From the NCBI GenBank assembly GCA_012295275.1, contig CM022676.1:13640001-13704000 (forward strand): a DNA stretch of 64,000 nucleotides, in the 5' to 3' direction. Source of the stretch: Chrysomallon squamiferum. Lineage: Eukaryota; Animalia; Mollusca. Positions 1-64,000 of the stretch are shown one piece after another (the first letter of the stretch is position 1; each line of letters opens with the position of its first letter). The position numbers and the translations under genes were made by a program. The notes beneath the pieces were generated by a model. That model was not told the DNA's origin. It worked only from the letters and a program-made list of their open reading frames with translations, and did not search any database.

Positions 1-1277
1 TTGGCCAACTTTATGACAACACCTTCCTGTAAGAGATGAGCAAAACTCCATGAGGGCAGTTTCAGGACTGGGTGCACCCATAGCGAATACATGCAAATTC
101 CACTGAATGGTTTCACCACAACAAAGTACTTCATAGAGTGACTTGCCAAAGGAATCTGGTAGAATAAATGTGTAAGGTCAATTATATTTATGTACTTTGA
201 CAATTCATGGCATTGAAAAAGTGCTTGAACATCTGGCACAAATGAAGGTTAAGGTTACATCTGTGAAAGATGTGACTAGCCAAAATTCTCCATTAGTTTT
301 CTAAACTAGGAATGATAGGTTAAGCTATTCCATGGTGATATCTTTCATCAGAAGACTCCTAATTCTTCTAATTCATCAAATTTGTTCTGAGGATTGACTA
401 CCTTGTCATGGGAATACCAAGAGATGTGGCCTTATGTTGAGGAGGTTGTACGGGGCTCTTGTTCACAACTGCCTGAACATACATTGATACGGCCACATAA
501 TGGTGTTAGGAAGTGGATAACTGTCTAAGTGTTGTTCTATGACAAGATCATCATCACCAGTAGATATGGCCTGTTGGAGCTCCACTTCGATGTATGCACC
601 TGGCCAGATAGTAGATAATATTTTTGGAGCATATAACACATTGGTACAACAAGCTGTGTGATGAGTATTAGTACTGTATGACCCATAGAGGTAAGTACTT
701 TTTTTTCCAAAGATAATTTCAGTTTAGGATGATTAGATGGTCACATCATTTTGTTGTCAGCATAAAGTCCATCAAACAGGAATTTGTCATGGACAGCAGA
801 ACCAGGTTTCATCTACAACTTTTCTACAGATTTCTGGTTTAATGGAGGACATAATTCTTGATAATAATTCAGTGTGATGATGTTGTGATAATGTTGTTGG
901 TAAATCATTCTGAAATAATCAGAAAAACAAAGTTTTCCACTGAAGGAGATATCTCTTTGACCTCTTCAATCACTGATCCATGGTGGGTAGTGATACAGAT
1001 GTGATGTAGAAGATTGTTTTCCATGAAGGCAGACAGATGTTGGCTTTCTGTGAGGAGACTAAAAGCCATAATGAAGCTATATGACTTGCCGAATGCTGAC
1101 ACTTGGCCCAACGTAACTTCTATAATGGTAACCTTTTGCAAAGCATCATCTGTGATTTTGATATGTTTTAGGCATGCTTTTTATTGTTGCCATAACAACT
1201 ACCTCAATGCTATTTGCTGGGCTAGTCCTTTACAATTTGTGTGTACTCTAATACGAAGTATGAGTCAATCTTGGTGA
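1..1277 (-). mobile_element. Degenerate LTR retrotransposon (Gypsy-like) pol fragment with reverse transcriptase N-terminal region
   Basis: Reverse strand gives broken-frame RT motifs: LQNKFDELEELGVF, KxNGEFWLVTSFTDV, KYxxxDLTHLFYQIPLA..SMKY, AMGAP..ETAL, LQEGVVIKLA running off the window start. Many stops and frameshifts. Confidence 0.7.
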
Positions 1278-1581
1278 CATCACAACAATAGTAATAGAAT
1301 GTTAATGGCACATAATCTAATCATTATAGGTGACAGTAAAATATCAACTTCATTTGCTATTTTATTAGCCTTAACATGAACTAACAGAAGGTGAACTCCA
1401 AACAAAAGGAAAATAGAAATGTAAACCAATATACTTAAGACTTCATTGCTTTCCTAACAATGAAACAGGTTTTGAAATTCTGAAGTTTGACAATGTTAAT
1501 GCTTATTTTTTGTCACTTGACCAATAAATAAAGGAAACGAAAATGTATGACTGAAATAAGGCCAAATAATTCACATTAAAA

Positions 1582-1612
<31 letters not shown>

Positions 1613-3289
1613 GAAAAGTGTTAGCCATTGATTTCACAGACAACTAGGGGGAACACAGGTCTGGAAAATGCAAAAGTCTGGCAAATTTTACTAAAACATT
1701 AAACTGTAGTGCACATAACAGCTTTATTATACTGTAATATAATAATGTAAGACCAAATTTGTTAGAATGGCTATGAGTGCAGATGTAAAATTTACTCTTA
1801 CCGTGAAGGAGAGTGGGTTAAGAGAGGGTTGCTTTGATTCTATAGTGGCACCAAGAATAATGTAATAGCACCTAAATATTCAGATTTTTCTCAAAAGTTT
1901 AGAAAATCAAGGTTTATGAACCTGAGGGTCAACAGTATATAAAACTATTGACTTTAACTCTGCAAACAAGAGGTAAAGTGAATCTGCAAATTTTCTAAAA
2001 TTGTCAAATCAACCAGTTTTATTTTTCCTTAAGTAAGTGAACATGGACATAATCAGCCTTGCTGATGTGATATCCATTGTTAATGCCAAATAATTCTTTG
2101 AAAATGAACCAAGACTAGTTCTGTTTTTGCAAAATAATACAGCTTCTTGCTTTCATTAAATTTTTTTTTTGTAAAATAAAATCTGTAATCTTCAAGATGC
2201 TGTTCTAAAATTCAAATATGAAGACTATCTTGAAACTTTTGTCCAGTTTTTTCTTTAGATATTAGAAGAAATATAAAAATGGTCATATAAAATATAACAG
2301 TTTTGTCTTGTCAAATTTGGTTCTTTGTTTTATTGCACTAATAGCTAGCACAAATTTGTTTATTTTTTAACACGTTTTTATTTTTAGATATTTATAATCA
2401 GAGTTTGTTGTTAAATTTTGTGAGTCTTTTATAACTAAATTTAATTTAAACAAATTAATGTTGGCCACTATTTTATTTATTAAAAAGACAACTGTTTATC
2501 TGACAAGTCAGAAATAATTTTATGTTTTTATTTCTTCTAGCTACAAAAGAACTGTTATTTTGAAAATTACAAGAACATTTTTAATTTTGAATTTCTTTTG
2601 ATGATTATAATAAAATTAGATAAATTCTTACTAATTTTGGGCCATTGTTCAGTTTATTTATCATTTCAAGGGAAGCACTTTGAAATAAAACAAAATCTAG
2701 ATAGTTGTTGAGTTTTTCACCTTTGAAGACGTTGAGAAAACAGAAAAATAAATATTTTGACACACAGTGAGCTTTCTCTAATTGTTTTCAATAGAAGGGA
2801 CATAAACATAAATGATATATTTGATTTAACCAGTATTTACTTGGAAATCTATATAGAAATACTAAAATATAGTGTTAATAGTGCAAGTTTATAACTAAAA
2901 AACAAACCAAAAAACAAAAAACCACTAAAAGTTCACTATTAACATATCATTCAGGATGATCCAAATAAATCATAATGCAAAACTATTTTAAATAAATGCT
3001 TTCATACTGATTCAAACAACCTCAAAATGCTAAATATCCAATTTAAATTGACAAATTTGTTTAGTAAAAAGCAGTATAAAATACAAATTCTCTTTCCAGT
3101 TGTATGTGTGTGTGTGGTTATTAAGAGAATTACACTAGACAGATCATTATGTTTTACTTGATATTATTCCATATCAGTGAAACTGAGGTTAAACAAAACA
3201 GAAATGATTTAAAGTTCCCCGATATTGACTTCATCATCAACTTTATATTAGTTTTCAACACAAAATCTTGGTAAATGTTTCGAATACAA

Positions 3290-3862
3290 TGTGATGTCCA
3301 CTGACAGTTGAATTGAAGAAGGGCTCTTGCTTGGCTTTAGGATGACAGAATTGTTGCTTTGAGACTCGTATCAGACTCAGCATGGATGGTCAACTTTGGC
3401 AAAATAACCAAGCAATGAATCCTGTTCAAAATTGTCCACATTTAGGAAGACCATGAAGTAATAATAAAAAAGAGAGGACATCACTGCATCTCAGTTATGT
3501 GACAGTTTGCAGAACAGTGTAATAGGGACTGCAATGTCTGGTGAAATCATAAGCAATCTACTCTGCTGTTTCCATGTTGTTCATTCATATCATGTCACAG
3601 AAGGGCAAGACATGATTAGGACACTAGTTAAGTGTGATGGCAGCAAGTTCACTGTGGTCGAGTAGTGTTCATAGATGAATCCAGGTTCAGTTTGTTGATC
3701 AAAGATGGTCAGATTCACATCTACATCAGGAATGGCAAACTGACTACAAATATACTATGCAAGAGACTGGAGTCAGGGGACTCCTGCAGGACAACACTGT
3801 CAGAATTGATAACACCAGGTCATGATGAACTTTCTTTAGCAACAAGGTGTGGCCATATATAG
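3290..3862 (+). mobile_element. Degenerate Tc1/mariner transposase fragment
   Basis: ORF 3665-3862 begins VFIDESRFSL..DGQIHIY, matching the Tc1 first-catalytic-Asp motif (F-x-DES-R/K-F). The rest is decayed and the boundaries are approximate. Confidence 0.55.
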
Positions 3863-5783
3863 ATCTATTAAAGCAAAATTAATAAGATAATGGTATAAAC
3901 TGTATTTATGTTTTGAGTTTTTAAAATAATAATAACAAAATTAAAGAGAATTTTTTTTTTGCTGCACTGACAAAATAGATATACTTGTACCATTATATTA
4001 CATAAATATATAAATGTAATGCATTATATGAAAAAAAGAAGAAAAGTTTGATTATATCCAGTGAAAATGCATAGCAGTTTAGAAACCTTACCTGACAATT
4101 TTTAAAGATAGAAACTTAATTTCAGTTAAGTAAATTGAAAACACTTTTTAAAAATGGAATTAGCAGTTTTTAGATTAATAGTTTATGAAATGTCACAGTA
4201 AAAAGTTTGGATTTGGTTAAAAATGGCAGACGACCTATTTTTGGATCAAACTAAACAAACTGGATATCATTGGAAATGGAACTGGCCAAGTTTTCCAAAC
4301 AACTTTTTTACTTGTTTTTTTTTTTTTTTTTTTTTTTTTTTCATCACATTGTTCTTCCTTTTCAATGTATTGACATAATAAATTACATTTTCATAATCTT
4401 GACCTTGAAATAAAATTTATTTTATAATTGGCTATAATAATTATAATAAAAAATAAACAACAAAAAAATAAAAATAAAAATTCAGAGTTAAATTATTTAT
4501 GTTATCAATCCACTGAAGGCTATCAAAAATAAGTTATTAACAGTTCAGTCTTCATTAAAATCTGCACTGGGAACATTATTCTTCTTACAGTCATCACTGT
4601 GTATGCAAGTTCGTCCCAAATCTTGGGTTATCCTCTAGATGACTGGTGTAAGTGATAAAAACAGCAGTGAATACATATATGTCACAACTTACAAGTGCAA
4701 ATTCAGGTTCTTTTTCAAACCCAATACTCAGCCAAGCTGTGCAATATGAAACACTGGTAACTTGTTTGTGGTTTTCTCTGTATAAGGTTGCACACTGAAA
4801 TCTTGCAAAGGAAAGGTTCCTCTTCATACACCATATATCTCACACATTTATGCAATAATCCACTGTAGCAAATATTCATACATACTCATTGGCATCTAAA
4901 CCATTGTCATATGTCTTAGTTATTGTCCAATCATCACTTACAACCAATTCTTACAATGCTAACAGATATACTTAATCCTACAAGAAATAGTTCTAACAGA
5001 GACATACCCAAGTACGTTTTGGTTTATCTCAACCGAGTGACATACAAATTTATATTTCATGTAGGTTTACATATGTTATAAAGTTTAATCTCATTACATA
5101 TATAAAGTTTAATCTTTCATAACTCATGATATTACTGTTGAACATCATGCTGCTATGTATAAAATACATTCCTGAAAGGTGATTTAAACCCAGACAAACC
5201 TCATGAAGATAATTGTATCAATTATCCTGTTCTTACCAACAAATCTACTATCAATCAAAGTTGTATCATTGGTTGAGAAACATGTATTCATGCATTTGGG
5301 CAGCTTATATGAAAGGGAAATTCATTACTGTGGGCACAGACTTCAATTTCACCAATGTGGTTAAATTATTCGGAATTCATACTTTCAACAACTCTTAAAC
5401 TGTTATGTTTCGTGATTTTTGCATTCTCTTTTTTCTAGCAACTTTTGAAATCAGTCAAAATGACCATTATTAAAAATAAAGTTAAACAAAATAATAAATA
5501 ATAATAATAATAAAATGAATAATAATAATAATAAAGAAAAAATAAATAAATAAAAGGAAAACAATTTTTTTCAATAATATTTATGTTAATTTTCACATTT
5601 AAAAATGTCTTCAAACTTCCCCACAAAAAAAAAAGTCATCAGAATCACAGAAAAAAAAAAAATGTTATAATAATGTATTTTTTTGCAATACTTATCTATG
5701 ACAATTTACAAGAATGTTTTGGTGAAGATTACTATATACTCATACAGAAATATATAAAACAAAATCTATTTTTTCTTTTACAG

Positions 5784-6140
5784 CTGCATCACTGAAGATA
5801 TCTGGTTCTTTGTCTTATGCAGTGTTGAATGAGAAATTTACATTTACTTGTACTGTGTCACAGGCTGCTGGTCTTACTGACTCAGTAATATTTTATAAAA
5901 TACAACAAGGAAAAAAGAAAGAAATAGGTTCTCTCTATCAGACTGGTGATACATGTTCTTTATTCAATGATGCTCCTGGCTACACTCCAGTGTGTGGAGA
6001 AGGGACAGACGTTGGATCATCAAGTGTAAAGAACTACACACTGACCATAAACAGAACTTCAACTGATGATGAAACACTCTGGTGGTGTGAACTGTTTCCA
6101 GCTTTAAAGAGGAGCAACAATTTTACTTTACCTGTTTACT
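5784..6140 (+). CDS. Gene A exon: N-terminal V-like Ig domain (D1)
   Basis: cag acceptor at 5781-5783; FTFTC...YTLTINRTSTDDETLWWC; 357 nt, same length as the gene B counterpart. The donor reads ATAAGT instead of GTAAGT. Confidence 0.8.
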
Positions 6141-9100
6141 ATAAGTAATTATCATATTAACTAAACAATTAGTGGACTTTTACTCATTTTTAAAGTGCAG
6201 AGTTACACATTAAAATCAAATGACATAATTATATTAGTATATAATGTATGTATGTATGTAGGTACAACATCAAGTAAACTTACATCCCCAAAAGAACGAT
6301 GTTTTTTAAAGAATAATTTTATTTTATTATTTAGATGGTCCAGACTCTGTTACACTCAATTTAACATCACCTTTTGAAGTGGTAGAAGGACACAGTCTCA
6401 GTGTTGACTGTGTTGCTGTGTGTAAGCCAAGCTGTTCCTACTCGTGGAAGCTGGGAAATGATGAACTCACATCAAACTCTCAACTGAGACTGACAAACAT
6501 CAGCAGGAATGAAGCAGGAAATATTTACATGTGTACAGTGACAAACTCTGAAACAAAACAGTCTGAAAGTAACACTGTAACACTGACTGTCTTCTGTGAG
6601 TTATTCAGATATTTCAGATTATTTACATCAAATTAACTATTTCATTTTTTGCTCACTTTGAATTTGTAATAACTATATATAAAGTATACACATATTAAAT
6701 TAGGGTACAAATAAAACAGAACAATGTGAAAGTAACCACTTCACATTGACTATATATATACTTTATTTTCAAATACATTTTTTCTTTCTTACTTATTTTA
6801 ATGTAGTTATCAAATATTCAAACTATTCAGTGTGCTGCAAAATGTATAATGAAATCTCCACATGAAAATACACTTACTATTCTAACATTTCTATTTACCT
6901 TTTTATTAATATCATCATTTTTATTTTATTTAATTTTTAATTTTTGGTGAATAATAAAACAGAAAATAATTGATAGTGAATAATGAGAGATTTATATTGA
7001 TTTGTTTTTTATTTATTTATTTTTGAGAATAATAAAATAGGAAATAATTGTTAGTAAAAAAACACTGCTTCAGATTCAAATTAAAATATTTTCAGATCCT
7101 CCCAGTTCACCACCGGTTATTACAGGAGCAACATTTCCTGTGTTTGAGGGTGACACTGTCACACTGAGCTGTTCTACAACTGGTGGAAACCCAAAACCAA
7201 ATCTGAACTGGACATGTTATAATCCTGTACAATGCTATGACAGTGGAGAAACCAGAACATGTAGAATATCTTTCATTTCAGGACTCAGAATAACAAAGTG
7301 TGTGTTTGTATTCCCTCCTGGAAATATGATGGCTACACTGAAAACAAATCAACAAAGATTATTATTTACTGTGAGTTTTATCCTATCTCAATCTAAAATG
7401 ATATTAATATTCTACTTTTTAATGCAAATTCTCTTTATTTATTTATTTATTTATTTATTTTCTTATTTTTATTCAGTTTTCTCATTATTATTTATTGAGG
7501 TGTTCAAAATATTGATTCATCATACATGGAACACATCTTTCAAATTGGAAAACTATTTTTTGCTGGTTTCATTAAATTTTCTTTTGTGTTTAATTTGTAA
7601 AAATATATATGCATGTATGTGAACATGGATGTGTGCATACAGACATACATACACATATATATTTGTGTATGTATGTTTGTGTGTATACAAATGTGTCTAT
7701 GTATGTAAGTATGCATTTACTAAAAATATTGTTTATTTTCAATAATTAAAAATAATATATATCCAATTAGGAGTTATAATTGTGGATTTATTTGTGATCT
7801 GTTGGTTATAGTTAATGTTTATTCATCAGTTTAGTAATTAACAACTGATTTATTTTCAGATCCGCCAAGTCAGCCATCTTTGTCTTCAAACCCCACACAA
7901 CCCTGGCTTGAAGGAAAAGCAGGTTCACTGATTTGTTCTTTACCAGAAAGTGATCTTGGAAATCCACCAGCAACATTTCACTGGATTAAAAATGAACACA
8001 ACACAACATTTGTGGGATCCAACTTCTCATTCACACCAACAAAAGATGACAATGAAGACAAGTACAAGTGTACTGCTGAAAATCTGTTCACAGACAGACC
8101 AGATCAAACCAGACCTGAATCTAGTGTACTTCAACTCAATGTCTACTGTAAGTTATACTTCAATTTAACTATCTACTTCAACTCCTAATCTAGCTGTAAG
8201 TTATACTTCATTTTAACTATCTACTTCAACTTAATGTTTACTGTAAGATATCTTTCAAGTTAAATATGTACTTCAACTCAGTACTTTACTTTAACTATCT
8301 ACTTCAATTCAATGTCTACTGTAAGTATGCTGCAGAATGTGTAATGAAATCTGCACATCAAAATACATTTATTATTTTAACATTTCTATTTACCTTTTTA
8401 TTAATATCATTATTTTAATTTTTTCTTTACCTTCTTTTTTTTGAGAATAATAATAAAACAGGAAATAAGTGACAGTCGAAAATCAGAGATTTGTCTTAAC
8501 ACTGCTTCAGATTCAAATGAAAATATTTTCAGATCCTCCCAGTTCATCACCAGTTATTACAGGAACAACATTTCCTGTGTTTGAGGGTGACACTGTCACA
8601 CTGAACTGTTCTACAACTGGTTGAAACCCAAAACCAAATCTGAATTGGACATGTTATAATCCTGTACAATGCTATGACAGAGGAGAAACCAGAACATGTA
8701 CAATATATTTCATAGCTAACAGAACTCATAATAACAAAGTGTGCGTTTGTACTCCTTCCTGGAAATATGATGGCTACACTGAAAACAAATCTACAAAGAT
8801 CATTATTTACTGTGAGTTTTATCCTATCTCAATCTAAAATGATGTTATTATTCTACTTTTTTAATGCAAATTCTCTTTATTTTTTTTATTAGCTTTTTTC
8901 CTTCTTCTGTTTTGTGATTATTATTTATTTAGGTGTTCAAAATATTGATTCATCATACATGGAATACGTCTTTCAAATTGGAAAACTATATTTTGTTGGT
9001 TTCATTAGATTTTCTTTTGTGTTTAATTTGTAAAAATATATATGCATGTATGTGAACATGGATGTGTGCATAGAGACATACATACACATATATATTTGTG

Positions 9101-12100
9101 TATGTATGTTTGTGTGTATACAAATGTGTCTATGTATGTAAGTATGCATTTACTAAAAATATTGTTTATTTTCAATAATTAAAAATAATATATATCCAAT
9201 TAGGAGTTATAATTGTGGATTTATTTGTGATCTGTTGGTTATAGTTAATGTTTATTCATCAGTTTAGTAATTAACAACTGATTTATTTTCAGATCCGCCA
9301 AGTCAGCCATCTTTGTCTTCAAACCCCACACAACCCTGGCTTGAAGGAAAAGCAGGTTCACTGATTTGTTCTTTATCAGGAAGTGATCATGGAAATCCAC
9401 CAGCAACATTTCACTGGATTAAAAATGAACATAACATAACATTTGTGGGATCCAACTTCTCGTTCACACCAACAAAAGAAGACAATGAAGATAAGTACAA
9501 GTGTACTGCTGAGAATCTGTTCACAGACAGACCAGATCAAACCAGACCTGAATCTAGTGTACTTCAACTCGATGTCTACTGTAAGTTATACTTCAATTTA
9601 ACTATCTACTTCAACTCAATGTCTACTGTAAGTAATACTTCAGTTTAACTATCTACTTCAGCTCAGTGTTTAATATAAGTTATACTTCAGTTTAACTATC
9701 TACTTCACTCAGTGTCTACGGTGTTATACTTCAGTTTAAATATATATTTCAACTCAGTGTCTAGTGTGTTATACTTGAAGTCAAATGTCTGCTTCAACTC
9801 AATGTTTACTATAAGTTATAATTCAATTCAGTGTTCTCTGTAAATTATCTTTGTTTATTTGTCGTATTCAGTCCAACTAGAAACTTCTGCAGCTGTTTTT
9901 CAATGTGCCTGTAAAGTAACTGTTTCAGTAAAGAATTGTTTCAATAACGTATTGATAAAATGTCTTGTATACATTACATTGTTAATATTTTATAGATTAT
10001 CCTAGACTACAAATATATCTATCACATTCAAATCCTGTAAAGGAAGGTGATGATTTGACCTTGACCTGCACAGCAGACAGCAACCCCAGCTCTGTTGAAC
10101 TCAAGTGGAAATTTGATGGAAATATTCAAGTAAATAATGGAATACTGGATTTGAAAAACCTCAGTAGAGATAATTCTGGCAGTTACACATGCGAAGCAAC
10201 TGTAACAACCAGTAACCATGGAAATCTTGTGAACTCAACTGAAACTGAACTTGTTGTCAGTTGTAAGTACTAATAACATTGTCACTTTAATAGAATTACT
10301 CCAGTTATATAAATAACTGAGATATTGAGAAGTTTGTCATCAACAACATTGAAATGATTTTACATTATATAATCTTTATAACATGTCAGATTAAATAATT
10401 TACTAAAAATAAAACCTGTTTCTTTGACTTTTTTGTTTTTTCTTATTTCAGATGCTCCTGATGTCAGCTTCCCATCTGAGAATTTAACAGAAAACATGTT
10501 ACTAAAAATAAACTGTTCTGCTGATGGTCGTCCTGACAACATGAACTTCTCAGATTTCAAACACTACTGGAATGACGTGTTTGTTAGAAAAGTGACAGGC
10601 AGACATGTTGGACGTAACAAATACAGTTTGATGTTTGTTTCTGCTTCGTATCAGGACAGTGGAACGTATCAGTGTAGTGTGCACAACGGGATTCCTGGCA
10701 GAAGTGGAACTTTGGAACAGATTGGCTACAGTGTTGTTTATATTAAAGGTAAAAGAAAGGAATAACAAATATATTTCATGTAATTTTTAGAGATATTTAA
10801 AAACATAATTTCTAGATCTGCTGGTAGAATATAACTGAATAGTACTGAGCTGTATTCAAGATAGATTTTAAATTTTTTATTGACAGATTTTAGTATAATT
10901 TTCTTTTTCATTTATGTAAACACTCACCACAACTCATCTACAGTTTCTGTTCTCCATTATACACAATCAATTCGAATTGAAAATGTTTAAGTAAATGAAA
11001 AGAGAAATGCTTGACATAAATGTTGCAACAAGGATTTTTATGTATGTTTATAAGTCACTTGTATTTTGGTCTTTTTGTTGCAAGCAATCTTATTCTAAAC
11101 TTATTCTAAACATGTATGATATTTCTTCACGTAGTTATTCTGTAAACTGTATGGTGTTTGGGGTATTCTAGCATTTTGTCTGATCCTCTGAGATTCCTAT
11201 CAAATGATAAGCAATAAAATCTCAGAAAAGAACAATTTAGAAATATTAGTCAAGCAGTTTCTAAGATATAGATCATCAAAGTCATTTATAAACTTGGTGA
11301 CAACAATGAGTTGCTTATCATTTGATTTTTTCATAAACTCACAAAACTGGTATATTTCATGATTTCTAGCTTTATAGTGTATCTTAGATTAACATAATTA
11401 TTTGAAAATGATTTTTCATTTCTAAAATATTGATTCAAAAATAAAAATGTCTTTGTTGGTAGTCATATATAATAATATAAAAGTATCAGTGAAAAGCAGA
11501 TTTTACCATTTCAATATGTAGCATCTGTTACTTTTAATATGGATATATGTGTCAGTGGTTTAAAACATAATATATATATATTTTGTTTTCTTCATATTTC
11601 AGCAAAACCAAAGATCACTATGGAAACTAATCATGATATTGTGGGAGCTGAAATTGGAAAGCCAGTTTTATTAGTAAAAACTTTGTTTTGTAATCCCACT
11701 ATCAACAATTATACATGGATGAAATCTGACAGTGAAACAAGTTTTAATAATACGAATGTTGAGGAGACAAATGTCACACTGAAAATTCACGGCAAACTGA
11801 TTAAAGACTCAGGATACAGAATTTCACTGAAAATCACAAACTTCACACAAGATGACACTGGAACATACAAACTGTCTGTCTGTAATGAAGTTGGATGTTC
11901 TCAGTTTTCTGTGAACCTAACTGGAGCAGGTCCACCTCTTCCTCCTAAAGAGTTCCAACAAGAAAGAGAATCAACATCAGACACAGTGTTCTTGTCATGG
12001 CTACCTAACTACCCAGGTGGTAATTTCAAACAAAGATTTATACTGCAGTACAAACCACAAAGTGACTCTAACTGGATTACTTGGACAAGTAAATGGTTTG

Positions 12101-15100
12101 ATGACTCAACACAAGGACAGAAAATGTTTTTTAACATCACCAGTCTCAAAGACAAAACAGTTTATGATGTCAGAATTTCAGCTGAAAACACGAGGTCTTC
12201 AGACAATATGAGCAATTATGTCACCATTCAAGTAATTACAAAAGGTAAACATTATCTATTTTATTAAACACACGATAGAAACTGCCACTCCATCTGTTGC
12301 TATTAAAGGAAGTAAAGATACATTGTTAGTTTCAGAACAGTGATATTATTGTTCATATTCTTTATCAATTACAGTTGTATAAAAAGAAGAATGTTATTTT
12401 ATATGTTATTTATGAGTTACAGTGTTTTAATAAGTAGAATGTTATTTTATATGTTATTTATGAGTTACAGTTTTAGAATAGGAAAATGTTATTATATATG
12501 TTATTTATCAATTACAGTTTTAGAATAGGAAAATGTTATTATATATGTTATTTATCAATATTTATCAATTACATCTTTAGAAGAGCAAAATGGTATTATA
12601 TTTTACAGTTGTTATTTATCTATTACAGCTTTAGAAGAACAGAGTGGTTCTAGTTCTCTGCTTGGTGCAGCTGTAGGAGGAGCTGTTGGTTCTGTGACTG
12701 TCATTGTTGTCATAGTGACACTGATTGTGTTACTTAGAAGACGGGTATTACCAGGATTGTCCACCAAAAAAGGTATGGTTATACAGCTTGTAAACAGAAC
12801 AATTTTTAAAAATGTATTGATTATATTCATTATATGAGAACTCTAATAAATCAGCAAACAAATCTAAGAAACAAAACATCACTTTATTGTGAACTTCTAT
12901 TATTATGTTGATATCACTGACTTGTGACTACATGGCTTGCATGTTGGCATTGTTTTAGTATATATTTTGTGTGTTTTTATGTGATTAATTTTTTCAAATA
13001 GTGATGTCATGCAGATTTTGAAAAAGTTAAGAAAAATAATGTTTTAGCATACTTCTTTTAATATAAAGCCCTACCATGTTTTCTAATCATGTTTTTATTT
13101 TATGTATTTTATTATTTTATATAATTTTAAATAATTTAATACAGTTACTTAAATAAGTGGTATTTGATGTATAATGAAGAAAATAATTATAAAATAAACA
13201 TTATATTATTTGGAATAACTACTGGTTGTTTATTAATCTTGAACCAGTGGATAGAGAAATCTCTTTTTATTTCTTCTTTCCTTTTTAACTAATTTTAGAA
13301 TTTTTTTTTTATTATTGCTGACATTTTTATTCCTGTTAATTTTTTATTTCAGGAGAGGATATTGACATTGCTTTGTGAGTATATTTTCACTATTGTTGTT
13401 GTTGTTAGTGTTATTATTATAAATATTATTAATATTATTACTGTTTTTGTTATTAAAAGGAGATAAGTGAAAATAAAACAAATACATCACCGTAATTTGT
13501 TATTAATTCTCCTGTTATTCTATCTGTAGATGACTATAATAAATAGTTTTTATGTTTGTATCTCTACAGGCATTATTTATGTGCCAATGTAAATTCTTTC
13601 TTTCTTTGTGAGGAACATAATTAGTTAACTTTTATTACTTATTGATGCAACTCACATTCGAACAGTCTTCATTTAGGTATACCAAATGTGTACTTAATAC
13701 TGATTATGATATTATTTAAATGTGCCTTAGGTAACCCATTATAAAACATTTACATGCAGATTATCTGACATAAACAGATAACCTGAATTTGGCCTAGGTA
13801 TTCATTTAAAAACTGAACAGATTCCAGATTTGAACAAAATATAAAACTAAGGAAGTGAAAGCTGACAAATTGTATTTACAAACTGAAATTAAAAAATATG
13901 TGTCAGTCAGACCTCAATACCATTTGTAACATTAATATTATGATAATTTAAAATGAAATTCTACTTGCTATACAGTATGTTTATTTGAACAATCAAATTT
14001 AATAAAATAATGAGACATCTGTAAAAGCTTAGCAATCTTTAAAGAATAAAATTTTGTGTTTCTTATAAAATACCAAATAACATATAATAAAAATTACACA
14101 AACATTCCATTAATTTTCCAGAACATTCCCAACCCTAAGAAATTAGTGTAAAGAAATAGTCGTCTGCTTTTGTGCTCACCTTGTTAAAAGAATAAGCAGA
14201 AATTTTCATCACATTTTATTATGTTTTATCTCTGTTTGACAACTACATATCTGTTTTTTTATCTGGAATTTATACTTAAGTATCATATTTTTAAATTTTT
14301 AAAGAAAGGCATGGTTTTAAAAAAAAAAAAATCTGTTTATTTGTGGATTATTAATGGTAATTATAAAATATTTTTGATTTATTGTTTTACATTCTTATTT
14401 TTGTTTGTGACATTTGTATACTAATCCTGTTCAACTCAAGACAGTCTTATTTTGTGCTGTCATGTAGGATCGATTAAGAACACAAAATAATACACATATG
14501 TATTTCCATTGGACAGAAATCCTGGACATATATTAGTATTAATACAAAATCCATAATTATTGTTAAAGTGATCCATGATTATTTTCTAATGGATTTCACA
14601 AACTTAGAATAAGTGCAGTGACTAAAGAGTGATGTATGTATAAATGATAAGAGAAATGGAATCTACATTCATATGCTGTTGTGTGTTTTACTTCCTATGG
14701 TATAGCACATGCATGATTAGTATTGAACTGATATATATATATTTGCATGCTTTTATTTTTTGAAGATTCTTAATTCATATATATGAAATTTAAAACAATC
14801 TTGCGTGTATGTGAAAAAAATACTCGTAAAGCCATATTTTCATACATTTACTAAAAACTAGTAGCTGTTTAGAATATATTGCAAGGTATAATGATTATAA
14901 AAACAGTAACAGTAATAAAAAGATAGAAAATATTTTTAACATCTTCACAGTTTTATAAAGCTGCAGATAATTAGTTTGCTTATATTGTATAATAACTGAT
15001 TTTTTAAAACATTCTTTCTTTATTAATATTCTATTGTGATATATTGTCCAATTTATACGCTATGGGAAAAAAAATAAAAAATAAAGTTGGAATGTAAACA

Positions 15101-18100
15101 ACATAGCATAACATATATGACATTGTTTGAACATGTTTTTGTTAAATATCCATATTATTTTATAATTTATGCTTTGCCATTTTCATTAATAAAATTTAAT
15201 ATATGTCTTTGTAGAAAATGCTTATTAATTAAATATATCATTTACATGAAGTTTGTGTAAAAAAATTCAAAGGTGTAAATTATTTAGACTGTTTTTTCAA
15301 AAATAAATTTCATTCGATGCATGAAACATTTTAATGAAAATTATTGATTTTAAGTAAAGTAAGCTTTCCTTTTTCTTTCAAAATGATTTAACAATTTATC
15401 CTTTGAAGATTCTTTTGTTTGCTTGTATTTTACTAATTTTACATCCTTCATTTGAAGCCATCTTCTGATATCCCATGCTTTAATTGGACTTAAAAAAGCA
15501 ACCAACAGAATACAAAATTAAAAGATGATAATAATAAATAAAAATAAATACATAATGAAAATAATTTAATAAATAAAGTAATTAAAAAACAAAAGTTTTA
15601 GTTCTAGAACACAATGAATTGTACTAAATGAATCGTGATGACAGATTAAAGAGTCGAGTAATGCCAGGTGTGCATCATAAAAATATCATGTAAAACTAAA
15701 ATACTCCAATCAGGATATGAAACATAATTAACTCGAGAATCCAATAGAAATAAACATTGATCCTGTTTTGGCTTCAGTGTTGGAGGATAATGATTTGTAT
15801 TTCAAGTCTGATGACATAAATGTTTAAAAAAGCAAAGAAAAGAAGAAATGTAATAATATTAATAATGAAATAATTAATAGATAATTCATCTCTTCTGAAT
15901 GTATCAGTAATATTTTGATCATTCCAAATAATTAAATATGTCCAAATAAAGTAATTCTAATTTTAATTTTATTATAAGCTTTACTGTAGCATTGGTTTAT
16001 TTATTTAATTATTTATTTATATTTTTTTTGCAAGATGCTTTATTTTCTTCACAGTTAATATTCCTTCTTTTTTATTTGTTTCCCCTCCAGTGTTGGAAGA
16101 CAATGATTTGTACTTTACATCAAAAGATAACAGTTTAAATAAATCAAGACAATCAGGTATGTATTAGTTTATTTATTAAAAAAAAAATTAAAATAAAAAA
16201 ATAAAAAATAAAATAAAAGTAAAATAAATATTTGTTCTGAGAGTATATAATAATATAAAAGTCAAAATTGTTTTCTTACTGTATATACAGCTCATCAATT
16301 ATTGTTACTGTTAAAAATATGTTAATTTACTTTTAGCCATATTCATATTAAAACAATGCTGTATACAAATAAGTTGAAATATGATAATGAATATGATTTC
16401 CTCTTTGTTTAACTGTTAAAAAAGAGTGAATATTAATGTGTACCCATCATTATCTATCCATCCATTAACTATCAGTTATCTATTTCTGCTATATTTTCCA
16501 GTCTAATTTTGACATGTCTGGTGTATTATTTTAATAATTTTATGATGTAACACTAAAACAACAACAACAACAACAACAATACTACTACTACTACTACTAC
16601 TAATAATAATTGTTATAATAAAGGATACCAACCCACCACCACACCTGAAAACATCTCATACAAGATTTCCTTCCTCAACAATACCAGTGCATATTTGTCT
16701 TTTTGTTTTAACTGTTACAACATTTGGTACATAAATTTTGATTTACTATCACACATTGTTCATTTCAATTTTTTTAATGAAAGAGAGAAACGAACAATAT
16801 CAATAAACAATGAAACAATACTTATAATAATACTAATATTTTAGCTTTTATTGGTTTAAAGAATTACATATTTTCAGAAATGAGATATTTCATATTTATA
16901 ATATACTTTGCTCAAAGAGTCAAGTGTCTGGTGTTGCTAACATTTTTATATTTAATTAAGTAACATTTGTTTAATATGTTGTATTTAATACAGCAGGAAA
17001 TGATTCAAGTCAAACTGATACTCAGCCAAGCACAAGTTCTGGAGTGACAGCTGAGAATCCTGAAAGTCAGTATTCTGTTGTAAAGAAAATAAAGACTGGT
17101 CAGTCTACAGCTAATCAGAGTAAAGAAGGTAATAAAAACAATTAAAACAAATAATAGGAAATAACAGAGAGGGCTGTTTGGGACTTTGGGCATATTATTA
17201 ATGTTGAACTCTACATTTTCTTAGATGTTCTAAATGTGTTGACATCCGGTGATGTCCTGACTGACTTTGCTAAATGCCATCAGTTAGTCATTGTTTAGTA
17301 AACCATGAAATTATAAAGGGACCCAAATTAATTGAAATTTGTAAAGATTTTTGTTTTATAAATATCTCCACACACTTTATATTAAATATTTATTAGGTCA
17401 TCATAACATGTTGTTGTATTTTTTATTTATTTATTTTTTTATCTTCTGCAGTCCATAACCATAATTATTAGTTTCACAGATAAAATTTGTTGACTGCATC
17501 ATTAATAAAAAATCTGCCTTTCTTTGTTTAATCTCTTAATTGTTAGTTAAGAAAAACAGATAACTGTTTTATCAGTTAATGTTACTTCTCCCACAAATTA
17601 CAGGTAAAAAAGGTCAAACAGAATCTGCCAATCAGAAAAAAAAGAAGGAAAAACAAGATTTGACGTTAAAGAAAAATGAAAAAGAAACGAAAAAGAAAGA
17701 AAAAGGTTTGTAAATTGAATAAGTAGGGTTATGTGATGAAGTAATTTACAGTAACTTTTAATAAGTGATATCAAATAGGTCTTTGTAACTTCTGATATCA
17801 TGTCATCCTTCACAGGGAACCTACCCAGGTAGTAGCAACTGACTTGAGATTAGTCACGCGGGCACAGATAGAAACTCATACACTCTCTGACATAATTGAA
17901 TAATACCATAATAAACATAATATTACTTGTCACAACAATCACATCAGAGTTAAACAAAGTGCCAAAAATGTAGTTACCTGCCTGAACTTTAAAGTTTCTC
18001 ATGGACAAAAAATCTCCCCATGTGATTCCATCAGTCTCCCTCCAATAATCTCATTGCTTATGCCAAAGAGTGGAAAAGCCAGGTGACTATGTATTAAGCA

Positions 18101-19548
18101 AGAAGACATACAGTCTTATTTTCAACTAAACACAAAGTATGTTTAATAAACAGACGATAACATCTTGATCAACAACACCTTCTGTGTCAGGGATACATTG
18201 ATGCCAAGTGGCATTACATAATCTAATTAGAGACTAATACACAACATCAGTATAGATACACTCAATAGCTGGTTTTCTTGCAAACATATTAATGTATATC
18301 ATAAATTATTTGTATTTTTATTTGCTGATGATACTGTACTGTTATTAGTAGAAACAGCAGATGATTTACAACATCAACTACACCTTTTAGTAATTTAGAT
18401 ATAATTCAAGACTTCATCTCAAGTTTTGCAAATATATATTATGAGTTAACAAGCTCTATGATTTGTTGTGAATTAGGAAGATATACGATGTTATAAGTGT
18501 TAAAGTAAGAATGATTACATTTTGGACAAAGGTTGTTAACTGTAAAGAGCATAAATTGTCAGGTGTACTGTTCATGTTGTTATCGTATAACCATAGTGTA
18601 AATGCTGTATTAAGTCCTTGGTTATCTTCTATAAAAGCTATATTAGATGAATGTGGTTTATGTAACACATATTCATGAGTGCAAGTGGATGTTTTGTGGT
18701 TAAAACATCCTGATTAACTTGAGTGATCCAAAGTCATTAATTACAGAATGTTTAAAGATGAATTTAAATTAGAACATTATCTGTTAAAGCTGCCAACAAA
18801 AGGATGCTAGAACATTATGTGAATTTAGAACCAGTAACATTAAACTGGTAGATGGTTTAGTATTAAAAGAGAAGTCAGAATGTAATTTATGTCATTCTGA
18901 TACTGGTGATGAATTAACTGTACATCTTTATCTGTTAAGAGAAACAAAATATATACCATATTATTATACACTTAGACCAAATATGGCAAATGCAATTTTC
19001 ATTTTCTAAAACAAAAAAATTACTTTTGAGTTAACTTTCCAGATTGTTACAAATTATCATTCAAAGAGTCATTCTTCTGGGTTAAATTATAATTAATATG
19101 TTTTGTACCACTGTAGAAAATATTATTTAAATTACTGAGAGTTTATATGTTCTCAATACTGTCCATGGCTCTGTCTTCAGAGAAATAAACGTTTTGTCAA
19201 TAGTTATTTTGATCTTCAACATTGCATCTAAAAATGTATTAGTATACCAGTGTTGGATCTTTGCCTTTGCTTTTGAGTATATATATATATATATAGATAT
19301 AGTAGTATGTCTGAAATTTAGGTTCCTTTACATAATTTAGTGTCAAGCTATTGTTTTTTTTTGTTACTGAATTTATTTAATATATATGTATTAATTTTAA
19401 ATATATATGTATGCATGTGTGTGTGTATATATATATATTTAATACAAACATTTTTTATGACAGAATAATAATAATAATAACAATAATAATAATAATACAA
19501 TCATTAAGCAAAATTCCATTTAATTTAATATTCTAGATACACTTTTAC

Positions 19549-19579
<31 letters not shown>

Positions 19580-21284
19580 ATTATTTCTGTAGGAACTGAA
19601 AAGAAAGTGAAGCAAGGACAGAAAGGTTTTATTCAGATAATTTATATTTTAAGAAATGTTCATGTGTGCATGAGATTGTGTGTGTGTGTGTGTTTGTGTG
19701 TGTCTGTGTATGTGTGTGTGTATTTATAATATCACGCAGAAAAAATATTTATATAGTAATCCTTATGGAAAGAAAATATATAAAATTATTTAATACTTTA
19801 TGTCATGTTAGTATTCCATTGTTGTTAATATTATTAGTAGTATTATTACTATTTGTTGTTTATTTTGAAAATGTATTTTGAAAATTGCTTAAGGCTTTAA
19901 ATAAATATTTTAATATTACTACTTATTTCTTGACATGACAGATAGTTACATAGAAACTCTTAATTTCAGTAGTTTTTATTAATGATAATTATAGAAATTT
20001 CTGATGATAAAAACATGGTCTGAAAAGGGAACTATCTGAAGCAAAAATATTTATTTGGAATTTATCAATACATTTATCAATTTATCTGTGATCATATTCC
20101 ATTTGACTCACTAATATGTTACTTTTGTACAGGAGATGTTTATGAAAATGTTGATGCTGTAAGGGATGATGGTACATATGCCAATGCAGTGTTTGAAGGA
20201 AAGGGAGCTACAGGTCAGAATATACAGGTAATAAATCTACATTTATGCACACCATTTATTTATTTAAATATGTATAGAAACAATAAAAAAAATAATTATA
20301 TATATATATATATATATGTATATATTGTTTTTTAAATTAAAAAATAAATAAAATGATGGAATAGACACCTGAATCCATGGTAAATAAAGGATAGTTTTTA
20401 CCAATATTATGCCCAGTAAAAACAGATCTAACAAGACCTTGGAAAACTTTGAGGCCATTGACATTGCGATTGGTTCCAAATATTGAAATTGATGGCAAAG
20501 AAAATGAAAACAAATAAAATAAATGGTTTCCAAAAGATTTAATTTATTTAAAGTTTTGTAAAAAAAAGAAAAAAAAAACAAGAAAAGAAAACAAAAAAAG
20601 TTCAGTCTCTTTATAATGTGAGAGAAAAAAGAAGAAAAATGAGAAAGAAAATCTGTCTCTTTATTAACATCACCTTGACTTTTTTTGAAGGAATGTATAA
20701 ATATTTGCTCAGAATTTGTGTGAATTTGGATAATGTTAAATTGTATTTATTTAATAAATAGATAAATGAGTGTTTTTTTAAAAAGTTAAATTTGTGTGTA
20801 TTAAATAAAAAAGAGTTAATTTTGTATTTTTCATAAAAACAAAATTAATTAAAAAAAAATTATAATTTAAAAAAATTAGGTTTGTGTGTGTTTAAAAAAA
20901 TGTTAAATGTGTGTGTATTTTAAAAAGTTAATCATTTGTGTAATTAAATACAGACAGTCAGTGCTTAGCCATTTTTGAGGTGATAAAGGGGGAAATGATA
21001 TAAAGATGAACGATCTGACTGTAGTCTTAGAATTCAAAGACATTTCTTCAGGGTTTCATATTAAGTAGTTATGTTTTTTGTTCTTTTTGTTTCAGGGAGC
21101 AAAGCATGACCGAGATCAAGATGGTTTGCTGTATGTTGGTATAGATTTCTGTAACACACAACCAAGTAAACAAGTTCACAAAACACAGGACAAAGTGGAG
21201 TACGTCTCCATTGACTGGAACAAGAAAGCAGAACCACTTCCTGATGAAGATGACAAACAAACAGAACCTAAGAGTGAAAAATAA
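5784..21284 (+). CDS. Gene A: multi-Ig + FN3 type I membrane receptor with ITIM-bearing tail (inhibitory type); possibly pseudogene or null allele; leader exon not found in window
   Basis: Exons: 5784-6140, 6335-6595, [7096-7370 frameshifted], 7860-8147, [8533-8811 with TGA], 9293-9580, 9996-10262, 10452-10748, 11603-12244, TM 12629-12772, 16091-16156, 16997-17128, 17604-17705, 19593-19625, 20133-20227, 21096-21284. All junctions are phase 1 except the last (phase 0), and intact exons join in frame. Confidence 0.8.
6335..6595 (+). CDS. Gene A exon: Ig domain D2
   Basis: tag|...|gtgagt, 261 nt; GPDSV...SVDC...CSYSW...LRLTNISRNEAGNIYMC. Confidence 0.85.
7096..7370 (+). pseudogene. Gene A Ig D3 exon copy a, 4-nt deletion frameshift
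   Basis: 275 nt versus 279 nt in copy b and gene B; ttcatttcagg versus ttcatggctaacagg near 7272-7282. Confidence 0.8.
7860..8147 (+). CDS. Gene A Ig D4 exon copy a
   Basis: cag|...|gtaagt, 288 nt open; SLIC...GNPPATFHW...DDNEDKYKC. Confidence 0.8.
8129..8326 (+). repeat. ~47-bp minisatellite made of the D4 exon 3' end plus splice donor
   Basis: Unit cttcaactcaatgtctactgtaagttatacttcaatttaactatcta, about 4-5 degenerate copies. Confidence 0.8.
8533..8811 (+). pseudogene. Gene A Ig D3 exon copy b, in-frame nonsense codon
   Basis: 279 nt with intact splice sites, but GGA>TGA at 8622-8624 (STTG*NPKP versus STTGGNPKP). Confidence 0.8.
9293..9580 (+). CDS. Gene A Ig D4 exon copy b
   Basis: 288 nt open, near-identical to 7860-8147. 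Confidence 0.8.
9562..9845 (+). repeat. Second copy of the ~47-bp donor-site minisatellite
   Basis: Same unit after D4 copy b, about 6 degenerate copies. Confidence 0.8.
9996..10262 (+). CDS. Gene A Ig D5 exon
   Basis: 267 nt; LTLTCTADSNP...W...LKNLSRDNSGSYTC. Confidence 0.85.
10452..10748 (+). CDS. Gene A Ig D6 exon
   Basis: 297 nt; INCSADGRP...SYQDSGTYQC. Confidence 0.85.
11603..12244 (+). CDS. Gene A exon encoding Ig-like D7 plus fibronectin type III domain
   Basis: 642 nt; DDTGTYKLSVCNEVGC, then PPLPP...VFLSW...FILQYK...LKDKTVYDVRISAEN (FN3 W/Y/L pattern). Confidence 0.88.
12350..12640 (+). repeat. ~45-bp minisatellite made of the TM-exon splice acceptor
   Basis: Units like atgttattatatatgttatttatcaattacagttttagaataggaaa resemble the true junction gttatttatctattacag|ctttagaagaacaga. 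Confidence 0.75.
12629..12772 (+). CDS. Gene A transmembrane exon
   Basis: 144 nt, phase 1-1; LLGAAVGGAVGSVTVIVVIVTLIVLL followed by the stop-transfer RRR. Confidence 0.85.
16091..20227 (+). CDS. Gene A internal cytoplasmic-tail exons (16091-16156, 16997-17128, 17604-17705, 19593-19625, 20133-20227)
   Basis: Each has AG/GT ends and keeps the frame: LEDNDLY; ESQYSVV; Lys-rich GKKGQ...KKKEK; GTEKKVKQGQK; DVYENV...TYANA. Confidence 0.7.
18310..19190 (+). mobile_element. Degenerate non-LTR retrotransposon (CR1/L2-group-like) 3' fragment in a gene A intron
   Basis: FADDTVLLLVETADDLQHQL; ELGRY...VKVRMITFW; SPWLSSIKAILDECGL; EFRTSN...CNLCHSDTGDE; ends at aataaa. Confidence 0.7.
21096..21284 (+). 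CDS. Gene A terminal exon with two ITIMs
   Basis: ttcag|GGA phase 0; GLLYVGIDF and KVEYVSIDW both fit (S/I/V/L)xYxx(I/V/L); ends at TAA. Confidence 0.85.
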   Translation, partial: GAKHDRDQDGLLYVGIDFCNTQPSKQVHKTQDKVEYVSIDWNKKAEPLPDEDDKQTEPKSEK

Positions 21285-23389
21285 CTCTTTTTCTACTTAA
21301 TGAGTTATGTTAGGAAACTGTTTATTTTTTACTAACAAACAAATTGCATTCCAGAAATATATGTAAGTAAATATAGTCTTTATACAGTAAATTTTATAGA
21401 TTTGTACTATATATTTACTTTAAATGCAAATATATTTGATCTTTTATATTTATTTTAAAGAGTAGTTATTACTTTGTACTATGCAGTATACACTTCTTTA
21501 AATTTATTTGATTTTATTACTAAAATACTGATCAATTTATTAGAGTGAAACAAAACTAATTCTGAGAAAATGTGATTTGAAGTTTTAATCTTTGTAACAG
21601 AAACCTACTGGTCTTCGTTACATATGCAATATGTTTGAAAAGAAGTTTTTGATAAAAATATACACATGGTTCATTTAGTTAGAATTTTAGAAAAATGTGA
21701 TTCACTAATCATTCTGTAAATGTTTTTCAACAGTTACATTATGTGATGTAGATATTTTGTGCTAACCAGTAATGTATCCACTTTCCCAACAGACATTAAA
21801 AACCTACCAGATGTTAAGTATGGAAAATATACCTTTTAACAAAATCCAGTTATCTGTGTTATAATAATTTATACTATGTGTCAGAATTAATCTGGTTTTG
21901 TTTTTCATTTAAAATAGAAAAGCTGTAAAAGTGAGTTTGATTATTATATCCGTTGTCTTTCAGTTGCAAGTTTTCTAGTCTTTTTTTTACACAGTCAGAC
22001 CCTACTGTTAGCCTTACTTACGTATCTCTAATGCTGATTCAGTAAGCATGTCAATAGTGTTATAGTGATTAGCCATACAAATGACTAATTTTGTTGATTA
22101 ATTTAGTTTTCATTGTATGATTTTGTAAAAGTAAAATATAAAAGTATGTTATTTTCAAACATTTAAATTTTTTACAGTTTCTATTTATACAGTGTATTGA
22201 TGTCTAACAGTGTTTTCTGTGGTCCATGTAATTGGAAGTGTAACAGAATTTCAACTGTATAAGTATTTTATTTATTCCAGCTAAATATAAATGTTTTCTA
22301 TAACTTAGAAAATATATACTTACTTTTTTTGTTAATAATATTTCTGTACTTTAATTTAACATTTAATAAATGTGTGTGTGTGTGTATTTTCTGAGATAGT
22401 AAAAACGTCTGTTGATAATAATTGGAATGCCCATTATTTTTGGATAAATGGAAACTGATAACATGAATAATTTGAATAAAATTACATCATTTTATTGCTA
22501 TTGATAATTAAAAAACCAATGTGTTGATGTTAATTAAAAAAACTTTAAAAACAGCAAACTTCTGTAAAGCTGTTAGAACCTTTGTTATACTAGGTAATAT
22601 TTTCTACAATCAGTAACCTCAAAAAGAATAATATTCATTATATTGTAAAACACTTGAAATGAATTAAAATGTATATTGTTTGCCAGCAGCAAACCTTGTC
22701 TTTTTATTGTCAAATGTACATTATTCATTTTTGACAGTTTTATTTAAAAATGTGTTTATCTGTGAATATTGCTTAATCAGTTATTCAGATCATTGTAAAA
22801 CATTCCATTAACTTTGTTGCATACCATTTTGTTTGTTTACTAAATGCAACACTCCACTAACTCCATGCCTGATTTGAGAAAATAAACAAAACATACATTT
22901 TCATAGATGATATCATACTGCTGTAAATATTCATTACTGCAATTATCTGTGTTGTGAAGAATTAACTGTACTTCGGAATAAGAACATTTTTAGATAATTT
23001 AAAACATGGACTCCAAAATAAAAAAAAAAGCAAAAAACAAACTTGACAGTACAACTAACAGTATTGAAAAATGAAAAACTTAAAATAATAGTGTGTGCTG
23101 TGCCATATGTTCATAATATTTTTATTCATATTTATATTCGAATGATAAACCATACTTACAGTGTTTTTAATGTATACAAATTTTCTGTTATTCTTTTGAT
23201 TACAAATAAATATTTTTTGCTACAACTTTTGTATATCGAATTTTTGGTTAAAAACAAAATAATAGATGTTTATGAAACAAAATGTTCAAGCACTGATATT
23301 AAATAACAAATGAAAAATGTTAAACACACTCCCAGCTAAATGTTTTATTGTAGCATCCCAAATTTTCCAAAGATCTGATTGTAGGCAGA

Positions 23390-24200
23390 GATGTTTTTGG
23401 ACTGGTAGTACCCTCAAAATGTGATATCTCTAATTTGCTAGAAGGATTTGAAGGCAGAGGGTTACAAAAAACTCATATATTTTACAATATACACAGTTAT
23501 TAGCCCATGTAAATTTAAATTCTTTGACAAGTGATATAATATTAGCAATGTTACATTTATTCACAGTGGCACTACTATTCAGAAGGTTTGATGGTTTTTA
23601 TTAGGGTATCAACTTTGGAATGTTTTAGGACCAGTAGTACTTTAAAAATATGGTATCGCTGATTTCAGGGGAGGGTATCAATCACAAACATTTTTCATTT
23701 CACACAAAGAAATAATTGGTTCATGAAAACTGAAAACATTTGCAAAACTGTTTGTTATAGTTTGTATTTATGGCCATTTTGGTTCTCTTTCTGCATTTAT
23801 GCAAATTAGAATGGTTTATTAGAACCTACAACCTACAAGACTGAGATTAAAATTAAATCCATTAATTGATTTACCCAAAGAGACTGTCACTGTTAGAATC
23901 CATTTTGAAAGTGGCCTCTCATGATGATATGTCCATTTTTTGTCTGTAAATATCTGTCCTGCTAAAATTAATTTAATCACGTGCAAATCTATATGGGATA
24001 CATACTTCCTTATTTCATCAGCTAATAATTTCTTTGTGTGAAAGGAAAATTTGTGTATATGATTTCCCTCCTTTCAAATCGTTGTATGTATTTAGTTATA
24101 TCACATTTTGGAGGTACTGATTAGGTATATTGCTAGGATAAAAACCTAATAAAATGAACCATCCAGTGTACTGAATACTGGTGCGACTATACATAAATGC
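23390..24200. mobile_element. Foldback/MITE-like repeat with degenerate inverted arms
   Basis: cacacaaagaaataattggttcatgaaa (~23701) pairs with tttcatcagctaataatttctttgtgtg (~24013); gtaccctcaaaatgtgata (~23407) pairs with tatcacattttggaggtac (~24099). Confidence 0.45.
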
Positions 24201-24479
24201 ATTTGCAGTGATCAAATCTGGTTCAAAATTAAGTTTGGTGGTGGCCATTTTGAAAAATGGCTGCCTTAGATAATCAGTATCAGTTTTTTACACATAGCAT
24301 TGCTAATTGTATTCCTGGAAGACCCAACAAAAAAATTGTGTCACTCATGGAGAATCTGATTATTCATAGTTATTTGCTTCAGTGATTAATAATTGCTCTA
24401 TGTGTATTGTACATTCAGACTAATCAGTCAAGAGTATTTCTAATGTATTGCAGACGTTTTACTGGTTTATCAATAATGA

Positions 24480-25150
24480 GGGTCATTAAGCTGGCAGATT
24501 AATGATTCAGTTATCTATGTTGAATGTTCATCAGAAGACTGAAAGTGTATGACATAAGTGGCAAGACAAAGTAAATGGATGAGTTAAGTTGCAGTTAACA
24601 GAGAAAAAAATATGTATTTAGTGGCATCCCACAAAGCTCTCTTGGACCAATATTAATTGAGCTGTTCATTATGAATCGCCAAACATGGTATATGGCACTG
24701 ATTTAATATTTGCTGATGAGTTTTCTGTCATGATTCCAGACATTTTATTTAGTGTTTGGTGAGACAAATGGAAGTCTAATGGCACAGTGTTGGAAATGAA
24801 ACAATCAAAAATAGACAAGGAATTCAAATTTCATTATAATCTTGGTACCAAATTAACTATGCATTATCCATGCTTGGTTTGAAATACGTTGATGAAACTA
24901 CAGTTACATAACTTTTTATAACAGTGGTCCATACTCACCAGGAATATAGTAATTCCATCTGGTGTGCTAGTTTCAGTGTGGGATAAATGTAACCAAATCA
25001 TCTATGTACTGCAATATTATGCTGTTAAGACCAAAGTTAATCTAAAGACAGCCTATATGTTCGATAATGTCTGGTATGAAGGAACTAATATATTGCAATT
25101 AGTTCAGTGGTAGACAAAAGAATGGAGGTGGATCATTAGAATAATGATAC
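24480..25150 (+). mobile_element. Degenerate CR1-like LINE RT fragment
   Basis: VFSGIPQSS-LGPIL, IFADE and a decayed (P)xxEYSNSIW motif, in broken frames. Confidence 0.5.
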
Positions 25151-25323
25151 ACTGAAAGGGAAACTCTAGTGACTTTATATTTAAAAGGCAATAATCCTAT
25201 AACATCTACACACAATACTGTATAATTACACCTGCTACTGTTAGTTAATGAAGAAAATAATCATCTGGTATTTGTTAGTTTAAATCATGTAACTAACTAT
25301 CAGGTAAACTGAATGAATGAATC

Positions 25324-25324
<1 letters not shown>

Positions 25325-25386
<62 letters not shown>

Positions 25387-25395
25387 AATAAATAA
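25325..25395 (+). repeat. (AAT)n/(AAAT)n microsatellite
   Basis: Directly visible; similar tracts at ~26112-26181, 35235-35290 and 62271-62313. Confidence 0.9.
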
Positions 25396-25669
25396 AACAG
25401 CACTTTACTAGTTCATTTCAGTAATCATCTTGAAAGTTATGCAGTAAAAGTTTTATTTTGTTCAGACATTACTATAAGAAATTAAAGTAAACTGATCTGC
25501 CCTGTATCTGATGACAGTGTCTGTGCCGAGATACTTTTAATCTGCACTTTTTTATTCATAATTAATTATGAATGGATCACAAAAATTAAAATTATTTTGG
25601 AAGTTTATAAAATATATTAAGACTTTATTTTTGTAGCAAAAAACTATAAACATTATTTTTAAGAATTAA

Positions 25670-26110
25670 TTATACTGTTGCAGATCGAAAAATAATTGTA
25701 AATAAATAAGAAGTAAAAAAGTAAATAAAATGTAAAAAGAAAAAGAAAAATAGATAAATAAATAAATGAATAAATAAATAATCATAAATAAATAACATAA
25801 ATAAATAATAAAAAAACAACAACAACAAAAGACAAATTAAATTGTGTAAATATTTACAACCTGTTTTCTTGACGTTTTCATATAGATGAAGTTTAGTGTA
25901 ATCTGCTGAACCTCTCCTTTCCTGTAGTCCTTCGTATGTTTCATTTGTCTGATCAGCCTCAGATACATCTTCTGTAAATTACAATTAATCATTTCGTAAG
26001 AAAAATTTAGCTAAAATGTTAGTTAAACATTTATATTTTGTGAGACCAATATAGTCCAACAGTTATGTATGTGTCACTTACTTATATTTTTAATTCTCAG
26101 TTATAACTAA

Positions 26111-26158
<48 letters not shown>

Positions 26159-29100
26159 ATTATTATTATTATTATTATTATCATGTAGAGTATCTAAATA
26201 AATGATTTTACAGTTGCAATAAAATAATCATAAATTTAGCTGTTATAGAAGATTTACCAGATCTGGTTTGTATCATTACTGGTCTGAGACTTATATCATA
26301 TCTGCAAGAAGAAATCACGATTTTAAAGTATCTGCATCAAAATAAGTGTGCATAACAGACAGACAGGTCGTAACAGATTAAACAGTTTTACTGAAGGAGC
26401 ACTGAACATGAATATCTGTATGAAATAGACATTTCCAGTACCAACAAGTTGTTTGTTCATGCTGAATCTAAAAATGCAACTTCTAAATTGTTATTTTGTT
26501 ATTGTTGGCATTTAAAATTGATAGATACCTGTGAGTAATACTGTTAGACATACTTTTTTATTTGTTGCTGTATAGCAAATTACAAGTTGAACAAACTAAA
26601 ACATACTGATTTTTTACTAAGTCTGTATTTAACAGTTTTTTATGTCAGCGTTGATAATAGTTACAACTTGCCAGGCAGATTAAATTAGAAGTAAGCAAAA
26701 TAAACTTACGCAGATAATCCATTTTTGTTACCTGCTAAAAAATAAAATGCCTGAAGTTTTGTAATCTTTGCAAGCACAAATATTTGCAAAGATAGATGTA
26801 TGCAGACACATATACATATATTTGTCAAATGAGTAGAAATTACATAATTATTATGTGAAATATTCTGATCTGCTAGCATTGTGAAAATAAAACTTTAAAT
26901 TTTTTGTAAATTATACAACTTAGATATTTACATAAAAAAGTATTTCATTTAGTCAAACAGAAATTTGAATCAATTTCATTATGTTACTTTCACCATTTAC
27001 ACAACTTATTAATTTTTCATTTACTTTATTTTTCTCTGTTTGCAAAAAGTAAAGGTAAAATATTCCTTGCAGTTATATTTTAAAAAGAAAAGAAAAAAGA
27101 AATGAGAATACAATAGAGAGAAGACTATTTCATTACAGAAACACAAAAATCAGTATAAATGTTATTGAAACCTTGTTTACAGATATATCCTTTTCTTCTG
27201 AGTATTTCAAGAATTGCATACATCACAGAAGCAGCAAGAAAACCTATCACAATCCCAACTGCTATACCACCTGCATCACCTAGTTTGTCTGACTGCACTA
27301 AACAAGCTTCTTCATAACAAACACCTGCATTAAAAATATTACAAAAATACCACAGACACACATTTACTGTGAGATTATCTTTGAAATCAACCATGTTAAA
27401 TAAGAAAGTATAAAATAATAATAATAATAATCATAGCGAAGATTCAAACTTGATGGAAATAATCCCCTTTTGTGATGATAAAAAATTTGTACTAGTTTAT
27501 TTTTGTGGCAAATGGTTACTTTTGTTTTTGGCTTTTTTTTAATGCTATAGTACCCCGTTTCACGAACCTCTTCAACCTAAACCAAAATATAATTATCATT
27601 TCAACTCCTTGGGTTCATCATAGACATGTATTTCTGCAAAACAACAAAAAGAAATTGGTCTTCGTTTACATACTTCAACTGAAATAATTTAAAAAAAAAG
27701 AAAATTAACGTTTACCATTCCTATTTTGAAACATCACAAAGATCTATATAGGTTATAATGAAAAGGTTATTTTGAAATTTTTTTGTTATTGTTTTTAAAT
27801 ATATATATTCCACATTTAGAAACTCTAGCACAAACAGTTTTCATACAGCATCTTTCAAAACATGTAATAGCAGTAAAAAAAAAAAAATTATAATAATAAT
27901 AATAAAAACAAAATTAAAATAAAAGGAATAAAGAAAGGCAATGATTAAGAAATACAAATTAAGTTTTATAAATCATATTTCCACTTATTATGGCTATAAG
28001 GGTGCTGTTATGTATCATTATTATCTAAAAAAACCCACCAAAAACACCATGAAACATTTATCTGGAAAAGTTACTTGTTTATGAACATTTTCTAAACAGT
28101 CATACCAAAAACTGAAAAACAATTTTGGTTATTCAAATGTTGTCATTTTCTGCCAAGAAATAAATACTAATGTTATAATAAAATAACTGAATGTCAAATT
28201 AATAGCAACTGCTGGGATGTCAGCTTCTGTGGTATGTTTAATATCAGAGATATGTTTACCTGTTGTAATTACTTGAATTCTGACATAACCGCTCATATTG
28301 TCTGAAGTTCTTGTGTTTTCACCTGAGATTCTGACATCATACACTGTTTTGTCTTTCAGTCTGGTGATGTTAAAAAATATTTTCTGTCCTTCTGTTGAAT
28401 CATCAAACCATTTACTTTGCCAAGCAGTAATCCAGTTAGAGTCACTTTGTGGTTTGTACTGCAGTATAAATCTCTGTTTGAAATTACCACCTGGGTAGTT
28501 AGGTAGCCAGGACAAGAACACTGTACCTGATGTTGATTGTCTTTCTTGTTGGAACTCTTTAGGAGGAAGAGGTGGACCTGCTCCAGTTAGGTTCACAGAA
28601 AACTGAGAACATCCAACTTCATTACAGACAGTCAGTTTGTACGTTCCAATGTCATCTTGTGTGAAGTTTGTGATGTTCAGTGAAATTTTGTATCCTGAGT
28701 CTTTAATCAGTTTGCTGTGAATTTTCAGTGTGACATTTGTCTCCTCAACATTCGTATTATTAAAACTTGTTTCCCTCTTAGAGTTCATCCAGGTATAATT
28801 ATTCATAGTGGGATTACAAAACAAAGTTTTTACTAATAAAACTGGCTTTCCAACTTCAGCTCCCACTCTGTCATTTTTAGGTTCCATAGTGATCTTTGGT
28901 TTTGCTGAAATATAAAACAAACACAAAATTAATTTAAAAAATGTATGTAGTAAACAGCTAAAACAAGTTTCATGTAATTTGTTATAAAATAAACAATAGC
29001 AAACCCACATTAGAATGAGTTGGAATACATTATCTACATAAACAACACAATTCTCATTTTCACAGAGATTTTCATATTATTACATATGACCAGAATGCTT

Positions 29101-32100
29101 GAAACGGTAAATAAATTTAGTTTTGATTTAATATTTCAAGTAATTTTATTAATCTAACAAAAAAGCTAGAAATCATCAAATATATCAGGTTTGCGAGTTC
29201 ATGCAAGGATCAAATGATGAGGAACACATCACTGTCACTGTAAGTGAATTATTTTAACGTCAGGAAACAAGTTATATTAGTGGAAGATTCAGTTCACATG
29301 CAGGAAACAGTGAGGACATTATAAAGTATATTCAGATTAATACAAGATGATCTAAAAAATTAAAGAAAATCTAAAACTTGCTTTGTTATCAGACAGCACA
29401 GTTCATTTTGGACAAAAAGAAAAAGAAAATGACAGTTTTGAAGTTGTAGACATTTGATGTTTACTTAGAAGAATGACTGCGATTTAACTGAACGACTCTG
29501 GCTCTACTGTCCAAACAATGCTGTTTATGACAACTGCTCATGGAAACCAAAGCCCAATAGGTACACGTATTTACATTGCATACAAAAAAGATAAATCTTC
29601 TTTCATGACTAATTTGAAAATCTCTGTTATTTTTGTCAAACATTTCTTCTTTCTTCTAGGAAAACAGAGGTTTCGTTTACTCCAGTCTTTTAAATTACAA
29701 TCGATGAAGAAACACCGTTATCATTACTGTTTTTCATACCTTTAACATAAACGACACTGTAGCTAGTCTGTACCAAAGTTCCACTTCTGTCAGGAATCCC
29801 GTTGTGCACACTACACTGGTATGTTCCACTGTCCTGATATGAAGCAGAAACAAACATCAAACTGTATTTGTTACGTCCAACATGTCTGCCTGTCACTTTT
29901 CTAACAAACACGTCATTCCAGTAATGTTTGAAATCTGAGAAGTTCATGTTGTCAGGACGACCATCAGCAGAACAGTTTATTTTTAGTAACATGTTTTCTG
30001 TTAAATTTTCAGATGGGAAGCTGACATCAGGAGCATCTGAAATAAGTAAAATACAGATAAAGTTTTTCTGTAATTTAATTAATTTTAAAAAAATCAGACA
30101 TTTCAGATATTGTCTTCTCTTACAACTTAAAATCTCAATATCTCAGTTATTTATATAACTGCAGTAATTATATTACAGTGACAATGTTAAGGCAAGACTT
30201 ACAATTGACATTAACTTTAGTTTCAGACGAGTTCAACAGATCTCCATGGATACTGGCTCTTACATTTGCTTCGCATGTGTAACTGCCAGAATTATCTCTA
30301 CTGAGGTTTTTCAAGTCTAGTATTCCATTATTTACTTGAATATCTCCCTCAAATTTCCACTTGAGTTGAACAGAGCTGGGGTTGCTGTCTGCTGTGCAGG
30401 TCAAGGTCAAATCATAACCTTCCTTTACAGGATTTGATTGTGATAAAGATATTGTAATTCTAGGATAATCTAAACAAAATATAAACAAAGTAACGTACAC
30501 AAGACATTTTAACAATACATTACTGAGACAATTATTCACAGGAACAGCACATGACTGAAACACTACTTTGGTAAAACAAAAACAACAATTAAATAACAAT
30601 TGGAGATTGAACAACACCTGTAACAGTTTATAGTTAGACTGAAGGAGACGAATAATCATGAAGATAATTTACAGAAAACACTGAGCTTAAGTTAATATTC
30701 AATCTGAACTACAACTTATAGTGAACATGAGTTTGAGAATAACTTACACCGATCATGTATTGAAATAGATATTCAATCTGAAGTATAACTTGTACTGATC
30801 ATTGAAGTGAAGTAGATTTTAAAGCTGAAGTACAATAAAGTATATATCTAATTTTAAGTATAACAAAATTTGAACTGAAGTATGTAATGAAGTATATATT
30901 TAACATGAAGTATAACTCAAGGTAAATACTCAATGATGTAAATATTGAAGTTGAAGTATAACTTTCAGTAAACAGTGCAGTTATGTAGATATCTAACTTG
31001 TAGATATCTAACTTGATATACAACTTACAGTAAACGTTCAGCTGAAGTATATATTTAAGTATGAATTGAAATATATATATACAACCTTGAAGTAGGTATT
31101 TAACTTGAAGAATAACTTACAATAAACATTCAGTTGAAATATATATTTAGGATTAAGTATATCTTACTGTAAACAAATGCATTGAAGTATATATTTATCA
31201 TGAAGTATGGCTAACACTAAACACCGAGTTGAAGTAGATATTCAAGATTAACTTACAATATTTGTTTTTACACGTAAATATTTCAAGTTGTAATCGTTGA
31301 ATTGCATGTATTTGTGTATTTTAATCCACAACAATAACCAACGACTGAACATTCTGAACTTAGCCAGTAATATATATTGATATGTGTATCAATTACAAAC
31401 AATATAAAATTCACTTACAATAAATAGTCAAGCTTCTGCTTTTTCCCCAGTTGTAGACGCCATACTTCCAACTAGAAACACACTCACACACTTTGTTATT
31501 CTGAGTCCTGTTAGCCATGAAAGATATTGTACACGTTCTGGTTTCTTCTCTGTCAGAGCAGTGTACAGGATTATAACATATCCAGTTCAGATTTGGTTTC
31601 GGGTTTCCACCAGTCGTAGAACAGTCCAGTGTGACAGTGTCACCCTCAAACACAGGAAACGTTGTTCCTGAAACAACTGGAGATGAACTCGGTGGATCTG
31701 GAAATGAAAGAGCAAATCAGTAATTTGTTACACTTTACGTTTGCAAAATGTATTATAGTTTCGGCATAAACTCGTACGAGCAATATCACGTCTGATTTCT
31801 GTGATTTTCTTCTTACTGCTCTTGACATAACTGTAGACTGTTTTTATGAATGTTGGAAGGCGACTGTTTTGTTGAAAGCAGTAAGAGATTGGGAATATTT
31901 TCATTTGCACCAAAAACACATATATTTATCTGATGTCATAAACAAGACAAATAATTTATTAATTGGTTAATTATTAATATAAAAGTATATAAAGAAAACT
32001 TAAATAAAATATAACAATTAAATTTATTACTTAATCACAAAAATATTGTTCTTCTCATTGCTGCTTATTTAATGAAGTTAATTAATATCTTCTGATTAGA

Positions 32101-34269
32101 TCTCTCTTAAGCATATTTAATTTATTCGTTTTATTTTTGTTCCAATTATGTATACTTTTCTTATCTTCATGTAATTATGATTAGCATTCCCATCATAAGG
32201 TTTCTTATTCACGTTGTTCCACTTTTTTCTTATACTTAATATTACGTATGTTTATTCCTAGTCTATAATTTATAACTTTTTGAAATACGTAATTTACACT
32301 ATTAAACAAAATTCAAGAATATTTAACTGTGACAAAAACAAAACATACTACTACTACTACTGCTGCTACTACTACTACTAATACTAATACTAATACTACT
32401 ACTAATAATAATAATAATAAATGTGACAAAAGCACTGTTATGTATTACAGAAATTATTGAGTCTAATATTGTAACAATTAACAAAGCTTTGCATTTAAAT
32501 TTAAAACAAGAAGAGATTAAAATCAATACTCCATTAAGTTCAGTTAATTAGAGGTAAATTCTATTAAACATTCATGTTTTGCAATGAAACTTGAATAACT
32601 CAAAGTAAATTGTCAGTCTGAAGTTGTTTCTTTCAGACTGTTTTGCTTTGGTGTTGTTACTGTAATTTAATACTAGTGAAAACGAGACTCAAAATTAAAT
32701 AGATATTTTAATACAAACTAAATAATATTTAAAAATATAGCTCACAATAAGCTGTCAGTGTCAACTGGTTACTTTTAGTCTCTTTTGTTTTAGACTGATA
32801 CTAATTTAAATGCTATCTATTAAATTTTAACGATGTCAATAATATCAAAGAAAAATCTGAGTAACTCACAGAAGACAGTCAGTGTTACAGTGTTACTTTC
32901 AGACTGTTTTGTTTCAGAGTTCGTCACTGTACACGTGTAAACATTTCCTGCTTCATTCCTGCTGATGTTTGTCAGTCTCAGTTGAGAGTTTGATGTGAGT
33001 TCATCATTTCCCAGCTTCCACGAGTAGGAACAGCTTGGCTTACACACAGCAACACAGTCAACACTGAGACTGTGTCCTTCTACCACTTCAACAGGTGATG
33101 TTAAACTGAGTGCAACAGAGTCTGGACCATCTAAGTAATAAAATTAGAATAGTATTTAATAAACTTTATCTACAGTCTACGTATGGAAATGTAATTTTAC
33201 TTGATGTTACACGCACACAAATTAATATCATTTTATTTAGTTTAATGTTTAACATTGTACTTTTAAAATGATTAAAATTCCAATACTTGTTTAATTAATA
33301 TGATAATTACTTACAATAAACAGGTAAAGTAAAATTGTTGCTCTTGTTTAAAGCTGAATTCAGTTCACACCACCAAAGCGCTTCATCATCAGCTGAAGTT
33401 CTGTTTACGGTCAGCGTGTAGTTCTTTACCCTTGATGATCCAACGTCTGAACCTTCTCCACAGACTGGAGTGTAGCCAGGAGAACGATTGAATAAAGAAC
33501 AACTGTCAACAGTCTGATAGAGAGAACCTATCTGTTGTGTTTGGCTTCCAGTTAGTTTATAAAACTGTACCAGGTCTCTAAGACCGTCAGCCTGTGACAC
33601 AGTACAAGTAAATGTAAATGTCTCATTCAACACTGCATAAGACAAAGAACCAGATATCTTCAGTGAAACACCTATACGGAAACAAATTAAATAATAAATA
33701 CCTTTTAAAATTATAAAAATTGGACACTTGAAAAAATTAAACAGAGTTTATTAAATTGTTTTTTATATTATTATGATGATGATGATGATGATGATATTCT
33801 GTCATCACTAAAACAATTCAAACCGCATGTTAATTATTTCAGATATTCAGTGTCTAACATTTTTCCAATGTACTCGGCCTTCAACCTCACATAATACGAT
33901 GTATTTTGCACGTATACTACCATACAGTCCTCTAGAATTTTGAATTATTTAGTGGTTCTCAGTAAATATCTATGAACCTATTCACATAGTTGTGAAATAA
34001 CGATTTTAATTATCATTCATTACACATTGTACTAACTGGTCACTACAGTGATAACTGTCAGCTGAAACCAGATATTATAAGGATATATAATGTTCTGAAT
34101 AAAGAACAGTGTAAGAGTACGTATATCAATTTGATTTTAATGTGTTATGTGCTATTGTACAGTCAGTAATTATAAAAATGGTTATGGTATAATTCAACTT
34201 GGTCTAGTGTTACGTACATTACTTCAGTTTGAACAAGGAAATTTATTCACGGAAAACAAAATTATATAT

Positions 34270-34302
<33 letters not shown>

Positions 34303-35245
34303 CGGATAGATAGATAGATAGATTACAAATGGTGTCCGGATTGCAAGAGTGATAAGAATAACTGTTATACACATTTTGCCGTAGATTTGTTTTCTTGCTC
34401 TTAATTATTCAATGATTTTTTGTTTCTCGAAGATCATTTTTAGAGTAACAATTTGAAGTATTTAACTAGATCGTTTCCGACAACTCCATTATGTGAAATA
34501 TAATCCAAGTGTAACATTATAACACTATACTAGCTGTCACAGTACATTTTACTATCACTGTAGAACACTGCACTTCACAACCTCGAAATGAAACAAAATC
34601 TTAATCGCATCTCTTTCTTTTATTTATATATTTATTACATAATTGTTATTATTATTATTATTATTATTAAAATTATTATTATTATTTTATATTGTTACTG
34701 TTATTGTTATTGTCATTGTTGTTATTATTATTATTATTATTATAAAAATATACGTCGCAAATCTGATATGTTTAACGTTCCTTACAGTTTATGGGACTTC
34801 ATAGTCCGATTCATTCACTTTTCACAGAGACGACGTTCAGTTTAAATAATATACACCAAACTAGTTTTAACCAGGGCACAGACTGAATAACTTTTCAGTA
34901 CACAGTTTATATCAGTAATATCTAACATATCTGTTTCAATGTATGAATTAAATAGTATCAATAAAATTTACCTAAATATCCAACAATCGAAGCAGAAACA
35001 AGTATGTATCCCACTATCGCCATAGTGTATGTTGTGATTTACTTTGTTTCTTTCGTGTACACAAGTTATAGCCAGTCTATCTAAGTTATCTTACTCGGTC
35101 ACGTTATTACTTCAGCGCTCTCACTGTAATAAAGCGTCTACTTCTATCTCGGTTAAGGTATAAAAAAATCTCATTCTTGTCAAGACTAAAATCAAAAATA
35201 ATAAAAACAGATAAACAAGATGAATAACTAAATAATAATAATTAT

Positions 35246-35290
<45 letters not shown>

Positions 35291-35433
35291 CAGCTCTGAC
35301 CGGCATAAATCTGAATAATACAAATGAATAAATAAATAAATGAATAACCAAATAAAAAAACAATTGAATGAAACTTACCTGTACTACATGTAACAATCAT
35401 GACAGAAACTAGTAAATATCTCAATGGCGCCAT
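25670..35433 (-). CDS. Gene B: multi-Ig + FN3 type I membrane receptor with cytoplasmic ITAM (activating type), apparently intact
   Basis: Exons high to low: leader 35433-35379 or 35023-34972; 33671-33315; 33130-32870; 31697-31419; 30469-30203; 30036-29740; 28904-28260; TM 27324-27172; 26731-26710; 26301-26258; 25971-25861. The terminal stop exon is uncertain (~25674-25670 or 25541-25537). All junctions are GT-AG and frame-consistent. Confidence 0.85.
25861..25971 (-). CDS. Gene B ITAM exon
   Basis: tttacag|...|gttgta, 111 nt; EDVSEADQTNETYEGLQERRGSADYTKLHLYENVKKT. Confidence 0.8.
26258..26731 (-). CDS. Gene B cytoplasmic micro-exons (26731-26710, 22 nt; 26301-26258, 44 nt)
   Basis: Phases 1>2 and 2>1 complement each other: GNKNGLSA + YDISLRPVMIQTRS; donors gtaagt and gtaaat. 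Confidence 0.7.
27172..27324 (-). CDS. Gene B stalk + transmembrane exon
   Basis: 153 nt, phase 1-1; GVCYEEACLVQSDKLGDAGGIAVGIVIGFLAASVMYAILEILRRKGYICKQ. Confidence 0.85.
28260..28904 (-). CDS. Gene B Ig-like D7 + FN3 exon
   Basis: 645 nt; paralogue of 11603-12244 with one extra codon. Confidence 0.88.
29740..30036 (-). CDS. Gene B Ig D6 exon
   Basis: 297 nt; paralogue of 10452-10748. Confidence 0.85.
30203..30469 (-). CDS. Gene B Ig D5 exon
   Basis: 267 nt; paralogue of 9996-10262. Confidence 0.85.
30665..31255 (-). repeat. Orphan copy of the D4 donor-site minisatellite in gene B
   Basis: Reverse-strand units such as cttcagctgaacgtttactgtaagtt and tttcaactgaatgtttattgtaagtt; ends in cagtgttttctgtaaattatc like gene A ~9830-9850. 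Confidence 0.7.
31419..31697 (-). CDS. Gene B Ig D3 exon (intact)
   Basis: 279 nt open; VTLDCSTTGGNPKPNLNW...NNKVCEC. Confidence 0.85.
32870..33130 (-). CDS. Gene B Ig D2 exon
   Basis: 261 nt; paralogue of 6335-6595. Confidence 0.85.
33315..33671 (-). CDS. Gene B N-terminal V-like Ig D1 exon
   Basis: 357 nt; tag acceptor and intact gtaagt donor. Confidence 0.85.
34268..34323 (+). repeat. (GATA)n microsatellite
   Basis: Directly visible. Confidence 0.9.
34972..35023 (-). CDS. Gene B signal-peptide exon (proximal)
   Basis: MAIVGYILVSASIVGYL-G|gtaaat, phase 1. Confidence 0.65.
35379..35433 (-). CDS. Gene B signal-peptide exon (distal)
   Basis: MAPLRYLLVSVMIVTCST-G|gtaagt, phase 1. Confidence 0.65.
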
Positions 35434-35648
35434 TGTGAATGTTGTGACTAAACTTGTTTCTTCCAGGTACACGAGTTGTACTTTATCTAGGTTAACTTAT
35501 TGTGTCACATTTCTATAGCGCTGTCATTCTACTAATGTGTCTATTTTTTGTATATTTATTTCACTTTATTCATTACATAGTGAAAAACAACAACATTCTA
35601 TTTAATATTATTACACTGTCACTTTATTACAGCTCTCTAACATAACTG

Positions 35649-35653
<5 letters not shown>

Positions 35654-35680
<27 letters not shown>

Positions 35681-37014
35681 ACGTACTTTTAAAATAACAA
35701 ACTGAACATACAGAAAGGAGAACATTTTAATAACTTTAAAAATATTTTATATACAAATCATTAACAAATGTAACTATTTTAAAGATAAAAAATTCACTTA
35801 AAATAATAGAAGAAAACAGTGAAAGCGTTATTGTCAGGGTTGAAATTCGAAACATTCAGTATATGCATAATTAAGACGTGTACATGGAGCATGGATATTA
35901 AAGCATTTCACACATAGTTTCTATAATGTTATGAAATGTACTCGCGCCCAGAATTAATCTCGAACAATAACTGATTTGTTTGGTTTGTCACAGATAGTTT
36001 TACAAAAAACAAAATCGTATAACAACAACAAAAAAAACAAAATAAAAAATTATATTTTTTTTCTTTATTTGACCATAAGCTCTGGTTGATAACCGTCTCC
36101 AATTTTTTAGCAGAAACAATAATAATAAATATATAGATACCTAACCAAATAAATAATAACCTTTGAAATTCATGTATTGCATCATTGTATTATTTTAAAG
36201 ATTAGTCTCATAATACAGATGAGTTTATTTTAACGCGAATAGTGAAAACCTGGCAGCTTAGTAAGGCACTCCAAGCTGTACGAGTGCGTGAAAGAACATA
36301 AAATACAAGTTAGGCACACGTCAAAATTCAGAGTGTTTTAATGACATCTCCAAACGAAAATTTAACTTTGAACAGACTAAATTCAAACAGATAAAAGCTT
36401 CAATTAAAATAAATAAAGTAGAAACAACACCATAGTTGAAATTTGAAAAAATACATTAAAGCACTTAACGTTTAACAATGAATTTCAATAATTTTATAAA
36501 TATTAAAACACTTTAATAACTGTAAGAACACTAACAACCAACGTCAACACTTTTCTTATAAAAATGTCTTCTTTTCTGAAATGCTTTGAAATGTACTGAA
36601 AATATACCAGCATTCTAACTGATGAGTTACTTCTGATTTGTAATTCTAACACTGTTTACTTACAAATGATAAAAAGTAACTGTCAAAATGTTATAAGATC
36701 AGTCTTTCACACTAAATAAAATATTGTATTTAGTTACAAATTAAATTCTAGAAATATACATATGTATTATATTTCATTTAGAAAAACTTAAAAAGAAAAG
36801 AATCATTTTAATACATATATAAATATACAAAGTAAGTTATAATACTAATAATAATAATAACAATAGTAACAATAGTAATAATAATAATAATAATAATAAT
36901 ATTGAGGATAAAACCCAAAGAAAGAAACAAGAATATAATTTAGATTGTTGTCAATATTTTATACATCTCATATCTCCGTGTTTATCTATCTCTGAGGAGT
37001 CTGTAGATCTACAG
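35654..37014 (+). repeat. Segmental duplicate copy 1 (~1.36 kb), same orientation as 50023-51411
   Basis: Starts in (CT)n then cgtacttttaaaataacaaactgaac; ends gaggagtctgtagatctacag; colinear with copy 2. Confidence 0.9.
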
Positions 37015-39139
37015 CAAACCAGTGATGACTAAAGTGTTGATAAACCTGAAGAAAGATAAAATAAAGATAAAATGATAAACAAAGAATTATTATACACACG
37101 GAAATAGATAAGCACAGACACAGACAAGAAAGGCATACATACATAAAAAAAGACAACATATGTAGATAGACATCATTACATACACTGATACAGACACATC
37201 TTTACATGTACATATAGATAATACATACACACATACATACACAAGTAATTGAAGACAGTCCGACAGAAAAGTAGATATACAGAATCACAGAAACAAACAG
37301 ACTGAGCGATACTAGACATAGGTACAGATGGTACATGCAGATACACTGAGAGGAAAGCTGATAAAATTAATAATACAATAAAATAACTAATAAAAAGAAA
37401 ATAGTTACAAGACTACTTACGTGATTATTGCATAAATCATTGAAGAAAATGTGGAATCGCTTCCGCTTATTGGATCTAAAATAAATTAATAAATAAATAA
37501 ATAATCCTTTAATTACTACCAAATATCTAGCAGCACACATATACTCATATCTTTCAAGCACGTCTATCTCCAGAAGTGAAAGTCTTGTCCCAGTCAAGCA
37601 CTTATATTCGTTCTTAATGACCTTCAAAAATTCAAATGCTGACAACAGTAAAAACCTGTTTCTCAAAGTTTTTTTGCGGTCCTAGACTATTGATTTAATT
37701 GAAATTAGCCTCCGAAAACTCAAAGCAGAGAATAGTAAGTTGTTCTTTAAGCGGAATAAAATTAACTTGCTATAGGTCATCTGTCTATGTAAGGCGAAGG
37801 GCTTCTTTACATAATATATAATTGTATACAGTCCTCAAAGAACTGCCACAGTGAACCATTGACTCTTACTCATTAGTGTTTCTTTGTATTTACAAAGAAG
37901 TGTATTGTGGGAAACATGTTATTTGCAATTTAAATGTGATTTAAGAGAATTGTGCGAATTATGCTTCTAAATATGAATACATACATACATTCATATATAG
38001 ATAGATAGCTAGATATATAGATATATACTTATATATACAGACCTGCACATGTATGTTAATTAGAAGAAACTGCTGTAAATGTTTGAATTCTCTGAAAGTT
38101 AACCTATTTTATTGATACTTTTCAGTTTTGAATTATCAAGGTGTATCTGTGTCTGTACATACATACACACAGTCGAAACTCGTCTAACAGTCAGCTATTC
38201 AAAATCCCACCACAAATTCACACAAAAGCATTTCCTTCTTTAAATGAGCTGTTCTGTGCAGTCACTGGTTTATAACCGCCAGCAGCCAATGTTTTTCACT
38301 GAAAATAATCAACTGAACCTACTATAATGGTCACCGTTTTTATATATTTTAATAGCTTTCCAATGGGGCTAAAAGCAGCCAGAGCCTAATGCTTGCAAAA
38401 TATTTAACATGGTTTTCACTGTTGAGTGTTTAAAACATCCTGTTTTACATACAGGTTATGAATTCACAGAAAAACTCATGATCAAAGAAACAACAACACT
38501 CCGTTTATGAGCAAATCTTTATCTTTTTCTCCATGCAATTCATAAAGTTTTTGTCTGCTTGTAAGCCAAATTAATAGAGGCTATAAAACACTGATTCTGC
38601 ACTGACTGGCTGAACTGTAACTGTCTACCACTAACCAGTTAAAGTGAAAGCATATAACATTGGCTGGGACTTTTACTGAGACTAGGATGTCAACAATGAC
38701 CACTATGTTGGTATCATCCATGTCAGGGTTAGGGCTAACAATGTGATTGTGTTACTTTCTGCTGGATGGTGTTGTTGCTGTTGTCGATTCTAATATAAAC
38801 TTGCATTTATCTCACTCTGTGTCAGTGTGTGTGTATGTGTGTGTGTGTGTGTGAAAGACAGGCATTAAGCTGTACCTTTATCTATGTTAATAAGCATATT
38901 ACTCAATGTGGAACTAAAACAGTAAACATAGTATAAACTTCTTTTAAAAGCTTTTTTTTATATCAGAATTAGAAGATAGAAATAAAGCTATTCCTTGATT
39001 AGTTAAGCAGAATCGACAAACAATCACTGGCATCTAGAAATTATCTGAAATAATGAAGAATGTAGCTAAGTGTACTGAGCTGAAGCAAATAAAAAGTTTG
39101 GAATAAAAAACAAATTAAATTTGAAACTGCTTAATTTGT

Positions 39140-42100
39140 TTATAATTTGATTTTGACATCAATAGTAATAATATGTTTTGTTTTCTGATGATCAGCATTA
39201 TTGTAATTCTGTCTGGTAGGATGTTGGCTCTCTGCTGTATTGTTGCTCACATCAGTTTTATTCAGTGAATCAGTGACTGACTGTTGACAAACTTCAGATT
39301 TTGTGAGTTCTTTACAGACATCTTTACTGACTGGTTGATTTGAAGGTTTTACATTTGTCTGATTATATGAGTAATCTTCAGAACTTTCATTATCTTCATC
39401 ACTTCCATGGTTACCAGACATATTGTACGAAGATTCATTAGCAATCCTATCTTTGACAGACTGTGAAGTTTCTACATCTTCAGTGTCATATTTTTTGTCA
39501 ATGTTCTCTTGAATGTTACAATTTTCTTCTGCTTTGATATCAACAGAAACCTCAGTTTGAGACTTTTCAGTGTTCATGTTACTGCTCAGTTCAATATTTG
39601 TAGTTTTATCATTTTTCTTTGTGTTTTGGTTTCTTAGTGATATCAGACAGCATGTTATGATTATACAAAGACCTGTGACACTGATAACTGTAATGAGGAT
39701 AATACAAACTAACTTACAGTTTTAATAATTACTAAATTATATTTAATGTTTAATTAATCTACAAACACACAGACACACAAGATAATTCTACATTAAATGA
39801 CTTGTAAATAGGAACATAAATAATGAAAACAAGAGTAGCAATCACAATAAAAAATACATTTTAATCAAACTGATTAATTCAAGAATATCTTTGTTGTTCA
39901 TGTTTCTATCATTTTTAAAATGATGTTTTTTTCAGTTTAAATTATAAATTATTTCTTTAACCTCAGTTATTATTTTGTCAGTGTAGATTGCTCAGGTGCA
40001 TAGAAGATTATTCTGTATATCTTAGTTGTTTTTCATTTTTGTTTATAACTTAAAGCTAAGAGAGAGAAACATGGAAAAAGAAAAAAGAACAAAAAAAAAA
40101 AAAGAAAGATAGCTATAAGCAGTATCCATCAAATGTGTAATATTTTATTATTAACAATTATTATACTTCGGTGTTCTGTAATTATGTTGATATGAGAGAG
40201 AAAGGCATTGTCACTATTATATCATCACTCTTCCTTATCAGAGAAAAGGGATCTTTAACAAATTCTTTTTGATATAATTAGCCTAAAGCTGTGTTTTCCA
40301 AGACAAAATTAAGAATAATAACTTGTAGTAGATCAGTATGAATTAACATGAATTAAACCTACCTTGGATATCAAGAGTGATGTTAGATGACACATTATAT
40401 TCACCATTAGTAGCTAAACACACCAAACTTTTCCCATTATCTTCTGTATTAAATGTTTTATTTAATTGGCTTCTTGTTACAACTCCTGAGCAAGTAACTG
40501 TCTCATGGGAGCTGGTAATGCCTTCTGTTATCTTTGTACCATCTAAAGTCCATGTGATTACAGCTTCTGGACGGCAAAGGTTAGTTGAACAGGTCAGTTG
40601 TGTAAGAATTCCTGGCTTTACTGGGGTTGATTCACTTGTTATAGAAGTGTTCTCCAAAGGAACTTTAAAATGAAAATAAAACAACAAATATTGAAACCTT
40701 ATAATTTAATAAGCACTCATTTTTATTTTTAAATCCTAATTGAAAGAAATTACAGATTTTAAGAAGTTTTTATTTATTTATTTATTTATTTTATTTATTA
40801 GTAATAGGGTTGTAGGACGAAACAGCAATTACTGAAGTGACACATAGGAAATTTTTTTATTTTCAGTCTGTGAGTTTCACAAAATATTTAGGCAAACTTT
40901 AATAGTGTAATGCTTCATTTACTTTAAACAATTTTTTTACCATTGGATGTATAATTATGTTGATATTACTGTACCATTAACAAACAAAATTTTAAATATT
41001 CAGAGTTATACAAAACCGAAGATAAATCTTTAAAGTGCAGTGTTCTTGAAAGGCTGGTCAAAGAATAACATGAATGTATTAAAATATTGGTCAAATTTTC
41101 TTATCGCTGAGAAAAAACCATCTTTACCATGAAAGAATAAAACAAAATAATAATAAAAAAAATTTAAGAGTTCTGATATATTTTATGAAACATTCTCCAA
41201 GGAATAATTGTATGCTTATTCTGTATTTTTACTCTGTAAAAATATTTCTTAAAAGTGGGATATTCATTAAACAAAAATATGTTTGATCATTAATCCGGAG
41301 ATATGCAGAAAAGCATGATGCAGGTCAACATTTTGGAAATTTTATAAATCTGATTTAAGTACGTGCTTTACTGTTATCACTTTAGGCATTCAAAATTAAA
41401 TAAATTTATGAAATTTCGTATACCTTTTTGGGTAGATTAGAAGGACTAAACCAAGAAAAATTATATTTACTATTTATTATATATTATTATAATTCGGGAA
41501 TTTAAGACTGGCCAATGTGCATATTTCAAAATCAAACAAAATGGATCTGTTCTGACTGTTCATTCTTTTCTGATACATCTTTTGAAAATATTTCATTTTT
41601 AGAATATTTTAGTCATGGTAGAATGGAGATAAATCTACTCTATTTTATTTTTGTGAAAGACAGTTGCAGACTGGACAATGCTAAATATTAACATTTAATT
41701 TCATTTGGTTTGAAATGCCATTTAGTGTGTTCAATCCACAATCACGAACAAAAAAAATTAAATCTTATTAAGTTTATTTCCTAAATCAAACTCAGGATCT
41801 GTAGAGTGACAAATGTAAATAAAAGATTTTTACCATGGACTTCTATCACTGCAGCATTGCTTTGAGTTCCTCCAAATGGTGGCTCACATTTCCACTCAGT
41901 TCCATTGTAACAGAAGTCGATGTTGTTTATAGTCAAATTGAAAATAGTTCCTCCAGAACATGAATACTGGTATTTAGGTGGAGGAGTTCCTGCACAGCTG
42001 GTACCTGAACCTTGTGTTATAGAGAAACTCAACCATGGTGTTATCCATTGTATTCCGGTTACACTACTTCCCGTGTTACAAGTAAGAGTGATTGATGATC

Positions 42101-45100
42101 CAGTTACAACAGAGTCTTTAGATTTTGTGATGGTGTACTGACCTAAAATAAACATTACACATACATACATATACATATATATTATATATCCACACACACA
42201 CATATACAATACACACATATATATATGATCATGAAAAAGAATTAGTGACAAATGTTCTTCAAATTACTTCAATCTGTGGAAACTGCAAAGAATTTTGGAA
42301 GACAAATAAAAACATGAATCTTTTGTTAAATATTCAGTTTGAGTGGACAACAATTATTCAGAAAATAATATACTTTATTAACTATATTTGCAATAAAGAT
42401 ATCAGTTTTTGCTGTATCTTTAGAAATCATTATTTGCCCTCATGTAACAAGGTATTCTGTTTATGGACAAGTCCAGTTTCACTTTCACAGCAGTTATGGC
42501 CATTCAGGTCTATTATCTTGTTGGAGAACATATTAGTGACATTTGTATTGTAATGTGATGTGCATTTGATAGTGGAAGTGTCATAGTTTAGGGTGGGTTC
42601 ACGTTAACTGGATGAACATCTCTTTTGACCTTTGTTATGACCTTGAAATTGACCGTGTGGATCATGTGACTGTGAGATGTCCTTCTTGAAATTTAATCTC
42701 CCACATGTTAACTAAAACATAAAAGTTTCACAGGTGTAATATATTTTGTTTAGCAGCAATATACATTTAAAAATTGCATGCCCATGAAAATAACACCTTT
42801 TCTGCCATTAACATCTGATTAGCTACAATCTGAATGTCCAATTCGTGATGCTAGGAATCACCATCTATCTCTCTTGATCACTGAGTATCACATTGTAGGC
42901 CTACATGTATGATCATATAATATCAAACTACTTTCCTCACTGCCTTCTCACCTACTCAGCAGTCACAGAATCACTGAGTCACCCACTTCCACCATAGTCT
43001 TGCAATTCTAGCATTATCCTTTTTACTCTGAGTACATCCACTGAGAAGATGCAATAGAAGGTGTATCAGTGACACAGAAGATGTCCCCTTCACTAGTCCA
43101 ACAAGTGTGTTCTTCATTTGGCCAGTGAAACAACTTAGAAGGTCCGCGAAGGTGCATGAAATGAATGAAGAATTATCCATGCTCTTCTGAAATGTCCTCA
43201 GCTAGCCCAAGCCATGCCTCATTGTCATACAGACAACAAACACAGTTTTGCTTCTTGGCTCCTCTGGTAACTGTCATATTCTCAAAATCCTGGACAGTAG
43301 TAGTTGTTCTAATAATAAAAGTAGTAACAGTAGTAATGGTAGAAGTACTGGTGGTGGTAGAAGTAATACCAGTGGTGGCGGTGGTGGTAGTAGTAGTAGT
43401 AGTAGTAGGAGTAGTAGTAGTGGAAGAGTCTAGTGGGAGTGATAATAGTAATAGCTGTACTAGTATCAAACGTTGTAGCATCAATGATAATAGTGTCAGT
43501 AGAAGATGTAGTATTAGTAGAAATAGTTAGAAACAAAAGGTAGTGGGAATAGACAGAGTAGTAGAAGAATTAGTAGTAGAAACTTCTAATTGGCATGTGC
43601 TCAATGGGGATTTCACCAAGGGATTTTCAAGGAGTTCCTGACATGCCTGAAGCCACATTTCCTGTTAACCCTTTGGGCCTGATTGTGTAGAACATCTCAT
43701 GGCATTTGGCATCTTTTCGTAGTCTTCAGGCATTCCTTCAGACATGTCAGTTGGATTTTGACTCCAAAGATGAGTTTTTAGTCTCAGTGAAGTGTATGCA
43801 TGTAGAAAATGTACATTGTAATGCATTTTTTTCAATCATCCGTTCAGGTATGCACATGGAATCCTTGTCATATTGTCTTTTCAACAATACCAACTGTATG
43901 AAGATTGGCCCAGTAGTTCCTGAGATATGAGGGTTCAAAGGTTGGTGGTCATGCCCATTTTGGCCAAACATCACTGGTCTGACTGGCCTAAAATTTCGGA
44001 TTTGGTGCTATGGGATCCCAATCAACAAGTATAACAAGTATAAAAATCTGAGACAGTCAGGTTTAACCCATTGGGTGATTTGGCTGTGTATAAAAAACAT
44101 ATCAGGTATTGGGTGTCAAATCAAAGGCAAATACTGCAAAATGATGATTACTTTATACAAAAAATTCAAATACAGTGTAAAAGAGCTGTGCAGAAATAAA
44201 GGTATCACAGTCATGTAGAATTTATTGTAAAATTTATTTTAAAACTTGTTCAGGATGGAACTGAAATGATGATCTTTCCTCTGAATAAATAAGTGTGTCA
44301 AATATGCATGACCAATGTGAGCACAACACATGACTATATTATCCTTCCTGCACTGGCTGTATGAGAACTGCCAATCTTGACAGAAGTTTCTTCAGGACTG
44401 CACCATTCCAAACATCTTGCCAAATTGTAAAAATGGGTTGGTTGATAGAAGATAGCCAAGTATATTTCTGTTGGATATTATACAGAGTTATTCTGCAGTA
44501 CCTACTTACACTTGAAAACTGAGTAACAAACTAAGATCACTTATTTTAATAACTAAAAGCTTAGGTAGAAATGTAACGTAAACAGCTGGCTTAATTAGAA
44601 CAATATCTATGAACATTATTTGCATTTGTATAGTATTGTTCGAATCGTACGATTAAATTATATGTTGCCATTGATGGTTAATTTATGTGAAATATATATA
44701 TATATATATATAAAACAATTACCTGCATTCAATTCTTGTTTGCATTATTATTCTGTAGTAAATATAAACTAGTCATTTATTAGTTTAAGCTATTTTAGAT
44801 CATTAACACCTTGTCACTTGATGCTATTATAGTCTGCTAACCCTTAGTAAGGAAGATATTAACAGGGTTTGTAAATCTCGACCTGTCAAAATTTCAATAA
44901 CTTTTCCAAAACTTTCCATTGCCAAAAATCCAAATTTCCAAAACCATTTCCAAGCAAACTCAATCAAAACAAAGTGTTTTTTGTTTTTGTTTTTTTTTTC
45001 TTCTGTTTTTAGGTTTTTAAAACTGACCCTAAGGGGCTGTTGAAACATTACACAAAGCTGTTTTTGTCAAAATTAAACACCCACCCACTCCCTTGTAATG

Positions 45101-48100
45101 CTAGACTAAATGATATATACGGTAACACTCGAAGATATCCCCTCCAACACACAGCCAAAGCAATGTGGCAATGTTTATTTATATCTATTTTTTTTGTGTA
45201 CTACTACAATGCTGTCATTAATGTGACGTACTGCTGTAGGATGGAATAATTGTGTTGGGTTTACATTTACTAGTAAATACATACATTAAATATATATATA
45301 TATATTACAAGTTCCTTAAGAATATAGCTATTACAAACAATGCATCTGGGAAAAACTGCTAAAAAAAAACAAAACAAAACAAACAAATAAGAAAAAAAAA
45401 CAAAAAAAAACAGATACACATTTGACCACTGGAATGTCAATACTTATAAAACATTGCTTCTTATAATATGATGGATCCTCTAAAATGTCTAAAAAGTAAA
45501 AATAAAAAAAGTAAAAGCAGTGCAGATAGTCTGAGTTAATCTTTCAGCATCCAGCTGATATGGAATTACTACCAAAATCAAACCACTGTTGTGGTTAGAT
45601 TATAATGGCACCTCATTACATTGGCTAAAATGGGGATTTGGGTCAGAAATAATTATTGGTGAAACAAATGAATTTTTCATATTTTTTATTTATGGCAAGG
45701 ACATAATTTTCCATAACTTTTCTATAGCCAAAGTAAAAAAATCTGATTTTCTAAAATGTTTTAGGTCCTGAAAAGCACTGTGACGAATTTCCCAAACTTT
45801 CCAAGACTTTAGAGCATAACCTTTTGGTCTGCTGACCATTCTGTATTATAACTTTTAAAATGAAGGCCATTCAGCGCAATACTCATATTGGACAATCTAC
45901 AGCAAATATGAAAATCACTGACATTTAATGTGTCAAACACTGGATGATGCTGTTAATTTTCACAGAAAATAAAGTTACAGACAAGATAATGTCCTGAGAT
46001 ATACCCATCTGCTGTGTGTGAATAATGGAAAAAATTGACCCCATCCAGACATTAAAACATTTATCTTTTAAAAACTGAGAAATGAAAACAGGAAATCGAT
46101 CTTTTAGGTTGTTTAAAATATCATACTTCCATGTGGTAATGTAATCTTTATCCAAATAATAATAAAAAACAACAACATGGATGACAGCTTCACTACGAAA
46201 TGTTTCAAATCTAACAAAATGATCAGCCAGCCCATGTCTAGATCTGAACCCAAATTCAATCACTGAATGTGATAAGCAATTTGTGGAATTCAAGATACCA
46301 GACAAGTCTATGATTGATAATTTATTCCATGGTTTTACAAATGACAAAGATATATTTATAGGGCAATAACTAGTTTGAATTTGTTGGATCTGTAACAGGC
46401 TTGGGAATAGGAATAATAATTGCTTTCCACCAATCAGAAGAAAAGTCTCCAGAAATTCAGATGTTATATTAAAAATATTCGAAAGAACTATCAAAGATTA
46501 TTCAGATAAATGTTCTAATAACTTATAATGAATTTTATTTGGTCCTTCTGAAGTAACAGGGTTCTGTGAAGAGCATCCTGCATTTCCCCCACAGAGAAAT
46601 GTCTGTTATAAACTTCAGCACCCAGATGTAACAGCATATGTAGTGAAAGCTAAATATAAATTATGAGAATGCTGTCTGCAGCTATGTCATGATGAGACAT
46701 GACATCTGTATCACTGCATTCTTTACCACTGAAAATCACCTCTTTCACTCATGTATCTTTGCACATATCATTAGACTATTGTTTACTGAAATGGTTTGGC
46801 CCTCCCGAAGTCTTAGGAATACTGTCATATGCAATGACCTTTGAAATCGAAATGAACAAAGAAATAGGATCATCAGTAATTGTAATGGCAAATTGTTGCA
46901 GACAAGTTTTGTATAGATGCTGAAACTGAACCTAACTTCCTTCTCCATAATAATGGGAAAATGGTCATATAACAAGGGTCTGAACCCACTTTCCAGGAAA
47001 AATCAAACAGAAGTGAAGGATTACAAAGGATTAACTCTACAGAAGTGAAAGAACAACCTAAAGAATGAAAATATGTATAATGATCATGAAATAAAAGCAA
47101 AATCATTTTTGAGAATTAAGTCTTCCAACTGTTCCTTTAATATTTAAAGAGTGGTGATGAATAAAATCTCCCATAATAACAATGAAGGAATATGTAACTT
47201 GTCAAGAAGATCTTGAAGAACCCTAGGAGTAAAATTAAAATGTTTGCGAGGTGGCAAGTAAACCTAGGAAGGTGTAATGGTTTGTATAAGCTGTAATCTT
47301 TACAGCCATGGCTTGTAAACTGGTAGTTAATGTTACTGAACTGAGGAACAGTTTCATTAACAAGAATGGAAACATACCCAGATATCTATATTTTAGTATC
47401 TTAAAATTTATGATAGAAGTTAAATCCTCTCATGGTAATATAATCTTTGTCTTTCAAGTATGTTTCTTGAAGACACACTGCTGAAGGATTATATTTTTCA
47501 ATTAAAAGATTTAATTCATCAAAACTGGGCCTCAGCCCAAGACAGTTCGACTGAATGACAGAACTAGTCATTATGAGGAAGTGCAACATTAGTTTTTCCT
47601 TTGATGTTGATCCAGAACAGCATCGAAATTAAACGTCCATCTCATCAGTCACATCAAAAAACAAGACAACAAAGGAATGCCCAAGTCAGTAACTGGAGTA
47701 ACTTTCATCTTGATCTATTTTTTTTTTTTTTTTTTTTTGGAGGGGGGTGATTTGACCCACTAGATACTGAGCTTTAAAATAAAAATAAAAAAGGTAAAAA
47801 AATATTTAAAAAAAAAAAAAAAAAATAAAAGTTTATGATTAATTTTTTTTTATAAACTTAACTTTGTAAAATGATACAGCTTTATTACATTTCAATAAAA
47901 AAAAAAAAAAAAAATTAAAAGTTTAATTAAAAAAAGTTAGAAAATAATAAAAATATTGTTACATGTATTTTTTATTACAGCTTTAATACATATAGGAGAA
48001 TATTAGTGACATATTTTGGAGACTTCTCTTCAACTGAAGATAAAGTATTCAATATTAATAATAATTAAAAACCCTTATAATGGCTTATTATATCTAATAT

Positions 48101-48525
48101 CACAATATCTAACTGAAATGTTTTAAATTTGTCTGCTTTTCACAATGCTATTTTTTTTCTACATATGAATATAACTGAGTAGTTTTAGAAAGGATCTTAG
48201 GAGTAATCTTGTCTTTGTCATGCATCTTCACCACAAAACAGGGACATTCAACTGCTGCACAAGGCCAGAAATGCAGAAAAAAAGAAAGAAAAACAAATTA
48301 AAAAGGCACAACTAGTATAAATGTTGCATTGTTTATTTGGTCAGTGAGGTTCGGTGTCAGTGCAAAACACAACAGTAAAGGCACAGAACACCTGTGCCAT
48401 TTTGGTTTAATGGATTCATTAATTTTCTTTTTCATGGTCTGATACCAGCTATTTCATACTGGGGTCATTTCAGTATTGTTTTGTTTTCGGGTAAATTGAT
48501 TCCAACATAATTGTTCCTAATTCTG

Positions 48526-48565
<40 letters not shown>

Positions 48566-51500
48566 ACAGCATTTATATTTTACAATAATGCAATCAAAGC
48601 AATCTGACATCATAAGAAGATTATATATATTTATATTAAATTGCAAAAACAAAACAATAATATTAAGTAAAAACACACAAAAAATAAATAAATAAAAAAC
48701 CCAGAATATTTTCACAACCCTACAACATAATTTGTATAATAGAAATTAAGAAAGTGTAGAGATATTAATAAAGTAAAGTTTATTGCAACTAACTGAACCC
48801 ACTCACTGATGGTCAGTGATGGTGTACTTTCTACAGCTGTCACATTCCCAGTGTGATTGTTGCACCCAGTATGTTTGTTCATGTTCATCACATGCTGAAA
48901 TCTAGTGTGTCATGCTTCAAGTTGTTCTTTGGGTTGACTCTGTATTCAAGGGCCAGAGATTCCAGATTTCCACTGCATACAGTGATGGTGTCATGCTCAC
49001 ACACAGTTCTTGGCAAACACCAAAGGAAATGATTTTCCAAAAATCTCAGTGTGGCTTGTGGAGAGTTAATGGAAGTGCTTTGGTGCTGTCTGCTACTCTT
49101 GATTATATATTAAAAAATTTCTAGATTAACTGCTATATTTTATCAATAATATTCCCATGACAATTCATGTGAGTAATCAATCTCAAATCGAAAATTTGTC
49201 CTCTCTAACTAACATTCAAATAGCAATAACATGTTTGACATGACATACTTATTATGTATGCCATGCACGCAATGAAATTTTCAAAACAGGCAGTTTTCCT
49301 TATACTAAATAAACAATTGATTGTTTTGAAACTACCAAGGGAAGCAATATATTGACTATTCCAGTGCTTACACTAGCTTAAAGTTAGAGAGATCTGCCAA
49401 GACTAGACTTCATTATTCCTACATGAGAAATCATAGCAAATGTATTATGCTTCAACTTCAGTGAAAAAAAACCATGTTCCATTTTAGCTCTCTGGGTCTA
49501 GTCACAATGCCTGTGATGTAGTACTAGTAGTCTGTGCTACTGAACATTCATATTCTGTGAGTGATGCTAAAATATTAGCCCTTAAATATAGAGACTGCTA
49601 GGGCTATTTCAATAATTTTAGAAGATGTGTTTCCAAACTGGAATAAGTAGTCTGTCCATATTTAAGTTCCAAGCAGACTATAAGAAAGATACCTATGAGC
49701 AAAGTACCAATAGCTGACTGCATTGACAACTGCAGATATTCATCTTGGTGCAGATAATTGGTTACAGCATTTGAACAAACAAATAAGGTTTCTCCTATTA
49801 AAAAAGAACTGTTTCACTAGTATTGTATGCAATTGCTATGATAACCTATTTCAGACAAAGTGGACTGCATTCCTATACTATGGACTGCATTCCTATACTA
49901 TGGCGACGGTTTACTAGTTACATTCTGTTTCTCTCTTATATCAACATTGTTACAGAACATTCAAGTCTAATAATTTTTAATAATAAAATATTACACATTT
50001 GGTGAACACTGTATATTGCGATCTCTCTCTCTCTCTCTTTCTCTCTATCTCTCTCTCTCTCTATCTCGCTCTCTCTCTCTCTCGTACTTTTAAAATAACA
50101 AACTGAACATACAGAAAGGAGAACATTTTAATAACTTTAAAAATGATTTATATACAAATCATTAACAAATGTAACTATTTTAAACATAAAAGATTCACTT
50201 AAAAGAATAAAAGAAAAAAGTAAAAGCGTTATTGTCAGTGTTGAAATTCGAAACATTCCGTATGTGCATAATTAAGACGTTTACATGGAGCATGGATATT
50301 AAAGCATTTCACACATAGTTTCTATAATGTTATGAAATGTACTCGCGCCCAGAATTAATCTCGAACAATAACTGATTTTTTTTTTTTGTATGTTACAAAT
50401 CGTTTTACAAAAAACAAAATCGTATAACAACAAGAAAAAAAACAAAATAAAAAATTATGTTTTTATCTTTATCTTACCGTTAGCTCTGGTTGATAACCGT
50501 CTCCAATTTTTTAGCAGAAATAATAATAATAAATAAATAGATAACTAACTAAATAAATAAAACCTTTGAAATTCATGTATTGCAGCATTGTATTATTTTA
50601 AAGATTGGTCTCATAATACAGATGAGTTTATTGTATCCGTTTTAACGCGAATAGTGAAAACCTGGCAGCTTAGTAAGGCACGCCATGCTGTACGAGTGCG
50701 TGAAAGAATATAAAATACAAGTTAGGCACACGTCAAAATTCAGAGTCTTTTTAATGACATGTTCAAAAGAAAATTTAACTTTGAACAGACTAAATTCAAA
50801 CAGAGAAAAATTTCAATTAAAATAAATAAAGTAGAAATAACACCACAATTGAAATTTGAAACTGTTTAAATATGGAACAAAAAAAAGTACATTAAAGCAC
50901 TTAACACTTAACAATGAATTTCAATAATTTTATAAATATTAAAACACTTTAATAACTGTAAGAATACTAACAACCAACGCCAACACTTTTCTTATAAAAA
51001 TATCTTCTTTTCTGAAATGCTTTCAAATGTACTGGAAATATACCAGCATTCTAACTGATGACTTACCTCTGATTTGTAATTCTAACACTGTTTACTTACA
51101 AATGATAAAAAGTAACTGTCAAAATGTTATAAGATCAGTCTTTCACACTAAATAAAATATTGTATTTAGTTACAAATTAAATTCTAGAAATATACATATG
51201 TAATATATTTCATTTAGAAAAACTTAAAAACAAAAGAATCATTTTAATACATATATAAATATACAAAGTAAGTTATAATAATAATAATAATAATAATATT
51301 GAGGATAAAATCCAAGGAAACAAACAAGAATATAATTTAGATCGTTGTCAATATTTTATACATCTCATATCTCCGTGTTTATCTATCTCTGAGGAGTCTG
51401 TAGATCTACAGCAGTGGTGGCCAAACTACGGCCCGCGGGCCGCATCCGGCCCCCAGTCCTGTTTCATCCGGCCCGCCAAACACCTTGCCTTGTTTTTTTC

Positions 51501-54112
51501 CAAGCACCATATTTACCACTGTGAACAAGCAGTGCAACAGCGCTGGCTGCTACTAGCAGTAGCTTGTGGCAAGCGTTGTTATTTTTAGAATAAATGCCCT
51601 TGCAGCGTTATTTTTAGAACAGTCTGCCAACCATGACGTAAGTAGCTAACATAGCCTGTATGTGCTCTTTTTCACATCCCTTTGGCCTATTAGCCTACTT
51701 TGTAAGAAATCAGGAAGTTAATTGTTCCAGCTTTGACTTTCAGTATTTTACTGAGCATGTAAGAGACAATACGCACATTGGATTTTCTTCTCAGAAGCAG
51801 CAATAATTTTATTTTTTTCTCTACCTTATCAGTTAAAATGTCTCCAACGAAAAGGAGAAAAGTAGATGATGAATGCCGAGTTTTTAAGGAGGAATGGACA
51901 TATCAATATTTTTTCACTGCGGTAAATGGGAAAGCAGCGTGTTTAATTTGTAATGAGGGAATATCAGTTTTTAAAGAATATAATTTGAAAAGACACTATA
52001 ATACAAAACACGCTGGATACAGTGAAGGACTATCAACAGAGCAAAAGGTTAATAAAGCTGCTGATATGGTGAACAATCTAATAAAGCAACAGTAGCTTTT
52101 TTCAAAGACACAATCCATTCACATTTCAGCAACAGAAGCTAATTTTTATATTAGTTACAAAATTGCACAATGCAAAAAACCTTTTTCTGATGGAGAATTT
52201 GTAAAAGACTGCATTGTGGATGCGGCACGCATACTTTGTCCAGAAGCACAGAATAAATTTGAGAATATTGCACTATCAAGGAATACAGTTATGAGAAGGG
52301 TACAAGATATCAGCAAAGATTTGTCCCAACAGCTTCACACTGCTTGCACTGATTTCATGTGGTTTTCATTAGCTCTGGATGAAAGCAATGATGTTCAGGA
52401 CATTGCACAACTCATGATATTTATACGTGGTATCAAGTCAGATTTTACAATTTCAGAGGAGTTGTTATCAGTTGAACCTTTAAAAGGCACAACTACGGGG
52501 GAAGACCTGTGTAAATGTGTAATAAAGTGTGTGGAGGAGGCTGGCCTGCCGTGGAATAAATTTGTGAGTATCACTACTGACAGTGCACCTGCTCTAACTA
52601 GAAAAAAACAAAGGCATGATTAGCCTCCTACAAAAGAAGATTAAAGAAAACTGTCCTCAGAATGAAATATGGAAATTTCATTGTATCATTCATCAAGAAA
52701 GTTTATGCAAGTCAGCTCTGGATTTTAATCATGTGATACGTCCTGTAGTTGAAGTAGTTAATCTACTCAGATCCAGACCATTATCACACAGACAATTCAA
52801 GACATTACTGGATGATATTGAGACTGAATATAAAGATGTGCTATATCACAATAGTGTTCGGTGGCTTAGTCATGGGAAAGTTCTAAGAAGAGTCTTTGAA
52901 CTAAGAGACGAAATTCTCCTTTTCCTTGATATCAAACAAATGAAATGTGATTTTATAGAGAAGATGAAAAATGATTACTGGCTTTGTGATTTTATGTTTG
53001 CCACTGAAATGTTTGAAAAGCTCAATTCTCTAAATTTGGAATTGCAAGGAAAAGGATTATTTGTGTATTATATGTACACCAAAGTAAAAGCTTTTGAGGC
53101 AAAGCTCTCACTTTTTGCCAAACAGATATCAGAATGTAATTTTATTCATTTTTCTTTGCTAAGGAAGGCAACAGTAGATAGTAAACTTGCTGAAAAATAC
53201 AGCAATCAACTCTGCATCTTGAAACAAGAATTCCAAAGAAGATTTTCAGACTTCAGAGTAATGGATTCATCATTTAATATACTTGTTTCACCCTTCAGTA
53301 CAGAAATTGAGACAGCCCCTGATGTTCTTCAGCTGGAACTAATAGATCTACAAGCTAATAATGAGCTGAAAATGAAGTTTAGGAATATGCCTTTGGTAGA
53401 ATTTTTCAAATATTTGCCTGCTGAAAAGTTTATCAATCTACGAGGTTTTGCTACTAGGATGCTGTGTATATTTGGATCAACTTATATTTGTGAACAGACT
53501 TTTTCATGCTTAAATCAAACAAAGTCAAAAAACAGATCAGTATTGTCAGATGCAAATTTACAAGCAATTATGAAAGTTTCGACAACTAGTTTTACTCCAG
53601 ACTTTAAAAGGCTTGTTCAAAATTGTGGACAGTTGCATTTATCTCATTGATATATAAACCTTTTATTAAATACAAGTGTAAACAAGATGGTGTTATTTAT
53701 TGTTATTCTACTACAATAATATATATTTTAATAAAGATGGCAACCAGTTACGACAAATTTTACGTAAATTTCATTTAATCCGGCCCTCCAGTGGCAAGAA
53801 AGTTGCAAATTTGGCCCTCTGGTAAAAAAGTTTGGCCACCCCTGGAATAATCTATGGTAAATGAAATAATTATTTTTATATCATTAAGAACAAACTAGTT
53901 GACAGTAACAGAGAAAGAACTCCAAACTATATCTTTTTACTCATTAAAAAAAAGATTACAAATATTTTTTTTAAAATTAATATTTACTTCAAAGACAATC
54001 TTTATATATTTTACCTATTCTCTCAAAAACTGTATTTAACATACTCACCCAAAATAAGTTTGACTGTAACCAGACATATTAAAATAGGAGTGTTTTTCAG
54101 TGACATGATCAT
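39140..54112 (-). CDS. Gene C: two-Ig type I membrane protein with long Ser/Asn/acidic cytoplasmic tail
   Basis: Candidate leader 54112-54049 (MIMSLKNTPILICLVTVKLILG); Ig exons 42142-41834 (309 nt) and 40662-40363 (300 nt); TM+tail exon 39687-39140 (VISVTGLCIIITCCLISL-RNQ..., in frame with ORF 39140-39577). All phase 1. The leader assignment across 12 kb is uncertain. Confidence 0.6.
40363..40662 (-). CDS. Gene C Ig exon 2 (C2-like)
   Basis: QLTCSTNLCRPEAVITW...EDNGKSLVC; aag acceptor, gtaggt donor. Confidence 0.8.
41834..42142 (-). CDS. Gene C Ig exon 1
   Basis: SITLTC...IQW...FNLTINNIDFCYNGTEWKC; tag acceptor, gtaaaa donor. Confidence 0.8.
43297..43580 (+). repeat. (GTA/GTG)n low-complexity tract
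   Basis: Directly visible; explains the overlapping Thr/Val/Ser/Tyr-rich ORFs. Confidence 0.8.
45850..47600 (-). mobile_element. Degenerate I/Nimb-like LINE (endonuclease + RT)
   Basis: IQSNCLGLRPSFDELNLLIEKYNPSAVCLQET (APE N-terminus); DHFPII; GPNKIHYKLL; GFRSRH...DHFVRFETF; YITTWKYDIL; GISQDIILSVTLFSVKINSI. Confidence 0.8.
50023..51411 (+). repeat. Segmental duplicate copy 2, truncated exactly at the hAT left TIR
   Basis: Colinear with 35654-37014; similarity stops at atctacag immediately before CAGTGGTGGCCAAACT. Confidence 0.9.
51412..53844 (+). mobile_element. Full-length hAT DNA transposon, Buster group (GTF2IRD2/Charlie/SPIN-like)
   Basis: 16-bp TIRs CAGTGGTGGCCAAACT (51412) and AGTTTGGCCACCCCTG (53829-53844), one mismatch; subterminal cggcccgcgggcc motifs; internal transposase. 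Confidence 0.92.
51838..53650 (+). pseudogene. hAT transposase with one nonsense codon and one frameshift
   Basis: MSPTKRRKV (NLS-like); BED finger CLIC...KRHYNTKH; ALDES, TTDSAP, HCIIHQE, VRWLS, STYICEQTFS; TAG at 52093-52095; frameshift in the A-run near 52602-52612. Confidence 0.88.
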
Positions 54113-56455
54113 CTTATCTGTAATAAAGAAAATGACAATAACCATTTAATGTCAGAAAATACAAACAAAACTGGACTTTAAATTTTAGTAATGTTTAATT
54201 TAATTAAATCTTTTTAACAAATTAGAAAGAAACAGCATACAGAGTTTAGTTGAAGATTGAAGATTTGTAGAAATATGTAATCTTTTACTTCTAAAAAGAT
54301 TTTCTAAAAACTGGTGAATAATAACAGTATTTTTTATATCTTCCTGTAATGGCTGATGTGGAGTAACATCAATTGTTATGCATACACAAAAGTGCAACAT
54401 TGAATTTGACTGTGAAAATAACTGTACTTGCAATAATAATGGAAGTAGCTTATCTTTTAGTTGATTATTACACAAAACAAATCTAACTTTAGTTTATAAG
54501 TATGAAAAAATGTATTTGCACTCTCTGGTTTTTTTTTTTTTGTTATAAATTTAATATTATTGCTGTTGTTGTTGGGACTCAGTAACATTTAAAAATATCT
54601 ATTAAACTTTATATGTGTTTTCATTTCACTTTAGAAAATGATGCTATACAATGTGCAAAAATAATTATAACTTTACAATAAATAAATAAATAAAATAAAA
54701 TAAAATAAAAAAAATAAAAGATAAGAAAAACAGTACATTTATTAATTACAAATTATTCTTACAAATCATTATGACTAGAAGATAGTTACATAACATTATA
54801 TGTTTTTAAGATGGGTCATTTTTTGGCACACACTTTCAATGATATTAGAAAATTACATTTGTCATGTAATGACACATAACAAATTTGAGGTTATAAAATT
54901 GTTTCTTGGAACAATACTCAAATCTATTTTTGCTGAATGCATTTAGAGTTTGTTCTTAAACCATACAATCAAGCCAGAGTTTTTCAATGTTATTATTATT
55001 ATTGTTGTTGTTGTTATTATTATTAAAATTAATAACAGAAGCCCAACAAATTTCTACCCACATCAATACAAATATTACAAATGAATTTATTAGTGCATAA
55101 TATGCTTATTAAACTAAAGTTTCGACTATTTATTTCTTTATTATCACCCAATAGCATGGAAAAAATCAACCCGAGCAATTCCAGTTTTCCATAAGTGGCT
55201 GAGTGATGCTATATATTAATATACATGTATGTAACAGTAATGCATGAATAAACTGTATTTACAAAAGTACTGTTAAGGTTTTTCTTAAAGCAATTATAGA
55301 GAACAAATAAATACGATGCCATTTTTTCCAAATCTGCACAGTGCCACTTCTTTCAGGTGCCATTTTTTCTGGTGTCAGTTTTTCCTACACCCACTCATCC
55401 ATTATTCCTCTTGGAAGCTATGATAAATGCATTTTGACAAATGGTATTAACATCTGAATGCTTATAATTGACTTATTCTCAGGTTTGATTATAATAAACT
55501 ATATATTAATATTACGTATAAGCACAATTGACACCAATCAATGACTAATTAACAGATAGCCAGAATGTGGGGTCTGAGATCTTGCAGCAGTGTTATGGGA
55601 GAAAGTAGGTCGCGCTGTTTCCAGTCAGGTAGCCAGCTGACCTTACAACTTAAGCCTTTGGGGATGAAAACCAATCTGTAACATACAGGATTTCATTTAT
55701 TACGGGTTTTAATACACATAATATATACATGTAAATTAGGGACCAAAAAACATCTGTGCAGCTTAATAATATAATACAATGTTGATCACACATACTCACA
55801 TATAAAAACGCTGTGAAATAAGAATATATTATTTTAAGCATAAGCTCATAATGCATTGTATTAATGTGTTCTCCATAGCTAACTTCAGCCAATTTAAAAA
55901 ATATTTTGTTTTGAAATTTTTAATCTCTATCTGCCCTTTCACCACCACCCATTCTCCAAACCTCTTTGTGACAGTTGTCTGGCAGGTGTCTGGCAGGTAC
56001 TAATGATAACAGATAGTAGAAGCATGCTGAATCATCTTTTGATCAAATTTTGATAATAAATCAGTAATTCTGTAGGCAAAATACAAAATTCGTAAATCGA
56101 GGTGTTAGAGCGAAACAAAGTTTTAGTTCTCTGGCATTTGCATATGTATTGACAGTTACACAGGTTTCTGAAATTTCACATGCTTAGAGCTTGCTTAGAG
56201 AATTTTTCAGCCCACCCCAAAAATCACTTACGGTATTTTGGCATTTGAAAATCACAGATTTAATAGTAAGAGTAAATAAGTCCTTTGGTATGTACTTATG
56301 TTTTGAATTAACTTACTGAGACATATAAATAAACAAGACATTTTTCGTAAATTCAAATTGCCGTAATACGGTAATATTTTGTCGTAGATGGTTAATGATT
56401 ATGTTTACGTGATGGACAATAAGTAGAATAAAAAATTAGTGTTAGTATTACATAC

Positions 56456-56998
56456 CTCACTTCCACTGGGAACAGAATCATGCACGAAAGTCTATGTTCA
56501 GTACCGGGAATAAAATGGGCGAGTCCAATATGATAACAGGAAAATAATATTCGGGATAAAGAACGCACTATTGCAAATTAAATAAAAAATAAAAATAAAA
56601 CTTAACGGACTTTTATAGCTACATTGATTTACATAGATATACTATTGTTAAATTATATCACTAAGAACTGATAATGAAGAAAATGATTTCGAATTTGGAC
56701 TTACATTATTTATGGAATAATCTTTCCCATCACCAAATAAGGGCTTTCAAAGAATTAGAAGCACAGTTTTCACACTGATATAAATGTATGAATATTGTTA
56801 ATACAATTACTAACAGATAAATTATGCAGCATGTTGTGAAACGTTATTTTATCAGTCTGTAGTAATGTGGACTATTCCAGACCACATCCGTCAAACGAAG
56901 CAAAAACACCGAGCGTCGTGCGAATAGCTTCTCTGTTGTTTTGTATTTGCTGATGTCAACTATCTTCTATTTGAAAATGCATGACTTCCAGAACTGAT
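56456..56998. promoter_or_regulatory. Possible bidirectional promoter with divergent non-coding first exons
   Basis: Visibly CpG-richer patch with a minus-strand donor (gag|gtatgt at 56455) and a plus-strand donor (gat|gtaagt at 56999); it lies between two divergent leader exons that both start with a splice acceptor. Confidence 0.3.
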
Positions 56999-58019
56999 GT
57001 AAGTGTAAACATTATTACTATTTGGTAATGTTGCGCTTTCAATCTATACCTTTTCAACAGGTGAACAGACGTTTTACTAAATGTTGAATTTGTTAGAATA
57101 TGTGATTAACAATTTTTAAGACGTTGTTCTGCTGCTTAAGCAGTGTAAAAAAAAAATAATAAAAAAAAAATATATATATATATATATATAAAAAGTAAAA
57201 ATAAGTTACTTGAAAATTTTTTTTTCATCGCAAATTGTCACCACTATTTGATAATAGCGCTGAAAATTATACTTTGTGCATCATTTGCCACACATTTTTC
57301 AACAACATATTATGATATTTTTTCTCTATCAGATACACCTTCAAGTCTCACATGTCCTGACTTTATGTTACATTACTTACAAATATGTCAACATAAATAC
57401 ACACATACCCGCCCAGTTCCACTGAATTATTTTATAACTTGTGCAATACTAGCATACATATGCATAAACATAATTACCATTTAAAAGTAAGATAAAACTT
57501 ATTTTGTAATATTAAATATGTCATACAATGTGTTGCAGATATGCATCTGATTATTTTCATACTTCTGCAAAACACATCAAATTTTTACCTTTGATATGCC
57601 AAACTTGGTAAAATCATTCATTTGCCATAGATTATTTACACAGTCAAATATTAAATATTGGAAAATTCATAACTATATGTTTACTACATAGTTTGAATGA
57701 AAAATTAGAGTGAAAAGATATATATATATATATTTTTGTTCAAGTCTCTGAGATAAAAGCATAGTGCTAATAAATGTTATATAACAATAATAATAATAAT
57801 TAGCCAAAAAAAAATGATTACGATCATACAATAAGATGCAAATTGTTCACCAGTTTTCATTTACTATTTTCATCTGAAATGGCCATTACTGAATGAGGAA
57901 GTTTGTACTGTCTGGGTGATACTATGTTTTTATTTATTATGTATGTAGAATCATGTTTTGAACCAAGCATAACAAGCAAAAATTTCAGTAGTTTTAGCAT
58001 GTTTTATTCTTATCAGGTG

Positions 58020-59800
58020 ATTAAGATCTGAAACATCAAGGGAAAGGAATCCAATAACACCATCATTTGTCTCTCAATGCTAGAAATGTCAAATCTCATC
58101 TGGAAGTTGCTAATGCATTGGCAGATAATTTTTCTCAACATTTTTCTGATGCTTTCATATTTATCTATAATAAAATAGAAAAACTGAATGTTAACTTTTC
58201 ATCTCAAAGTGCAAAAGTATATGACAGACCTTTTACTTTAGAAGAATGGCAGGATGTTCTGCTTTGAGAGCATAACATTTCAGCAGGCCCAGATGAAATA
58301 CACTATCAGTTACTTCAACATTCATCTTATTTTTCTTTCTTGCTTCTTCTAAACATTTAAAATAAAATCTGTATTTCTGATGATTTTCATTCTGATTGGA
58401 GGAAAGCAGTTGTCATTTTTGTTCCAAAACCTGGTAGGGATCCAACAAATCCTACTAATTACTGCCTTGACAAGTTGCATCTGCAAAACCAAGGAATGAA
58501 TCATCAACTGTACATGGCCATAACTACAGTGAAGCAAATGAGGCAAATGCCTCATACTGAATTTGATGATTTTAAAATCAATTTCTTTTTTACATAGATT
58601 TTATTTTAAAAATATAAAATATAAATCTCTATTCTGACAGAAATGAATTCATTTATGTCTGTGGTTATCGTTTGAAGTTCACCGACCTCATTGTGATGAA
58701 AGATATAACTGACTTCAAAGACCTCAGTTTTTGCCTCATTTCAAAAAGAGTCTAGTTACAGCCGTGTTTTATACTTGTTTGGTATCTAGTATCCTACAAA
58801 TTACTCTCAAATATGCAGTATTGGTTCATGTTCACTAATCGCACAATTTGAAATTTTTGGAGGAAAGCTTTCATCCATAATCAGAACATTGTTTTGATTT
58901 GGTTTTTGTAACTATATGGAAGATGAGATGATTCCATGACATATATCTAAGAGATTGCCTTCCTATTTTTCTGAGAAAAAACAACAAAAAAAAAAAAATA
59001 AATTAAAAACAGAGGTTTAAAGTCCAGTTGTTGTCTACATTATTAGATATGCATCTGCAAGAGATCGGTATACCTGAGGAAGGATAGCATCTTGCTAGTA
59101 GTGTTATTTTCTGTGAAAATTAACAGTATCATCCAATTTAAAACCCGGTGTTCAGGAGGAAAGAAAAGTTCTGGTGGGTTATATCTGACGAAAGATTACA
59201 CACTGTATCAGTGTATGTGATTTAAACAAAGGCCTTTAAGGCTCTCAAGATTCTAAAAGGAATTGGCTGTACTTAGAGGGGAGCAGACAGAACTGTTATG
59301 TTGATGTACACACACCTAGTTTTGGTGCTAGGTTGTGCAAAGGTATATCTGTAGTATACTGCCAAGACAAAATCATTACCAGAATATCCTACATATAATA
59401 TCATGTTTGATGTGAAGTTGTTTGAAGCAAAGCCAAGTTCACTTGTATACCTTTGGCCATTCACATCAAGCAGTTTTAATCTGTATCCAACAATGATTTT
59501 TTGGATATTTAGGAAACTCCTTCATATTTTGCCTTGATATATCAAACCTAAGATTGTGCTGGAGGTGCATGAATGATGAAATTGTCTTGTGTTGAAATTT
59601 CATCATATTTTACCCAATTATATATCTTAAAGAAAGATAGTCCCCTTCAGTGTGAGCTCTCTGTTGGTGAATCTTGATGGTTCAACACATTTTGTTTGAA
59701 TGAAATCATTTTACTGAGACAGGAAGGATATATTTGATACAAGGGTTGTGCTGGAATTCTTTAATTTCACATTTTTAATGGATTCTTTGTTTTGTAGTAA
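58020..59800 (+). mobile_element. Degenerate I/Nimb-like LINE fragment
   Basis: HLEVANALADNFSQ; SAGPDEIHYQLL; WRKAVVI..PKPGRDPTNPTNY..LTSCICKT; LFSVKINSII. Resembles the 45850-47600 element. Confidence 0.7.
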
Positions 59801-60306
59801 TTTTAAATATAATTTCAATGTCATACTTATATTTAGCCCAGTACTTTAGAGTGTTTTAAAAACTTTTGAAATGTTTACATTATTTTACTGTTTGATTTTA
59901 TATCAAAAATTTTCATTGTTTCTGTCTGAAAATATCTAGCCAGTTTTTCATGTTGGAGTTTTATTAAAATTTTATTCATTCTAGATATAAGTATAGCTTT
60001 AAGTAAGTTAGAATTTTAATTTCATGTAAGCACATACATCCATATATATACAGCCTGATATATATTCATATATAGACAGACATAGAAGTGTTCACAGAAG
60101 TTATGATCTATAATTAATGCTAATAAATGTATATTACATTTAAAATGAGGTGGTTATAATTTAATCAATGAAAAATCAAATTATGAAACTCCTTACTTTT
60201 ATACATTTCTACCAACTGCTACTGTAATATTATATTTAATTTTATTTTCCCTTATTTATATTTAGTGTTAATATTAAATCTTCTTTTTCTCACCTTTTTC
60301 AGTAAC

Positions 60307-62276
60307 ATGAATCCTAAGCTGTTCCTGCTGATATATTTATTACTTACTGAATGTGAAATTTGTTTTGGTATGTTCAAACTATATTTCCTAATTTAGTTAC
60401 ATATTATTAAAATACTTTTTATTGAAATCTGCTTTACTTGCATTTTTTATAAAATTATTTTTTATTCTGATTGCACGCACACATATATAAAATTTACTGA
60501 AAAATACTTTTATGTAAGAAATCTTCTTAGCAGTTTTTACTTATTTAGTTTTTAAATTTTTTAAAGTGTGTGTGTATATGTGATAGAGGTTGAGGTGTGA
60601 AAATAACACCAACTAAGTAAGTACCAGTGAAAGGACAGTAACCAGCTTGAAATATCTACTGATAATTTTTATGGATAACTGTAATCAGTACAAGAAGCTG
60701 AAAGCAACTTTAACATAGGTAAAAACAGACAATTTAAGAAATAAAGAAATATATTTATTGCACAGTTAAAATTTGTAGTACATTACTAAAATTGACCAGA
60801 AAAGCCAAATACAGAATATAAGGGTAGTATGTAACCAATACTCCAGATACATAGAGAAATACATTGAAGAAATTGTCAAGGGATTCATCTGTTACAGGTA
60901 GATAAAGAAAAAAAAGAAAAAAGATACCCTCCATAAATAATGTGCTTTTCTAGGGATCCATTCCTAGACATGTTATGGGAAAGATAGCAGTGGATATTAA
61001 TAACCATAATGTATTATGAGCAGAAATGTACTAATGAGACTTAATATTAATTCAAAATTTATTTTATTTTAGTTACAGCTCTTTCCTGTTTGCAATGGTT
61101 TCAAGATTAAGATATATTTTGAATGAAAGTTTTTAAGAAACTATATACTTGCTCTTGTGCTATAAATAAATGCAATTGAGCTGTGTTGATTAGTTTTTGC
61201 AGGAGCATATGATTAATTTGCATTTCACTTTTGTTTTTAACTATAATAAGATGTTTTGATAATGCATGAGTACTTTTACAGTCTTAACAAAAACAGTTTT
61301 GATTTTCTAGCATTATACATTATACATTATTATTCATCACTTTATAGTTATATCAATTTCTCTGATGCATTCCATCACATTTTCATCTGTTCACAAGGTC
61401 TGGTTATTATTATCTGCTCTTTTGCCATTGAAACTTTTACCATTAGAAGATATTAATTAATTATAATGAATGTAAAGAATTCCTTGTCTTTCTTCAAGAT
61501 CACTAACTCACAGAATAGCATTTAATTATATGTACAGGAAATAGACAAAGTAATTATTATACTTATAGTGTTTCCTACTCATTTTGTATTATGAACAGTG
61601 TTAAATCAAGTTAATATGATAGTATTTTCCAGAATTTGTTGTCAAAGATAGTCACTGAGTTAACTATTAACCACAAATATTTTTATTAATTTTGATTTCA
61701 AATGAGAATATTGTATTTTTATTACATCTCAAAAATAATAATAATCATCGTCATCAAGAAACATTAACCACATGGTCATTCAGCATCATGGTACAAAAAG
61801 CCCTATATTTTTTAAAATCAGACATTTTTCTTCTTTCTTTTTTCAAAGAGTATATTATGCAGATTCACTGCATGGTCTTTTTTTTTAGGAAGGATTTCTT
61901 AAACGGACATTTTGCATCTAGTAAAATTATCATTAAAATACATATAATATTACAATTAAGATACTGTAACATGGCACTTAAAATGAACAGCATAGAGGTT
62001 TTTGCTGTTTCAGTCTACACTGTTGATTTGCCTTAAGGCATTTTAGCTTAGTTAGTTGTACACCATGTTACATTCCGGAATAAACACTGCTGCAGCAGTT
62101 CTCTAGTTAGACTCAGGTGCTTTGTCATGGTGTTGATTTTCAAAAGATTTCTTGGCACCCTTGAAGTAACTAATAAACAACATTGCTAATTTTAATATAT
62201 AAATTAAAATTGTTTGTAAATTCAGAAACAAAAATTAATAGTCTTACTGATCTTTTCATATTGTTATAAAAATAAC

Positions 62277-62317
<41 letters not shown>

Positions 62318-62780
62318 TTTACCTTATAATCTCTAGCTGTTATACGTATGGGGTTGAGTGAGATGAAATTAAGATAATGATTTTTTTTAAATGTTCACGA
62401 TCTTGGATAACCCAGATTTGTTTTGAGATCACTGCAGTATTCATTTGATTGCACAACACAGCATCAAAGTTAACACTTTTTAAAAAATACTATTAGCAGG
62501 AAATAGAATTCTTACCACAGACAAGAAAATGCCAGTGCTTGGTCAGTCTCTTGTTTTCATCTACACAAACAGTGAAGAAGACATAACAGGAGATGTTTTT
62601 CATCAGGTGAACAGTGTGCTTCTGGATTTAATTACAATGTAACAAGACAGTCTACACGTGTCATAACTCTTGAGATTTCTTCTTTTAATAAAACAAAACA
62701 TGTAGGAACCTGGAGAGTTACTGAAATATATCAAAACATTGTGCATTCTCTGAGTTTAACACTTACAGCTCCTTTTGCAA
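60307..62780 (+). pseudogene. Gene E: signal-peptide exon plus frameshifted V-like Ig exon (probable IgSF pseudogene or 5' part of a gene)
   Basis: 60307-60367 MNPKLFLLIYLLLTECEICF-G|gtatgt; 62500-62780 (281 nt, not 3n) NRILTTDKKMPVLGQSLVFIYT.../SGEQCASGFNY...VITLEISSFNKTKHVGTWRV...SLTLTAPFA|gtaagt. Confidence 0.55.
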
Positions 62781-64000
62781 GTAAGTTCTTTGAGCAGTTG
62801 TTGTTGTTTTATTATTATTATGAAGTGTTACATTTCCAGGACTTTTTAATTTTATTTGTTTACTATTTAGATATATGCAGGCTTCAAGCAGGGGACAGGC
62901 GACCTCAGTGAAATAGTCATGTTTTTCTACCAAACTTTTCCTTACTTTAAACATAAAGACCACTACATGTACTGAACCTCACCGTGGTGTTCAGGTGGAA
63001 ACATTTCCAACGAGAATGGCTAATCAATACAGTTATCATCATCTTAACAAACTTGAGGGGTGTAGACACCTTATTTGCCATGAGATAGAACCCATAATAC
63101 TGACAACTTGATCCTGGTAGTTGATTTTGATATTCTGTGGCTTTTGAGTTGCAGGTTTCCATTCTGTATGCAAAAATTACTATATGGTGCTATTTCTGGG
63201 ACACGTTTATCTATTCTGTGGGCACTTACAGATGTGTTCAGCTAGGCGGGAGGGAACTTGGATCCAACTTGATTAAACTGGCTGGTCATTCCAAGTTCAA
63301 GAGTAACCATTATATACGTTGTTTACATTATATATTACCTTTTTCATGTGTTGCTCTTGGGGTGGTGGCTAGTTTCGATTCAGGTGATTTATTGTTTTAA
63401 TTGTCTGAGGATATCAGTCATGTATTTTTGGAACAAGTCTCTCCTGGCTATTTGCAGCATCATGTCGCCACCTTCCACAAACCATCTATTCCTGAATCAG
63501 TTGAGGCTTGGTATTAGAGTATAGCTGTCTGCCTTACATTCCAAACCCTCTGCTGTGTTTTAAATGCCAAACATTTGAACTCAGACAAAACAGGTCTTAA
63601 CAAATTGTCATGTGCTTGTTGTGTTCAGTTTGATCATGACAGCGAGGTGTGTCAGGTTGATGTGATAGGCAGCAGTAATAAGTGGAAGTACTTTGTATAT
63701 TAGCAAGAATGTCCAAGGTGAACAACTGAAACAGATGAATGTTGAAAAACATCTTGCAAAATATCTCTCATTTGTAGATGATAAGATGGAGGTCTCATCT
63801 CAACCAACACAGGATTAGATTAAAATAACTTCCATAGTTTTCCCATAATGGCAAATAAGTAGGATCCATAAAATCAATGAAAAGTAATCTAGTAATACTA
63901 TCAATCACTTCTCTGTCAATGACACAAATGTCACTTCTCAACGTGACATAGACTATACAGAGCCAGATCATTTTTTTTACAATTCTTTGGTTTTTGTGCA

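Follow-up and report, generated by a model that had tools for sequence, protein, structure and literature searches.

Vertebrates provide the textbook cases of paired ITIM/ITAM receptors whose similarity gene conversion maintains, and parallels exist in cnidarians and tunicates. Does the snail Chrysomallon squamiferum encode such a pair? In the stretch of DNA analyzed here (64,000 nt, hereafter the window), a first-pass annotation had noticed two genes, A and B, and proposed that they encode an inhibitory and an activating receptor. We compared them with the definition of paired receptors (PMC3533184, section 3). On balance, the sequences favor the view that A (ITIM) and B (ITAM) belong to a gastropod V+6Ig+FN3 multigene family that likely constitutes a paired-receptor system, and that A is likely a disabled copy or allele in this assembly.

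Layout of the two genes and their tails

Gene A on the forward strand and gene B on the reverse strand converge tail to tail, as the annotation had stated, and are adjacent (clustered), with 4.6 kb between their coding ends (Table 1). Exons of 357, 261, 279, 267, 297 and 642–645 nt are common to both, with nucleotide identities of 86, 98, 83, 90, 96 and 93%, respectively. Amino acid identity over these six ectodomain exons is 75–95%, and hence the extracellular domains are conserved. The correspondence is not exon for exon, as had been claimed, because the Ig numbers differ: A contains a 1.4-kb internal duplication (Ig3a-Ig4a-Ig3b-Ig4b), and B lacks an Ig4 exon. The limit of similarity was correctly placed, at A 12306 and B 28198, ∼62 nt into the intron that follows the FN3 exon. 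Intron lengths differ between the genes, and their transmembrane (TM) and tail exons are unrelated (A versus B tail, z = 0.0, 300 shuffles).

Table 1. Exons and repeats of the two genes, with positions counted from the first nucleotide of the window
Feature	Position	Strand	Evidence
A Ig1, V-like domain; 5' splice donor mutated, ATAAGT at 6141	5784..6140	+	
A Ig2, intact; 98% nt identity to B	6335..6595	+	
A Ig3a, 4-nt deletion (275 nt), frameshifted	7096..7370	+	
A Ig4a, open; no B counterpart	7860..8147	+	
47-bp minisatellite derived from the end and donor of the Ig4 exon, bordering the internal duplication of A	8127..8320	+	
A Ig3b, premature TGA at 8622	8533..8811	+	
A Ig4b, open	9293..9580	+	
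A Ig5	9996..10262	+	
A Ig6	10452..10748	+	
A Ig7+FN3	11603..12244	+	
A TM	12629..12772	+	A-type FN3-TM join in RNA run X3
A tail micro-exon, candidate, 22 nt; would need a second, frame-restoring exon	13353..13374	+	
A tail, LEDNDLYF	16091..16156	+	Homology to P0008
A tail, ITIM-consensus 1 (SQYSVV, 17065-17082)	16994..17128	+	
A tail, lysine-rich	17604..17705	+	
A tail, short, predicted	19593..19625	+	Aligns to P0008
A tail, YENV and YANA tyrosines	20133..20227	+	
A last coding exon, ITIM-consensus 2 and 3 (LLYVGI 21126, VEYVSI 21195), stop	21096..21284	+	70% identical to P0008
B ITAM (YEGL-x8-YTKL, 25936-25889), then YENV	25861..25971	-	
B tail c2, 44 nt	26258..26301	-	c1-c2 join in RNA run X2
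B tail micro-exon c1, 22 nt	26710..26731	-	
B TM, not alignable with A's	27172..27324	-	FN3-TM join in RNA run X2
B Ig7+FN3	28260..28904	-	
B Ig6	29740..30036	-	
B Ig5	30203..30469	-	
47-bp minisatellite remaining where B lacks Ig4	30739..31251	-	
B Ig3, intact	31419..31697	-	
B Ig2	32870..33130	-	
B Ig1, predicted V-type fold	33315..33671	-	
B second, duplicated signal-peptide-like first exon	34972..35023	-	
B signal peptide	35379..35433	-	RNA run X2 joins it to an Ig1 exon

The tail motifs reported earlier, three ITIM-consensus hexamers in A and a YxxL-x8-YxxL ITAM in B, were confirmed. In 20,000 shuffles of each tail, the probability of their chance occurrence was 0.0001 for the three ITIMs and 0.009 for the ITAM, values that are post hoc, the motifs having been chosen first. 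Both consensuses are degenerate, and B has no acidic residue at position −3 relative to the first tyrosine. At the motif level, A has the ITIMs of an inhibitory member, and all three are conserved in Gigantopelta aegis. The TM segment of B has no central Lys or Arg and its tail, of at least 68 amino acids, carries its own ITAM; B does not match the adaptor-type activating members (KIR, LILR and PIR, with a short tail and TM Lys/Arg), and at the motif level it matches the intrinsic-ITAM (CEACAM3) type.

Relatives in other molluscs and possible exchange between ectodomains

A homologue search, which the annotation had suggested, recovered both tails and the ectodomain family among proteins of the vent snail G. 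aegis, where both tail types are conserved on the same 7-Ig+FN3 ectodomain (A resembling XP_041372798 and B XP_041378983). P0008 (XP_041372798.1, LOC121386065) ends in the A tail, complete with the three ITIM-consensus motifs, and P0003 and P0002 (XP_041378983.1 and XP_041379249.1) carry B's ITAM exon, and six of six motif tyrosine sites are kept. Scored against 300 shuffles each, the A tail matches P0008 at z = 52 and the B tail matches P0003 at z = 19, versus 3.6 and −0.5 for cross pairs; tail homology thus follows type. The ectodomains are of the same family, with 49–66% identity per domain. G. aegis differs in that the ITAM exon is duplicated, the ITAM-type proteins have an A-like TM exon, and P0003 keeps Ig4. 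Further afield, a scallop Ig-FN3 protein has an A-like tail (z = 16.5) and an abalone one a B-like tail (z = 9.7); the B TM is no measurably closer to abalone TMs (scores 39–46) than to A's (37). A direct homologue search with the last exon of A gave none of three candidates, the match being reached via a cluster member, and in an atlas search with the P0008 tail all scores were under 0.8 and thus uninformative. Relatives are named hemicentin-, titin-, DSCAM-, syg-2- or CD22-like, labels as uninformative as had been guessed; the annotation was also right in supposing a molluscan source. Paralogues P0005 and P0006, and loose ends of RNA contigs at 31697, show other N-terminal Ig modules.

Tails cluster by type across species, and ectodomains cluster by species. 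Identity between A and B is 88% over Ig7+FN3 (versus 61% for A–P0008 and 57% for B–P0003), 95% over Ig6 (versus 57–59% across species) and 78% over Ig5 (versus 49–55%). AU tests rejected the clades B+P0003 and A+P0008/P0004/P0005 (lnL lower by 148 and 149, P < 1e-50). Such a combination of type-wise tails and species-wise ectodomains is what gene conversion, or swapping of ectodomains, between paired receptors should produce; the tree conflict would also follow from one old duplication in which an A-type ectodomain came to precede an ITAM tail. Synonymous divergence between A and B is uneven over the seven domains (dS 0.017–0.37, chi2 = 28, P = 9e-5; Ig2 versus Ig1, P = 0.002). Tree conflict and uneven dS thus favor ectodomains kept alike by exchange, with the caveats that the N exon is not the most homogenized and that a single swap fits too. 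Mechanistically, the inverted arrangement could have permitted repeated exchange in patches, by gene conversion or ectodomain swapping, as far as the boundary shortly after FN3. At the 47-bp minisatellite, unequal exchange may have altered the Ig number, A gaining Ig3-Ig4 and B losing Ig4.

Few parts of A and B are less alike than the N-terminal V domain (77% amino acid identity, dS 0.21), and hence the two may not share a ligand. Of the 27 residues changed in Ig1, 20 map to the predicted C-C'-C''-FG side, which takes up 43 of the 118 positions (post hoc P = 7e-6); the V domains accordingly differ on the face that likely binds ligands. Divergence there, together with paralogues bearing other N-terminal Ig modules, the damage to A and the modest likeness of the G. 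aegis ITIM and ITAM types (only 60–79% over Ig5-FN3), would suit an expanded family of adhesion or microbial receptors evolving by birth and death: old ITIM and ITAM tails would now and then have been shuffled onto recent ectodomain duplicates, and members would have different ligands and form no counter-balancing pairs. We regard this as possible, if unlikely, since uneven dS suggests that exchange happened more than once, two genera keep both tail types on a single ectodomain family, and the genes are adjacent and inverted here.

If A and B types do act as paired receptors, clustering by ligands, most probably microbial surfaces that the V domain recognizes, would lead a Src-family kinase to phosphorylate the tails. 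The B type would then recruit Syk/Shark and trigger phagocytosis or activation, a response that the A type, through recruitment of SHP2/SHIP, would damp.

Comparison with known receptors

Vertebrate CEACAMs consist of an N domain and constant Ig domains, without FN3. A and B resemble vertebrate CEACAM1/CEACAM3 and Xenopus ceacam pairs (PMC5112662) in their V-type N domain, constant-type Ig domains, an ITAM that is intrinsic and not on an adaptor, opposite orientation, signs of conversion and changes on the CC'C''FG side. Inverted orientation with conversion is itself the criterion for Xenopus ceacam pairs (PMC5112662). A and B are unlike CEACAMs in having FN3 in both genes and in being homogenized across the whole ectodomain, most weakly at the N exon, the reverse of Xenopus ceacam. 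The best PDB match was CEA (E = 2e-28), and CEACAM clusters gave the best structural matches; generic Ig similarity alone would suffice to account for this resemblance.

Hydractinia Alr proteins are likewise invertebrate V/I-set+FN3-like receptors encoded in clusters with pseudogenes (PMC9546547), and alr2A (ITIM-like) versus alr2B/alr2C (ITAM) combine similar extracellular exons with opposite tails (PMC9546547; bioRxiv 10.1101/2022.03.25.485889). They differ in having 1–3 Ig domains, versus 6–7 in A and B, and allorecognition and homophilic binding have been shown for Alr1/2. The shared architecture (V+I-set+FN3 with ITAM/ITIM), clustering and pseudogenes, and the many sequence variants among our RNA contigs, in which alleles and paralogues are not separable, could reflect a polymorphic self/non-self system (allorecognition, or gamete or cell compatibility) based on homophilic V-domain binding. 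This we consider improbable: no Alr protein was among the named matches of our homologue searches, and solitary gastropods undergo no colony fusion.

Receptors of the nephrin/SYG-2/turtle type, with non-immune roles in adhesion or guidance and tyrosines serving as generic SH2 docking sites, would fit the Ig7-FN3-TM layout, the automatic names and the weak matches to SYG-2, Robo and DSCAM (E = 1e-11 to 1e-15). Single-copy developmental receptors are unlikely to show the divergence (49–66% identity between two snails), multiple copies, pseudogenization and change in domain number seen here. The best PDB match, CEA, and the tails also argue against such receptors, which we consider very improbable. 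Nephrin and SYG-2 tails feature YDxV repeats; these are absent from both the A and B tails, and the SYG-2 match is partial and weak (E about 5e-11), so orthology to nephrin/SYG-2 was rejected.

Among molluscs, oyster CgNCAM1 resembles A, being a hemocyte Ig receptor with 3Ig+FN3 and two ITIMs that binds SHIP2 and bacteria (PMC11841013), and CgIgR resembles B, being a hemocyte receptor with 5Ig and an ITAM that binds Syk and bacteria (PMC6994640); these are precedents for the signaling steps proposed above. The oyster receptors differ in that they are described singly, with no shared ectodomain reported and 'paired' appearing zero times in PMC11841013 and PMC6994640. The Botryllus FcoR co-receptors also form an invertebrate multigene family with ITIM and hemITAM types; they differ in being separate, chordate co-receptors that partner with fester proteins and switch tails by allele or splicing (PMC12582321). 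A 'CEACAM5' Ig orthogroup reported to be expanded, OG0000013, comprises 130 G. aegis, 101 Chrysomallon, 103 Bathymodiolus and 59 Lottia genes, and 0–31 genes in 14 other genomes (PMC7895826 supplement). Neither ITIM nor ITAM is mentioned in the 10 files searched of that supplement, or in PMC10875847.

Already known are vertebrate CEACAM1/3, Hydractinia alr2A versus alr2B/C and single oyster ITAM and ITIM receptors; our literature searches found no shared-ectodomain ITIM/ITAM pair in a mollusc. A two-genus molluscan case would mean that the same design arose again in spiralians. Functions would follow for genes now named hemicentin-, titin- or DSCAM-like, as would a testable switch for the balance of tolerance and attack in molluscs, symbiont-bearing vent snails included. 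A broader reading, rather doubtful in our estimation, joins these points: paired receptors of independent molluscan origin would combine ITIM/ITAM modules older than the gastropod–bivalve split with concerted evolution that keeps the receptors matched, would correspond to the expanded Ig family of chemosymbiotic molluscs, and would set symbiont tolerance versus phagocytosis, with inhibitory null alleles segregating.

State of gene A and transcript evidence

The model of B (35433-25861) is open over 830 codons, with no convincing terminal exon or stop found in the window. Paired receptors have both genes intact; in this assembly A shows a dead donor (ATAAGT versus GTAAGT in B), a frameshift and a premature stop codon. 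The lesions, at 6141, 7275 and 8622, comprise two substitutions and one 4-nt deletion, all outside homopolymers. We found no cryptic Ig1 donor for A that was good, in frame and retained the second cysteine, and the sole in-frame product would skip three exons. Neither a signal-peptide exon for A nor a convincing frame-restoring micro-exon for its tail was found within the window. Given these lesions, the assembled A is probably either a pseudogene or a null allele belonging to an expressed multigene family, in which case A and B would not be a working pair in this haplotype. Although the lesions are known from this assembly alone and an error might underlie one of them, an assembly artefact, with A and B as two haplotypes or the lesions as sequencing errors, is extremely improbable, the haplotype reading being excluded by opposite strands, different introns, dS up to 0.37, and unrelated TM/tails with separate G. 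aegis counterparts.

The proposed check of FN3-TM-tail splicing was borne out for its first step, with FN3 joined to the B TM (X2) and to an A-type TM (X3). RNA contigs also join c1 to c2 (X2) and A-type Ig1 to Ig2 (X2 and X4); TM-to-c1, c2-to-ITAM and all A tail joins were absent among the joints listed. The three RNA runs are from one study, of bulk RNA from unspecified tissue, and their contigs are possibly chimeric between paralogues. The X2 contig joined to the B TM (identified by its depth value, 9.75) has A's base at five of six listed FN3 sites. The A-type contig differs from A at 6 of 19 such sites and hence may represent another paralogue. RNA depth over the ITAM bin (1.6–4.9) equals that of flanking non-coding bins and was therefore not counted as support. 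The activating/inhibitory pair proposed at the outset is thus supported by tails conserved in two genera, species-homogenized ectodomains and both FN3-TM splices, and weakened by the probable breakage of A, further paralogues and V divergence.

A-type transcripts occur in other samples. In DNA run X5, Ig1-3 and FN3 are covered ∼10-fold more deeply than unique introns, and at one Ig3 site as many as 13 contigs overlap, values that hint at many paralogues and do not represent a copy number.

Shared ectodomains and divergent tails

Self-comparison of the window revealed inverted similarity blocks (5789–12306 versus 33666–28199), and exon mapping assigned to genes A (+) and B (–) shared exons of 357, 261, 279, 267, 297 and 642/645 nt, with nucleotide identities of 86, 98, 83, 90, 96 and 93%. 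Pfam detected Ig and FN3 domains in 12/12 ectodomain exons scanned (E ≤ 0.01), both V-like Ig1 exons weakly. These data bear out the inverted genes and shared ectodomain exons described in the first-pass annotation, as well as the proposed end of similarity (A 12306, B 28198), beyond which the TM exons are unrelated (26% amino acid identity). The claim that A and B correspond exon for exon fails, as A contains an internal 1.4-kb duplication of Ig3–Ig4 and Ig4 is absent from B. Tandem repeats copying the TM exon acceptor start just beyond the homology boundary.

ITIM and ITAM motifs follow the definitions quoted in PMC9546547. B forms an open spliced model of 830 codons (35433 to 25861), in which the predicted YxxL-x8-YxxL ITAM is present as YEGL-x8-YTKL. 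With a Gigantopelta aegis protein as guide, phase-compatible tail exons of A were mapped from 16091 to a stop at 21284, and these carry the three anticipated ITIM-consensus motifs (SQYSVV, LLYVGI, VEYVSI). YENV, which may bind Grb2, is present in both tails. At 26294, in the B tail exon c2, a 3-nt insertion in DNA run X5 (87/159 depth), also implied by a join in RNA run X2, changes YDIS to YDDI, a YxxI motif aligned with YEGI of G. aegis P0003 (XP_041378983.1); it is a polymorphic additional tyrosine motif ahead of the ITAM. The promoter region and signal-peptide exon of B are tandemly duplicated.

Of 320 candidates, five matched at E ≤ 1e-10, every one of them a G. aegis protein (57–58%); in a second search 3/7993 did so, again from G. 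aegis. The window therefore probably derives from a gastropod close to this snail. P0008 (XP_041372798.1) has A's tail, with the last exon 70% identical and all three ITIM-consensus motifs, and B's ITAM exon is present twice in P0002 (XP_041379249.1) and in P0003. A representative search (150 of 972 matches listed; 15 picked for single-copy coverage, 10 named) showed, among the matches listed, A-like and B-like tails on a scallop (z = 16.5) and an abalone (z = 9.7) protein, respectively. TM and tail were clear in 23 of 173 proteins compared, with ITAMs in four (P0002, P0003, P0106, P0143) and three ITIMs in two (P0008, P0128). The TM exon of the ITAM-type P0002 and P0003 resembles A's (score 97 versus 35 to B's), so the presumed exchange does not stop at the same point in both snails.

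Possible ectodomain exchange and lesions of A

Tails follow type, not species: A's matches that of P0008 at z = 52 and B's that of P0003 at z = 19, against 3.6, –0.5 and 0.0 for cross pairs. Ectodomains cluster by species instead: Ig7+FN3 is 88% identical between A and B versus 57–63% to G. aegis proteins, and the ITIM and ITAM types of G. aegis share 66%. AU tests on Ig5–FN3 (8 rows) rejected both type clades (p < 1e-50); P0001, P0002, P0006 and P0010, each without a domain, were excluded, and the partial P0004 and P0005 were placed with P0008 by 91–97% identity, not by tails. Support for A+B was 84/92 in this tree and 100/96 in a 19-row Ig7+FN3 tree. Between A and B, dS ranges from 0.017 (Ig2) to 0.37 (Ig3, from A's dead copy) and is heterogeneous between domains (p = 9e-5; Ig2 versus Ig1, p = 0.002). 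The tree conflict and uneven dS fit patchy conversion; one ectodomain swap followed by local exchange would also be compatible with these sequences. dN exceeds dS in no domain of A/B, hence positive selection is not demonstrated. Ig1 is predicted to adopt a V-type fold (pLDDT 71) that most closely matches antibody V domains (TM-score about 0.7), and 20/27 A/B differences, counted post hoc, fall on its predicted C-C'-C''-FG side.

Because P0003 has a single Ig3 and a single Ig4, V+6Ig+FN3 is probably the ancestral layout. A 47-bp minisatellite, derived from the Ig4 exon end, borders A's duplication and also sits where B lacks Ig4, which suggests unequal exchange there. A bears three lesions: an Ig1 donor reading ATAAGT, a 4-nt deletion in Ig3a, and a TGA at 8622 in Ig3b. 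No signal exon was found in 5.7 kb upstream, and an in-frame product requires skipping Ig1, Ig3a and Ig3b together, giving 728 codons to the TM end. A is thus likely to be a young pseudogene or a null allele. P0008 has two LEDNDLYF stretches; the additional one seen in A resembles an exon and may represent a fourth lesion.

Transcript joins

Contigs from four of five runs listed were compared with the B region; three are RNA runs from a single study and the fourth is unlabelled. The joins listed include signal exon–Ig1, Ig1–Ig2, Ig2–Ig3, Ig5–Ig6 and Ig6–Ig7. The FN3–TM–tail splicing proposed in the first-pass annotation stands in part: X2 joins FN3 to the B TM exon and c1 to c2, and a loose end in X3 joins FN3 to an A-type TM exon (28/30 letters match 12626–12655), but TM–c1, c2–ITAM, Ig3–Ig5 and all A tail joins are absent among those listed. 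Loose ends in X4 show Ig4–Ig5 (30/30 letters) and a signal exon ahead of an A-type Ig1. Ig1–Ig2 joins terminate in A's letters, so an A-like allele or paralogue exists in which the Ig1 donor is functional. The X3 contig shares the 3-nt gap of A and agrees with A at 13/19 listed sites, and is therefore A-like but not identical to A; A-type Ig7 variants number 8/8 listed. At 31697, some X2 and X3 contigs splice Ig3 to another upstream exon; G. aegis P0005 and P0006 likewise differ at the N terminus, where other Ig modules precede the shared core. An X2 contig of signal exon, Ig1 and Ig2 continues at 32868 into intron-like sequence and may represent unspliced RNA or a short secreted form.

A candidate molluscan paired-receptor family

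A/B is a real feature, and the activating/inhibitory pair proposed earlier survives, with support from two genera, as a likely paired-receptor family of molluscs; at this locus, an open ITAM gene adjoins an ITIM gene that is probably disabled. For the family, we consider it fairly probable that the V domain would sense microbial surfaces (its most likely target), with ITAM-type members recruiting Syk/Shark for activation and ITIM-type members SHP2/SHIP for inhibition. These roles are suggested by motif conservation and by oyster CgIgR–Syk (PMC6994640) and CgNCAM1–SHIP2 (PMC11841013). The main alternative, tail shuffling without functional pairing, is favored by the divergent V faces of A and B but seems less probable.

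Paired receptors of vertebrates have an established definition (PMC3533184), and Xenopus ceacam pairs were inferred from evidence of the same kind, although their conversion is restricted to the N exon (PMC5112662). In an invertebrate, Hydractinia, alr2A and alr2B/C already form an ITIM/ITAM pair whose extracellular exons are similar (bioRxiv 10.1101/2022.03.25.485889); the Alr family (PMC9546547) and Botryllus FcoR (PMC12582321) split into both types. Among openly licensed papers, in the text available, we found single molluscan ITAM and ITIM receptors and no shared-ectodomain pair. The G. aegis genome paper (PMC7895826) reports an expanded 'CEACAM5' orthogroup, also large in two other chemosymbiotic molluscs and Lottia, and the genes it finds at high levels in the oesophageal gland include CEACAM-like ones; 10 of its supplementary files mention neither ITIM nor ITAM. 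The best PDB match of P0003 is CEA; the A/B family is a candidate member of this orthogroup.

A third, distantly related Ig gene and mobile-element-like sequences also lie in the window.

Coordinates of additional features in the window
Feature	Position	Strand	Remarks
47-bp + 57-bp tandem repeats	12361–12638		
Second LEDNDLYF stretch, A	15778–15830	+	in-frame stop precedes any clear donor
Duplicated promoter and signal exon, B	35560–34930	–	both copies open, phase 1
Third Ig gene	42140–39143	–	
V-like exon	near 42140–41815	–	
C2-set exon	near 40662–40362	–	PF08205, E 3e-10
TM + tail ORF	39721–39143	–	
Isolated Ig-like exon fragment	62555–62780	+	by eye; no Pfam match
hAT transposase	51763–53647	+	PF05699, E 2e-6; divided among three ORFs
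Degenerate retroelement-like coding remnants	1–1300, 45900–47630, 58000–59800		translations judged by eye

Follow-up and report, generated by a model that had tools for sequence, protein, structure and literature searches.

A linked pair of Ig/FN3 receptor genes with predicted ITAM and ITIM-type tails in the mollusc Chrysomallon squamiferum

Paired receptors are regarded as a means by which vertebrates counter pathogens that turn inhibitory receptors to their own use. In Siglec-5/14, Siglec-11/16 and PILR, linked genes encode ectodomains that are near-identical through gene conversion, and one member carries an ITIM tail (PMC13358205, in the text available). In oysters, CgIgR is described as a single-pass Ig receptor whose cytoplasmic ITAM recruits CgSyk and drives ERK activation and phagocytosis (PMC6994640), and CgNCAM1 as three Ig domains, a single FN3 domain, a transmembrane segment and two ITIMs, binding SHIP2 (PMC11841013); according to the accessible parts of these reports, both tested receptors bind microbes. 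Beyond single oyster receptors, allorecognition genes of cnidarians and tunicates already provide invertebrate examples of ITAM and ITIM tails. Hydractinia Alr genes encode clustered transmembrane proteins with Ig and Fn3-like domains, some bearing ITAMs and others ITIMs, which are allorecognition candidates (10.1101/2022.03.04.482883, available portion), and the Botryllus FF/FcoR genes are described, in the part of the report available, as multigene receptors of activating and inhibitory types (PMC12582321). The available portions of two further papers describe clustered, copy-variable Ig+FN3+transmembrane genes in pearl oyster (PMC9646362) and an expanded CEACAM5-like family in Gigantopelta aegis, there with no mention of an ITAM (PMC7895826). 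The literature searched, mostly outside the subscription journals where shellfish immunology often appears, contained no linked, homogenised molluscan ITAM/ITIM pair.

Here we analysed a 64,000-nucleotide stretch of the C. squamiferum genome (the window), which is AT-rich (GC 24–37%) and contains two multi-exon Ig/FN3/transmembrane genes arranged tail to tail, gene A (forward strand, 5.8–21.3 kb) and gene B (reverse strand, 35.4–25.9 kb). The two are closely linked, A ending at 21284 and the last known exon of B at 25861, and the nearest database relatives of the window are five G. aegis proteins with 57–58% identity. We consider it probable that B, a predicted Ig/FN3 receptor that crosses the membrane once and has an ITAM of its own, forms the activating half of a linked pair with A, whose tail is likely to be inhibitory as predicted from its motifs. 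What would be new is a linked, homogenised ITAM/ITIM pair in a mollusc, with relatives across molluscs.

A and B resemble Siglec-5/14, Siglec-11/16 and PILR in linkage, in the shared ectodomain and in the single long ITIM tail, but the activating Siglec and PILR members signal through DAP12 whereas B has its own ITAM (PMC13358205, available text). Unlike those pairs, A and B contain an FN3 domain, and we do not claim orthology. Compared by description, CgIgR is like B a molluscan Ig receptor with its own ITAM but has five Ig domains, and the accessible part of the report describes no FN3 domain and mentions no ITIM partner (PMC6994640). CgNCAM1, likewise likened by description, has the domain layout of A with an ITIM tail, yet is treated as an NCAM1 homologue, and the available text never mentions ITAMs or pairing (PMC11841013). 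The Alr proteins share with A and B the clustering of invertebrate Ig and Fn3-like transmembrane proteins with ITAM or ITIM tails; in the portion available, their Ig domains 2 and 3 are said to lack paired cysteines and their tails to be too diverse for alignment, whereas the inhibitory tail of A-type proteins can be aligned from gastropods to bivalves (10.1101/2022.03.04.482883). FF/FcoR show the same invertebrate split into activating and inhibitory types, but the accessible text describes heterodimers of a receptor and a co-receptor that bear ITIM, hemITAM or core motifs (PMC12582321), unlike A and B, two receptors that have an ectodomain in common and of which B contains a complete ITAM of its own.

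The model of B (all coordinates on the reverse strand) has 11 exons, every one with AG/GT ends, and 830 open codons, in the order leader, five Ig-type exons, Ig+FN3 exon, transmembrane exon, 22-nt and 44-nt micro-exons and ITAM exon. A predicted signal-peptide exon in this model (35379–35433) precedes five Ig-type exons within 29740–33671, all of phase 1-1 (33671–33315, 33130–32870, 31697–31419, 30469–30203 and 30036–29740), and an Ig+FN3 exon (28260–28904); the ectodomain has Ig and fn3 Pfam matches, the first Ig-type exon (33671–33315) having none. A second candidate leader exon at 35023–34972, of phase 1 like 35433–35379, may represent an alternative first exon. The 153-nt stalk and transmembrane exon (27172–27324, phase 1-1) encodes a hydrophobic core (approximately 27265–27203) free of Lys and Arg, with a single Glu (27208–27206) close to its inner end. 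We weighed a role for this Glu in receptor assembly and set it aside; such a residue is seen in only 2 of 25 ITAM-tailed relatives, at another position.

The tail of B is assembled from the predicted 22-nt micro-exon (26710–26731, phase 1-2), the 44-nt micro-exon (26258–26301, phase 2-1) and a 111-nt exon (25861–25971, phase 1-1) that encodes a 37-residue cassette in which a YxN site follows the ITAM. This chain (27324–27172, 26731–26710, 26301–26258 and 25971–25861) has AG/GT ends and phases 1-1, 1-2, 2-1 and 1-1, in agreement with the complementary phases that a first-pass annotation had proposed. The 22-nt exon is preceded by a tandem NAGNAG acceptor (26734–26731), which permits one-codon variants. 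We found no exon of B after 25861: an 18-nt motif from the reads was unmatched downstream with up to 4 mismatches allowed, and none of 11 candidate acceptors was convincing. Read-through past 25861 would give a low-complexity hydrophobic tail, and we judged it unlikely to be the C-terminus.

The 111-nt exon encodes an ITAM core, YEGL-x8-YTKL (25889–25936, reverse strand; YEGL 25936–25925, YTKL 25900–25889), followed by YENV (25871–25882, reverse strand), a predicted site for Grb2-type SH2 domains, which are specific for YxN. The coordinates, translation and eight-residue spacer agree with the first-pass annotation, which had described the exon as missed by the open-reading-frame track; it lies in fact within a 102-codon stop-to-stop frame. 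The exon satisfies the core consensus Yxx[L/I]-x6-9-Yxx[L/I] (10.1101/2022.03.04.482883, available text). In the extended consensus, as given in the accessible part of its source, Asp or Glu stands three residues before the first Tyr (PMC6994640), and here the expectation of upstream acidic residues failed at that position: the window copy has Asn at −3, and its Glu at −2 is replaced by Gln in every covering RNA contig, in all four RNA runs. Six-frame translation of the window yielded 39 matches to the bare core, 5 of them with an acidic residue just ahead, and shuffling the residues of the exon itself recreated the core in 348 of 200,000 trials. Because the bare core is common in this AT-rich window, the motif alone proved little and outside evidence was needed.

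Such evidence comes from G. aegis. When two G. aegis tails were compared with the window, the ITAM exon was the sole stretch that they matched at E < 0.1 (E from 9e-7 to 2e-5). Full tails are present in two of the five G. aegis hits, the other three being partial or tailless. The two proteins with full tails (P0002, P0003; XP_041379249.1 and XP_041378983.1) carry two tandem 37-residue units each, and each unit contains both tyrosines, both leucines, a 7–8-residue spacer and a following YxN site; one further cassette is found in XP_041379595.1 (P0087). The Tyr and Leu pairs are thus kept in 5 cassettes of 3 G. aegis proteins, as the suggested conservation of both tyrosines and their spacing would have it, and these cassettes have Asp at −3 of the first Tyr. 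As the unit length equals that of the 111-nt exon, the tandem units are likely to have arisen by duplication of one exon. P0003 and B are identical at 433 of 816 aligned positions, part of the micro-exon region included, and the RefSeq proteins P0002 and P0003 have the same type I layout as the B model (leader, Ig, FN3, transmembrane segment, tail), in which the ITAM lies in frame in the cytoplasmic tail. A word-indexed search with the C-terminal region of P0003 matched only P0003 and P0005. With the 40-residue exon frame as query, none of 7 candidates was found at E up to 10; the same search missed the known G. aegis cassettes and is therefore a weak one.

The first-pass annotation had likened the motif to CD79a/b and proposed that B signals directly rather than through DAP12. 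The likeness is a resemblance of motif that gives no homology, the exon finding 0 matches in the PDB at E up to 10; CD79a/b, moreover, have a single Ig domain against the multi-Ig/FN3 ectodomain of B. In the PDB, P0003 is most similar to CEA (E 2e-28), a match that runs through generic Ig repeats. Direct signalling fares better as a prediction: DAP12- or FcRgamma-associated receptors combine a transmembrane Lys or Arg with a short, motif-free tail, whereas B has an ITAM of its own and a hydrophobic segment without Lys or Arg, so that nothing in it indicates DAP12-type pairing. An intrinsic ITAM is also found in CEACAM3 and FcgRIIA.

Parts of B are contained in five sequencing runs, four of them RNA runs from one study, whose contigs were aligned to 25835–26100 only (9 contig records). 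Four of the nine records, from three of the four RNA runs, break at the acceptor of the ITAM exon and then resemble the end of the 44-nt exon, with 23, 23 and 25 of 30 letters equal by hand count and an open frame. The 44-nt>111-nt in-frame junction thus exists in the receptor family, and the exon is present in family transcripts in the predicted frame. For the complete proposed chain 27172>26731>26301>25971, it is this one junction that is seen, and in family RNA only: at 25942 and 25969 no covering contig has the letters of the window, and no two of the three loose ends are alike, which identifies the transcripts as those of paralogues or divergent alleles rather than of B itself. Three of the nine records continue into intron sequence, indicating that DNA or pre-mRNA is present, and two RNA records diverge directly after the YxN site. 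Among 10 variant sites in the exon, the codons of the motif tyrosines and leucines contain only one, a silent change; this distribution is not significant alone.

Gene A (all coordinates on the forward strand) has ectodomain exons encoding several Ig domains plus FN3 (5784–12244), a transmembrane exon (12629–12772; uncharged core approximately 12673–12735), tail exons within 16091–20227 (16091–16156, 16997–17128, 17604–17705, 19593–19625 and 20133–20227) and a last exon (21096–21284) with two ITIM-type motifs, LLYVGI (21126–21143) and VEYVSI (21195–21212), whose tyrosines are 23 residues apart. Together with SQYSVV (17065–17082, in exon 16997–17128) these give three ITIM-consensus sites in the tail, which contains no ITAM; exon 20133–20227 has two YxN sites. 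The seven transmembrane and tail exons are all open, and their product is 56% identical (137/245) to G. aegis XP_041372798.1 (P0007). We built a profile from 11 tails of inhibitory type outside Gigantopelta, picked by a short pattern that A fits too; it matched 1 of 2,844 window frames, the last exon of A, at E 9e-15 over 58 positions. A degenerate duplicate of tail exon 16091–16156 lies at 15778–15816, and the segment occurs twice in the G. aegis counterpart; a tandem NAGNAG acceptor (16994–16997) ahead of the next tail exon permits one-codon variants.

The ectodomain of A is damaged. Its first Ig exon has AT where a GT donor is expected (6141), two Ig exons are broken (7096–7370 by a frameshift, 8533–8811 by a stop) and no signal-peptide exon was found within 1–5783, so that this copy of A may be decaying. 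An internal tandem duplication of approximately 1.4 kb (6992–9767, 90% identical) contains two Ig exons, one type being intact in both copies and the other broken in both. These defects raise the alternative that the whole locus is a decaying haplotype, with B an unexpressed paralogue, A a young pseudogene and the functional pair encoded at another locus, a reading also favoured by the absence of the B letters at 25942 and 25969 from any RNA contig and by a B model that lacks its last exon. We regard it as quite improbable, given that the 11 exons of B are open with GT–AG ends, that the seven transmembrane and tail exons of A are open and conserved in G. aegis, that the damaged exons of A are all phase 1-1 and could be skipped in splicing, and that the RNA runs come from a study other than that of the DNA.

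Ectodomain and tail tell different histories. Identity between A and B in the membrane-proximal ectodomain is 90.4%, compared with 57–61% to six G. aegis proteins, and a tree joins A with B with support 100/100; when ITAM-tailed genes were forced into one clade the AU test rejected the tree (p 3e-33), as it did for ITIM-tailed genes (p 9e-5). Ectodomains cluster by species and tails by type. As both tail types are older than the species split, ectodomain and tail differ in history, and the strong conflict between trees indicates recombination. Across the five intact exon pairs, A and B share 77–95% amino-acid identity, dS ranges from 0.016 (Ig2) to 0.197 (Ig1), and the membrane-distal Ig exon is the most changed; two common introns are 68–72% identical. 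Synonymous rates are heterogeneous among the five exons (p 0.04; Ig1 versus Ig2, Fisher p 0.002). Patchy gene conversion between A and B fits these patterns best. One recent tail swap may instead have produced the pair; the preference for repeated conversion depends on the uneven dS. In G. aegis, ITAM-type and ITIM-type ectodomains are only 70–72% alike, and the end-points of conversion seem to differ between lineages. The transmembrane segment of A (12629–12772) is closer to ITAM-tailed G. aegis genes than to its own ITIM counterpart, and that of B (27324–27172) with the following RKGY is like Haliotis ITAM types.

With P0002 as query, E up to 0.001 admitted 812 proteins, of which the best 150 were taken; from a set of 155 proteins, 68 were kept (at most 1,600 residues, a predicted transmembrane segment, a tail of at least 30) and 87 left out. 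Among the matches listed, 25 of the 68 tails have an ITAM against 0.9 expected, a count that includes P0002 and P0003 and may be biased by the ITAM in the query P0002 itself, and a strict ITIM occurs in 19 of the remaining 43 against 4.8 expected. Scored by ectodomain only, 66 of these 68 listed matches pass E 0.001 and 48 pass 1e-10, the latter including 15 with an ITAM and 16 with ITIMs only. Of 20 relatives looked up, 17 had names and all of these were molluscs, with ITAM types in Haliotis, Pecten, Ylistrum, Mya, Ruditapes, Mercenaria, Solemya and Potamilus and ITIM types in Argopecten, Mizuhopecten, Mya, Dreissena, Mytilus and Sinanodonta. ITAM tails are the shorter, with a median length of 105 against 174, and 18 of 23 distant relatives have a YxN site after the ITAM. 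The activating-tail profile matches B weakly (E 0.04), and ITAM tails hence need not have a single origin. In a 72-row FastTree with long branches, which we used only as a hint, tail labels were interleaved (label changes: ITAM 17 versus 20.8 shuffled, 14/500 as low; ITIM 19 versus 19.6).

The YxxL motif also matches an endocytic consensus, and the tyrosines of B could accordingly serve sorting or single-SH2 docking (endocytosis, Grb2) in place of a Syk-type ITAM, in line with the missing Asp or Glu at −3 in the window copy and the conservation of the YxN site alongside. A sorting signal would need no fixed pair, whereas the half-sites keep ITAM spacing in G. aegis, the cassette was duplicated as a unit and such pairs exceed expectation in related tails as counted above; we therefore rate this reading as very improbable. 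For an ITAM-bearing B, the expected sequence of events would be that ligand clusters the receptor, a Src-family kinase phosphorylates both ITAM tyrosines, Syk or Shark docks on the doubly phosphorylated motif by its two SH2 domains, the YxN site engages a Grb2-type adaptor, and phagocytosis or ERK output follows in haemocytes. Engagement of A by this ligand would instead bring in SHP or SHIP phosphatases, which would weaken the signal, the balance of A and B setting the response to a shared ligand, while patchy conversion between the inverted neighbours would keep their ligand specificities matched, with the distal Ig domain drifting most.

The proposed immune role in haemocytes is drawn by analogy from the oyster precedents. 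The same ITAM/ITIM wiring could serve cell–cell recognition or clearance outside antimicrobial defence, either self/non-self recognition or neural or glial engulfment like that of Draper–Shark. Database names of the relatives (nephrin-, hemicentin-, NCAM- or turtle-like) and the precedent of the Hydractinia Alr candidates (10.1101/2022.03.04.482883, available portion) lend this some weight, but the names are automatic, the fast turnover of the family, the patchy conversion and the preferential change of the distal Ig domain fit an arms race, and the two tested oyster receptors bind microbes, as noted above (PMC6994640, PMC11841013); we consider it unlikely. An activating/inhibitory pair acting in immunity is the reading we prefer. 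More tentatively, and at somewhat less than an even chance, molluscs as a phylum may possess an unnamed paired-receptor system in which repeatedly homogenised Ig/FN3 ectodomains are joined to a modular ITAM+YxN exon or to a two-ITIM tail that is shared by snails and clams. If so, the logic of KIR, Siglec and CEACAM receptors would have arisen independently in a protostome, and the system would be a possible means for molluscs to weigh up self, symbionts and pathogens. The linked pair itself would show paired-receptor design with a gene-conversion signature in a protostome, and would define genes now masked by nephrin-like or hemicentin-like names, also in farmed abalone, scallops and clams.

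The window contains further features. A third Ig gene, unrelated to A and B (42141–39140, reverse strand), has an Ig-like exon without a Pfam match (approximately 42140–41833) and a C2-set exon (approximately 40661–40361; Pfam E 3e-10), followed by a short hydrophobic segment; its tail is long, acidic and contains Tyr, and inspection by eye found no ITAM or ITIM there. On its 5′ side, a Thr-rich frame on a trinucleotide repeat (43173–43526, reverse strand) is either a mucin-like exon or a microsatellite. An open frame running up to a GTAAGT donor (62576–62780, forward strand) appears by eye to be an Ig-type exon and has no Pfam match. A hAT transposase remnant with in-frame stops and a Pfam hAT dimerisation domain lies at 51763–53650 (forward strand), and a 1.4-kb direct repeat with 90% identity (35654–37016 and 50055–51413), one copy of which lies directly upstream of B, is probably a mobile element.
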